Assembly (NCBI GenBank): GCA_035221665.1
Contig: CM069147.1
Span: forward strand, 12,152,001 to 12,216,000
Length of the DNA: 64,000 nt
Reading direction: 5' to 3'
Source of the DNA: Okamejei kenojei
Taxonomy: Eukaryota
Below the pieces are notes generated by a model, which was not told where the DNA came from, did no database searches, and saw only the letters and a program-made list of their open reading frames with translations. Of the stretch, positions 1 to 64,000 are shown piece after piece (the stretch's first letter is position 1; the number at the start of each line of letters is the position of its first letter). The position numbers were made by a program, and so were the translations under genes.

Positions 1-778
1 GACCAGCCTGGAAGATGCGCCAACCTCACATCCCAGCAACACAGCAACCCAAGAAAGGCCTGTTGAACAAGCCCCACCGGTAACCATGGAGATAAGGGGG
101 TCTGGTTCCCTTGGGAGTGCTGCATGCAAAACCTCACGTAGGAGGGAGATTGCGTCTGTTTGGGGATGCATGAAGTTCTACAACTTCTGACACTTTCATA
201 TTACAAAGTATTCAAGGTTACGAAATTGAATTCATAAACGGACAACTTCCCCCAGCTCAGCATGTACCTAGCCGGAAATTTGTACTTTCTCACAAAGAGA
301 AAATGGAAGGACATGCAGAACTATTAAGATTATACACCAAGGGGGTTATAGAAAAAACGATATATGAACCTCTTGAGTTTGTATCTAACATCTTTACTAA
401 AACGAAAAAAGATGGTGGATGCCGTATCATAATTGATTTAACCCAAATGAATACTTTTGTACAATATACCCATATCAAGATGGAAACATTTGAAACGGCT
501 AAGCAACTGATTTCCAGAGGGTACTTCATGGCCTGCATCGACCTAAAAGGTGCATACTATTCAGTACCTATACATAAACATCACCGTAAATACTTAAAAT
601 TTGTCTGGATGGGGCAGCAATGGCAGTATAAAGCATTACCTAATGGACTTACAACAGCCCCCAGATTATTTACCAAAATACTAAAACCAGTATTGGCGTC
701 TCTATGAAGACAAAACCACATAGTCAAGGCATATCTTGATGACATTCTGATTGTGGGAAAAACTTTGGAATTAGATAA
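1..778 (+). mobile_element. DIRS-type (tyrosine-recombinase) retrotransposon reverse transcriptase fragment, degenerate and 3'-truncated
   Basis: One frame reads VGGRLRLFGDA*...GYEIEF...KKDGGCRIIIDL...IDLKGAYYSVPI...ALPNGLTTAPRLFTKILKPV..*..AYLDDILI. In-frame TGA at 171 and 705; YLDD at 732-743. Confidence 0.8.
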
Positions 779-1488
779 TATTATTTTACTATTCATTTTA
801 TCACCTTCATTCTATGTCCCATAATTCATGGCATCTCTGTCAACAGGAATAATTTCCCTATGAACTTTTACAAAATTTAAAAATCTCCATCAGATCCCCT
901 GACACTTCTGCCAGTTTAGTGAACTGCATTCAGTGATGGAGTGGGTGTGGATGGAGAATTAAAATGCAAGCAATAAGGTAATCATACAATATAGTTTCCC
1001 CCACCATTGAGTGATCGCTTTAACACTATTCAGTCTGCCAGGAAGACTTTTAGCTTCCAATTTTCCTTCATTTTCATTCCCCATTCCGCATCCACTCATT
1101 TTCATTCCGTAATTTTCCTTAATTTTAATTTTCCATTCCGCATCCACTCCATCATCAATGTGGTCTCTTACCCTACAAATCTCAACATGACCTATAATGT
1201 CATCCTCCATCTGAGCACATTACAGAGCACGTAACTCAACACTAATTGCAACAATATGCAGCCATTCCAGTTTGTGTCAGAACTAGCTGATTCTCATCAA
1301 TTTGTAACATTAACTCAATTTTCTTTCTCATGTTATGTTATTTAACTTCCTGTGTATCTTCAATATTTTCATCTCAGATCCAATTCCCACGCCCCTGCCT
1401 TCTCTTCATATTCCAGCAAATTATTTTGTGTTCTCCATTTCATATGCCAGCACCATTTTTCTCACTTCTTCATTCTCTTTCATCTTCA

Positions 1489-1900
1489 TTAAGTAAGTAA
1501 GTAAGTAAGTAAGTAAGTACGTTTATTGGCCAAGTATTCACATGCAAGGAATTTGCCTTGATGCTCCGCCCACAAGTAACAACATGACATACAGTGACAG
1601 TTCCGAATGACTCAGAAAACACTAAACATGAATGATAATAAAACATTAATTTTAAAACACCATTGATCAAGCATGTGAACCAACAAAATACCAGATCAAA
1701 GGGAGGCTACAGATTTTTGGCTGTTGAGTAGAGCAACTACTCGTGGATAAAAACAGTTTTTATGTCTGGCTGTGGCAGCTTTGACAATCCAGAGTCGCCT
1801 TCCAGAGGGAAGTGATTCCAAGAGTTTGTGGCCAGGGTGAGAGGGGTCAGAGATGATCTTGCCCGCTCGCTTCCTGGCCCTTGCAGTGTACTTGTTATCT
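1489..1900 (-). mobile_element. Rex1/Babar-type LINE 3' end with (TACT)n tail
   Basis: Encodes RAGKIISDPSHPGHKLLESLPSGRR...FYPRVVALLN, then a 3' UTR, AATAAA and an (AAGT)n run at 1490-1519 on the + strand. Confidence 0.75.
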
Positions 1901-1939
1901 GCAACTTCTCCGTGCAGTTCAGCTGTGATCAATAAGCCT

Positions 1940-2180
1940 TCACCATCCTCTCTCAGCTACATGACCACCATTACCATGATTCTGCCTCTTGGTTTCCATC
2001 CCATCCCAGGCATTCATTTTGTTCTCTCCACCCAAATTCATTCTCTGTGACTTTAAATGTTTGATTTCAAACTTCTCTCAGTTCTGATGACAGGTCATTG
2101 ACTTGTAATGTTGACTGTGCTTGTTTCTCCACAGATGCTCAATGAACTGATGAATATTTTTCACCATTTTCTACTTTTAC
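1940..2180 (+). mobile_element. Old PLE 3' tail with decayed hammerhead motif
   Basis: cagttCTGATGAcaggtcattgacttgTAATGTTgactg followed by the ccacagatgct tail. Confidence 0.55.
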
Positions 2181-2289
2181 TCCTCACAAACCAGGGAGAA
2201 CAACTCCAGCTTCACCAATCTCTCACAGCCAAGAATCATTCCAGGAAATTTCCTCTTTTGTCTCATCAAAGCCTGTACATTCCAGATAC

Positions 2290-3441
2290 TCTGTACATTC
2301 CCAGATCTGAATCACTGTCATATTTTAATACTCAATTAACATGACAGAATTCATCAAAGTCTTTACATATTTTCTAAAATGTGGAGCCAAGAACAGGACA
2401 AACTAGAATTGCACAAAGCATCATTATGATTTCCTTGTCACCCTTTATAAAGCCCAGAAACCTGTCTATTTTTCAAATACTTTCTCAATCTGCTCAGCCA
2501 TTTTGAACAAACTTTGCAGATATCCCCATATATTTTAGTGGTGTAATCCTTAAAGAATTGATTATTGGTCTAGAATCAACTGCTGAGGAAGAGTTCCCAA
2601 CTTTTGCATGTCTTTATATGTAAACCTATTTCCCAAAAATAATTTCTGAAAGGATTCACTGTTATTTTTAATCTTGGTCTCCACAAGCCGCTGATATAGC
2701 TTTATCTATCGACCCAATTCATTTCCCTATAATCTCATAATATCTCATAAACTTCGATCACATAATCCTTTAACAGCTTAAATTCCATGGAATACAACCT
2801 GGAATATGAAATGGTGAACTGAATTATAATATTTAAACTTACTAGTTAAGTTGATGTGCAAGAATTGCTAGAAATTTCCAAAATATTTCCAACTTTACAA
2901 ATATATTGGCTTCAGTGTTACCACTAAATCATGACATTAATCTAATATCTACACATGTTCTTCGTGACCTGTAATGTTAGTGTTTGACGTTAATAAACTG
3001 AATGTTTTCTGAAAGGAATCCACTTTATCAGCATAGATAAGGTAATGAATAATTCAAACTCACCGTCTCCTGAAACAGGACTGATTTAATATTGTCAAAG
3101 ACATTAAGCAAATGAGATTGTATTGTATGGGAATCAGATGCTTGGCCGAGGATCTCCAGCAGAGTGGGGTCTGATACAAAGAAGAATCTTGGAAATATCA
3201 GCCGTTTCTTTTCCAGGTAACTGATGGTTATGAGTAGCCAGAGAAAGTAGGAAAAATAAAGCAGAGCAAAAATAAATCTCAGTTTCAGTAAACAGTGCTT
3301 TCCCCACATCTCTGAGAAAGTATAAATAATCTGTATTTAACCACAAGAAAATCTAATCAGATAAAACGCGTCTGAATCTGTACATTCCCAGATCTGAATC
3401 ACTGTCATATTTTAATACTCAATTAACATGACAGAATTCAT
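2290..3441. repeat. Perfect 65-bp direct repeat (2290-2354 and 3377-3441)
   Basis: tctgtacattcccagatctgaatcactgtcatattttaatactcaattaacatgacagaattcat occurs twice. Confidence 0.9.
3064..3220 (-). CDS. DNAH5: DNAH5-like exon (eq. exon 32), 157 nt
   Basis: catcag|T+[52 protein letters not shown]|gtgagt. Confidence 0.94.
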
Positions 3442-6400
3442 TCTGAAAGAGACAGTAAAAGAGTAGAGGCTAGTGAACTAGATGATTAAATAATAAACAA
3501 TAGAGGATTAAATCAACCCTCAGTCTTTCGCATCTGTGCACTCACTAAAATGGCTCAGTCACTTTAATCACTATCACTAAATCTCATCACTACATCATCT
3601 CAAAATTAACTCTGTGCTTTACACAGTTCCAGCATTTACCCAGTTAATGATTTCTGACATATTTCAAGTTGCTCCAGAAGATGTGGTAGCAGCCGGACCA
3701 TAGCTTCATCTCCCATGCAACACTGAACCACATTAGGGACTTCATGGGCACGATTCATTATCTTCATCCATGACTTGTCAATATTGGAAAATCTCTTTGC
3801 TTCCTGTTAAGACATAATAGATTTGGTAGATTTATCTTTGCAAATCATTCTGGTTAATGCTTTTTAGAACAAAACCATAATTTCCTTATCCAACATTTAC
3901 AATTTTGCAATTTACAGTTTTACAATTTTTAAAAACTCCTGCCAACCAAAAATAATCTTGGTCCATCAGTCTTTTTTGGGTGATAGGAAGAAAATTGATT
4001 TAAAATCTCAGAAAAAATATATATAATCGCCTGGTTCCAGTAGATGACATTACTTTGGAGATGGGAAAACATGTTGGTAAAGATTTTTTCTTCCAAAATA
4101 CTCTTGCTATATAACCAAATGGAAATGAACTCCTAATGCACAGAGCATCCTGCCCGTCTAGTTAAGGTTTATATCAGAATTCTTATTTTTTTGCATGATC
4201 TGCAATTATGTTTTCCTGATTCCTATGTGAAGCAATAAACAGATTTTTAATATTGAGATATTTCACTTAGTTCCTCATTAGTGTGAATGTCTCATTCCAA
4301 TGAACAGATGTGACATCATTACATCTGATTCTGAAGAATCGTCACCCATCCTTTTTCTTCAGAGATACTGCCTGGTCTGCTGAGTTATTCCAGCACTTTG
4401 CGTCTTTCTGTGATATAATTACAAGTCAGTTTCCCTGAAGACTGATGCACTTTGGATGAGTAAGGTACCATTGCCTAAGGTGCATCACTGGTATCAAGCA
4501 TCACCTTGAAGCAACATAGAAACATAGAAACATAGAAATTAGGTGCAGGAGTAGGCCATTCAGCCCTTCGAGCCTGCACCGCCATTCAATATGATCATGG
4601 CTGATCATCCAACTCAGTATCCCGTACCTGCCTTCTCTCCATACCCTCTGATCCCCTTAGCCACAAGGGCCACATCCAACTCACTCTTAAATATAGCCAA
4701 TGAACTGGCCTCAACTACCCTCTGTGGCAGAGAGTTCCAGAGACTCACCACTCTCTGTGTGAAAAAAGTCTTTCTCATCTCGGTCTTAAAGGATTTCCCC
4801 CTTATCCTTAAGCTGTGACCCCTTGTCCTGGACTTCCCCAACATCGGGAACAATCTTCCTGCATCTAGCCTGTCCAACCCCTTAAGCACCACCACCAATT
4901 CTGGTGTGAACCATTCTCCTCTGGTGCTGTTATTGCCCAGGATATCCAGGAAATACCAGACCCTGCCTCTAATTTACTCTCCTACCACTTCCCTACCACT
5001 TTCCTGGTCATAACAGTTCAATGTAGACAAATTAGAATCGCAGAGGCTCAAACACACTTGATGGAACTAAGTAATGATGATGCTGGCACAGCTTTAGTAT
5101 AATGCAGTTCCTTTGCTTGCTTTGGCGAGGCTGCTTACTGTCAGGAATAAAACAAATGTTAGGAATTCCCCCCTTAATCCAAGAGTCTTGTAACACTATA
5201 TAGTCATCATTTCAGATACATTCATGCTAACCTTTGGTAGCTGCTTGGCAATATCTCCACCCACAAACACTGCTTCCAGATACACCCATAGGTTTTGTAC
5301 AGTCAACCAGCTCTCAATTATATCTATTGTGGAGGATAGGTTGTGCACCCACTTTTGAATAAGTTCTTTAAATGGACCATTGTACCTAAGGAAACAAAAT
5401 ACACATATTAACTAAATTAAAGGTAGACAGCAAATGCTGGAGTAACTCAGCGGGACAGGCAGCATCTCTGGAGAGAAGGAATGGGTGATGTTTCGGGTCA
5501 AGACCCTTCTTCAGACTGATGTCAGGGGAGTGGGAGGTACAGAGATAAAATGTAGTCGGAGACAATAACGGTGGGAGAACTAGGAAGGGGAGAGAGGGAA
5601 GGCAAGGGCGACTTGAAGTTAGAGAAGTCAATGTTCATACCGATGGGCTGTAAGCTGCCCAAGCGAAATATGAGGTGCTGTTCCTCCAATTTTTCACACT
5701 GACAATGGAGGAGGCCCAGGGCAGAAAATTACTTGGTCTGTGGTAATAATTTATTTCCAGTTTCCCACCATTCAGGATATATAGAGGAAATTTAGTGCAA
5801 TAAAAACCCAAGAGGGAATTCAGAACAAATATCGTCACTCAAAGAATATCGATTACGTGGAATTTGGGCTCAAGGAAACAAATAATCTCCCTCTGTTCCT
5901 ATTTCTTCTGGTCTAATTGTCCCCTGGGCTGAGTGGAAATTTAAAATGGCCATTGCAGAGAGTGGTTAAAAAAAGGCATGTTCGTCGTCTGTTGTGAAAT
6001 GATTACTGCCACCAACATTTCACTCCAAATTTACTTAATTAATTGAATTTAAATTCCCTCATTACCACAAAAGAACATGATTGTGTTCCTGCATCCAAAA
6101 TTTCAGGCCACTCGATGCCCGTCCAGTAAGTTAACAGCAAGGTTTCTTGACCATCGTAGCATTAATAATATTATCAACTGCAGCTGTATGAACTTGACAT
6201 TTAAATATGAATATCAGATGAGATAAACTTGCTCAGCTCCTTTGTCACTAAATGAATACATTTTAACTAATACAGATCCCCAAAGGAAAGCTTAATATAT
6301 CTATTAGAAATGCTAAACTAAATTAGCAAGCATAAGTCATTTACAAAAATACAATGATCAGACTCTAATAACTATTGTTTTCAAACTGAAAACTTATCCT

Positions 6401-9400
6401 AGCTAAACCACACTACTCTTCATTCTTTCTTACTTCAGAGTTTCCAACCATTCTTTTTTTTTCATGGCGCACAATACAAATTCCGATATTTTACTGTATT
6501 GTTTGAGAAGATTGATCGCTTGAAGTTCAATTTAATAAAATTGTCCAAAGCTAATTGATAATGCTGGTTTATGTAGCCAAAATTCAAAAAGCTATCTTAA
6601 AATATGCCCATGTAGTTAAAATGAACCATTTCAGATCCTGCACCTCTCTACCGCCAGCACATCCACGTTATTTTGTTCATGCTCTTCAATTAAACTCTCT
6701 CCAACCTCAATATATTGAAATTTTCCACTTAGTCCTTTTTGGAACTGTGAATATCCTCGTCATTCTCAATCTTCCTGACCTTGTAAACTCTATAGATTGG
6801 GTTACAAGTTTTGTATTAACTGAATCCTAAATGTCAATCACTCCCATTACCCTTCTATTCATGACCTTTATCAAATTCTCGTTTCCCGAGTCCTCATTTA
6901 TACCCGAGGCTTCTTCATATGTCTTTCCAATGAAAAAATAGTTTGAAAGTGTTTAATATAAATGCTTCTCAGTTAAAATAATCGTGCAAGAAATAGTTCT
7001 TCGATTTCCACAAATCTACAGTAGTTCATCGAGAAAGCGTTGACTAATATACAATGAAATTAACCCTCAATGTTGAATATTTATTTTCCGATATGTATGA
7101 CTCGCAAAATAGATGTTTTAATAATAAATAAATAAAACTGCCTGTAGTTAGATAATAATCAAGTTAAACACTATCTGGGGGATTAATTAAGGTCCAGACA
7201 AAAATATAGCAAAATAAATAATTTCACTTTTCATTTTTGTTGTTTAATTTCCTTTTATTCTTGACATTTTACTAATCCATTCAAATACAGGGCATGCACG
7301 CAGATCTTACCTGTTGTTCAGGAGGGAAGCAAGAACCATTAAACTATCTTCTGCAAGTGAGATGATCTCAGATGTGTTGTCACCGCGGAGAAGCAGCTCA
7401 CCACGTGATTTAAAGTTGGCAAATGTGAAGTATCGATTATCCCACTCTGCTAAGACTAGCTTCAGCTTCTGTTCAATATCTTTTTCTTTCACAGCACTGA
7501 TGCAAATATCCTAATATCAAAACACAGTAATTATCAGTTCACAAGTTTCCTCAACTCACCTTGTGACTGAAACCGGTCAGTTATAAATCAGAATTGCACA
7601 GATTCAACATCTTTCTTTGAAAATAAGCAGGTTCTTGGATCATATGAAATGATCCCCTGTCAACTATAAATCTGGAGTAGGGGACAGCCTGGTTCGTGGT
7701 TGGTGGTGAGGCAAGGCAGAGGTCAGCATGGGGATAAGTTCAAATGGAGGAAAATGAACAACGTTTAAGTCTGCCAGTCGATACTGCAGACTGTGGTTTA
7801 GATGCCCAGGGGTAATTAGTTGAGCCAAGTTAGGGATGGAAGTGCAGTATAGACAGGGCAATAGTGGGCTGGGAAAGATAGTATGAACAAGCCTGAGTGC
7901 ATGTGTTACTTTAGGAGACACACCCATGGCAGGTTCCCAGCAGGTTCCGACCACGGCCTGCACCCCAGGCAAGCACTGTGGTAGACCACACCACACTGTG
8001 GGTTCCTGCTTCACTAGATTGCAATTGCAAAAGGCTGGGCGTCTTTGCGAATTAGCTCCTAAAACACACATGGGGTCTGGAAGGATAACCATGAGCTTAC
8101 TGTGAGCCTACAATATTCAATTCAAATATGTTTACGTTGGTATTGCATTGCATGTGGAAGGTGGAGGTGGGAGTCGAGGAAGAGGTGGAGTGTTACTCAT
8201 ATAGCTCTGAAACATTATTAATAAGGGCAAATAATATTGAAGGAGAGTGTTATGGTCACCAGTGGCAAAAACTGCAGAAAAGTTGTGCAAAGGCGTGGAG
8301 GGATCGTGCATAGACGGTGGCCCTTATTAATAATGTTTACACGATGTAAACAAGGAAGCCTGATTTGCTGTCTCATATTCCATGTGCAGCCAGACCTGAG
8401 GTGTTCAAATGATGCAAGGAGCAATATATGCATGAAGGGGACCAAGTGTAGATCTCTTGTTGTTTCCAGAGTTACCAACATAGATGACCAGAAAATAACC
8501 TTTTGGTGAGGATGGTCCAGCTATGATTAAATACACAAGAGGCAAAAAATAAATAAAAGCAGCCCTACTGACCAAAACTATTGGAGGAACATGCTATGGT
8601 CACCCGTGGCATAAACTGCAGAAAGGTAGAACAAAAGCACGGAGGGATTGTGCACAGAAGATCGCCTTATAAATAATGATTCAGAGCTACGTCTGTCACT
8701 TTAATTAGAACCTATCAGACATGAAGCTAAGTGAAGATGCTCACTTAAGGATTTTGAAAAGGAAAGGGAATTGGCAGATGGAACTGTTTGTACAGCTTCT
8801 ATAATGTATTGGTGCAAGCAATAACAGAAATATATTCATAAGAATCATCAGATAAATTATTGAATTAATGGAATTAGAAAATGGCTTTGATTTTTAATTT
8901 CTTCCCACTATCCATGCATTGTTCTTTTATTAAATTCACTTTAAAGTCATTGCTGATTATTTGATCATTTGAAACAGTTCTCCAGCATATGGAAAATGCA
9001 GCAGGAAACAGATGTGTTATAACATTTCTTCTCTGGTTATTTTCATGAGAGGAATTTAAATTTGACTTCTGGAATGACTTCTTCATCTTTTAACACAAAC
9101 CATTGATAGAAATTCCCTTCAATTATTAATTTTCTACAAATCAGAACACACCTCAATTTCTTCTTTGTACTTTAGAAGTGGGGCTTCCATTATGTTGGAC
9201 AATTTAAACGTTTCACTGTCAACGTCAAAGTCTTGGTTCATGACACGGCCAATGCCCTGCCAATGACGAGGCATCAAAGCCTTATTGGACATCATCTCCA
9301 ATAGGGGACAACTTTCATTGAAGTCATCGATGGTCTGCTTTAAATCAAGGTAGGCTGGCCATTCCTTCAAACCTCGAGGCAGTTTGCGGCATCTGAAACG

Positions 9401-12400
9401 TATCAGCAACTATTAGATTCCCATCACTTCAAACAAAACTTCCAATGGGGCATAGTCTGCAAATGCATTCATATATTGCTACTATGACCAGATACTTACA
9501 CTATGCTTTAAATCAGATATAAGATCTTTAAAAATAATATCCACTACCTTTTCCAATGAAATTAACCAAAGGGAAATACAGCCAATCTGCTATTGCCTAA
9601 TTTTTACCACATTGAAAGCTCCTCCAGAGTCATCCACTGTGTATTAACAAAACTGGCATCAAATACTTTAATATGAAAATTGGAGGTTTAATGGCTTTGT
9701 ATAATTTATTCATGGCAGAAAAAAAAACCTTTCCAAATCAGTGATTGAAACCATCTGGAACTGCAAGGGCAGCCAACCATTCTGATTTGAAAATAACCTC
9801 ATCCAGAGTCAGAATCCTAGAATTCCTTCCAAGTGGCATTGAGAGCTCTTTCACAGCACAGACCACTGCGGTTCAAGAGGGTGACTAATCTTCCCAAGTG
9901 CAAATTAGGAGAGGAGAATAAATGTTGGTTTTGCAATCTATATTCACATCCATTAAAGCAGCCTCTTATTGATGGATTACTAGATGCTGTTCAAAGGTGA
10001 GGTTTAACTTTCCTCTTGAGCCAAGTTCTGAGGTTAGGAGGAGCAATCGTGTTTCGTTTAATTTCTGTATCAATTCATGTCCTCCTGATTGATTCCACTG
10101 CCCAGATTGTGCTGAAGTTTTTCCAACTCTCCGTGTGACTCTCAGGTTGTCCACTGCCACTACACACACCCTATGTTACTGATAATAAACCATCATGGCT
10201 AATAAACCAATTTGCCTTGGCCCTCACTTTTGATTTGTTATAATATGTATTGGCCCTCCCATTTGACTTGTGTAGTGACACATACCAGTGCCTTTACGAA
10301 ACACACCAACATACAATAAAATCAAGCATACCAGTTCTTCTCCAAAGCAAGCTCATTTAATATAATAGCACTGGACTGAATGCTAATCATAATTAGCTTG
10401 ACATGTGGATAGGAAACGTTTAGAAAGATATGTACCAAACATGGACAAATGAGACTAGCTTAGATAGAGCATCTTAGTTGCCACAGATGGGTTGGGTTGA
10501 TGGACCTGTTTCATGCTGTATGATTCTAAGACTCTGTCTATGTAATGAAAAGTTTCACTGTCAACAGTTCATCAATAGCACAAATCACAAACTTCTGTTA
10601 AACTCACCAGCAAATAATTATAAAGAGTAGAGGCTGCTGAACTTCGTTAGCAATCGCATCAGATTTAATCTCATCAGAAAGGTTTTAGTTCTTTAACATG
10701 AGTAAGCCATAAATTTTTGACAGAATTTGCTGACCTTTCAGCTTGTTTGCTGGGCTCAAAGCAAATACAGTAGAAGTTTGGAAGGTTTTAATTTTGTAAC
10801 TACGAACACAAATAATTAGTGAGGGGATCGTTCCTATCGGACCTTGGGCCAAAGACTAGCTGACTAGTAGTTAATTGCCATAATTGCCAGCATTTCCATT
10901 TTTTTGTTGCGAGGGGTAAACTTGGATGGATTGTAAAATTCTCGCCAAGCCAGAATTAAACATTTCAATATCAGCATGGGTACCAATTCTTGTCCCCAGC
11001 ATCAACACATTCTCAGAAGGATGGGTTCATTCTCTACTTAGTGTCACTAACGAGTTAATTTTGATTTGTTATTAGGTTTACTTGCATAGAAATGTCCTGC
11101 AGGAATATTAAATCTGCACATATAGTCATGGAATGCATTGAAATGTATATCTGGCACTTTGAGACAAAGAACAAAACCATCAACTCCCATGCAAGATTTA
11201 ATAATTAACAGCATCAATAAAACATATTTATTGAAAGATTTGCAGAAATAAAACTATATTCATACTTCATTAAAAAAAAAGGATTTAATTACATGAGGAT
11301 AAGTTACTGGAATGTAGAATGTGTTCAAATTATTTGGAAAATTTGTAATGAGGAACTTTTATCCCCATATTATGTGTATCAGAACATTTGTCTTTCAGAT
11401 TTGGCTTTGTTGTTTTAAAAGACAGATTGGCCTCATTTCTGAAACACCTGCATGAGGTTTGATCCTGGCAAACTATACATTATGATAAATTTAGCAGACA
11501 ATTCAAAATGGTTGCCTGTTTTTTTCTGCAAATACTTTACTGCTCTCAATACATTCATGAGTATCATCGGAAGACAGTTGCATAGAAAGAAGACAGTTAA
11601 CCTGTTCTGAAATTCCAGCAGCTCATTGTTTATCTTCTCTATGTTCACCTCGGCCCAGAGAACTTCAAAGTAGCTGTTCACTGTGTTGATCACATTATTG
11701 TGAAGGCCATAAAGCTTCTGTAAAAGGTTCAGCTCCTTTTTTACCTCCAGCAGCTCAGGGCATTGTGTAACTGGCAGTCCAAAGAGCTCCTCTCCAGCAG
11801 TGCAGGTGTTAAATTTGCGATATAGGTTGTCAAAACGATTCTGAAAATGTTTGACAGGATACATTCTTATGAGGATTTTAATCGGAACAACTTAAGTCAC
11901 CTGAACAATCCCCAAACTATAACACTCTGTTCAGAGATGTAGTTTTGCAAATAATCTTAATTTACCTCAGAAAATATATTTGAAGCTTTACTCGTGATGT
12001 ACAAAGTTGTTTACAGTGCCTTTACGTCTTATATACAAGTAGTAAAATTATAAAGGAAATGTCTCCCTAGAGACTACCTCAAATAACCCTTTAGCTTCAC
12101 AAAGAGGAAAAAGAGATATCCTTGAAAAAAGGAGTCAATTCAAACTAAATATCAGGTAATTCCTTCACATTGTAAGGACTGTGGGAAACACATTATTTCA
12201 TGCAATGCAAAGGTACCAAACTTTCTTTTTAGTTTTGTATATGAAAACCTGATACAATATTTCCACTTGAAGATTATTAAGGGCTTGTACACGCTAGAGG
12301 CAGGAAACATGTTCCCGATGTTGGGGGAGTCCAGAACCAGGGGTCATAGTTTAAGAATAAGGAGTAAGCCATTTAGAACGGAGACGAGGAAACACTTTTT

Positions 12401-15400
12401 CTCACAGAGAGTGGTGAGTCTGTGGAATTCTCTGCCTCAGAAGGCGGTGGAGGCAGGTTCTCTGGATGCTTTCAAGAGAGAGCTAGATAGGGCTCTTAAA
12501 AATAGCGGAGTCAGGGGATAAGGGGAGAAGGCAGGAACTGGGTACTGATTGGGGATGATCGGCCATGATCACATTGAATGGCTCGAAGGGCCGAATGGCC
12601 TACTCCTGCACCTATTGTCTATTGTCTATTGAAAAAACATACTTTTAAAATTAAATAATTAAATATTTCCAGTTATTAATTAAATTAAATTTTGTGCATG
12701 AAATATATATTTCCTGGCACATAATGTTTTCAGGATGGTCCCTGGTGAGACTAGATATTTGCAGTTTTATTCATTGTATTAACCAGCATATTATTGGCAA
12801 CATCTCCACCTCCGAGTTCAGCATATCACAAACATTCAGATATATTTAAACCGTTTGATGATAATACAACTATCCGTATAAACTAACATGGTTCAAATCT
12901 ATTCTGTAGTCTTATCGAATTAACCCACTTTTCTTGGGGGCCTGGCGGACTTGCAGATGTGAATGTGCACAGGTGAACTCTTGTGACTCATTCTACATTG
13001 AATGTGTCTAAATTGGTAAATATTAGCAAAGTCAATGGTATTCGTAACTGTTTTGATGCTATAGCAGTTAGCCGACTCATTAAACATTGTTTTTTTTGTT
13101 CTGAAATTCATCATTAATAGTCAGTGTTTACTTGATCTAACATAATAAATCTTGCACTCACAAAAGTCCTCTTTCAGTATAAAAATGTGCTATATATATA
13201 CATTTTTCAATACAATAAAGATGGCACATCCAAACAACGTAGTTAAGGCCATACAAGCTCTGTGGCCATTTTACCTGATAAATAACCAGCTGGTCATTAG
13301 CTTCTTGAGGGGACAATGCAAGCTGCATAGGTCCTTCCTAATGAAAACAAGACACAACAGATTTGACTGAACAACAATGAAGAAAAGCAACACATATAAA
13401 CCAATAAATTACCTTGGCAGCTATAAGAAATGATGGAACATCCTGCTTCAACTTCCACCGTGCACTTCAATTGAAACATCAAATTTGTTCATTTTTCTCT
13501 GTTCGTTTGACTTTGTCAGATGCTGCCTGACATACAAATATTTCTAACACTTTATGTTTTAATTTCAGATTTTGCTTTGGCAATCTGAGGGCATGGGTTT
13601 TCACATATTCAGTAAGAGATGGGTCGCCTATACCATTTATATATTATCCAACCTATCCTACTTATTTCGCTTATTCTACATACTGAACTTTTGTTTATTA
13701 TGGGTTTTAGAGAGTACTGTGTTTACATCACTGTTGTGCTGCAGCAAGTAATACGTTGTTTCAGGACATATGGCAATAAAGCACTGTTGACTCTCTTGAC
13801 AAAGCATAGGGTGATGTCACTGCAGGTGAACAACCGATTGATTTAAGGAACCCTGTGTCAATTAAATTCAGCGTGCATGAGAATCTGTTAATATTAAATG
13901 ACTGTTGCCTACATCATCTCTGCAAACACGGCCTGAAGATCTACAAATAAATCGGCAAGACATCTGAATCAGTTCAATGTTACTTCGACTTGAGTCCATC
14001 AAGCTGGAGTCAGATCAGTATTTGTACACAAATCACTTAATCTTAAAGATATACAAAACTAGGAAAGGCCAATCCAAGTCGTGATTTAAAATATATTTTG
14101 AAGTTCTTAATACAATACCTTTTCATAGTCTTGGAAGAAAGTATCAGAATCTTCTAAAAAAGTTTTCATATTGATGATCAGTTCAGCACGGAATGAAGGT
14201 TGTAAAGAAATTAGCTGATTCTGTACTGCTGTTCCATGCATGAGAAGCTTTTCCCAGGTATATCGCAATGTATCCACTCTGTCAGAATCCTCCTTAACAA
14301 TTTGCATCTCATATTTATTCAGCATGGCAAAGAATTCCTGCGAAATTTAAAAAAAAATGAAAGCCAATAAAGGAACATTTTTTTTGTTATCAATGCAAAT
14401 ATCATTTATTTTTCCTGTGGTTTCATTTTTCTTCCGAATTTCTCACAAACAACCAAAGCTCTTTCAAAGATAGACACAAAGTGCTGGAATAACTCAGCGG
14501 GTCAAGCAGCATCTCTGGAGAAAAATGATCGGTGACGTTTCGGGTCGGGACCCTTCTTCAGACTAAAAGTAGGGGGAGGGGGGAGGAAAGGTTGGAGGCG
14601 AGAAAAGACAGATGTGGCAGGGCGTGGCTGATGTGGCAGGGAGGAGGGTCATTTGTGATATGACCTGCTCCTTCTGCCATGTTTACAGGGCTTCTGTGAG
14701 CTCCAGGTACATGACCTCATGTTCTTCAATGCAATCCGGAATACTGCCCTCTCCGTTTGGAGTAGTCAATGGGTCAGAAGCTCTCATTGATCTATGGGGA
14801 CATTGCTGACCTCTTTAAACTTTGAACACATGGTTAAATATTTATCTACATTTGCCTGGTAACCTCCCTGCAAGACAGAGTGCAGAATACAGTGTCTATT
14901 CTGAGAGTATGGTGTCAGGCGTGTGAACAATGAGGCCAGTCCATCATCTGGTATCTTTCTCTTTGCTCTGCCTTTTGTATTTGTGTAAGGCTTGATTGTA
15001 TTCATTTACAGTGAATGAATAAATGAGTGAATGAATGAATGAATGAACGCCCCTGGTGGTCAGCAGGCCCATGACCACCAGGGGTGCTGGGGAGATGGCA
15101 GCCCTGCCGGCAGTCTGTTCGTTTTTTCATCTTTTGTGATTTTTAGCGTCTGTTAAGAGTTTGTTTTAAAGTACTTTGGTTTGTTTTATGTGGGGGGGGG
15201 GGGGGGGGGGGGGCGGGATCGGGGAAACTTATTTTCAGGTTCTTACCTTCCCGGAGATGTGATCAATTTTCGGATCACATTCTCCGGGCTCTGCAGCCTA
15301 CCATCAATGGAGCTGGGAGCCGCCTCGGACTGTGGTGAGCCCCACCGCGGGGCGCGGACTTAACATTAGAGCGAATCCCTTGCCTGGGATCGCTCCCACG

Positions 15401-18400
15401 GCGGCCTGCGGACTTACCATCAAGGGCTCGCAGTCTCGGGAGAGGCTGAGTCGGGAGCTCCAATGCCGCAGAAGGTTCGACCAGCCCCGACGCAAGGTTC
15501 GACCGCCCGTCGCGGGGGCGCTGACATCCCCCTGATGCAGGAGCTGAACGCCTCGATGCGGAGGACCCAAACGCCGCAGGCTACGGGAGTCAAGATTGTC
15601 CCGTCAACGGGGGCTCGAGGCCCACGACAGAGGAAGAACTAAGGAACTTTATTTCGCCTTCCATCACAGTGAGGAAGGTGTAGGAGTCACTGTGGTGGAT
15701 GTTCATGTTAAAATGTGTTTTTAAGTGATTTGTTGCTTTTAATTGTGTGACTGACCTGGCCAATGAAATTCCTCGTATGTTGCAAAACATACTTGGCGAA
15801 TAAAGTGTGATTCTGATTCTGAATACTTTATTTTCTGATATTACCTGATTTGATTGGATACCACACAAAAGCTTTTCGCTGTATCTCTGTACATGTGACA
15901 ATAGTAGACCAATACCATGGTCTGAGTGTAACTCGGACCTCAATACTGAGCAGAATGGTCTCGGAGAAGACACAGACATTGGTTTGTTTACCCTTCCTAT
16001 GAATTAGGGGACATTTCAAAGAAACATTGGTAGAAATGTTCTGATGACTCAAAAGGAGTAAGTCAATGCTGCAAACAGAATATTTTTCTGAAGTTTTATC
16101 GTTACTTTCAATACAAAATATCTTAAAGTCAAGTACAGTCAAATTCTGATAATCCATTTCTGGCTGACTAATTGTGAGTTCAGCACCTGCATCACTCATT
16201 AGTATCCTAAGTCCTTGCTACAGTATCTGCAAACTTGCTATCAGCAGGCCCATGTACTCTCGAAAGTTGGCTGTATGTTACAAGGAATGTATGCGAGGTG
16301 TGCAGTCATAGCTGAGGATGGTGTCATAAACATTGGTCGAATTATGGCCAGAACTGGATTTCAGTTGTGCAGCCAGAGTCTGGGTTGAGAGTGCTTGTGG
16401 AAAGGATGAAGTTTATATAAGTTTATATGTTTTAAGTTTATATAAAAGTTGAAACTCGTTGAGTTCTGTTTCTATGGTAGACAAAAATGCTGGAGAAACT
16501 CAGCGGGTGAGGCAGCATCTACGGAGCACTGGAATAGGCGATGTTTCGGGTCGAGACCCTTCTTCAGACTAATGGGGGATGGTGGGCGGGAAAATGTGGC
16601 GGGAGGGCGCTATTTTTTCCGTCCCCCCCCCCACCCACATCACTGAAGTAGGGTCCCTACCCGAAACATCGCCTATTCCTTCGCTCCATCGTTGCTGCCT
16701 CACCCACTGAGTTCCTCCAGCATTTTTGTCTACCTTCGATTTTTCCAGCATCTGCGGTTCTTTCTTAAAGAGTTCTGTTTCTATGCTCCCTTTAAACTTA
16801 CCAGGGGCATTTCTTGTTCATTTGAAGTCCACAGGAAAACATACTATAGTACTGTATAACATATAAAGAAAGTGATGACCACAACGCTCCAATATTTCAG
16901 AGTAAGATCCAATTGTCTGAAAATGTATTATCCCAGCACCACCAAGGTCCGAAGATTGCCAGATTGTCACCCAGAGTCTTACTATATAAGCATCTGTTCA
17001 TTGTAAGGTAAACTGTAGCAGTGTCTAAACCCCACACATTGGACAATTGCAACTCTTCTATCCCCACCCTTTCCAACCATTCATATTACTTCTCAATAAG
17101 GTGGAAAAGTCCCCACAACGTTGGACAATTCAGTGGGAACACCAGCATCACTCTAAAGACGTTTGAATTCCCCAAATTCTTTCACAAAACACTCTCTGGT
17201 CAATTCATTTTCTACCACAGTGATACTGTGTCACAGCGATGAAAATACTTGATGATATTGCAAAGTTCAGTATCGCTGTTATCTAAAATAAGTAATAAAC
17301 ATTGAAAAAAAATTGTAATAAAATCCAGAAATATTCCTACCTCAATGGGTCCAATTTGTAAATCAATCTCAATCTGTTTTTCTCGTATCTCTTTCAAAGA
17401 GCTTACAATTATTCTAATATCATCCAGATCATTGAACGGACGATTTAATTTCCTTGAAGTCTCTTCTATGAAGATCAAGATATTTTCCAGATTTGTCCTA
17501 TATTTTTCATTGCAGATTTGAGAAAACCCAATCATCCAAGCTCTGCATTCTTCCATCAAGGCTATCTTCATATCATCTGTTCAACAATATATATATTTTA
17601 GTCAACCCCTCTGAATACTTATGACAAAGAGTCTCTGTGTCATATATCATTAGCCACAAAATAAAAAATATTGTTAATATTTTCTAAGATGCAAGGTTGT
17701 GTCAACAGCTCAGTAAACATTTAGGGGCTCATTGCCGGTAGCAAATTTATATTAGACAAGAACATATATACAACCTGCATAAGTAAATGAAATGTACAGA
17801 GCAACACCAGTTGTTTAACAAGTTCTCGATTATTACTTTAGCTAATATTTTTAATTTATTAAAGTTATTTTACCTTTCCAAAAGTCATACAAGTTTAACC
17901 TTGTAGAGAAAGTTCTGAAAATATACCTGCATACAGTGCAAAAGGACACATATAAATGACTCTGGGTTCAGCTTGAACTTGGACCTGCAGATTGCGGTAA
18001 AACTTGATTTGGAACTCAATTTCGGAGATTAAGGGGATTCCCTTCATAAACTTCTTCAGAGTTGTTTCACGGTCATTTTTCCAGATATGACAGTAGCTGA
18101 TCAACTTTTCCAAAACTTCTTGCAGGTCCTAGGACAAGAACACACAAAGCTTTAATTATCCTGGAAAGATTTCATGCTTTTACTAATTGTATAGAATCAA
18201 GGAATGATGCCACACTGAAGGTTCCACTGTGTTTGTGCTGGCTCTTTGAAAGTTCTGTCCACCACCTTTTCAAGCTATGCAGTCCAGACTGTGTCTACCT
18301 TCGATTTAAACCAGCAACTGCCGTTCTTTCCTACACATAACTTACTGGATACTGTTTTCACCCTCTAAATAAATAATATAAAATATATAACTAGATTGCA

Positions 18401-21400
18401 CATAAAGAACACATAAACCAGAATAAAGTCATAGTCATACAGCATGGAAACAGGCCCTTCGGACCAACATGCCCCATCTCCACTAGTCCCACCTACCTGC
18501 GTTTGGCACATATCCCTCTAAACCTATCCTATCAATGTACCTGTCTAAATGTTTCTGGAGCATTGCGATAGTACCTGCCTCAACTACCTCCTCCAGCAAC
18601 TTGTTCCATGCACCCACCACACTTTGTGTAAAAATGTTACCCCTCAGGTTCCCATTAAATCCTTCTCCCCTCATCTTAAATCTATGTCATAGATACATAG
18701 AAAAGTAGGCCATTTGGCCCTTCGAACCAGCACCGCCATTCAATATGATCATGGCTGATCATCCAAAATCAGTACCCTGTTCCTGCTTTTTCCCCATATC
18801 CCTTGATTCTTTTACCCCTAAGAGCTAAATCTAACTCTCTCTTGAAAACTGGTTCTCTGGTTCTCAATTCCCCTTCTCTGGGCAAAAGACTGAATTTACT
18901 CAATCTATTCCCCTGTGATTTTGTATTCTAAATGCTGCTGATGATTATGCAAAATATTTCAAATCCGTTGAGTATTTGAGCTGTGTGTGAAATGGCCCAG
19001 ATGAACAAATCCAGAAGAAGGGTCTCGACCAAAAACGTCACCTTTTCCTTTTCTCCCGAGATGCTACCTGACCCGCTGAGTTACTCCAGCTTTTTGTGTC
19101 TATCTTCCGATTTTTCCTATTTTGTTCTGAAACCACCTGTTTTTTATCCCCCTTATCCTTGCTTCCAGGTGCTAGAGCCTTTCCTTCCCTAATGAATGGC
19201 AAGGTTAATAATAATCTACTGTGAGGCAATCAGGCAGACTCTCTTTAATGCCTGTTTCATTACTGTGCTGCGCTCCATTCATTTTGGTCACAATCTGATG
19301 AAAGTCACCACTGGGAATTCAAGCACAAGCACTGGAAATAATATCACTGCCATAAAATGTTTCAGAAATGGTAAATGAAACACGTGTTCAAGCTAGTGAA
19401 ATGGCACAATAGTATCAGCTATCTTACAAATATATGAATTACCTGTTCCTCCACACAGAAACGATGCTCGACTATAAAATTAAAATTCAGACCAGCACTT
19501 GACATGACCCCACAACCAGTCTGAACCTGATTGGAGTCTGAGGAATCGTCTTTTTTTTCATATCCCATCTCAGCCTGGAGATACAGCAAGCGTCAATGCC
19601 CTCATCGGCATTGCAGGGCCTCGATATATTCTTTGCTAATAAATAATAGTGTATTTGTTTATTTATTTATAAAATTGCCACATTTATTTATAGAGTTAAT
19701 TTATTTATAAAGAGTTGGCTAAGCCCAATATACTTGAGTCTGACGACTCTTTCATAGGTAACTCGACCTGAACCCAACAGGGAGTCTCTGGTCTGCAGCA
19801 AATTTTTGGGTGATCTGGTGATCTGGTTCTGGATGATCAGCCGTGATCATATTGAATGGCGTTGCTGGCTCGAAGGGCCGAATGGCCTACTCCTCCACCA
19901 ATTTCTATGTTTCTAAGTTTCTGTTTTCCACCATTCTAAAAGACTTATTAACCACAATGTTTCACGGCAATAAGACAAAGACAAGACAAAAACATGTTTA
20001 AGCATTGGTGTAAAATTAACTGAGTTCAGACTCATTAGCTTACCTTTCTAAGTGAGATGATGGATGATGAAATAACAGAAACCAGTTTAACTACCTCTTT
20101 ATTTTCTGAAATTATTTTGTAGTAATTATTAGTCTGGGTGTGGACAGCAACAGTATCTGCAGCTGAAATGAAGACGGTATACTTCAACCGTGCTTTAATG
20201 GAAAAACATTTAGGTCTATATTAGTGTTCATGTAAGAGAAACACAGTAAATGAGTATCTTTCAAATAGAGCCGTAATGTGAATTTAGCATTAACTAATTT
20301 ATCAGAACAATAGAGCATGCAATTTCCCCCCCAACATACTTTGCTGCTCTCTCCTTCCGCTTCACAACGGCACTCTACAATACACCAAAAAAGATGCTTT
20401 CACCTTTTCTATAGATATTATTTGTGTCCCGCATTACAGGTCAATTTTTTCCTCTTTCACAAAGGCGCCTTCAATTTTACAGGTTTCCCTTCAATCCCTT
20501 CAAACTACAGACAAACTGCAGCCAAATTTCTGTCCATTCCACTTTGGGGTGAAAGCTCTCTTTAAGAGAATGTGTGGCAAATTAAAGCTGATGACCTTCG
20601 GAGAGGTACATTGAGCACACACATTATCCACAAGTGTGGGTGCACATATATATTACTCATATATGGGAAATGGTTCAAGTGGTGTGGAAGAAAGGATCCA
20701 AGGCTCTGCTTGCCTTTCCCAACCCTCTATGCCATTGATCTTTCTACTTACATGGTTATTTCCCTAACACATTAAATATCCAATTCCTTTCTTCCTCCAA
20801 AGATCTAATTGCTTCACAAACAAATGTACTCAGTTTCAGAGAGACATTTAATCAGACATGTGTGCAGTTTTGGTCCCCTAATTTGAGGAAGAACATTCTT
20901 GCTATTAAGGGAGTGCAGCATAGGTTTACAAGGTTAATTCCCGGGATGGCGGGACTGTCATATGCTGAGAGAATGGAGCAGCTGGGCTTGTACACTCTGG
21001 AGTTTAGAAGGATGAGAGTTGATCTCACTGAAAAATTGTTAAGGGGTTGGACACGCTAGAGGCAGGAAACATGTTCCCGATGTTGGGGGAGTCTAGAACC
21101 AGGGGCCACAGTTTAAGAATAAGGAGTAAGCCATTTAGAACGGAGACAAGGAAACACTTTTTCTCACAGAGAGTGGTGAGTCTGTGGAATTCTCTGCCTC
21201 AGAGGGTGGTGGAGACTGGATGCTTTCAAGAGAGAGCTAGATAGGGCTCTTTAAAATAGCAGAGTCAGGGGATATGGGGTGAAGGCAGGAACGAGGTACT
21301 GATTGGGGATGATCAGCCATGATCACATTGAATGGCGGTGCTGGCTCGAAGGGCCAAATGGCCTCCTCCTGCACCTATTGTCTATTGTCTATTGTCAGTT

Positions 21401-24400
21401 CCAGTCCTGTCATGAAATATTTGACCCAAAGCATTAACAATGTTCTTCTTTCCACAGATGTTGCCCGACCTGCTGAGTGTTTCCTGCGTTTTCTGCTTTT
21501 GTTTCAGTTCTATAGTACACTTCCACTCTTTCTGCATCCAAATGCACATTCAGCTCTGGTTCATATGCACATCCCTCACACACAGGTACATGTCCCATTC
21601 TTGATGCTTCTCTAAATTTCAGCCCTGATTTCAGCCGATACTATTGCTTCCGATGAGACTCTGCAATGCATATTGCTCGTCAGCCTCACAATGCTGAGTT
21701 TTGCATGTACAGATATCCCTCCCCTCCACCTCCTTTTACATTCAACCACAGACCAAACTGCACCTAAATCTCTGTCCACTCATGTGGAAGAGAGTAAACA
21801 TTTCTCAGCAGCTTTGCCCCATCTGTCATCCGAGGCTTCATCCCAGTTGGCAGCAAGGGAAGTCCAATCAGTTTTAAATGTTAAATGTCATCTGCAATCA
21901 GATGCAAATTACCATGAAAATCAGGAATTCAATGCACATCATGCACAAAGTTCATTCCCAAAATTAAATGACAGCTTCCAGCACAAGCTGGACCTATAAC
22001 CTTGAGTGAGAAAAAGCATTTGAAAAAACAAGTCAACAGATTTCTCCCAGTCTTGTGTTAACAAATTAATTACATTCATACTTGGATACATAACTTGCTT
22101 AATCTGCTTGGTGCATATATCTAACATGTGGTAGAAATTACCTGAACCATTGGCTTCACCAGGATCTACATGAACATTAATGAGAGGGTCAATCTGTGTA
22201 TCATTTGCTCGGAGTTCAGCAATTCCCTGGGCATTATTTTTTATCTGTTAGTGAAATGAACAATATTTGTTTCAATCTTCACAATAATTTTGTTTCACGA
22301 ATGTTTGACATCATATTTGTTCCGGCAAGTTAAGAGGCACAGTGTTCCGGAGAATTTGCTCTTATCACATTAAGAAATTAGTTATCTCAAACATTCTATC
22401 TTCAGGTCATGAGGTCATAGGTAATTAGAGCAGAATTAGGCCATTTGGCTCATCAAGTCAACTCTGCCATTCAATCATGGCTGATCTATCTCTAACTCCT
22501 AACGCCATTCTCCTGCCTTCTCGCCATTATCCCAAACACCCGTAATAATAAAGAATCTATCTTTAAAAATATCCATTGACTTGGCCTCCACAGCTTTCTG
22601 CGGCAAAAAATTCCACAGATTCACCACCCTCTGACTAAAGAAATTCCTCCTCATCTCCTTTCTAAAGGAACATCCTTTAATTCTGAGGCTATGACCGCTA
22701 GTGGAAACATCCTCATCACCATTCACAGCCCATCTGTGTCCGAATTTACATCATTGAACTCTCAAAGCACAATTTGAAGTTCATAATTATTCACTTCAAA
22801 AAATGTTAGTGACAGTTATAAAAAAGTGTGAATAAAAAATGCAATTCAAGCATCTTCAATAGAAAATATCATAGTTTACAACAAATTCCAATTTTATGTT
22901 GCATTGTCCAACTTAATTGCATGTTAGCCAAAGATTAGGAGACTTATAATACATACGTTTGTCATTCTTTTCTTTCCCCATACAGACAACCCTCTGGAAA
23001 CATTGATAATGCAGTCACAAACTCTATTCAAAGTATTCTGGGCTTCTTCCAGACTGGGATGCAGCTCAATGTTAGGAATGGCAAAGCAAATGTCAGCATG
23101 GAGAATTGCTTGTGAGGTTTGCATTTGAAAGCTAGCATCAGCATCTAAGGAAAGAAAACCAACCAAATCAGATTTCCACAGACTTGATTACAATTTTAGA
23201 TGTAGACATACAGCGTGGAAACAGGTCCTTAGGCCCATCGAGTCTGCACCGACCAGCGATTACCCCATACACTAACACGCTTGGGACATTTTACAATTTT
23301 TACCAAAGCCAATTAACCTACAAGTCTGCACGTTTTTGCAATGTTGTAGGAAACCAGAGCATCCAGAGAAAGGCCCTGTGGTCACAAGGAGAATATACAA
23401 ACTCTGTATTGACAGCACCTGTAGTCAGGTATGATCCGGGGTCTCTGGCGCTGTAAGGCAGCAACTCTACCACTGCGTCACTCTGCTGCACTACTTGATA
23501 GACTAGTTTCATTCAATCTTATTTTCAATGAGAATCAAAGCAGTAAACTCAGACTGCTAGTTGGTATTATTGAAATCAAATTCAATAATACCGATTAAAT
23601 CTTCACTTTTGCCCATGTAATTATTAGTCTATAACATCTCTATTGGAAAGCATGGAAATAAGCCCTTCTGCCCATCAAGTTCATGCCAACCATCGATCGC
23701 CCATTCATACTAGTTTCATGTTATCCCGTTTTCTCTTCCACTCCCTTCACAGTAAAGGTAATTTACAGAGATTGAACCCTGGTCTCTGCTGCTGCAAGAC
23801 AGCAGCTCTACCAGTTGCTCCTCCGTGTAGCCCTTAAGCATCTATGCAAATAACCTATTTTAAACAGTAATTTACATATCTCTAATAAATCCAAAGGTCG
23901 ACTTTATATTGTTAAAATGAATGTTATTTTTGTTATTTGGTCCGCCATCAAAATTAGTTCAAATATGGCAGGCGCAAGTGGCCAAAATATACCATCAATA
24001 TAATTATTGCTAAAATCTATATCACATAATTTCCTTAAAAGTTGCTAAAACCATCATTCATTGCAATGTTCTTAACCATCAAATTAAGGGAAGGCTGTAT
24101 AACACATTATCGCTTCCGACAGCTTCCTAACCATTTGTAATAAGCACACTTCAAAGAGGAGGCAATTTTCCTCACCTCCAAATTGAGCACACGTAAAGTT
24201 CTCTGTCCAGAGTCATACAGCACAGAAACAGGCCTTTGGTCCAACTTGCCCATGCTGACCAAGACGCCCCATCTAGGCCTGTTGCACCTGCCTGTGTTTG
24301 ACCGATATCCTTCACAATCTTTGCTATCCATCAGAGAGCCAGAGAAATCCACAAGCTGAAGATGATTTAATGATAGTCAAGAATGGTTTCAAACTATCAG

Positions 24401-27400
24401 TCAACTATCAGTCTTTACTTATATTCAAATCTAGCACTTCCTCCAACTGCTTTGAATGTCAGTCCCAGATTAGTTTAAGAATTTTGGATAGGTATCTTTA
24501 ATGCCACACTTTCCATCGCACTAATTCAGCCTTTAGTTTTACAGTACGAGTTAAAGAATGCTTATGTAACTGAACTATTCACATGAAAAAATAATGATAC
24601 CCTATCAACCGACAAGAGAATAATGTTGGGCATTATCAAACAAAATCAATGGACCTCAGATTCATACCCTGATAAAGAAGTGTGGATGAGTTCTGCATGC
24701 GTTTTCTCAGCTTCTCCAGGGCATTGCGGATAACCTTAATGAGAGCTTCCATGTTACAATGGCTGAAATGGTTGAGTAATTCTCTTGCTTCGTGCTTCAG
24801 AAAATTGGGGTCTTGTAGACATTTTGCGGCCGTGGTTGAACGAGCATCAGGAGAGGTGATTGCACTGGATTGTATAGATGCTTTTGTTCCTTTATTGTCT
24901 GTCATAAAAGGCAATATTTTGCAATTAACACCAGTTAAATCAATACAACTCTTCTAACCTGAAGATAGAAGATTAAAGTTTCTATGGAATGAACTCTAAA
25001 TCTCATATTTATCATTAATAGGAAAATTAAAATCACAGTAAATTGTCCTGTATCCTTCCAAAGCAATCAAAAGCTACAAAACATCAGATGTCATCCTTCA
25101 TCCATATACATAATTTGGCGTACTTTTCCAGTTGAGTCCCTGCATGTGAATTTCATTACTGGGATTGTGGCATTATTATAATTATTAGCAAATTCCCTGC
25201 AAAATAATAAGCATCAAAAATTATTTTATTCAATATATTTAGTAAATTATGTCAAAATGGTACAATTAAAGTTAAACAAAGTTTATAAAATTCGATATGA
25301 ATAGCTATTGGAAAGGTTTGGTAGATTCCTTATGTCAAAGCATACTATCAAATAACATTACTTCCATTAAAGTATAATTTGTATCAGAAGAACGACTTTG
25401 TATTCAACCCAAATTCCTATAATGATGATCCATTAACTTCATCAAGAGTAAGGAGGGGAGGAGTTATTCATAAATGACTGCAACCAACTTATGCACCAAT
25501 GCAGCTACAAATTATTTTTTATATTTATATTAAAATATAAATGAGTATAAGTAATGTAAGTAACAGAAGGCAGTGGAGGCTAATTCACTGGATGTTTTTA
25601 AGAGAGAGCTATATTTAGCTCTTAGGCCTAACGGAATCAATGGATATGGGGGAAAAGCAGAAAAGGGGTACTGATTTTGGATGAACAGCCATGGTCATAT
25701 TGAATGCTGGCTCGAAGGGCCAATGGCCTACTCCTGCACCTATTTTCTATGTTTCGAAGTATTAAAATATGAAATTATGAAATGTAAGTTTTAATATCCA
25801 TGAGGAGAACAGGTATAATGTTCTTTCCAGTTTTTCTGTACCTTCTATGTCATTTTCATCATCTGAATCCACATCGTAAAGCATTTTAATGAGTTCATTC
25901 ACTGCTGCTTCCACCATCATACTTTTACATTGCAATGTCTGAGCTCCTTTGGTGCAAATATCCTGTTAGAGAATAGATTGTGCTTGATAATGAAGGTAGT
26001 TTTGTTTATTTTTCAAAAATAACTTTTCATACTGTTGTATATATGCATGCACCAAAGTTAACAATGATAAAATAAAGTGGAAAAAAAGAGAAAATGGATG
26101 CATAGACTAATTTCCACAATAGTCACCAAAACACTATTTCTCTTCAACAAATACTGGGGCTCTCCTATGACTCTTCTGTAACTCTGCTTTTTTATACACC
26201 CCCCATCTTCACCCTTCTCACACTAGAGGATGAGCTTTAGACCAGTAATACACACATTCCAACAATTCCTCTTTCTATATCTCTGCTTCTTCTCTTTCTG
26301 TAAGATCCAGCAATCAATTATTCCCGTGGTTCCTTCTTTTTGACTCATTCCTAAGAATGTTTTGGGTTTTTTGGCTCTTTATCGTTTAAGTTCAAGTTGT
26401 TATCATGATTTAACTTGCAGATTCAATTGGATTTTTCCGGAAATTCTGAAGTAGGTTGGAATGCCTGTTGCTGTAAATATTCAAATCAGCCACTTTATGA
26501 AAGTTAATCGCCACAGACATAGACATCCTGTGAGAATTAATCATTCATAAAGAGGCAATGGTGGGCCTATTTTCTTCATGGCCATTGTTTGCAACAGAAA
26601 ATTTCAAAGGACATTAGCAATGCAAGAGAAAGCCCAAGAGAAATTGGCTTAAGAGGACAAGGAGAAATAATTACAACTTTGAATGGTTCAAATCTAAAAT
26701 TGAAAGTGGAATGCAAGAACTTTAGGAATGACAAATGGAGTTAATTCAGATAAGAGTGCGGAGTTGTCATTTGGGAAGCCATACCAGGGAAGAAACTTCA
26801 CAGTGAACAGTATGGCCCTGGGGAGAGTTGTAGAGCAGAGGGATCAATAGTTCAACAGGTACATAGTTCCATGAAAGTGACCTCGCAGGTAGGTAGGTTG
26901 GCGAAGAAGCCCCATCATTACTCTCACTTAAAATGTACTTGTGTGTTAATTTCCAATTTTGGTTTTGCTTATGAAAAATAGTATGATATTCAAATGTATT
27001 TGACAGCACTATAAACTGCCATCTATACGTATTGGAAATGGAGAATAGAATATTTTTACCCTTCATGTTGCATTTTAATATATAGCTTTTCTAGATTTAA
27101 AAAACATCCAGTTCATTTTCCTTCAAACTTATTAAAGGTCACTAAAATAAGAGCTCTTTGGTTAAGATTGAGAATACACCCAACAGCAAGATTGTTTTTC
27201 TATTTTGTTGATGATAAATGGGCAACACTGATGTGCAATTTTACAACTAGAACAATCTAGTTCTATCAGGAACATGGATGGAAATCCGAGGAGTGAGGGG
27301 GTCACATCCCTCCCATGTTTTGAGAGGTGGGGGACAATCCTCCCATGTTTTGTAATCCGGATTTTGAAATTCGGCAAAAAAAAATCTATTAAAATCTCCG

Positions 27401-30400
27401 CTTTCCGCGAGACAGTGGGGGTGTCACTGTTAAGCGTTTGTTAAATGTTGCTATTAACATCGTATTAACACGATGTGTCACCAATTGTGTTTTGATCTTC
27501 AAGTATTACAGAAGGTATTCACGGAGAATTTCCTAAAGCTCTCTGATGCTGGTACAAATACCATTTGAACTAATTGGATGTATTGGTGGATGGGAAAGAT
27601 TTATACAGGTATCGGATTTAAACAGGTCAGGTCATTAAGGGCTCCGGTCGAACGGGTTTCCTGGCTAGCTTGCAGGTAAGTCCCTCATTCATGGTCACTC
27701 ACGTTATTTAGTATTATTTTCCCATCTCTCTCTCTCTCTCTCTCTCTCTCCCCCCTCCAAGGTTGGTTCTTCTGTTTGCCTTTATTTGCTTCAATTTTAT
27801 TTGTTTAAGTGATATTTATCACATTGTAGCTTTTAAAATATTAAAGCGGGTATCAAATGCTTTCTAAGGGCTGAATCAACCCGTTCGCGGGGCCTTTCAT
27901 CGCCCGGCGCAGCTTAAAATCAAACCGCTGCGTCAAGGCGATCGAGGCTCCCGATGTTGAAGCCCCTCGCCGGCTGATTTTAAGACCCGCCAGGCAATGA
28001 AAGGCCCCGCGAACGGGCAGATTCAAGCCCCACGAAGCTGCTGTTGCTGGAGTTCGGAGTCGGTCACCAACCAGGTCAGCTCCCAATGTTACCGTCCACA
28101 GGGCCCACGGCCGAAGCCTCCGAAGCCTCGCGTGCGTGTGTGTTTGGACATGTGGCCACCAAGAAATTGTGCCCCCCCAAACTGTGTCCCCCCCATGTTA
28201 TGTTAGCGATTTCCACCCCTGTCCGGCAGAGTGTATACGAAAATAAATCGCTGCCCGCCATATTTACATAAATTATGTAATGGAATATACATTCATGCTG
28301 TTTCACCCCTGGGCTTTGTTCAGGAAGTCCTGGAGAGTTACCTGAGTGTGTCTCAAAAACTCCTCACATGTCCATGGTGTTTCCTCAGGAAATTCACAAA
28401 GTGAGATGCTGCTCATATCCCACAGGGTCCGCTCGATACGATATTCTACAAGGTCATTTGCTCTGCAAATCAGTAAATCAACTAACCCTGTGGAGCAGAA
28501 ACATTGGGACAATTGAAATAAAGGGACAATAATCCTTCCAAATATTGTAATTAATGGTTTGATGCTGTTCCAACATTTCAAAATACATAATCATTGAAAA
28601 TATCTGATTGCAGACAATGATGATTTGATACCCTGGCTGCATTACATACTATTAAATGCAGTGAAACACGGAATGGAAAATTGCTGGATATCTTTCTGAT
28701 GCCATTTACTAAATTGGCTCTGCGCTTTCTGAGGACAGTTCCACATGAACGGCTCTTCATTTCTATGCGTTCCATGGATGGGTGAGACCTGATTGCACAT
28801 TTTATCCTGGTATTCAAAGACAAAATGAGAAAGACTTACATTCATAAAGCCCTTTTCACACCATTTTAGGACAAGAAGTGTGCAGGAATTTAAGAATTAC
28901 TCCTGAAGTGCAGCCATAGTTACAATATCCAAAATGCAGGGGCCAATTTGGGGACAGCAAGGTTCCACAATGAGCAACATGATAGTGACCAGAACACGTC
29001 GTTTAATAACATTGGTTGAAACGTAAGGACTGGCCAGGATAGCAGAATTCTCTTCCCTGTTTTTCTATTAAATAGCATGCTGGAAACTTGTACATCCACT
29101 TCAAAGAGCAGATGGAGTCTCAGTATACCATCTTATACAAAAGGGGCATTTCCGTAAACAGTGAAGCACTCCCTCAGCACTGCATTTGTGGAATTCCCTG
29201 TCACAGAGGGCTGTGGAGACCAAGTCACGGGATGGATTTAAGAGAGAGTTAGATAGACCTCTAGGGGCTAGTGGAATCAAGGGATATGGGGAGAAGGCAG
29301 GCACGGGCTATTGATTGGGGACGATCAGCCATGATCACAATGAATGGCGGTGCTGGCTTGAAGGGCCATATGGCCTCCTCCTGCACCTGTTTTCTATGCA
29401 TTGGACTGTCATACTGCACAAAACTCTGGAGTGGGACTTGAACTGCAACTCCTTGATTGGGAGGTGATACCCACTGAATCACAAAATAATCCATAAAGTG
29501 GTGTGGCTGCTATTATTTGGAATTGAATTCATTACCTAATTTTGCATACACACTATCCACAAAATGGTCATTGTTTAATGATGTCCAGTTTAGTGTTACA
29601 AGACCCGGTTGAAAAGCTTCATCAATCTCATGCACATGTGGTGCAATAAGGGTTTCATAAACTTGCTTAATTCTTCCACGGACTTTGGAGTTTTCTTCCA
29701 GTAATAGCTGAAAATATCACAAAGAATATTAGGATCTTCAATACATTATTTAATTTTCATAGCAGCTTAAAATCATAAACAGTTTATATTCCTTAGATAC
29801 TTTAAGGATAGCAATTGGTAAAATTATACTTTAAACGTACGCGCTACATACTGTGGACCATTGCATAAAGCAGATGTCACGCAAGTCAAGTCAGAAGGCC
29901 ACGTGGGAGCTCCCATGTGGAGACCAAGTGGGAGCTTCCGTGAGAGCAGCTGACTGGCTTTCCGCATACGTCAACAGTATCACACTGCTGCAGTGACTAC
30001 CAAGACACGCAACTCAGAAATAAAGCAGCGGGCTTGAACGATGTTGTGTAAATAAGCGCAAGTTTACACAATTTGTCCATTACGCAAGTTGGGGAGTACC
30101 TGTAATTAATATCAGGAACATCCAAGGTGCAGTCATTTCACTGACAGGTTTGGTAACCTGTTTGGCCACCAGTGGTGGAGCAGCAGTGGAGGACACCACA
30201 GCTACACTTGGCCAGGACAACGATCTTTCATGGTCAGGTCAATAATCCTGCACTTACAACAACTGGGACTTGAACATGGCACCAAACTAGCGAATCTGTA
30301 CACTGTCTCAGCGTACTACTGCTATACATGTACTGCATCTGAGGTGTTTATCTAAGATGTATCTCAGTGCTTGTGTATAGTGATACTTGTACTGAACTGT

Positions 30401-33400
30401 ATACAACAATGAATTTCATTGTTTCTTGGTACATGTGACAAATAAACCAATAACAGAAGAAACTGAACTGGCTTAGATGTGACAAACAGACAGATACAAT
30501 CTATGTACTTAAGAACCTCAGCATGTCTCTATGTACATATTGTTCTAATTTTGCCCTCATCAAGATGATGAACTTCAGTGCTGAAGAGGGAATATTTTAT
30601 CAGATTTTATCATCCAGAGCCACTATCAATTGCAGTATATTCAGACATAGGCTTAATATAGCTTCAAAACAGCCTAAACATGAAACTTCAAAAGACATGA
30701 ATGAAATTAAATTATTTAATAAGCCGCAATGATTATCTTCACAAAATTACAAATTAATCCACTGTCTAAATGGAGATGTTTTAGATATTAAGGCCATTCA
30801 AGGGATTCAAGGCCATAGCTTAGTACAGCAACTACTTTGCCCAAGACATCAAGAAATTGCAATGAAAAGACACAAATTGCTTGAGTAACTCAGTGGGTCA
30901 GGCAGGATTCCTGGAAAACATGGATAGGCAACATTTTAGGTTGGGACCCTATGTCACCTATCTATGTTCTCCAGGGATGCTGCCTGATCCCACTGAGTTA
31001 CTCCAACATTGTGTGTCTTTGCTTGGTAAACCAGCATCTGCAGTTTCTTGTTTCTACACTAAGAAATTGCAGAGTTGTGAAAGCAGCTCAAGCTATGTTG
31101 CACATCAGCATTCCCCCCCCCCCCCCCCCCCAAACCCCTCCCACCCCCGATTTACTCTGTCTACACTGCACGCTGCCTCTGGGCGGAAGAAACAAAAGCC
31201 TGAAAACATGTACCACCTGATTCAACAACAGCTTCTTTCCCATTGTTATCACACTGTTAAACAGATCTCTCATACAATAGTGATGAATTCGCTATCTCCC
31301 AATCTACCTCATTGAGGCCATTGCACATGTTTTTTATACCTGCACTTTCTTTGGAGCTGTAATACTATATTCTGTATTCTGCATTTGTTTTCTCTCTTGC
31401 ACTAACTTGATTTACTTTGGTATGATATAATTTGCCTGGATAACATGCATAACAAAGTCTTTCACTGTATCTCAGTACGACTATATTAAATCAATATCGA
31501 TGTGGTTAAGCAAGAAGTGAAGCTGAGATGAAAGATCAACCATAATCTTACTGAATGGCAAATGACCTACAATCGGGTTAATGCCTCCATTAAATAGCAA
31601 AAGACTTTGAAACAAATGTATGACGTTTCCCTGACTGCAAAACTGTTATTTGCATATTCATGAAACAAAAACAGAAGATGATAGCCAAGAGTTTTCAATT
31701 TGAAATATTAACTCTGTTCTCTTTCCACAGATGCTCACTGACCTGCTGTGTATTTCTAGCATTTTCTACTTTTGTTTCAGATGTTCAGCATCTGCAGTTT
31801 TTACTTCACTTGTGTGCTCCTTCTAATATATCTGTCAGGGATCCCAATCTTCCTACACATGTTTCATTTAAGCACATTTTACATGTACTTCAGATCTAGG
31901 TTTTTATTTTGTGAAAAAGAAGGAAAGATATTAACTAACTAACTATTGCAAACATAAACAAATTAGCCTGAAAAAGTATTTCTCCATAAAAGCACATGTT
32001 AAAATGATTTATGATGAGGGAAAAGTGCCAGTCTGACGTTGGACTGATATCTGAAAAACATGCATAAAAGCTTCAGTTTGCAAGTCTTTAGCATGATCAT
32101 TCACATTAACCATGAAGAATTTCATGGATCACACCTGATCTGTAACTGAATGAGTCATAGATCATAGAGCATAAACAGGCCCATCAGCCCATAATGTTCA
32201 TTCAGACCATCAAGTACCTATGTCAACTATGCCTTGCCAATTCTAGTGCTTTTCCAAATATGTCTTAAACATTGTGAGAGTACCTTTAAGTTGTATCTAT
32301 GAGCATCTAACTGACATTGTATAATCATTCATCCTGCAGTTTAAAATGTAGCCGTTTTCACAGCAAATTACTTCCAGACATTGTAGAGAGACTAGAGGTC
32401 AACCGTAATAAAAGTTGGTATTGAGAAGGAAGTAGGTACCCAGCTTCTCCAATTCCAGATAAGAGACAATGAAAACTGAGGCAGGCACACAGCAAAGAAT
32501 ATCAGATTAGTTCTGTTTAGTTTCGCCAGGACAGCGGTTGGCAGCCTTACACGTATAATGCTAAAATAATTGGCCCATTATTGCATTAACTCATCAATGT
32601 GTCATACTTCCCAACAGTGATAGAGATTCGGTCTGTTGCTTTAAGGAAACAGGATATGGGTCTGCATCCTTCTGCTATAGTCTGTCTTCCTGTTCATTGT
32701 TTTATCTTTGCATCAATGCTTTTCCTAACTTAACATTGTTTTTCATTCTCGTGCACTTGCAAATGTCTGCTCTTAATTGTCAGATGCCATATGTTTATAA
32801 CATCTGACTATCTCTAAACCGGCAGATTAACAAGATTCAAAGCTGATTTTCAAGATTCAGGAAATATCACAGCATAGACACGACAGCTACACAATTAAAG
32901 TAAAACTACAATAAAAACTCACAATGAAATAGCTCAGTAGCACATAATGCATGGCTTATAAGAAAGACCGATAAAGCCAGAATTGTACATCACATTCATT
33001 TGCATCTGACTGAGAAAAATAAAATTCCAGGTGTAATTTCACAACAAAAGTGACTGAATTATAATGCAATACATTATTGCAACAGTTTGAACATTTCCCA
33101 TTTTTATTTCTCATCTGCAATTTTTGTCCTCACTCAATATGTTAACAAAAATAAATCAAATATGGGTTTCATCGACGGACTCTGGGCCGTGAGATTCAAA
33201 TTACTTTTCTACAGTTTGCCTTGATTTCCTTTATATTATATGGCTTTCGCTTGTAATTTGACTTTTCCTTTGACATAGAGGAAGTATTTTAACCTGCGGA
33301 CAAATCAAGCATGTAGGTTCTGTTGAACAAAGTAAATTGATTGCAAAAAAGGACTGCATTTTCCGAAATCATGAGGAAACTGATTATGTGCATCTGCTGT

Positions 33401-36400
33401 AACCCTATAAATAATAGGTTTGCACAGCATTGTTCATTTATATATTTTGTTCTAATTCAAATTGTTCAAGGAGAAGCATACTCTTCTACAATGTTCTCAT
33501 TCTGCCACTTCCAAAGTCACTATTCATACCTGCAGCTTATTGTACATCCGTTTCAACATATCTCGTTTTTGTAGAAGTGCTTTAGCATTATCAGGGATCT
33601 CCAACCCCATTCGAACCATGCATTCTGCTTCTCTTATCAGAACTGTAAGATCAGGGTCAAAGTTCACAATCATCTGTCCAGTGTTAGGATGCTTAACCAG
33701 TAAAGATGCTTGAAGACCAAACTGGGCAGTTTCAATCTGAAATAAGATTGTACGCAGAAGATACATTAATATATGTGTATATTTAAGTGCAAACCCATTT
33801 CTCATTCAACCAAGGACACCTTCTGAAATACATCTTGATAATATATCAATGGGTCATCTTTACATTCTACAACTGCAGTTACGATACCGAGAAATATTTC
33901 AATGATAGTTTCCAAGATTTCATCACTCAAAATACTGTATTTTAACACCATGAAATCAGCCTGCCATATCATATTAACTAAAAATATATAGGACTGGGGA
34001 AAAAAACCCATCCTCGATGGGGTATGGGTGAATCAGACAATACTCTAGCTTATGGAAGTACCATTCAGAAGCCTATTAACAGAGGGGAAGAACTCAGTTA
34101 TCCTCAGAGAAGATACACATTCACACAAAGGGAAATAGCAATGATGAATGTTCTTTCCAGAGAGGTTGTGGATGCTGCTTCATTGGAATGTTTGCAACTA
34201 AAGTATCAGATTTGTGTTAGCTGGGTGTAGCAAGGGAATGTTTAAGTTGGTAAATTTAGTAGAGTTGAAGACCACCCATGCTAGCTTGAGGAGCTGAAGT
34301 GCCTACTTCTTCTAAATATGTTGGGAACATAATTTATTGCTCACATAGAAAAATAGCTGCAGGAGTAGGCCATTCGGCCATTGGAGCCAGCACCGCCATT
34401 CAATATGATCATGGCTGATCATCTAAAGTCAATACCCCATTCCTGCTTTGTACCCATATCCTAAAGAGTGAAATCTAACTCTCTCTTGAAAACATCCAGT
34501 AAATTGGCCTCGACTTCCTTCTGTGGCAGAGAATTCCACAGATTCACAATTCTCTGGGTGAAGAAGTCTTTCCTAATCTCAGTCCTAAATGGTCTACCCC
34601 ATATTCTTAAACTGTGACCCCTGGTCCTGGACTCCCCCAATAATGGAAACATTTTTCCTGCATCTAGCCTGTCCAATCCTTTAAGATTTTTACATGTTTC
34701 TATAAGATCCCCTCTCATCCTAAATTCCAGCGAATACAAGCCCAGTCGACCCATTCTTTCCATTCCTTCGTCATATGTCATCCCGGGAATTAACCTGGTG
34801 AACCTACGCTGCACTCCCTCAATTGCAATAATGTCCTTCCTCAAATTAGGAGACTAAATTTGCACACAATACTCCAGGTGTGGTCTCACCAGGGCCCTGT
34901 ACATCTGCAGTTGGACCTCCTTGCTCCTAAACTCAAATCCTCTTGCAATGAAGGCCAACATGCCATTAGCTTTCTTCACTGCCTGCTGTACCTGCATGCT
35001 TACTTTCAGCGTCTGATGTACAAGCGCAGCCAGGTCTCGTTGCAGCTCCCCTTTTCCTAATCTGACACCATTCAGATAATACTCACACTGCATGTGCAGT
35101 AATTCTATGGCTGTCACTTTGCCCCCAGGTGAATAAAGTGGAAGCCATTAGAGAGAATGATAGGCCAAATAGTTTTCTGACAGATTCTACAGATTTACCC
35201 ACAGGATAAACTATACAATTTATCAATTATGAACTAAAACTGCACAAACCTAGAATGCATATCAGTTGTTCTGAAAGAAATTCTAAAATATTAACAAGAT
35301 TACTGGCAACTAGAATAAACCTGGACTCTACCTTCTATGGTTAAATTATCTTTAAATTAGCTCCACTATGCACAACTCTGCACATAGAACAATAATGCTG
35401 ATATTAAATTGCAAACAATGGTCATTTGATAATTCAGTCTCATTCTGATGGTGATGATACCATTTTGTAAAGGGTTAAAACAGTTTCACAATGCAGCCAA
35501 AAACACTTGTAGACTAGTACAAGATTAGTCAGCAACTAAGTTTGTATACATGTTACCCAGAAGCCCCAAGTTGTTTTAATGATCTCACTTATGTAACTTG
35601 CAACATTTTGGTTGGGAATATAAATGCTTCCAATGCAAGCATGCATAAAAATTACTATAAACATGCTACAGTAGTCTACCTGTTGCATCCAGGCCCTGTG
35701 ATAAAGCACTTCATATTCCAACAAAACTCTGGCTACTTTGTTGTAACTACGGATAATCCTCTTTGCATCTTCGCGCTGCAAGATGCCAGGCCTCTTCTCA
35801 AACAACAACATGGGCTCTTGAATATGTCTGAAGAGCTGTCGAGCCCAGGTGATGCTTCCAGCTACTGGAGGAAAGTTACGTGGAATTGGAGGGTCAGTCT
35901 TCTCCCTTGTGTAAATTTGAGAGACATGGTTGATATCTTTACTGTAGATATGGAGAATTTTTTGAAATTGTTTATCAATTCTCAGTTCTGGTATTCCAAG
36001 CCTGAAAGATAGGTCAGTGGTGGTTAAGTAGTTGGAAGAAACTCATCTGAACATCAAAGCAAAATTGTGATACAAGGTACTGAAGATGCTGGTTTACAAA
36101 AAAAAGACAAAGTGCCTGAGTAACTCAACAGGTCAGACAGCATCTCTGGACAACATAGATTCCCCACCCACCACAAATAGTCTGAAGAAGGGACCTGACC
36201 CAAAACATCATCTATCTGTGTTCGCCAAAGATGCTGCCTGACCAGTTGTGTTGCTGAAGTTACTGCAGTACTGTTTTAATCAATGTTGGGAGGGTTGATT
36301 TTCCTAAAGTTGGTTATGACTTAAACTCACTCAAAGTGGTTCTATTTGGATGGATAAGATACACAAAAAGCAAAGCTGGGGAGACTGGGCCTGTCAATGC

Positions 36401-39400
36401 ACACAAGGCAAATTGACACCAACTGTGGCATCAACTAATTAGACTGTCAGGGTATTCCAGTATGGATCTAGGAGACCCTGCATTGGACCCCGCAATGAAA
36501 TATTTGTGACCTAATCGTTAAAATCACATCTACCAAATCGAATTCTAGAATTATAAATCCCAGGTGATGCTCACAGCTGCTATTAGGAAACTAGGAAGCA
36601 TACAGGTTCATCAAAGGCACTTGAAAATGTGTATTGGCAAACACAGACTTACTTCTCAAACTTCACTAACAACGACAAGGCCCTTGGAGTGCTCGAGATG
36701 CTGTCAAAAGTGGCTCCCATAAACTCGGTGATTTCAGCCTGTCAAAGTAAATTTAGAGACGCAGCTAAAATATGCATTTACATGTTTGTTCTATTTCTTT
36801 TGATTTCCCATATTACATCTTATCCATCTTCTTCAGAAAGAGACAAAAACATTTTCATCACAACCTTCTTTTAATGCTGCTCCGTAGGATTTATCTCAGC
36901 ATCATATTAGGCCGATTCTGTGAACAGATGGCATAGGTTTTCTGTCCAATCCTTTTCTGTCCCAATATTGAAATCACATTGATTTTTAAAAGGGAGTTTA
37001 TAGTTTAGTTTAGTTCAGGTTAGAGACACAGCATTGAAACAGTCCCTTAGGCCCACCGAGTCCACACTGATCATTGATCACCAGTACACTTATTTTTTAG
37101 AGATACAGCGCAGAGACAGGCCCTTTGGCCCACCAGGTCCGCTCCGACCAGTGATCCCTGCACATTAACACTATCCTACACCCACTAGGGACAATTTTTA
37201 CATTTACCAAGCCAATTAGCCTACAAACTTGTACATCTTTGGAGTGTGGGAGGAAGCCGAAGATCTCGGAGAAAACCCACGGAGGTCACGGGGAGAACGT
37301 ACAAACTCCGTACAGACAGCACCGGTAGGCGGGACCGAACTCGGGTCTCCGGCGCTGCATTCGCTGTAAGGCAGCAACTCTACCGCTGCGCCACCGTGAC
37401 CACCCACTTAGTCCATGTTATCCCCACTTTTGCATCCTACACACTAGGAGCGATATACGCATGCCATTTAACCTACAAACCCACACCTCTTTGGGATGTG
37501 GAAGGAAACCGTAGCATGTTCACAGGGAGAACGTACTAACTCTGCACAGACAGCACCAGAGTCAGGATCAAAGTCAGGTCCCTAGCACTGTGAGGCAGCA
37601 GCTTTACCGCTGCGCATTATGCCACTCATAGAGTTGCCATATCCTAGCAAACTATTTTGAATAAAAACTCAGAAACATAACTCAATAACATAACACACTG
37701 GTAACTAAGTGCCTATACAAAGAGTTAACATAGCACTATTGAAGCCATCAGATGAATGTTACTGAATTTGCTATGAAACTGCAGAAGTTTTTTTACATCA
37801 TCCTTTATTTCTCTGATATATACTGATAGAATCCAAGACTTTGCTATTTGTTGGCTGTGAAGCTGTCTGGAGTGATGGTTCTGTGGTTATGCCGTGTTTC
37901 TGGCCAGTGATCCATGTATACTATGGGTGCAGTCAAAATTGGAAAATTAGGTTTGTTGCAGCAGATGCCTATAAAGCCACTTTTTCAATCATCCGTTTGC
38001 ATTAACAGAGGAAAACTGGATAGGTCCTTTGATAGAGATTCTTCCAGCAAACCATTTATCTTACATTCAATGTACCCAGCTGATCCCATGTGCCTGGGCA
38101 CTGGTCCAGGAGCACATTCCCTCTGTAGTTAACTGCCTTGGAGATGTCTTTAAATTCAGTGAAAACAGAAGTGAAAAGTTACAGCAACTCATTTGGAAAT
38201 CTCATGTGGAGCTATGGTAATAGGAATGACATACTGATGCAGTAAGCCAGCTTTTAGAATCTGCTATTAAGCCTGTTCATTATGAAACTATGCAAACAAC
38301 TATTCTTCAATTTATTGTTTGCATGCTAATACTGGATGGTAAAGACTCTCTCCCAGCTCAATAATCAATCATTCTGTACGTACAAAAATGCTCAGATGAG
38401 ACAGTTTCAGCTACAATTTATAACATTTCTGAAATAACTAGCAATGTTTCCCATCTGTACAATAACAACATTAAAAAAAAACACTTGACAGGTACATGGA
38501 AAGGGGAGGTTTAGAGGGAGTATGGTCAAATGTAGCTGAGATGGGGCACTTTGATCAGCATAGACTGGTTGGGCTCGCGGGCTTATTTCTGTGCTGCATG
38601 ACTCCATCTGTTGACTCCAACCATCTTACAACACAGTTTGGAACAAGGTTAGAAATTCAGAGAAAGGTTTGACAAATTACCAGTTCTGAGGTTGGATTCA
38701 AAGGACATCTAAATTTCTACCTGGCTTGCTGGTATAATATAAGGAGCAGCTATTTTAATAATTCTCATGGTTTTCACATTGACAAACAGATTATAAAATG
38801 ATTATTTTGAATTAATTGTCTGTACCACTGGACATTATTAAAGCTGTATTATATTATGTCATATTTTACAATTATTAACAGGAAATTGTTGGTCACAGCA
38901 CTTTTACCTCCAACAACATGTCAGAATTTGAAAAACTACTCTTTAAATATAGCAAACAAATGCATTTTCAAAACAGAATAACAGACAATATTCTTCCTTT
39001 AACACAGAGCCCTTTCTCACAAGAGATACCAAATGGCTGGGTGTTTTTACCTATTAAGGGAATAAATGAATATTGGCTTTCTGCAGAAAAGTGGCACCAA
39101 GGTAGAATATCAGCCCTGATTTTATTGAATAGAGGGGTAAGCACGAGGGACCAAATGGCTTCCTTCTACTTCTATTTCTTATAATGCAACATTAAACCAG
39201 GGACGCCAAGGGCAGAGGAAAAGTAAAATTAATATAATGCTACACAAGCTCAGAATGAATCCCACTGTAATCCCAATGCATCAATGTGACATTTTAATTT
39301 TGTACACATGACATCCTTATGAGCCGTATGAGTAGAATTGATCCTCGGGGAAACTCATTTCACATGACAGCCCGACAAACATTAGGATGAATAGATTTTC

Positions 39401-42400
39401 ATTACATCGATCTCGACAGGAAAAGTTCAAAACAAGGTTCAAAAGGTAAATGGGGAATTATTTAATCAACTTTTATTATGTGCATTGACCTACAAATAAT
39501 AGTAAATAGAATAAAGCTAGGATTTATCACTCAAGTTAAAATAATACAAACTTGTAAGTCACTGATCTGTGTTGTGAAAGTCTCATAATCCATATCAAAG
39601 GTACTCTTTCTGTGGTCAATCAAATTGCAATCTTGTTTTTTCATTCCTGATACAATATCCTGAAATATAAAAAAGACAGAAAGTGAACTGGATTATTAAA
39701 ATGCCCCTTCCTCAAAAAGAATATAATCTAATGTATCCAACTTCCTGCAGCACATTTCCTTACACTAAGATGCAAGGTGCAATGTGCCTGGAAATTCAGG
39801 TTCATAATGTAAATGTACTGCATAGTGCCTGCAGCACACCTAATTTTGGTTCCATCAACTTCAATACATTTCAGAGTCCGTGTGTATGGCATACTTAAGG
39901 GCCTGTCCCACTTAGGCGATTTTTTCGGCGACTGTCGGCAACTGTCACAGTCGTAGCAGGTCGCCGAAAAACCAGCTGATTTGACCCCCCCTACGACAAA
40001 GTCTACGACAACCTACCACCTAGTCCAAATCAAACTACGGCAAGTTACCGACAACCCATTAGGATGTCCACCTACGACCTCACCTGCAACAACCTACAAC
40101 CACGCAGGCAACAACCTACGACAACCAAAGTCAACCTATGTCCACCCGCGACAAGCTATGACAAGCAACGGTCCTGTCAGCAACAAATGAAGGCAACTGA
40201 AGACAATTCAGTCACTGTTACCTGTCACCAGTTGACATAGGTAGTCGCCAATGGAATTCACCGAAGTCATCACCCAGCAACAACCAACGTCACCTGGCGA
40301 CAACCTACGAAAGGATAAGCCAAGCTACGTCATGCTACATCAAGCCCACAGTCACCGAAAAGTTTTTTTACATTTCAAAATCCAGTGGCGACCAGAAAAA
40401 CGGTCTGACTCTTTAGGCGACTTGAGAGACTACTCACGACCATACAGGCGTCACCCGCGACGATGTGGCGAGAGCCTAATCGCCTGTAGTCACCGAAAAA
40501 ATCACCTAAGTGGCTTTAGAGTTACCATCCTGAGATGATTTCGAGAAAACCAAGTTTTATTGAGGTTGATTCTCAAGTGACTCACAAAACACTTAAACAT
40601 CCAAGATATTCACAAGCATGTTCCCTCTCCCATTCAAAATTGTAACTACAATTATGTTGTAATAAAGCAAACATTTATTTAAAAAAATATGCATTGATAT
40701 ACAGATGAATTGGATGAATTAAACCCAAATGAATTTTCATTGAAATAGAAATTCATTTATTTTTGACACAGAGGTGGGGTTATTACCTGAAATTTGTTTG
40801 CTATCTGTTCAATCCCCTCGATAGTTGATTTCTCCAGGCTGGAATACACTTTAATAGTTTCAATCATCTTAATAATCTTACTAAGCCTCCTCTCAAATGT
40901 GTCAAACTTTCCAAAAATGCAGATTTCACTAAATTCAAAGGGTTTTTCCCTCTGGTTTTCCTTCATCTTTTGCTTGGTAACACCATAACAGAACTGGTAT
41001 TCCTAATGTTTATGAAAAAAAGGACAACAGTTCATGTTAACATCCAAAACATTAATGTTACTCATTTCAACCTACTTTCATTATAGGTCTGGACTAAATG
41101 TATACGGTGCTTTACTGCTCATCAACTGTCTCAATTGTGAGAGGTTGACATAAATCAATGCCTTGAAAGGCATCGCAATCACTAGAGGTACCCAAGATTC
41201 CAAGAGCAGCAGACAATTTCCCAGCTTCATTGAAAATTTTCACTGAGCCCAAGATATGATCTGAATTTAAATTTTCCATCACAAACATGTTGAGACCTAT
41301 GTATGGTGGAGCACATAGATGAATCAGGCATGTACATCAAGAGACTGCAAGCTCATCTGACCACAAATATGTGGCTTGAAAAATAGGAAAAACAATCCTT
41401 GATACCAATATAAATTGTCCAAAAGGTTATCTGTGCCATTTCCAACTGCTAGCTCGAGCACACTTCAGCATTTAGGCCCATAGATTTTTTTTTTTGGCGT
41501 TAGCAGGAGAAATAAATTATACCGGAAGGTAGACAAAAATGCGGGTGCGGCAGCATCTATGGAGCGAAGGAAACGTTTCGGGCGGAAACCCTTCTTCAGA
41601 CTCCACTGCGAAATTATACCCGAGGCTTTTTTGGCTTATTTTGTCAGAGCCGGCAATTGGTCGTTACAGTAACAGAACGGTGCACCAGCAGCATCTAATT
41701 AAGTGTGATATGAAAGATCTATGTGGTTTGGCCTTGGCTCAATGGTAGGATTCTTTCATTATGTCAGAACATTGCGGATTAAAATTCACACCCAGAGAAA
41801 GATTTTATAGGAATCTGAGGGGTAACCTTTTAACCCAAATGTTGGTGCGTGTATAGAATGAGCTGCCAGAGGAGGGAGTTGAGGTAGGGACTATCACAAC
41901 GTTTAAGAAGCAAGTAGACAGGTACATGGATAGGACAGGTTTAGAGGGATATGGGACAAATGCAGGCAAGTGTGACTGGTGTAGGTGGGACACGTTGGTC
42001 AGTGTGGGCAGGTTGGGCCGAAAGACCTGTTTCCATAATGTATGACTCAATGACTCCAATTGAGCACAGATCCAGAAAAACACATCAATGCAATACTGAG
42101 GGAATACTGCATTGATAAACTAATATCCAACATGGGACTGAAAAGAAAGTTTGCAAAGAAGAACCGGGACATTTTCTCATGGTTCCAACCAACAATGCAG
42201 CAAATATGTTGCTCATACAATCTATCAATTACCTTATTAAGCTTAATACATGCCATCAACTTGCTAATTATTGTGCTTGGAGATAACTCCCATATTGTAA
42301 CAGTTCCATCATTGGTAATGTATGCTTTACATGCAGTTATCATCTGGTTAGTGATCTGAAACAATAATATTTAAAAATTCATTGGTAAAATCTAATTTTG

Positions 42401-45400
42401 AATCATTCTTTAAGATACAAAAAAGGATGGCCGTCAACTAAAATGCCTGTCCGTTCACCTTCGAAGTAAACACAAAGATCTGCGTTGCTCTGGTGTGGAA
42501 AACTCCCTTCTTTGAGCACAATTTCTAAAATGCAGCCTTCTACAGCAGATGGACATGAGCAAGACTCTTCAACAAATCAGGCCAGTATCTCACTGAATCA
42601 CAAAGACCAAAACTAGAAGTAAATTCAGGAAATGTAAATCAGATTTAACTCTTGCCCAGAAAGCCAACACCAATGAATATAGATGGGATTAAGGAAGAGA
42701 GATTTAAGTAACGGAAAAAAAATATTTTGACGTTTTTCATAATCTCCAATACTGATTTTCATCTGAGAGAATGAGACACCATAATGGTAATAAATGTTCA
42801 ACGGCAGGACAATTGTTCATCAGTATTTATTATGTACTCTTTAATCTGCCATCCATAATGTTCCTCGCCACTATTGTACAGAATAAATGAGCAAATTCAT
42901 GAGATTTCAGTGTTGCGTATTAGGGAGGACTGTAACACCACATCATGTGGAGGAATGGCATTTGTCAGACAACTTCCAAATTGACAGCTACACATGTGCA
43001 TATTTCAGAAGTTGTTGTCTAAGCAGGAGTTATTGCAGCATTATTATTGCAATGAAATTCATAAAAATAACCTACTCCAGCTAAGAAGATATGTATTTTC
43101 AGCAAATAACTTTTTTTTTAAAGAATGTTAATACAAAATACTGTTGTCCTTTCTAAACTTCTAGTCTAATCAAAGGAAGTAAAAGATGATTTTGGAGTCC
43201 GAGGTAATCAGATAATTGACAACAGAACCAGAAGGAATATGAGGAGAATTTATTTCATACAATTAGTTGTTGTGATCTGGAATGCATTCAGAGTGTAAGC
43301 AATAGTAACTGAAGAAGTTGTCTCGACCTGAATCGTCACCCATTCCTTCTCTCCGGAGATGCTGCCTGTCCCGCTGAGTTACTCCAGCTATTTGTATCTA
43401 AGCAATAGTAACCCTCTAGTACACAACTAAGAGAGCCAATAGATGCCAAATCAATGTCTACACCCTCAGGTTGATGTAAAAGAGTACTAGGTACTATTTT
43501 AAACTAGAATAGGAGAGTTATCCTTGGTGTATCGGCCAAAATTATACATCAATCAACTGCACAAAAATAGATTACCTGATCCTTATGATATTGTTCTCCG
43601 TGAGAGTTTGTGTTGCATATCTTAACTAACCAGAGTAACTACACTTCATTGGCTGTAAAGTGTTTCAGAATATTCTGAAACTCGAAGGTGTTATATAAAT
43701 GTGAGTCATTTTTTTCTCTTTCAGAAAGGAATTGGGTCTGGTCTTGAAAAGGAAATAATCAGAACCTTTTAGATAAAGTATAGTAGAATGGATCCAATCA
43801 GAAAGAGTTGTTGCAGACACAATGGGCAAAATAAACTTCTCCTGTGCTATAGCTTTCTGTGATCCCACGTACAATTCCCTCTGTCAACTGGTTTCTTGTT
43901 AAATCCGTCCCTTTACTTTGATTGTAGCCATTCATCTTGTTTCGAGCAGAGGAATAACTTAACATTGCAAGTGCCAATGCATTCCTGTTTTAAAACCCCA
44001 ACTGCTGTGTTTTGCTGGACTTTTCCACATGCCATATCATGTGCAGAACTGAGGCTAAATTATTCATAATTAAGAAAATTCCTGTGGTAGCATTGTAGAG
44101 AACTGCAGTGTTTACTTACAGATAATATTCTCACCTTGGTAAAAAGAGAAGTCATCTTTTCAGATGTATTGTAATACACAGAAATTGTATGTATCATTCT
44201 AATGGCATTCAGAAGTCCAGGAAGGGCATCTAACATTTCAATCTGGGGAAAGGAGGAAACAGCACATAATATCTGAATTAATTATCAGTTTTTCACTTGT
44301 GATCTTAAATGTTGCTTTCAGAACATCATTATCATAGTTTTTTTGAAAAGAAACACCTACAGGGGCACTGTTGTAAAGAGGGTCGCAAAATCGCTCCAGC
44401 GTGTAAAGATATTTCACGTTATCTTTAGCTTCATTAAATACATTTGTAATCCGTTTATCCAATTCCTTCCATATCTGCAACAAGAAATTAAAATGTTTTC
44501 CAGAACAACTCATCCACATGTTGTGTGAAAAGCAAGAAAATTCACTCCTTGCATGATTTTGGAAAAATCATTAGTTGCCTTTGTTAATTTGTCAGGCAAC
44601 CAGAATGACAATAATAGATTTAACTAATAGTCAAAAAGAATATCCAAATGACTGACATAACATGGTCATGAAATTAAAATAACAAAGTAAGATAGTGGTT
44701 ATGAGAGGCACAGATAGAGTAGTCTGTCAGAACCTTTTTCCCAGGATAGAACATTCAAATACTAGGGGGCGTAGATTTAAGGTGGGTTTGGCAAAATTTA
44801 AAGGAGACATGCTGGGAAAGTTGTTTTTACACAGAGGATGGTGAGTACCTGGAATACCCTGCCAATGGAGGCAGCTGGGGCAGATATGATAATGGCATTT
44901 AAGAGACTTTTGGATTGGCATATGGATATGTAAGACTTCTTCTTTGCATTGTTTGGCACAGACATAGACAATAGACAATAGACAATAGGTGCAGGAGTAG
45001 GCCATTCGGCCCTTCGAGCCATCACCGCCATTCAATGTGATCATGGCTGATCATCCCCAATCAGTACCCCGTTCCTGCCTTCTCCACATAGCCCCTGACT
45101 CCACTATCTTTAAGAACCCTATCTAGCTCTCTCTTGAAAGTATCCAGAGAACTGGCCTCCCACTGAACCGCCCTCTGAGGCAGAGAATTCCACAGACTCA
45201 CAACTCTCTGTGAGAAAAAGTGTTTCCTCGTCTCCGTTCTAAATGGTTTATCCCTTATTCTTAAACTGCGGCCCCTGGTTCTGGACTTCCCCAACATCGG
45301 GAACATGTTTCCTGCCTCCAGGTGTCAAAACCCTTAATGATCTTATATGTTTCAATAAGATCCCCTCTCATCCTTCTAAACTCCAGAGTGTACAAGCTCA

Positions 45401-48400
45401 GCCGTTCCATTCTCTCAGCATATGACAGTCCCGCCATCCCAGGAATTAACTTTGCACTCCCTCAATAGTAAGAATGCCCTTCCTCAAATTAGGGGACCAA
45501 AACTGCACATAATACTCCAGGTGTGGTCTCACTAGGGCCCTATACAACTGCAGGAGGACCTCTTTGCTCATAATGCTGTACTGTTCTATTAGTTAAGATT
45601 TCCAAACCTTCCAATTTTTCGTCCTAACATTGGCACATGAACTGAAATGTAGGAGGAACAGCATAAGCAATCCCCATCTTGTATTGAAGTAAAAATGAAA
45701 ATCAGTGGTATCCTTCTTATAGATCAATTTTATGGTGCCTTTCAATGGTGCCTCCTAGAAATTCTTGGCAACAAACTTCGTACCAACCTCTAAGTGCAAA
45801 CCATTATTTCAAGGTTATAATGAAAATGTAATCATTAATTGAGGAGTGCATGGAGGAAACCCATCAAGGAATTCATATGTTTAATTAATGTTAGATAGTT
45901 GTTAAGGAAAGCTTTTAAAAATAACCATATTTCTTCAGACCTTCAACAGCTTTGATTTAGCAGCTGTGATGAAGCCAAGTACGATTTTAACATCTGCTCG
46001 CTGGATCTCCTGAGTCAAGCAATTGTATCTGGCCAGGCATTGCTTCCAGTGTTCCAACTCTGCCCGTGGTCCAACATCATCTGCCTCCTTCCGCACCTGT
46101 TCACTTTCAGTCAGCACCTGAAAGATTCAAGGATAAAGGAATGTTGGTACTTTCACACTGGTCACAGAGAAGAGCATTTCAATATTCACCACAGATTGCC
46201 TCGCAGCAGACATGGCTGACGAGGTAGACACAAGGAATTGCAGGTGCTGGTTTACAAAAAACGACAAAGTGCTGGGGTAACTCAGCGAATCAGGAAACAT
46301 CTCTGCAGAGCATTGGATGGGTAATGTTTCAGATCTATCCGCGACCCTATAGGTGACCTTTCTTCAGACTGATTGTAGTAGGGAGTGTAGGAATATGGAA
46401 GAGAGGTGGGGTGTGACAAAATCTGGCAAATGAGAGGTGGATACAGGTGAGGAGGGTTTTTGATTGGCGGGTAGTTTATACTTGGGTAGCTTACCACCCA
46501 ATGATTCGAATGAGCATTTCCCTGAACACCTTCGCTCAGTTCGCCTGGGCTCACCTGATCGCCAGGTTGCTAAACACTTTAATTCTCCTTCCCTTTACCA
46601 CAATGACCTTTCTGTCCTAGGTCTCCTCCATTTTCACCCCATAGTCTTCACAATGAATAGATGGTCCTCCATAATTACCTCCACCTTCAACCAGATGCCG
46701 CCAACAGAAATATCTTAACCATTCTTCTTTTGTGAGGATGGCAAAGGGATTGTTGCCTCCATAACTCCATGTTTAACTATTCCATCACCACCAACCCCCA
46801 TTCCCTTTCTGTAACTTTCCATTCTACTGTAGGAGATGCAGCTTTTCCATGTTCTGATGAAAGGTCATTAACTTGAAACCTAAAGTTTTAATTATGCTTC
46901 TGTCCCCAAATATAATCCCTGATCTGCTAAGTATTTCCAGTATTTTCTTTTTTAATTTCAGATATCCAGCATCTGCAGTTTTTTGCTTTTCCACACTGCA
47001 CTTCCCTCTGGCTGTTCATTGCAAATACCAACAAACTAGGCAACAAAAATTGCATTCAAATAATAGGACCCTGAATGGTATTTCTTTACAAGGCACTATA
47101 CATATTAGGCACAAGTCTCTCTCATGCAGGTCAACTGCAGCATTAATGCAGCCTGAGATCGAAAACAAATGGCGTACTCTAGGATTTTGGTAGCCAGAGG
47201 GAATTAAATTCCTCGTTTAGCATCTGCTCCTTTATGTGTTACATAATTGAATTGTATCTAAAACGCAGTTGCTCAAAATAATAGGGCAATTTGTTTGGGT
47301 ATTAGTGTGCTTTGGGGAGACCCTTCTTCAGACTTGAAGTTAGAGAAATCATTATTCATGCCACTGTTTAAATATTCCATCACCACCAGAGGAGAGTGAG
47401 GCTAAACGCAAATTGGAGGATCAGCATCTCATATTTTGCTTGGGCAGCTTACAGCCCAGTGGCATGAATAATGATTTCTCTAACTTCAAGTAACCCCAGC
47501 ATTCCCCCTCTCTCCATCCCTCCCCAAACCAAGTCGCACCAGCTTCTCGTTTTCACCAAACAAACTGTTTCCTTTATCATCGTTACTTTTTCGCATGTCT
47601 TTCATTCATTGTTCTTTATCTCTCTACATCAAGTCCATATCTCTCATTTTCCCTTTCCCCTAACTAATCTGAAGAAGGGTCTCAATCAAAAATGTCACCC
47701 GTTCCTTCTATCCAGATGCTGCCTGTCCGGCTGAGTTACTCCAGCTTTTTGTGTCTATTTTAAATATGATAGGCATATGGATATGTAGGGAATGGAGGGA
47801 TTATATGCAGGCAGATTAAAGTTTGCCTTGCATTATGTTGCATTATGTCCCCAAAGCACACTAATACCCAAACAAATTGCCCTATTATTTTGAGCAACTG
47901 CGTTTTAGATACAATTCAATTATGTAACACATAAAGGAGCAGATGCTAAACGAGGAATTTAATTCCCTCTGGCTACCAAAATCCTAGAGTACGCCATTTG
48001 TTTTCGATCTCAGGCTGCATTAATGCTGCAGTTGACCTGCATGAGAGGGACTTGTGGCTGATATGGATAGTGCCTTGTAAAGAAATACCAATCACGGTCC
48101 TATTATTTGAATGCAATTTATGTTGCCTAGTTTGTTGGTATTTGCAATGAACAGCCAGAGGGAAGTGCAGTGTGGAAAAGCAAAAAATTGCAGACGCTGG
48201 ATATCTGAAATTAAAAAAGAAAATACTGGAAATACTTAGCAGATCAGGGATTATATTTGGGGACAGAAGCATAATTAAAACTTTAGGTTTCAAGTTAATG
48301 ACCTTTCATCAGAACATGGAAAAGCTGCATCTCCTACAGTAGAATGGAAAGTTACAGAAACGGAGTGGGGGTTGGTGGTGATGGAATAGTTAAACATGGA

Positions 48401-51400
48401 GTTATGGAGGCAACAATCCCTTTGCCATCCTCACAAAAGAAGAATGGTTAAGATAGTTCTGATGGCTGCATCTGGTTGAAGGTGATGGTAATTATGGAGG
48501 ACCATCTATTGATTGTGAAGACTATGGGGGAAAGGCTCGGACGAGATAGACCCTTTTCTTGTACAGGGCAGGAGAAATGAGGATGAAAGCAGAGGTGGCA
48601 TGTGTGCTGCACATACTTCCTGCCCAAAGTACAATTCCCCCAAAAGTATCAAAATATTTTAAGAGACAAATTATGGAGTCGTTTGATGATTTAGTACATT
48701 ATTGTGATCTCCAGGTGATTCCAATTTAAATTATCTGAAATACAGCTGATGGCAAATAATTGTAAATTTTCACCCCTGCCTGTGTAAAAGAAGCTTAAAT
48801 CTCCCCTAATGCTTAATTTCTCATCCCTGACCTGTTCAATTTGCTTGATCCAAATTTTCAAACTTTTCTCAGCTTGCTTCAATGTTTCAGGTGATGCCAG
48901 ACCAAAATCTGATGGACATTTCAAATTTCTCAGCTCTTCTGAAACACATTGTTCCAATCGAACCTAAAATATGGAAAAGCAAACCTCTTTCAGTTACCTG
49001 TGAATTTAGCAGTAATTCAGTTAAAAACAATGCCAAATAGAAGTAATGCAGCATATTCAAGTGAGAAATAAATATTTACTATGTAGGCAAGAATGAGTAT
49101 AATCGTAGTAATCAACTAAGTGAGAAGTTCTATGATTAATGGTAACACCGGGATGAATTCATTCAGCATAAATCTGAACCACATTTTGCGAAAGCTCATT
49201 GCCCAGTGTTCCCTTTCAAATGTGTATCCACTTTTCTCTTGATACAGGCAACGATTGTACCATAAACACCTCCTCTAGCAAACCACTCCATGAAAAATCA
49301 AACTTCTGTGTTAAGAAATTAGTGCTGAACTTGCACTCTCCTCCCTTCACAGACCCCTCCCTCTAACCTGACACAGGTTTCTTCCTGACCTTGACTTTAA
49401 ACTTTAGAGATATAGTGTGGAAACAGGCCCTTTGGCCCACCCAGACCACGCTGACCAACGATCACCCCGTATACTTGGATACCCGGACGTGGCGTCGAAG
49501 GACGAGAAGCTCTTCATTTCCTGATATCTACTTACAATTGAAATTGCCCATGCATACTTGTCAGAATAACAAATCGGATTGCGGTATTATTTGCTCCTCT
49601 AATATTGCAGCAGTGAAAAGGAATTAAAGTCAACTCACCTCCTTGGCGAGATTGTCATGTGCTGCAGAGAGGGCACTGACAAACCCATCCAGAGAATTGA
49701 GAAATCCCTGTCTAACCGCCATAAACTCAGGCTTGCTCAGCTGTCCCCATCCTTGGTTCATATTCTTCAGCATAGGTATAAAAGCATCACCTAACAGATG
49801 TTCAACAGATTTCAAGAGCCCAAGGCCTTCAGCATCCAAAACATTAAAAGTTATTTCCTAAAAAAATGAAGAATACAGAAGTAAAAAACATGATTTTTTG
49901 CTATTGCACATAATTCTTTGCCTCTTGTACACAAACATACAAATTAAGAATAGAAATCCCCTGCTTTCCCCTGCAATCCTATTCCACTCTACAATAAGAT
50001 CATGCCTCATTTGATCATTATCTTCAACTTTGCAATTCCACCTACCCCCAATCACCTCTTACCCTGTGAATCAAGAATCTCTCTATCCTTGCCTTAAAAA
50101 TATTTAAAGGCTCAGTGTCTAATATTGTTTGAGGATGATTCACAACACTGAGTAAAAAGAAAAATCACCTAATCTCTGCCTTAAATGGTTGACTGCTTGT
50201 TATTTTTAAAAGGACATACATGAAGGAATCTCTTTAGCCAGAGGGTGGTGAATCTGTGGAATTCATTGCCACCGAGGCCAAGACAGTGGGTATATTTGAA
50301 ATGGAGATTGACAGGTTCTTGATTAGTAAGGGTGTCAAAGGTTATGGGGAGAAGGCAGGAGAATGGAATTGAGAGGGAAAAATGGATCAGCCATGATCAA
50401 AAGGCAGAGTAGCTCGATGGGCCAAAATGGCCTAATTCTGCTCCTGTGTCTTATGTTTTAAACAGTGATACCTGTTGTATAATGTCCCACAACAGGAAAC
50501 ATCATGTCCATGTCCACTTTGTTAAGACCCTTCAAGATCTTAAACTCAAATAAATTACTTGCAGTTAAGTACCGATATGGCATGAAAAGAGAATAACACA
50601 GAGAAAAAAAACACTTAGCAGCTCAGGTAGCATCTGTCATGACAATGAGATCTTCGACTTGAAACATAGTCAGTAATTCCAGCACTTGTTTGCCTTTGTT
50701 TGAGACATTGAGTGAGAAAAGGAGAGAAATGTTTGCCTATTTGCTACCACTGCAAATGTAAGATATAAATACCTTTACAAAGGAGATGAAGATACACTAA
50801 GAGAATGGTTCTGAAGTCAGTATGTGCTCTACAGCTGGAAAAATGGGACAAGTAAAGTGAAATACAAATGAAAAATGGAGAAAAAGTATAACAGATTAAA
50901 TAAAGTGCAAAAATCCAGCAAGATACAATGAATAGAGAGACAAAATTACAATGACATCAGGTGATCAGGTTGTATTCTAAAATTATCAAAATAGATAAAC
51001 CTCAAACAGCTTACAGAGGCATCACAGATAACGGGATCCTTGTGTTTTTCTTGTTATTATTTGGGAATACCAAAGTTAAAATTATTTTTTATCAGTCTTA
51101 ATAATAGGTGGACCCACAGGGAAACTCATTGGTGCTGCTCTGACACCACTGGCATGGTAGAGAAAACAACGTATTAAACAGAGTTTCCACTGCTATCCCA
51201 GTGAAAGAACATAGAAACATAGAAACGTAGAAAATAGGTGCAGGAGGAGGCCATTCGGCCCTTCGAGCCAGCACCACCATTCAATATGATCATGGCTGAT
51301 CGCCCGCTATCAATAACCCGTGCCTGCCTTCTCCCCATATCCCTTGACTCCACTAGCCCCTAGAGCTCTATCCAACTCTCTCTTAAATCCATCCAGTGAT

Positions 51401-54400
51401 TTGGCCTCCACTGCCCTCTGTGGCAGGGAATTCCATAAATTCACAACTCTCTGGGTAAAAAAGTTGTTTCTCAGCTCAGTCTTAAATGACCTCCCCTTTA
51501 TTCTAAGACTGTGGCCCCTGGTTCTGGACTCGCCCAACTTTGGGAACATTTTTCCTGCATCTAGCTTGTCCAGTCCTTTTATAATTTTATATGTTTCTAT
51601 AAGATCACCCTTCATCCTTCTAAACTTCAGTGAATACAAGCCTAGTCTTATCAATCGTTCCTCCTATGACAGTCCCGCCATCCCAGGGATCAATCTCGGG
51701 AACCTATGCTGCACTGCCTCAATCACAAGGATGTCCTTCCTCAAATTAGGAGACCAAAACTGTACACAATACTCCAGATGTGGTCTCACCAGAGCCCTAT
51801 GCAACTGCAGAAGAACCTCTTTACTCCTGTACTGAAATCCTCTTGTTATGAAACAAGAACAACGTGAGCACAAGCAGGGCTGAGGATTTTCTGCTCTATC
51901 AGCATTTTCAAAACATATTTTCATATATTTATTAGATAATTTAAAATAAGTTGTGTTCAAGTGTGGAGAAGGTAATTTTATGATAAATCAATGTGTTTGT
52001 TACAAATTATATTGATGGCAATTTCACTTTCAAAAACCAAATTTGATTCCAAAAGTAATATTACAGACAAATATACAAGTTAAAAGAAGATATTGCCTTT
52101 GATATTTATCTATCTTGTTTTAAATTACTTCGACACATTTTCAGTGCTAATAAACGCAAAATAATAATTCCAGGTGTTGTACACAGTATAGTCTGACCTT
52201 TAATACCGACCTTCATTATCTTTTAACAGAAAATTGGACTCTGAGGAAGAACTACATTAAATGTTCCTGAAATGTATTTTCAGTAATTTTAGTGAAGCCC
52301 ATTTGTGTCCATACATCAGCATCAAATAAAATTCTGAATAATTAGTCATTGTAAGGAGTACAAGAATAAGGAGTAAACCATTTAGAACGGAGACGAGCAA
52401 ACACTTTTTCTCACAGAGAGTGGTGATTCTGTAGAATTCTCTGCCTCAGAGGGTGGTGGAGGCAGGTTCTCTGGATGCTTTCAAGAGAGAGCTAGATAGG
52501 GCTCTTAAAAATAGCGGAGTCGGGGGATATGGGGAGAAGGCAGGAACGGGGTACTGGTTGGGGATGATCAGCCATGATCACATTGAATGGCGGTGCTGTC
52601 TCGAAGGGCCAAATGGCCTACTCCTGCACCTATTGTCTATTGTCTATTGTATCTGTCTAAACTTTACTTTTAGACTTTAAAGATACAACGTGGAAACAGG
52701 CCCTGTGGCCCACCGAGACCACGCTGACCTATGCATACTAGGCACAATATTTTTCACAACTTCCCTAAGCCAATTAACCTACAAATCTAGTTGGATTGTG
52801 GGTGGAAACTGGAGCACCCAGAGAAAACCCACGAGGTCATGGGGAGAACGCCCAGACAGCACCCGTTGTCAGGCTTGAACCTGGGTCTTTGGTGCTCTAA
52901 AGCAGCAATTCTACCGCTGCGCCACCATGTCGCCCTTTAAAGAGAAGATCATTTTAATTTAGTCATAATGCAACTGACTAGGAATGGCAGCCTTTGGTCA
53001 TCTGTAACAGGAAGAAGCTCTAAAAAAGCTGAGCTAAGTAAGTACGGGATGACTGAAATCACCCCTGGTTCAAGGTAGAAGATTGAGGCTTGCGCTTGTC
53101 AGTTGGCTCGGTCCAAGAATATTGCAGCGGGGATTCCCTTAGCCAGTTGCTAGCCCCACCCAGCTTCAGCAATGAATCATCATCACATTAGAAGGGCTAT
53201 TCACTGGCAAATGGGCAAAGTTCAGAAAATACCACAATCCATACACTCAAGCAGCTAGACCTAGGCAACAATGAACTTACAGGTGGATGGTAACATTAGC
53301 ACCACCTCCAACAAGAGGAAATCTAAGCATCGCCCCATGCCATTTAATGATAGGATCATCACCCACATCATTGATATCCCGGGGTCATGAATGATCAAGA
53401 ATTCATCTGAACATACAAAACCCACGTAGTTAGTAAAACAAATTGGGAGTTAAATATATTTGGAACAAGTGCCTTGTCCCTTAACCCTGCCAGACTTTTC
53501 TACTGCTTAGATGACACAAACTAGAGATGCCCACTGGGTTGGGTGGATGTAGCTCTGTCAACACTCAGAAAACATGACCCCAAACAAGCCGAATAAATTA
53601 TCTTTATCAACATTCCCATTATCAACATTTCACTTACTTGCCTAAGCATCCACCATCTCCATAATGGGCACACTGTGCTAATTTCTCAACACTTATTATC
53701 TGAAAGGCTAAAGGCAGCATTTAGATAGGTACAGTATCATCCCACAGATTCATCCAAATCACTGAATATCCCAATATATCATGTTGCTGAATCAAACATG
53801 TGGTAATAACTGCATGCTTGGAAATATTTTAAACAACTTGCCCTGTGTATGTTTTCGTATGTGATGGCTCTGCTGGCATTCCCTCGAAGAAAAACAATAC
53901 AAATTCCAGTCAAACCAGCATGTTTCCCATCGGTAAGAAACAGCTTCTTCATTTTGCAACTTGTAAATCCTGCATAGGGTCCACTTGGTTCAAGAGCAAC
54001 TACATAATGATATAAAATAATATTGTAAACTCAGTATGTCACAAATCTTCATTAAAATTAGTTTGCTATTCATAATGGTGGCTAATCCCTCATGATTATT
54101 TCACCAAAACATAGTTATTTTGTTAAAATTTGCAGATTTAATGCATTTGAAGAATCTTACCAGGAAGTCAATAACTTGAATTAAAGGTCGACATCATACA
54201 GAAGAAAATCTTTAGGCTACTTTTTGATATTCCTGCATTTTTTTAATTACTTTTCCAACAAAACAGAAAAAACTAGAAATACTCGGGAGATTATTTGTCA
54301 ACGGAAATACAGAATTAATACTTCACGGCAAATGTTTTTCATCATAACTGAGAAAAAATGGAAATGAAACAAGTTTTAATATGTAGAGAAAGGGTGAAGG

Positions 54401-57400
54401 ACTTGAGAAAATAAATGGTAATTACGGTCCATGATTGCGTGGAGACCAGGAGATGGACTGATAAAGGTAACTTTAACATGTGAATAGGAGGAGATGAATG
54501 AAATCTGAAATACCAGAAAGAGAAAAGAAAATGAATGTGTAAATGTGAGATGCATGTCTAAATGGTTCATTATCTGAAATGATTGAATTCAGTGTTGAGC
54601 CTGGAAGGCTGCCTCACATCACGTTAGAAGATGATGTGGTTTTCGTCGAGCTAATGCAAGCTTCATCAGAACAATGATGGAGCCCAAAGTCATGTACACT
54701 AGAGTGGGGAACACAAGGAGGCAGAAAACTGGAATCTTGGATCAACCTTGCAACTGAAGAGGTATGCCAGAAAATGGTCATTCAATCTGCACCTTGTTTT
54801 TTGCCCAATAAAGTAACCAGCTAAACAGATGCATTTATTTGGTGGAAGTACATGAAGTTAATTGAAATAACTACATTTCTGCATGATTTGAAAGTAATGT
54901 TTGGGTCCAGATGCACCTTTGCCACCTTCCTTCAACAAGTAACATAATTTTAATCATTCAACTTCACTTGGTTTACACTTTATCAAAGTCATTACCCAAA
55001 GTCATATCTCTCGTTTCCCTGATCCCTGACCAGTCTGAAGAAGGGTCTCGACCCGAAACGTCGCCTATCTCCTTCGCTCCTTAGATGCTGCTGTACCCGC
55101 TGAGTTTCTCCAGCTTTTTGTGTACCCTCATTACCCTTTGTTCTCTCCACTTCTCGTCCTCTTTGCAAATATTCATTTCAATTCCAATCACACCTTCGTT
55201 TGAAAGGTTCACTTGAAACATTGACTCTAATCTCTCCAGAAATATTGCACAATGTACGATTTCTAGCATTTCTTGTTTATATTTCCTATTTCATGTACAA
55301 GCAGTACGGTATTTTACTTCTCTCCAACTCTTTCAACTTTATCCTTGCAACATGAAACATTCATCTGTTCCTTATCTATTATTGAACTTAAAATGCCATT
55401 AGTAGTCATGTAAAGAGAATGTAGAATAATTTTTCCTATGTAGGAAAGAACTGCAGATGCTGGTTTAAATCGAAGGTAGACACAAAATGTTGGAGTAACT
55501 CAGCGGGACAGGCAGCATCTCTGGAGAGAAGGAATGGGTGACGTTTCGGGTTGAGACCCTTCTTCAGATTCATTCTTCCTATTTTTGCTGATACAAATTT
55601 GGATAATACCGACTAGATTAAGAAAAATGTTGGTTCATGAATCAAAACTGATTGAATACTTGAAGTACAGAGGAAATATCATAAAATAAATAAAAAGGAG
55701 TCATGATGGTTTATCAGAATAGATTAGCAGATAGCCTGAAAGGGAATCTGAAAGTCTTTCATAAACATACAAGTAGTGAAAGGATAGTGAAAGAATACAC
55801 TTGATTAAGGATAAAAGAGCAGAACTTCTTACATGGTAGGGAACATCATTATTGTGGTAAATGAGTAATTTGCATCCATCTTCACTAAAGTAATAAGTAC
55901 TGACAATTATTTGGTAAAAGGGAATATATTAAACCAGTGACATTTAGAAGATTGGCAGATCTTAAATAAGAAAAGTCACTCATTATGGAAGGAGTGATTG
56001 AAATTGCTCACAATCTTTTAATGTTTCTTTGAAATGGGAAGGATGCCAGAGAACTGGAAGAATACAAATGTTAAACCCATGTTTAGAATAAGAGAGAGCG
56101 ATAAACCTGGTGACCACAAAACAGTTATACAACAATGGTAGTGTGGATACTTTGAAATAATAATTGAGGACAAAAATTAATTGGCACCATGAAAAAGTAT
56201 TAATAAATGAAAGCCAACATGGATTTCTTAAGTAGAAGGGTCTTGACCCGAAACATCACCCATTCCTTCTCTCCAGAGATGCTGCCTGTCCCGCTGAGTT
56301 ACTCCAGCATTTTGTGCCTACGGATTTCTTAAAGCCTCTTGATGTATATATGACGATGAATTCTTCAAAGTAATCGAGGATCCTGATGATGGTGCTGTGA
56401 TTAATGTTACGAATACGGACTTTCAAAAATCATGTTATAAACTACCACATCAGAGATTTATTAGACCAATTAAAGCATGTGGGAGTAAAAGAGAAATGTT
56501 TGTGTGATTGGCACAGGTACCGACTGCAAGTAGTATTATGTGGCTATTTGTGAGACAAAGAGCAGTATTCTGTAATATTTACACAGGTCAACTTTGAAAC
56601 CATTATTTTTGAGCTGGACAGTATTACTAAGGACAAAACTTCCAAGTTTTCATGTGGCATGAAACTTGGAAATGTAGTAAGCAATAGGGAGAGGAGAGTA
56701 ATGTTTCAGTCTCATACAAGAAACAAAATCTAGAATAAATAACTACTATGCAGAACACCTCCATATGTATAGTCTGCACGAAAGACTACGTTTCCAGTTG
56801 TCTGTTTAATCCTCTTTCTCACTCCCATTCTGACCTCTTGATCATTGGCCTCCAATACTTTTCCAACAAAGGTCATCAGAAGTTTGACCACTTCACATTA
56901 AATTGAACAATTTCAGATCATCAGTCATTCATAGATAGGAGTCTATATAACACAGGCAAAGGCCCTTCAGCCCACGATGACCCATGCTGGTCATTCAGTA
57001 CATATCAAATGTGATTGGAAAATGTAGATTGATGTTGCATGTTAACCAATCACACATCAGCCAGCATCTCTAAATCCACCCCACTGTAATACTTATACTA
57101 ACACTATTTCCCAGCACGGACAGTGGGAGCAGCCAGGATGTACTAACAAACTAATCAACCTTCATGCTGTTAAGTTTCAGTGCTGATTAAAGATGTATTT
57201 GAATCACGTACTGAGTCTGGAGGTCGTTTAAAGAAAATGAATCACTCTTTCGAGCACTTGGCCCACAGCTTGTCATACCTTGGCAATTCCAGTGCTGGTC
57301 TATATACAACATAATATTCTGATTGTCACTGCCTCCACCACCCTTTCAATCTGTTTTTCTAAGCTACAGAAGGCAAATTCTGAATCTGACTGGCCAGGCC

Positions 57401-59051
57401 ACATGACTTGCTTCTTCATAATACCCGCATTAAAATGCATTAACAATAAGGAACTAAGAACAGGGAATAATGTTTGATCTTGTAAAATTATGATTAATTA
57501 TTATCCACATCTTTGTCATTCATTTATTTCAGTAATCTGTATCTAACATAGAAACATAGAAAATAGGTGCAGGAGTAGGCTATTCAGCCCTTTGAGTCAG
57601 CACCATCATTCAATTTGATCATGGCTGATCATCCAAAATCAGAACCCCGTTCTTGCTTTCTCCCCATATCCCCTGATTCCATTAGCCCCAAGAGCTCTAC
57701 CTAACTCTCTCTTTAATACATCAGTTTTGCGAGTTTGTGCAAGTGTTTGCAAATGTAAATAAAGTACAACCTGGTTCTGGATGATCGACTTCTTGGTAGA
57801 AGAACAGGAGGCTTTGCCTGCCACCAACAATGAAAAAAATATCAATCTGTTCCAGCTGAAAAAGATGAACATTTATTTTGTAATCAGTATTATTATTTTT
57901 GAACTAAACGAAGTTCCCTGTTTTCTCTTCTCTCTAACCGTTCACACCATGCATCATCAATATCTGAGAATCAAACAATCTTATCTTGGCAATATGATGG
58001 CAAAAAACAGTTGCATCCCATCTCTGTAAATACACATTAATCTGCATTTAGTAACAATCCCTATCCTAACTTCCCCATCCCCTACTAAAAGTATATTATT
58101 AAAATTTGTGCACCCAAATATTAGCAACTGTTTGTTCTTGTACTTCAGTCGGGCGGCACAGTTGCGCAGCGGTAGAGTTGCTGCCTTATAACACCGGACT
58201 AGAGTTTGATGCTGACTATATAGTAGGTTCTGTCTGTATGGTGTTTGTATGTTCTCAAAGTAACTGCGTGGGTTTTCTCCGGGTGCTCCGGTTTCCTCGC
58301 ACACTCCAAAGATGTACAGGCTTGTAGGTTAATTGGCTTTGATAAAAATTGTTAATTGTTGCATGTGTGTAGGATGGTGCTCGAAGATTGGGAGATCACT
58401 TGTGGATTCATGCCCACCAGTGACAATGGCCAGACAAATCTAAACTAATTTTAGTCAAAATAAGGCAATAGACGAGAATACACAGAGTGCCGGAATAGCT
58501 CAGTGGGTCAAGCAGAATCTCAGAACATGGATAGGTGATGAGGAAAGGGCACAGAGGAGGTTTACCAAAATTATGTCTGCATTAATGGGTATTAGCTGCA
58601 GGATGAGGTTGGATAGATTTGGATTGTCGCGCCGGAGAGAGACCTGATAGAAGCATATAAAATTCTGAGAGGCATCGATAACGTAGACAAACAGAATATT
58701 TTTCCCAAGATGGAAAAAATCAATCACTAGAGGGCATAGCTTTAATGCATGTTACATAGTTATGAGAACTAAATCTATTTAAAGAAGGGTCTCGACCCGA
58801 AACGTCGCCTATCTCCTTCGCTCCTCAGATGCTGCTGCACCCACTGAGTTTCTCCAGCTTTTTGTGTACCCTCTATTTAAATAATATTATGTACAGAAAA
58901 AAAGAGCCGTACTTACTTGAGATCCTTCCAGTATAGTATCTTCAATGTCAGACTTCTCCAAAGGGACACAGGTTGCCACCATATCAAAAATATATTCATG
59001 TCTGGGGTCTAACTGCAGCCGCTTAGCTTCATGTTCCTCTCTTAGTTTGTG
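3064..59051 (-). CDS. DNAH5: Dynein axonemal heavy chain 5-like, partial gene: 31 coding exons equivalent to DNAH5 exons 2-32; incomplete at both ends
   Basis: The spliced exons total 5145 nt (1715 codons) with consistent phases and AG/GT boundaries (one GC donor). Peptides such as [47 protein letters not shown] and [10 protein letters not shown] are DNAH5/DNAH8-type; the N-terminal exons resemble DNAH5. Confidence 0.93.
3640..3803 (-). CDS. DNAH5: DNAH5-like exon (eq. exon 31), 164 nt
   Basis: taacag|[54 protein letters not shown]+GG|gtaaat. Confidence 0.94.
4513..4886 (-). mobile_element. CR1/HER1-type LINE 3' fragment
   Basis: [35 protein letters not shown]; (CTATGTTT)n tail. Confidence 0.9.
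5232..5385 (-). CDS. DNAH5: DNAH5-like exon (eq. exon 30), 154 nt
   Basis: ccttag|G+[51 protein letters not shown]|gttagc. Confidence 0.94.
5421..5725 (-). mobile_element. Penelope-like element 3' end (GIY-YIG C-terminus plus hammerhead-bearing tail)
   Basis: Minus strand reads [27 protein letters not shown], followed by CTGAAGAagggtcttgacccGAAACATC at 5487-5514. Confidence 0.8.
7311..7510 (-). CDS. DNAH5: DNAH5-like exon (eq. exon 29), 200 nt
   Basis: tattag|[24 protein letters not shown]...LASLLNN+AG|gtaaga. Confidence 0.94.
9152..9392 (-). CDS. DNAH5: DNAH5-like exon (eq. exon 28), 241 nt
   Basis: tttcag|A+[24 protein letters not shown]...[11 protein letters not shown]|gtgtgt. Confidence 0.94.
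11602..11840 (-). CDS. DNAH5: DNAH5-like exon (eq. exon 27), 239 nt
   Basis: tttcag|[26 protein letters not shown]...[10 protein letters not shown]+AG|gttaac. Confidence 0.94.
12270..12631 (+). mobile_element. CR1/HER1-type LINE 3' fragment
   Basis: [37 protein letters not shown]; (CTATTGT)n tail. Confidence 0.9.
13275..13337 (-). CDS. DNAH5: DNAH5-like exon (eq. exon 26), 63 nt
   Basis: cattag|[21 protein letters not shown]|gtaaaa (cf. human [21 protein letters not shown]). Confidence 0.9.
14119..14337 (-). CDS. DNAH5: DNAH5-like exon (eq. exon 25), 219 nt
   Basis: tcgcag|[31 protein letters not shown]...FFQDYEK|gtattg. Confidence 0.93.
14531..14564 (-). ncRNA. Minimal hammerhead ribozyme motif (intact core) in PLE tail 14468-14600
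   Basis: Minus strand agtCTGAAGAagggtcccgacccGAAACGTCacc: CUGANGA box, stem II, GAAA, palindromic ACGU stem III, GUC site. Confidence 0.7.
15085..15822 (+). mobile_element. GC/CpG-rich non-autonomous retroelement ending AATAAA-(GATTCT)n
   Basis: Sharp GC-rich island with poly-G at 15192-15212; ends gaataaagtgtgattctgattctga. Confidence 0.55.
16461..16785. mobile_element. Fold-back pair of PLE tails flanked by a 16-bp target-site duplication
   Basis: gagttctgtttctatg at 16461-16476 and 16770-16785; the arms are reverse complements and each has a hammerhead-like core. Confidence 0.8.
17341..17576 (-). CDS. DNAH5: DNAH5-like exon (eq. exon 24), 236 nt
   Basis: aaacag|..[14 protein letters not shown]...[12 protein letters not shown]...QIGPIE|gtagga. 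Confidence 0.93.
17927..18128 (-). CDS. DNAH5: DNAH5-like exon (eq. exon 23), 202 nt
   Basis: tcctag|[21 protein letters not shown]...CPFALYA+G|gtatat. Confidence 0.92.
18428..18850 (-). mobile_element. Two adjacent or nested CR1 LINE 3' fragments
   Basis: [18 protein letters not shown] fragment (18430-18690) plus a second CR1 3' UTR (18690-18850). Confidence 0.75.
19010..19110 (+). mobile_element. PLE tail with mutated hammerhead core
   Basis: cagaagaagggtctcgaccaaaaacgtcacc...cgctgagttactccagc. Confidence 0.7.
20044..20162 (-). CDS. DNAH5: DNAH5-like exon (eq. exon 22), 119 nt
   Basis: tttcag|..[39 protein letters not shown]|gtaagc. Confidence 0.88.
20860..21396 (+). mobile_element. CR1/HER1-type LINE 3' fragment
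   Basis: [10 protein letters not shown]...[12 protein letters not shown]...RTRGHSLRI; (CTATTGT)n tail. Confidence 0.9.
22142..22244 (-). CDS. DNAH5: DNAH5-like exon (eq. exon 21, poorly conserved), 103 nt
   Basis: taacag|[34 protein letters not shown]+G|gtaatt; bridges phase 0 to phase 1 as the neighbours require. Confidence 0.78.
22405..22715 (-). mobile_element. CR1 LINE 3' fragment
   Basis: [32 protein letters not shown]. Confidence 0.8.
22957..23144 (-). CDS. DNAH5: DNAH5-like exon (eq. exon 20), 188 nt
   Basis: ccttag|..[39 protein letters not shown]...WGKKRMTN|gtatgt. Confidence 0.88.
23195..23490 (-). mobile_element. HE1-type tRNA-derived V-SINE (a second partial copy lies at ~23645-23835)
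   Basis: Minus strand head gcagtggtagagttgctgccttacagcgccagagacccc, V-domain-like core and CR1-like tail. Confidence 0.75.
24668..24898 (-). CDS. DNAH5: DNAH5-like exon (eq. exon 19), 231 nt
   Basis: tgacag|..[11 protein letters not shown]...[32 protein letters not shown]...LYQ+G|gtatga; acceptor chosen to keep phase 1. Confidence 0.82.
25561..25755 (+). mobile_element. CR1 LINE 3' fragment
   Basis: cagaaggcagtggagg...gaagggccaatggcctactcctgcacctattttctatgtttc. Confidence 0.8.
25842..25962 (-). CDS. DNAH5: DNAH5-like exon (eq. exon 18), 121 nt
   Basis: taacag|[40 protein letters not shown]+G|gtacag. Confidence 0.88.
27273..28221. mobile_element. Probable non-autonomous DNA transposon (hAT-like termini) with (CT)n and a GC-rich internal segment
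   Basis: Left catggatggaaatc versus reverse complement of right end caggggtggaaatc; subterminal G/C runs; no clear TSD. Confidence 0.5.
28342..28487 (-). CDS. DNAH5: DNAH5-like exon (eq. exon 17), 146 nt
   Basis: ccacag|..[48 protein letters not shown]|gtaact. Confidence 0.92.
28830..29490 (-). mobile_element. Deu-domain SINE (SacSINE1/AmnSINE1-like), interrupted by a + strand CR1 fragment at 29187-29396
   Basis: Minus strand tgcagtgctgagggagtgct...cctggccagt...gtggaaccttgctgt...aaattggc; CR1 insert flanked by tgcatt at 29181-29186 and 29397-29402. Confidence 0.7.
29536..29707 (-). CDS. DNAH5: DNAH5-like exon (eq. exon 16), 172 nt
   Basis: tttcag|[57 protein letters not shown]+G|gtaatg. 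Confidence 0.92.
29845..30104. mobile_element. Possible Tc1/mariner (Tigger-like) MITE remnant
   Basis: Right end acgcaagttggggagtacctg-TA resembles a Tigger-type TIR; the left TIR was not found. Confidence 0.35.
30865..31058. mobile_element. Fold-back pair of PLE tails
   Basis: agacacaa..gagtaactcagtgggtcaggcag / ctgcctgatcccactgagttactcc..gtgtcttt. Confidence 0.7.
31060..31480 (+). mobile_element. Rex1/Babar-type LINE 3' fragment, decayed
   Basis: [29 protein letters not shown]; poly-C insertion at 31113-31131. Confidence 0.6.
33530..33736 (-). CDS. DNAH5: DNAH5-like exon (eq. exon 15), 207 nt
   Basis: tttcag|[28 protein letters not shown]...MYNKLQ|gtatga. Confidence 0.93.
34345..35085 (-). 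mobile_element. CR1/HER1-type LINE 3' fragment
   Basis: [42 protein letters not shown]. Confidence 0.9.
35680..36001 (-). CDS. DNAH5: DNAH5-like exon (eq. exon 14), 322 nt
   Basis: tttcag|G+[12 protein letters not shown]...[22 protein letters not shown]...LYHRAWMQQ|gtagac. Confidence 0.94.
36075..36265. mobile_element. Fold-back pair of PLE tails, decayed
   Basis: Minus arm gagtaactcaacaggtcagacagcatct and plus arm agtCTGAAGAagggacctgacccaaaacatc..gatgctgcctgacc. Confidence 0.65.
36653..36738 (-). CDS. DNAH5: DNAH5-like exon (eq. exon 13), 86 nt
   Basis: tgacag|[28 protein letters not shown]+AA|gtaagt. Confidence 0.9.
37005..37625 (-). mobile_element. Nested HE1-type V-SINEs (younger copy ~37093-37404 inside an older copy)
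   Basis: Two SINE heads and two tails in nested order; cactta at 37087-37092 and 37405-37410. Confidence 0.8.
39552..39659 (-). CDS. DNAH5: DNAH5-like exon (eq. exon 12), 108 nt
   Basis: tttcag|[36 protein letters not shown]|gtttgt. Confidence 0.9.
39899..40513. mobile_element. Non-autonomous DNA transposon (PIF/Harbinger-like MITE)
   Basis: TAA|gggcctgtcccacttaggcgattttttcggcgact ... agtcaccgaaaaaatcacctaagtgg (inverted; right terminus truncated); internal caacctacgac repeats. Confidence 0.65.
40787..41002 (-). CDS. DNAH5: DNAH5-like exon (eq. exon 11), 216 nt
   Basis: cattag|[36 protein letters not shown]...IANKFQ|gtaata. Confidence 0.93.
41570..41603 (-). ncRNA. Minimal hammerhead motif in short PLE tail (41525-41603)
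   Basis: Minus strand agtCTGAAGAagggtttccgcccGAAACGTT. Confidence 0.55.
41808..42050 (+). mobile_element. CR1 LINE 3' fragment
   Basis: aggaatctgaggggtaacctt...ggttgggccgaaagacctgtttcc. Confidence 0.75.
42233..42355 (-). CDS. DNAH5: DNAH5-like exon (eq. exon 10), 123 nt
   Basis: tttcag|[41 protein letters not shown]|gtaatt. Confidence 0.93.
43296..43412 (+). mobile_element. 89-bp PLE-tail insertion with 14-bp TSD
   Basis: taagcaatagtaac at 43296-43309 and 43399-43412; the insert starts at (c)tgaagaag. Confidence 0.8.
43430..43712 (+). mobile_element. Deu-domain SINE fragment
   Basis: ctcaggttgatgtaaaaga...ggtgtatcggccaaaatt...actacacttcattggctgtaaagtg...tatataaatg. Confidence 0.65.
44135..44242 (-). 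CDS. DNAH5: DNAH5-like exon (eq. exon 9), 108 nt
   Basis: ccccag|[36 protein letters not shown]|gtgaga. Confidence 0.93.
44361..44474 (-). CDS. DNAH5: DNAH5-like exon (eq. exon 8), 114 nt
   Basis: ttgcag|[38 protein letters not shown]|gtaggt. Confidence 0.93.
44963..45570 (-). mobile_element. CR1/HER1-type LINE 3' fragment (abuts an older + strand CR1 piece at 44700-44930)
   Basis: [35 protein letters not shown]; (CTATTGT)n tail. Confidence 0.9.
45941..46117 (-). CDS. DNAH5: DNAH5-like exon (eq. exon 7), 177 nt
   Basis: tttcag|[25 protein letters not shown]...AAKSKLLK|gtctga. Confidence 0.93.
46225..47760 (+). mobile_element. Rearranged Penelope-like element: inverted tail, then GIY-YIG coding pieces and 3' tail, split by an inverted duplication
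   Basis: [36 protein letters not shown] (to 46632) resumes as [33 protein letters not shown] (from ~47393); tail with ctgaagaagggtctc at ~47669. Confidence 0.75.
46637..48529. repeat. 682-bp inverted duplication (46637-47318 / 47848-48529) with 529-bp spacer
   Basis: The arms are reverse complements with about 17 substitutions counted by eye; they give the twin 106-aa ORFs on opposite strands. Confidence 0.93.
48832..48963 (-). CDS. DNAH5: DNAH5-like exon (eq. exon 6), 132 nt
   Basis: ttttag|[44 protein letters not shown]|gtcagg. Confidence 0.9.
49639..49857 (-). CDS. DNAH5: DNAH5-like exon (eq. exon 5), 219 nt
   Basis: ttttag|[28 protein letters not shown]...AAHDNLAKE|gtgagt. Confidence 0.92.
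50222..50455 (+). mobile_element. CR1 LINE 3' fragment
   Basis: gagggtggtgaatctgtggaattc...gggagaaggcaggagaatgg. Confidence 0.75.
51209..51853 (-). mobile_element. CR1/HER1-type LINE 3' fragment
   Basis: [33 protein letters not shown]; (CTATGTTT)n tail. Confidence 0.9.
52362..52650 (+). mobile_element. CR1/HER1-type LINE 3' fragment
   Basis: Same subfamily as 12270-12631; (CTATTGT)n tail. Confidence 0.85.
52655..52935 (-). mobile_element. HE1-type V-SINE
   Basis: Minus strand ggcgcagcggtagaattgctgc head and gtgggttttctctgggtgctccagtttcc core. Confidence 0.75.
53842..53999 (-). CDS. DNAH5: DNAH5-like exon (eq. exon 4), 158 nt, GC donor
   Basis: atgtag|..[52 protein letters not shown]|gcaagt. 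Confidence 0.85.
55031..55065 (+). ncRNA. Minimal hammerhead ribozyme motif (intact core) in PLE-tail insertion 54998-55127
   Basis: cagtCTGAAGAagggtctcgacccGAAACGTCgcc; insertion flanked by tcattaccc at 54989-54997 and 55128-55136. Confidence 0.72.
55537..55570 (-). ncRNA. Minimal hammerhead ribozyme motif (intact core) in PLE-tail insertion ~55440-55570
   Basis: Minus strand aatCTGAAGAagggtctcaacccGAAACGTCacc. Confidence 0.7.
55640..56700 (+). mobile_element. Old, heavily decayed CR1 LINE RT region
   Basis: Remnants of [20 protein letters not shown] and YTDFQKS motifs. Confidence 0.55.
56221..56332 (+). mobile_element. 90-bp PLE-tail insertion with 11-bp TSD inside the old CR1
   Basis: ggatttcttaa at 56221-56231 and 56322-56332; insert agaagggtcttgacccGAAACATC... 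Confidence 0.8.
57546..57728 (-). mobile_element. CR1 LINE 3' fragment
   Basis: [23 protein letters not shown]; (CTATGTTT)n tail. Confidence 0.8.
57771..57855 (-). CDS. DNAH5: DNAH5-like exon (eq. exon 3), 85 nt
   Basis: tttcag|[28 protein letters not shown]+G|gttgta. Confidence 0.88.
58151..58445 (+). mobile_element. HE1-type V-SINE
   Basis: gggcggcacagttgcgcagcggtagagttgctgcc...gcgtgggttttctccgggtgctccggtttcctc..ctccaaaga. Confidence 0.8.
58774..58881 (+). mobile_element. 88-bp PLE-tail insertion with 10-bp TSD
   Basis: tctatttaaa at 58774-58783 and 58872-58881; insert gaagggtctcgacccGAAACGTC... Confidence 0.8.
58917..59051 (-). CDS. DNAH5: DNAH5-like exon (eq. exon 2), 135 nt
   Basis: ttgcag|[45 protein letters not shown]|gtaagt. 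Confidence 0.9.
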
Positions 59052-61062
59052 CTGCAACAGAACAAACAATATGGATTTGTGATATTCTCCCTACAACGTG
59101 GCAGAACTTCCTATCTCGTATAACGGCTCTGATTAAAGCAAATATAGCAGCTCAAGAAGTGCAATAGTTTCTCCCTCGTGCAGCACTTGTACCAACAAGG
59201 CACTGTGGAGAAGGATGTTGGTTTAAATTATAGAACTTCTACATTAGGTAAACACAATTGCCTGCATGCTCTACTCACAAACCAAATGTTTCTTCATCAT
59301 CCTCAAAGAATAATTTCAAAGCTCGTGTTATGTATTTAACCTACAGCAATAAACCAGATTGCTCGTGTAAACAATACAGCTACAGGACCAATTTAAACAG
59401 AATCAATATTTTTGATTAGTTTCTAAAATGCTAATCATCAAACACAAGTTTTGATTTGACTTTTGCCTGTCTACATCGGTCTATTGCCAGTAGCACCGGT
59501 AATTCGTATATCACTGTACCTTAATTAGTACATGTGACAATAAAAAAACCTTTGAAACCGTTGAAACCTTTGTTTCCCCAGGAATGTGAGTGCTAAAAGC
59601 TGTCATGCAGCTTTTTGTGTTGGGAGTTTTTACTGACTGCACTGAGACCTGGTGTGGGTTCCATGACACCCTGTAGCTGCACACTGCTGTGCTGGAAATG
59701 GATGTTACTGCCTTTGTTACCATGGAAAGATTTCTGGGTTTGTGAGAGCTGTTCAGCCAAACCAAGAAAGGGGTTGACAGAACCATCCATCACATCCTAT
59801 AGAAGGTGATGAGCTAGACTGTCCATAGCATGACCCACACTATGTGTCGTTCCAGGGTACTGCCCTGAGCCCCACATCTCAGCGATAAGTGGCCGTACCT
59901 GTACCCTATGCCCCAGCCCATCTAACACCAAGTCTCCACATTGAATCACATGTGATGATTCATTGCCGGTGGTAGCACCAATAGATTCCCAGCACAACTG
60001 CACACACAGCCAAGAGGGCAGGAGTTCATGTCAGTCCAGGCACAGCTGCTTACAATGTTAGAATGGATGTCTTCTATTAAGAGTACATGTAGGTAGATGT
60101 GAGCATGCACCTGTGAACATTAAAACTGGAGGACCAAAGGTGAAACAGCACTGTAGTGGTAAGTATGGTAAGTCTTGCCAACTGCCAACTTCTGACATTC
60201 AAGATCCCGAATTCAATCTAATGGAAGACACTTGTCCTCGATGACCACAATAGAAACAGGTTTGAAAATAAAAAATATATAGGGAGGCTAGAAATCTTAA
60301 AAGGTACAGGTTATTCAGTTATAAACACAACAGATTCATTCAGCAGGTTGCTTCCAGCCCAGATAACCAATAATCAACAAAGTGGAAAATCTCAATCAGT
60401 TCCTTGAACCTCAGAGCCTCGCGGAGTAAACGTGGTCTTTTTTTCTTCCAGTTGTGTCCTGCTAACTGTTGAATCCTACTAACTGCAGGTTCTCTGGTTG
60501 CATTTATTCTCCATCATTCGAATTCCATTCTTTGGTACTGTTTTTTCATCACTGCTTTTAAACTTTAACTAAGTTTCCAGCAGAATCTCTTTTTTTTTGT
60601 CATTTTGATCATGCATTTACATTTTATTATGAACCTTATATTTCTTCTGCAGATTGAGTAATTTCTGGTTTGCTCTCTCAAAGACTGAGCAAGTTCCCTC
60701 CCTAAATGTTTCCTTCAGTAAGTAGTCCTCTACAATGTTCAATCCTTTGGTCTTCCATTCTATTAATCATCATTCTGCCCCTAATTTAATTGTTTTATTT
60801 TGAAGACCATGACTTCTTCAGGTTTTATATGCTCATTCCATCCCAAGTTGTTTATCCGCTTCAAATATTATATTAATACCCTTGCCCTTCATAGTCTGAA
60901 AGCTTTAAACATAATTCTGTTCCAGCACATTCTTTACAGTTGACTTTATTTTCTGTCTTAACCGACCATTGTTTCTCAACCCCACGCCACGTTAATATGT
61001 TGCATTTACTTTAATAATCTTTACAAACCAGTTCTTTATGGCAATGATATTATACACTGGGG

Positions 61063-61482
61063 CATAGAAACATAGGAATTAGGTGCAGGAGCAGGCCATT
61101 CGGCCCTTCGAGCCTGCACCGCCATTCAATATGATCATGGCTGATCATCCAACTCAGTATCCTGTACCTGCCTTCTCTCCATACCCCCTGATCCCTTCAG
61201 CCACAAGGGCCACATCCAACTCCCTCTTAAATATGGCCAACGAACTGGCCTCAACTACCTTCTGTGGCAGAGAATTCCACAGATTCACCACTCTCTGTGT
61301 GAAAAACGATTTTCTCATCTCGGTCCTAAAAGACTTCCCCCTTATCCTTAAACTGTGACCCCTTGTCCTGGACTTCCCCAACATCGGGAACAATTTTCCT
61401 GCATCTAGCCTGTCCAACCCCTTTAGAATTTTGTAAGTCTCTATGAGGTCACCCCTCAATCTTCTAAATTCCAGCGAGTACA
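61063..61482 (-). mobile_element. CR1/HER1-type LINE 3' fragment
   Basis: [32 protein letters not shown]...; near-identical subfamily to 4513-4886. Confidence 0.9.
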
Positions 61483-63564
61483 TGTCGGAAACACTTTAAA
61501 ATAACCATATGTTAGAAATATTTAACTATTTATTTAGGCTACATCTTACAATGATGTGTAGCAGAATCGAAACAAAATCACTGACGATAAATATGCTGTC
61601 CATTTATCAATACAATTAATGTAACCTTCCTGATTTTAGACCAATTTAGCGGTGCAATGGCATTCCTTTATCTTTTTGTATTGGGCACGTTTCTAAATTT
61701 AATGACGTGTATTCAGCAGAAAAGCAAACCAACTTGATACATTTTAGTCTCTGTTTCTAACCGATACTGGTAGCATAGTCTTAAATGCATCACAGCTGTA
61801 TTAAGGCTGGCGATAACGAGCCTCAATGTTTCAATTGACCTTTTATTTTTGATCTATTATTTGCATTTGCATTTTGCGTTTGGTGTGTTAAAAACAGGCA
61901 TTTTAACGGAGAAATCTTAAGCTTTGTTTGTAATACACTGTAGTTAAAATTATCCAAAAGCAAGTCACTTGGGAACGCTGAGGAGACATTCAATCTGATA
62001 ATCTATTGTCGGATTAAAAAAGTAGACATCATTGGAGAAAGAGAAACTTCACTGGACAATAAACACTTTTAAGAACGTTTTCAGCAATCTTGGAAATTAA
62101 GTAGCAAAATAACCATTATATACCATATGACAAAAGTCAGGGAGCAGCCAACCTGTCCAGCATGTTGCAGCCTGTAGATATCAATATATTTTCTAATTAA
62201 CAACAATAACTTTAACAACTTTATTATTTTCAGTGGCTAAGATCAGGAAACGAAAATACCATGCCTATCATCTATAACCACATTTCCCTCCACAGAGATT
62301 GATATGTTAATAATCATTCCGAAACATTAAAGTACAGTACATATTTTATGTGTAGTCATGATGGATTCCAGTTTTCTTTTACAAGATTTCTTGTGTACTT
62401 CCCCTGTTGCTTGTCCTTCCTTAGTATTTATTCCTTACTTTCTTAATTTTAACCTGATTTAATCTTTTAAACTGTACTTCCTCGTATGTTTTTATTTTCT
62501 CTGGACTTTTTCCCAGTTTTCCAAGCTCTCAGTTCGTCTCAACAATTTTCCCTACTGCTATCTGACCTCCCGTCTGTTTCTATTTTCCATTCATTGCCGA
62601 TTATTTTGAAAACCATGGCTTCTTCACATTTTATATGCTTATTCTATCACCAGTGACCTATCAGCTTCAAACACTGCCTGACCTCATTCCTCTTCCTATT
62701 TTCCCATCATTGTCAATGTTGCCAGTTTTACCTGCTTCTCCTTTGTCTCCATCAGGCAGGGCAGGAAATGGCAGGAAATGGAAGATGCACTGTTTCAGGG
62801 TGGTACAGCTGGAGCACCACACAGAGCTGAGGTCATTAGAGAACGAGTTCACTGCTGGGATCGCCACAAGCCTTTCCTATTTGCTCATCCTCATTTCAAA
62901 ATAATAATTAATCCTTTTTAATGCATATTATCGTTGGGCTTACTGTTACATTTTATATCAAATTATTTATATTAGCCTGGAAAATTGTTCCCAGAAACCT
63001 TGGCTATTTATGTCTTTCACACTTGATTGAGTATTCCCTTCATTAAATTTTTGTGCTGGCTGACATTACAAAAGTAATTCAATACAATAAAAGCCAGTCC
63101 GGTGATGCATAGTAATGCAGTCATATGAGAAGCTGCCATTGAATTTGGACAGCAACCACCAAAGGTTTGTGGTGTTTGCACTTTAAATTCTCAATAAACA
63201 GATTTTTTTGGATTATCATGTATAGTTACAAGTGTGATGGATTATAAGCCTTTTAAGAAAAAAGTTATATCAAAATTGGCTTTTATTTAATTGAAAACAA
63301 AATGAATAACTCTTTATGACTGCATAATTAGCAGCAGAAAAACACATAATTTATTTATAGATCCCTCAGAGATAAGGAAAGCTAGGTTCCTACTATACCA
63401 AGGATTGCAATTCTGGAAGATGTTGCTTAGGGTTTAGGATACATTTTTCTATAATAAAAAATTGTATTGATTTGACCAGCCAAAGTTAATCTTAAGATAG
63501 TTGTGCATGCTTTGTGCTGTTGCAAAGTAGAGGCCTTTGGTCTGTCTTTGTCTTTGTGCAAATT

Positions 63565-64000
63565 ATTATTATTATTATTATTTTTTAATTTATTATTTTT
63601 ATTTTTTAATTTTATAATACAACTTAGGAGATAGGTCCGTAGGTACAGAAAACAAAACTATTCGTCTAGTCCTGGGTTCAAGCTTCCGTCGAGCCTCAGC
63701 GCTGGCCCATTCTACCCCTTCAAATAATCTATGAACGGGGACCATATTCTAATAAATAATTCAGGTTTGTCGATTAAAACAAATCTAATTTTTTCCAGAT
63801 TTAAGGTCTCCAACATCTCCATAATCCACATTTTAGTTGTAGGGAATGCAGGGTTTTTCCAAAATTTTAATATTAGTTTTTTCCCAGTTATTATACTATA
63901 ATCCAGGAAATTTATTTGGTTTATTGTTAGTTTTAGGTATTGTTCAGATATGCCCAATATTATTAATTTAGGATTGGGATCCAGTTGAATATTAACCACT
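63565..64000 (-). mobile_element. L1-clade LINE 3' end (ORF2 C-terminus, short 3' UTR, A-rich tail)
   Basis: LDPNPKLIILG...KKLILKFWKNPAFP..WIMEM..LEKI...WSPFIDYL*; T-rich/(TTA)n run at 63565-63615 on the + strand. Confidence 0.7.

What the first reader, a model, noticed from the sequence alone, without database searches (positions are those of the whole stretch)
2081..58881. Dispersed family of Penelope-derived mini-elements carrying a minimal hammerhead ribozyme
Seen: about 20 copies of a tail with CTGAAGA-agggtc(tc)gaccc-GAAACGTC (or CTGATGA...GAAAC variants). Intact cores lie at 14531-14564(-), 41570-41603(-), 55031-55065(+) and 55537-55570(-). At 5421-5725 and 47390-47760 the tail follows a GIY-YIG C-terminus, tying it to Penelope-like elements. 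Established: PLEs of many animals carry minimal type I hammerheads whose palindromic stem III is proposed to act as a dimer. Inference: this genome hosts a very high-copy (about 1 per 3 kb) ribozyme-bearing family that gene annotation would miss. Stem I is only about 2 bp in the CTGAAGA subfamily, so activity is uncertain.
Basis: partly seen in the sequence, partly recalled or inferred. Interest (0 to 1): 0.78.

Follow-up and report, generated by a model that had tools for sequence, protein, structure and literature searches.

The report
Penelope retroelement tails with minimal hammerheads
The introns of a dynein gene, probably in a skate or ray, are littered with short decaying end-pieces of a known kind of jumping gene, each carrying a minimal self-cutting RNA motif; this is a new and very abundant example of a known arrangement, and its one unexplained feature is that many copies begin right at the start of the ribozyme.

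Summary
A profile search finds 27 family members in 64 kb (0 in 4 controls), all in introns of a DNAH5-type gene. They are 5'-truncated 3' ends of endonuclease-bearing Penelope-like elements (PLEs), probably Neptune-type: GIY-YIG C-terminus, pyrimidine-rich UTR, minimal type I hammerhead, tail. Target-site duplications and inverted pairs with one short and one long tail fit PLE insertion. Four copies keep a complete core with the ACGU palindrome; only two also keep the 2-bp helix I. The core is invariant between subfamilies while the tail diverges (1/22 versus 16/59 columns). Individual copies decay neutrally, so selection acted on source elements. About 270,000 contigs in each of three DNA runs match one 480-base stretch. 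Minimal hammerheads in animal PLEs are published (2014), as is PLE expansion in shark introns; activity is untested here and folding disfavours an unaided ribozyme. One new clue: among contigs laid on one copy, 5' ends, tandem joints and inverted joints cluster 2-5 nt upstream of the core, not at the cleavage site, over an initiator-like motif. Solo copies may be run-off cDNAs of uncleaved RNA that starts there. New member of a known kind.

The parts
2077..2180 (+). Older CTGATGA-type (B) copy: 5-bp helix I, 5-bp helix II, GAAA mutated; tail
4331..4417 (+). A-type copy with helix II deleted; tail
5413..5728 (-). PLE 3' end: endonuclease C-terminus, pyrimidine-rich 3' UTR, hammerhead (C3 at 5514; palindrome lost by CpG change at 5489), short tail. 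This is the copy laid with contigs.
5606..5728 (-). GIY-YIG endonuclease C-terminal fragment, 41 codons
   Evidence: 74% to P0008, E 1.5e-8
13517..13571 (+). Weak B-type tail remnant
   Evidence: E 0.007
14460..14640 (-). A-type copy with UTR remnant and complete minimal hammerhead (core 14561 to 14534; predicted cut after 14534); sense to the host pre-mRNA. The upstream end is approximate.
16461..16785 (.). Head-to-head inverted pair (16470-16572 minus, short tail; 16643-16768 plus, long tail) inside a 16-bp target-site duplication
19009..19112 (+). A-type copy starting 1-2 nt before the core; core mutated
21421..21509 (+). Decayed B-type copy
30851..31071 (.). Inverted pair (short tail on minus, long tail on plus) inside an 11-bp target-site duplication
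31689..31805 (+). Decayed B-type copy with long tail
36070..36260 (.). Inverted pair (long tail on minus; plus copy with core, GAAA mutated)
41514..41620 (-). A2 copy, complete core (C3 at 41599) but helix I lost by deletion; 10-bp target-site duplication
43296..43412 (+). A1 copy starting at C3; 14-bp target-site duplication
46225..46480 (-). A3 copy with 17-nt insertion in helix II, long tail and UTR
46467..46637 (+). Further endonuclease fragment (the two histidines of the CCHH region), inverted to the 46225-46480 copy
   Evidence: E 7e-6 to P0008; E 0.003 to P0004
46850..46990 (+). B-type copy (palindrome lost) with long tail; duplicated at 48176-48316(-)
47317..47366 (-). Endonuclease end joined directly to the hammerhead 5' half through a shared AGT; cut off in helix II
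47377..47767 (+). PLE 3' end: endonuclease C-terminus (47377-47490), UTR, decayed hammerhead (C3 at 47669), short tail
48176..48316 (-). Duplicate of the 46850 B-type copy within a 682-bp inverted duplication
50612..50637 (-). Weak tail remnant
   Evidence: E 0.007
54989..55136 (+). A2 copy with about 35 nt of UTR and complete minimal hammerhead (core 55035-55062; predicted cut after 55062); 9-bp target-site duplication
55430..55572 (-). A1 copy with complete core (C3 at 55567), 1-bp helix I, long tail; starts 1-3 nt before the core
56221..56332 (+). A1 copy starting inside the core; 11-bp target-site duplication
58477..58540 (-). A3 tail without core
58774..58881 (+). A2 copy starting inside the core; 10-bp target-site duplication
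3031..59051 (-). Host gene: axonemal dynein heavy chain (DNAH5-type); all family copies lie in or just beyond its introns

Best explanation
The repeats are dead-on-arrival 3' ends (pseudo-LTR pieces) of endonuclease-bearing, probably Neptune-type, Penelope-like retroelements in a probable skate or ray genome. SHOWN: the order endonuclease C-terminus, C/T-rich UTR, minimal type I hammerhead, tail; 9-16 bp AT-rich target-site duplications; inverted pairs with one short and one roughly 40-nt longer tail; several subfamilies; a core fixed between subfamilies but decaying neutrally in each copy. INFERRED from the anole PLE (PMC11167929): the element protein binds the tail, nicks AT-rich DNA, and starts reverse transcription at one of two internal tail sites, which gives the two 3' ends. 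It copies uncleaved RNA through the hammerhead and usually stops at or just beyond the hammerhead's 5' edge, leaving a solo copy of about 100 or 140 nt. INFERRED: the hammerhead matters only in the source element's RNA, where it cleaves slowly as a dimer through the ACGU palindrome and probably only with help from the element protein. Solo intronic copies are mostly inert.
For: Endonuclease fragments directly upstream of 2 copies and beside 2 more. Nearest named relatives are PLE pieces caught in skate, stingray and whale-shark gene models (6 of 15 hits looked up). P0008 and the unrelated contig L001 show the CX3-4CxxC linker and a GIY-YIG domain, and L001 has nearly the same core in its 3' UTR. 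Exact flanking repeats of at least 9 bp in 7 of 18 units versus 4% in 2000 random pairs. Subfamily differences in 1 of 22 hammerhead versus 16 of 59 tail non-CpG columns (p=0.03). Private changes core 6.0% versus tail 8.6% (p=0.34), and 23% at core CpGs. About 59% of summed contig depth at 5489 carries the intact palindrome letter. The hammerhead fold is 3.6-7.1 kcal/mol above the optimum in 5 of 6 copies once 60 nt downstream of C3 are included. The dimer fold alone is -6 to 0 kcal/mol versus -14 to -30 for free co-folding. Orientation to the host gene is 12 sense to 15 antisense (p=0.70), and 3 of 4 complete cores are in sense.
Against: No reverse transcriptase domain of the element lies in the window and no full-length relative was retrieved (empty). 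Clade and autonomy therefore rest on P0008 and L001, not on this genome. Subfamily consensuses come from 3-6 related copies, with ties resolved toward the global consensus. RNAalifold found no consensus structure in 18 copies. Nearest-neighbour energies ignore the core's tertiary contacts and so understate hammerhead stability. No cleavage data.
Confidence: 0.85

Rival explanations
1. The solo copies are not random truncations but complete run-off cDNAs of an RNA whose capped 5' end lies 2-3 nt upstream of the core. The hammerhead DNA then doubles as an internal RNA polymerase II promoter (initiator at the AGT before C3, downstream elements within helix II and the GAAAC strand). Reverse transcription from the tail copy nearest the 5' end yields the 100/140-nt units, which can be transcribed again, SINE-like. 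This refines the best explanation rather than replacing it.
For:: loose ends at 5516 and 5517 are among the 6 best-supported places in X1 (1490, 1485) and X6 (1371, 1420), and 5516 in X12 (1296). Their flanks are AT-rich at only 0.31-0.33 agreement, as unrelated DNA would be. 11 of the 15 listed joints (tandem and inverted) have one side at 5516-5519. The cleavage site (5487/5486) is not among the top places of the three DNA runs. The first loose letter at 5516 is G on the element strand in 3 of 3 DNA runs, as a copied cap might give. In the window 7-8 of 16 A copies begin within about 8 nt of C3. With that A as +1, the 5514 copy matches the TCAGTY initiator, 3 of 6 copies read CGANC at +18 to +22, and 4 of 5 DPE letters match in the undecayed copies (consensus from PMC5580651). 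D. virilis Penelope has an internal initiator/DPE promoter (PMC2377424).
Against: Only the top 6 places per run and 15 of 728 joints were shown, so the sharpness of the peak is unknown, and the three runs are related genomes. The upstream UTR is hypervariable, so some clipping there is an alignment effect. The promoter matches are post hoc, use Drosophila consensus motifs that are rare in humans, are partly forced by the helix II sequence, fail at +27 to +29, and are absent from the B type and from L001 at that spacing (read by eye). In D. virilis the start site is about 120 nt upstream of the hammerhead and the AG there is a splice acceptor. Window boundaries scatter from about -35 to +8.
Confidence: 0.25
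2. The preferred 5' boundary arises because reverse transcriptase falls off or switches template on entering the C-rich 3' UTR, or because the AG before helix I is a splice acceptor, so the template RNA changes there. No promoter role.
For: The UTR upstream is 73-90% pyrimidine in 7 copies. Summed depth falls about 20-fold from helix II to 5523-5538 and recovers partly over the endonuclease. The D. virilis intron ends at helix I (PMC4209133).
Against: A constant spliced exon would give a high-agreement loose consensus, and the observed agreement is 0.31-0.33. The endonuclease-to-hammerhead junction at 47331(-) has one letter more than a GT-AG splice product would (read by eye). The peak lies before, not within, the C-rich tract.
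Confidence: 0.45
3. The copies are active ribozymes kept by the host to process dynein pre-mRNA, or are retrozyme-like elements spreading through cleaved, circular RNA.
For: Four complete cores, 3 in sense to the host gene. Short tandem joints of 82-93 nt exist in the contigs. Tandem hammerhead repeats are reported from one chondrichthyan (bioRxiv 2026.07.22.740005).
Against: Core letters decay at the background rate and core CpGs are lost. Copies are solo or head-to-head, so same-strand dimers are unavailable in the window. No boundary peak at the cleavage site. Tandem joints are tens of contigs against about 270,000 laid.
Confidence: 0.05
4. The motif only resembles a hammerhead by chance or is conserved for another reason (protein binding, promoter).
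For: Helix I is only 2 bp in the main type. No Rfam hammerhead hit. The predicted fold is unfavourable.
Against: It matches the published PLE consensus at every core position, with the bulge, the G-C closing pair and the palindrome. It sits where PLE hammerheads sit. Helix pairs are kept with changes: U-A or U-G at the first helix I pair within A; G-C versus U-A at the second, and G-C versus A-U at the base of helix II, between A and B (4 decayed B copies). Two-bp helix I also occurs in D. virilis, Culex and Oikopleura.
Confidence: 0.05

Closest known systems
Minimal type I hammerheads in pseudo-LTRs of metazoan PLEs (Cervera and de la Pena 2014, PMC4209133)
   Same: Core, bulged base, G10.1-C11.1 pair, no-loop palindromic helix III, position after the endonuclease, mostly solo dispersed copies, and pairs in opposite strands.
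   Different: No cartilaginous fish found in the parts read or searched (one supplement file not searchable). Density is far higher: 4 complete cores in 64 kb versus about 4,000 (coelacanth) and 9,000 (Xenopus) per genome. Helix I is 2 bp and helix II 4-5 bp, at the short end of the range.
Neptune/Nematis-type C-terminal GIY-YIG PLEs (Craig et al. 2021, PMC8557442)
   Same: C-terminal endonuclease, CX2-5CxxC linker in the nearest relatives, 5' truncation, inverted copies, a 30-40 bp tail at one end only.
   Different: Neither reverse transcriptase nor linker cysteines are preserved in the window; no microsatellite targeting was seen.
Anole Poseidon element PAc (Frangieh et al. 2024, PMC11167929)
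   Same: Hammerhead followed by a tail with two ends; AT-rich targets; no sign that cleaved RNA is the inserted form.
   Different: A different clade. Its hammerhead was shown to cleave only with protein; nothing is shown here.
Animal non-LTR retrozymes (PMC7229834; bioRxiv 2026.07.22.740005)
   Same: Non-coding, hammerhead-bearing, PLE-related.
   Different: Retrozymes are tandem 150-450 bp units, typically with canonical hammerheads and boundaries set by cleavage. These copies are solo or inverted, minimal, and begin before the core.

Membership tests
Minimal type I hammerhead of PLEs | CUGANGA and GAAA core with NUH triplet | tested here: met
   4 complete sites, simulation mean 0.02
Minimal type I hammerhead of PLEs | Helix II with unpaired base before G10.1-C11.1 | tested here: met
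   49 of 55 pairs in the 11 correctly anchored A rows; 2 of 13 rows were mis-anchored by one base and dropped
Minimal type I hammerhead of PLEs | Palindromic no-loop helix III | tested here: met
   ACGU in 4 of 8 descriptor hits; majority letter in contigs
Minimal type I hammerhead of PLEs | Helix I closing the ribozyme | tested here: inconclusive
   2 bp in A (15 of 22 pairs in 11 rows), 5 bp in one B copy; predicted probability at most 0.16
Minimal type I hammerhead of PLEs | Self-cleavage as dimer or with protein | not testable with these tools
   No raw RNA reads listed
Endonuclease-positive PLE | C-terminal GIY-YIG endonuclease upstream of the pseudo-LTR | tested here: met
   Fragments match P0008 at E 4e-10, 1.5e-8 and 7e-6; P0008 and P0004 hit PF01541 (P0008 below the curated cut-off)
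Endonuclease-positive PLE | Telomerase-like reverse transcriptase in the same ORF | tested here: inconclusive
   Absent from the window apart from a non-significant linker-like match (E 2.9); searches for long relatives were empty
Endonuclease-positive PLE | 5' truncation, inverted copies, 30-40 bp tail at one end, variable target-site duplication | tested here: met
Neptune clade | CX2-5CxxC linker and reverse-transcriptase phylogeny | tested here: inconclusive
   Linker present in P0008 and L001, not preserved in the window; no tree built; Nematis shares the linker
Non-LTR retrozyme | Head-to-tail tandem units, each with a hammerhead | tested here: not met
   None among the 27 window hits; rare tandem joints in contigs

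The most novel reading that the evidence does not exclude
In cartilaginous fishes the PLE hammerhead overlaps the element's own transcription start. The hundreds of thousands of 100/140-nt solo copies are complete run-off cDNAs from an internal priming site to the capped 5' end, forming a promoter-carrying, polymerase II-driven SINE-like family and possibly one of the largest ribozyme-motif families in any genome. The 2-bp helix I follows from the RNA starting 3 nt before the core.
Probability: 0.25. Interest if true: 0.62.

Novelty: new member of a known kind. Interest (0 to 1): 0.33.

Why it matters
As a class it is known. What is added is an apparently unreported chondrichthyan family at a density that, if this window is typical, implies on the order of 100,000 complete cores per genome (an extrapolation from 4 in 64 kb). 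Such a family is a large natural record of where PLE reverse transcription starts and stops. The role of PLE hammerheads is an open question. The boundary pattern (two 3' ends, 5' ends just before the core, none evident at the cleavage site) agrees with the anole in vitro result that uncleaved RNA is what gets inserted, and it gives a cheap genome-scale test of the start-site idea.

Tried and rejected
No whole genome is held, so genome-wide counts rest on contigs. Rfam gave no hammerhead match. Pfam missed the three short endonuclease fragments. Homolog searches for longer relatives of P0003 and P0008 were empty. Pattern scans found nothing in viral contigs or prokaryote genomes; the metagenome scan gave one locus. 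No RNA holder was listed; the run guessed as RNA (X18) was flagged as probably DNA, so nothing is concluded on expression. Summed contig depth is not a copy number and is used only for shape. A specific 'anti-core' strand in the tail was considered and not supported: pairing exceeded shuffled tails at 5% in only 1 of 5 copies (fractions 0.035-0.665). RNAalifold on 18 copies gave no structure. The endonuclease-to-hammerhead junction at 47331(-) as a splice product was rejected (one extra letter). Earlier scan findings: none by sequence or place; the word search returned other systems. Lunse et al. (PMC5785218) was not held. Repbase and Dfam were not available, so whether this family already has a named consensus is unchecked; I think it likely (recall, no call).

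Full report
Setting. The window (39% GC) spans most of the 5' half of an axonemal dynein heavy chain gene on the minus strand. DHC_N1 and DHC_N2 domains were found, the nearest named proteins are DNAH5, and 23 exon matches run from 59051 down to 7310. No family copy overlaps a mapped exon. No whole genome is held. The organism is probably a skate or ray. This is an inference: all 6 looked-up relatives of the endonuclease fragment come from Rhinoraja, Hypanus and Rhincodon gene models (6 of 15 hits).

Observation. nhmmer built on 15 seed copies finds 27 hits, 24 strong and 3 weak, and none in the reversed window or three shuffles. A hammerhead descriptor finds 8 sites with both core strands and helix II, against a simulated mean of 0.28. 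Four also have the loop-less ACGU helix III, against 0.02. Rfam reports no hammerhead.

Origin. Two copies run endonuclease C-terminus, C/T-rich UTR, hammerhead, tail (5413-5728 minus; 47377-47767 plus). Further endonuclease pieces lie at 46467-46637 and 47332-47366. The fragments match stingray protein P0008 at E 4e-10, 1.5e-8 and 7e-6. P0008 and the ORF of metagenome contig L001 carry a GIY-YIG domain and a CX3-4CxxC linker. That linker marks Neptune and Nematis (PMC8557442, passages). L001 has almost the same core downstream of its ORF, though without a helix I. Seven of 18 insertion units have exact flanking direct repeats of 9-16 bp, against 4% of 2000 random pairs. In the two inverted pairs read in full, one arm ends short and the other carries about 40 nt more. 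This is the PLE 'tail at one end' signature (PMC8557442). No reverse transcriptase of the element was found, and searches for long relatives were empty.

Abundance. A 480-base stretch holding one copy was laid with contigs at 80% likeness. It drew 271,668, 272,708 and 273,782 contigs from three DNA runs of organisms A, B and D; the near-equal numbers may be a ceiling, and the tool says not everything was counted. Summed depth in X1 is about 30 on the flanks, 25 million over helix II, 1.2 million some 10-25 nt upstream of the core and 3.5-7.6 million over most of the endonuclease. This is not a copy number, but its shape says hammerhead-plus-tail pieces outnumber endonuclease-bearing ones. If the window is typical, a genome of about 2 Gb would hold several hundred thousand copies and about 100,000 complete cores (extrapolation). 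Cervera and de la Pena counted about 4,000 in coelacanth and 9,000 in Xenopus.

Selection. Among 19 A-type copies, non-CpG core positions differ from the majority in 6.0% of cells and tail positions in 19.4% (that tail count includes ragged ends and subfamily sites). Split into four subfamilies, consensus differences fall in 1 of 22 hammerhead columns and 16 of 59 tail columns (p=0.03). Private changes are 6.0% in the core and 8.6% in the tail (p=0.34), and 23% at core CpGs (parts of two rows were masked as misaligned). So the source lineages held the ribozyme constant and the inserted copies decay freely. The subfamilies are few, small and related, so the p-value is only indicative. Helix pairs are kept with changes, within A (U-A or U-G) and between A and B (G-C versus U-A in helix I; G-C versus A-U at the base of helix II), but B rests on 4 decayed copies (2 of 13 A rows were mis-anchored and dropped from my counts). 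Against this, RNAalifold found no consensus structure.

Activity. Helix II forms with probability 0.3-0.98 in 5 of 6 short constructs but mostly melts once the pyrimidine-rich tail is present. The hammerhead fold then lies 3.6-7.1 kcal/mol above the optimum in 5 of 6 copies. The dimer fold alone scores -6.7 to +0.1 kcal/mol against -14 to -30 for free co-folding. The core-to-tail pairing is no better than shuffled tails in 4 of 5 copies, so it is compositional. These models omit tertiary contacts. They agree with the literature: minimal PLE hammerheads do not cleave as monomers and cleave weakly as multimers (PMC4209133), and the anole one cleaves only with protein and is dispensable for insertion in vitro (PMC11167929). 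Orientation to the host gene is unbiased (12 sense, 15 antisense, p=0.70), and 3 of 4 complete cores are in sense, which argues weakly against efficient cleavage.

The unexplained boundary. In one search, loose ends on the element's 5' side at 5516 and 5517, 2-3 nt before C3 (5514), are among the six best-supported places in X1 and X6, and 5516 is in X12. Their flanks are AT-rich with 0.31-0.33 agreement, unlike the G/A-rich 0.36-0.40 consensus at 5519 where the UTR continues. Eleven of 15 listed joints, tandem and inverted, have one side at 5516-5519. The cleavage site (5487/5486) is not among the top places of the DNA runs. In the window 7-8 of 16 A copies begin within about 8 nt of C3. Taking the A at 5517 as +1, this copy reads TCAGTC, the Drosophila initiator. 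Three of 6 copies read CGANC at +18 to +22, and undecayed copies match 4 of 5 DPE letters, but +27 to +29 fails (consensus from PMC5580651). By eye, 6 of 44 rows of the 2014 alignment show a similar hexamer just upstream of the core; this is not a computed test. I give 0.25 to a transcription start with run-off cDNAs and 0.45 to fall-off at the C-rich UTR or a splice acceptor. In D. virilis the start lies about 120 nt further up and the intron ends at helix I. The rest goes to alignment clipping and other causes. Only 6 places per run and 15 of 728 joints were shown, so the sharpness of the peak is unknown.

Comparison and novelty. It works like, and by every sequence feature I could test belongs to, the minimal type I hammerheads of animal PLEs; helix I is marginal and cleavage is untested. 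It is not a retrozyme, since there are no tandem units in the window. PLE expansion in whale-shark introns is published (bioRxiv 443036). Tandem hammerhead repeats are reported from one chondrichthyan (bioRxiv 2026.07.22.740005). I found no description of this solo family or its hammerhead in eight searches, which miss most subscription journals, Repbase and Dfam.

What I read. PMC4209133: parts 1-2 of 4, a supplement search and part 2 of 3 of file 2 (file 1 not searchable). PMC11167929: parts 1-2 of 4. bioRxiv 2026.07.22.740005: parts 1-3 of 5 and passages; its supplementary tables, unseen, may list this family. PMC2377424 and PMC5580651: passages and one section each. PMC8557442, PMC6155905, PMC6765202, PMC7229834, PMC8969392, bioRxiv 443036: passages. 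Lunse et al. (PMC5785218): only its title and a review's summary.

Verdict. Real, correctly interpreted, a new member of a known kind. Interest 0.33, carried by the density and the boundary clue.

Noticed in passing
window 46637-47318 and 47848-48529: A 682-bp inverted duplication (98% complementary) of flanking DNA brackets a head-to-head PLE pair, one arm of which is cut off in helix II at the junction; possibly made by the PLE insertion itself.
   Followed up: partly
window 47317-47366(-): The endonuclease end is joined straight to the hammerhead through a shared AGT, skipping the whole 3' UTR; a similar rare joint (5520 to 5619) appears in all four runs.
   Followed up: partly
proteins P0006, P0013, P0017: Skate and stingray gene models (neuromedin-U receptor 1, LAMP3, ATP synthase c) end in the PLE endonuclease C-terminus: exonised PLE ends or annotation artefacts.
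   Followed up: no
window 55063-55090(+) and other tails: The tail holds a pyrimidine run followed by CAG and then ATG, resembling a 3' splice site just downstream of the cleavage site, in both A and B types (seen by eye).
   Followed up: no
L001 118-145(-) and 306-1148(-): A metagenome contig carries an open 280-codon Neptune-like PLE 3' end with nearly the same hammerhead core but no helix I.
   Followed up: partly
window 174-707(+): An open 177-codon reverse transcriptase fragment (RVT_1, E 3.6e-7); it looks DIRS-like (recall), unrelated to the finding.
   Followed up: no
window 4614-4973(-), 12126-12521(+), 34461-34853(-), 51310-51987(-), 61154-61495(-): Many 3' fragments of one further retroelement family, probably CR1-type LINEs (recall; Pfam gave no hit for 3 tested).
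   Followed up: no
window 16500-16710(-): The inverted PLE pair scores as MIR1437 and MIR1144 below their Rfam thresholds; such intronic hairpins could give small RNAs or false miRNA calls.
   Followed up: no
long tails, e.g. window 55430-55520(-), 31689-31805(+): An 8-9 bp long-range helix is predicted between the AGATGCTG block and its complement in the long-tail extension in A and B types; a candidate protein-binding or priming structure.
   Followed up: partly
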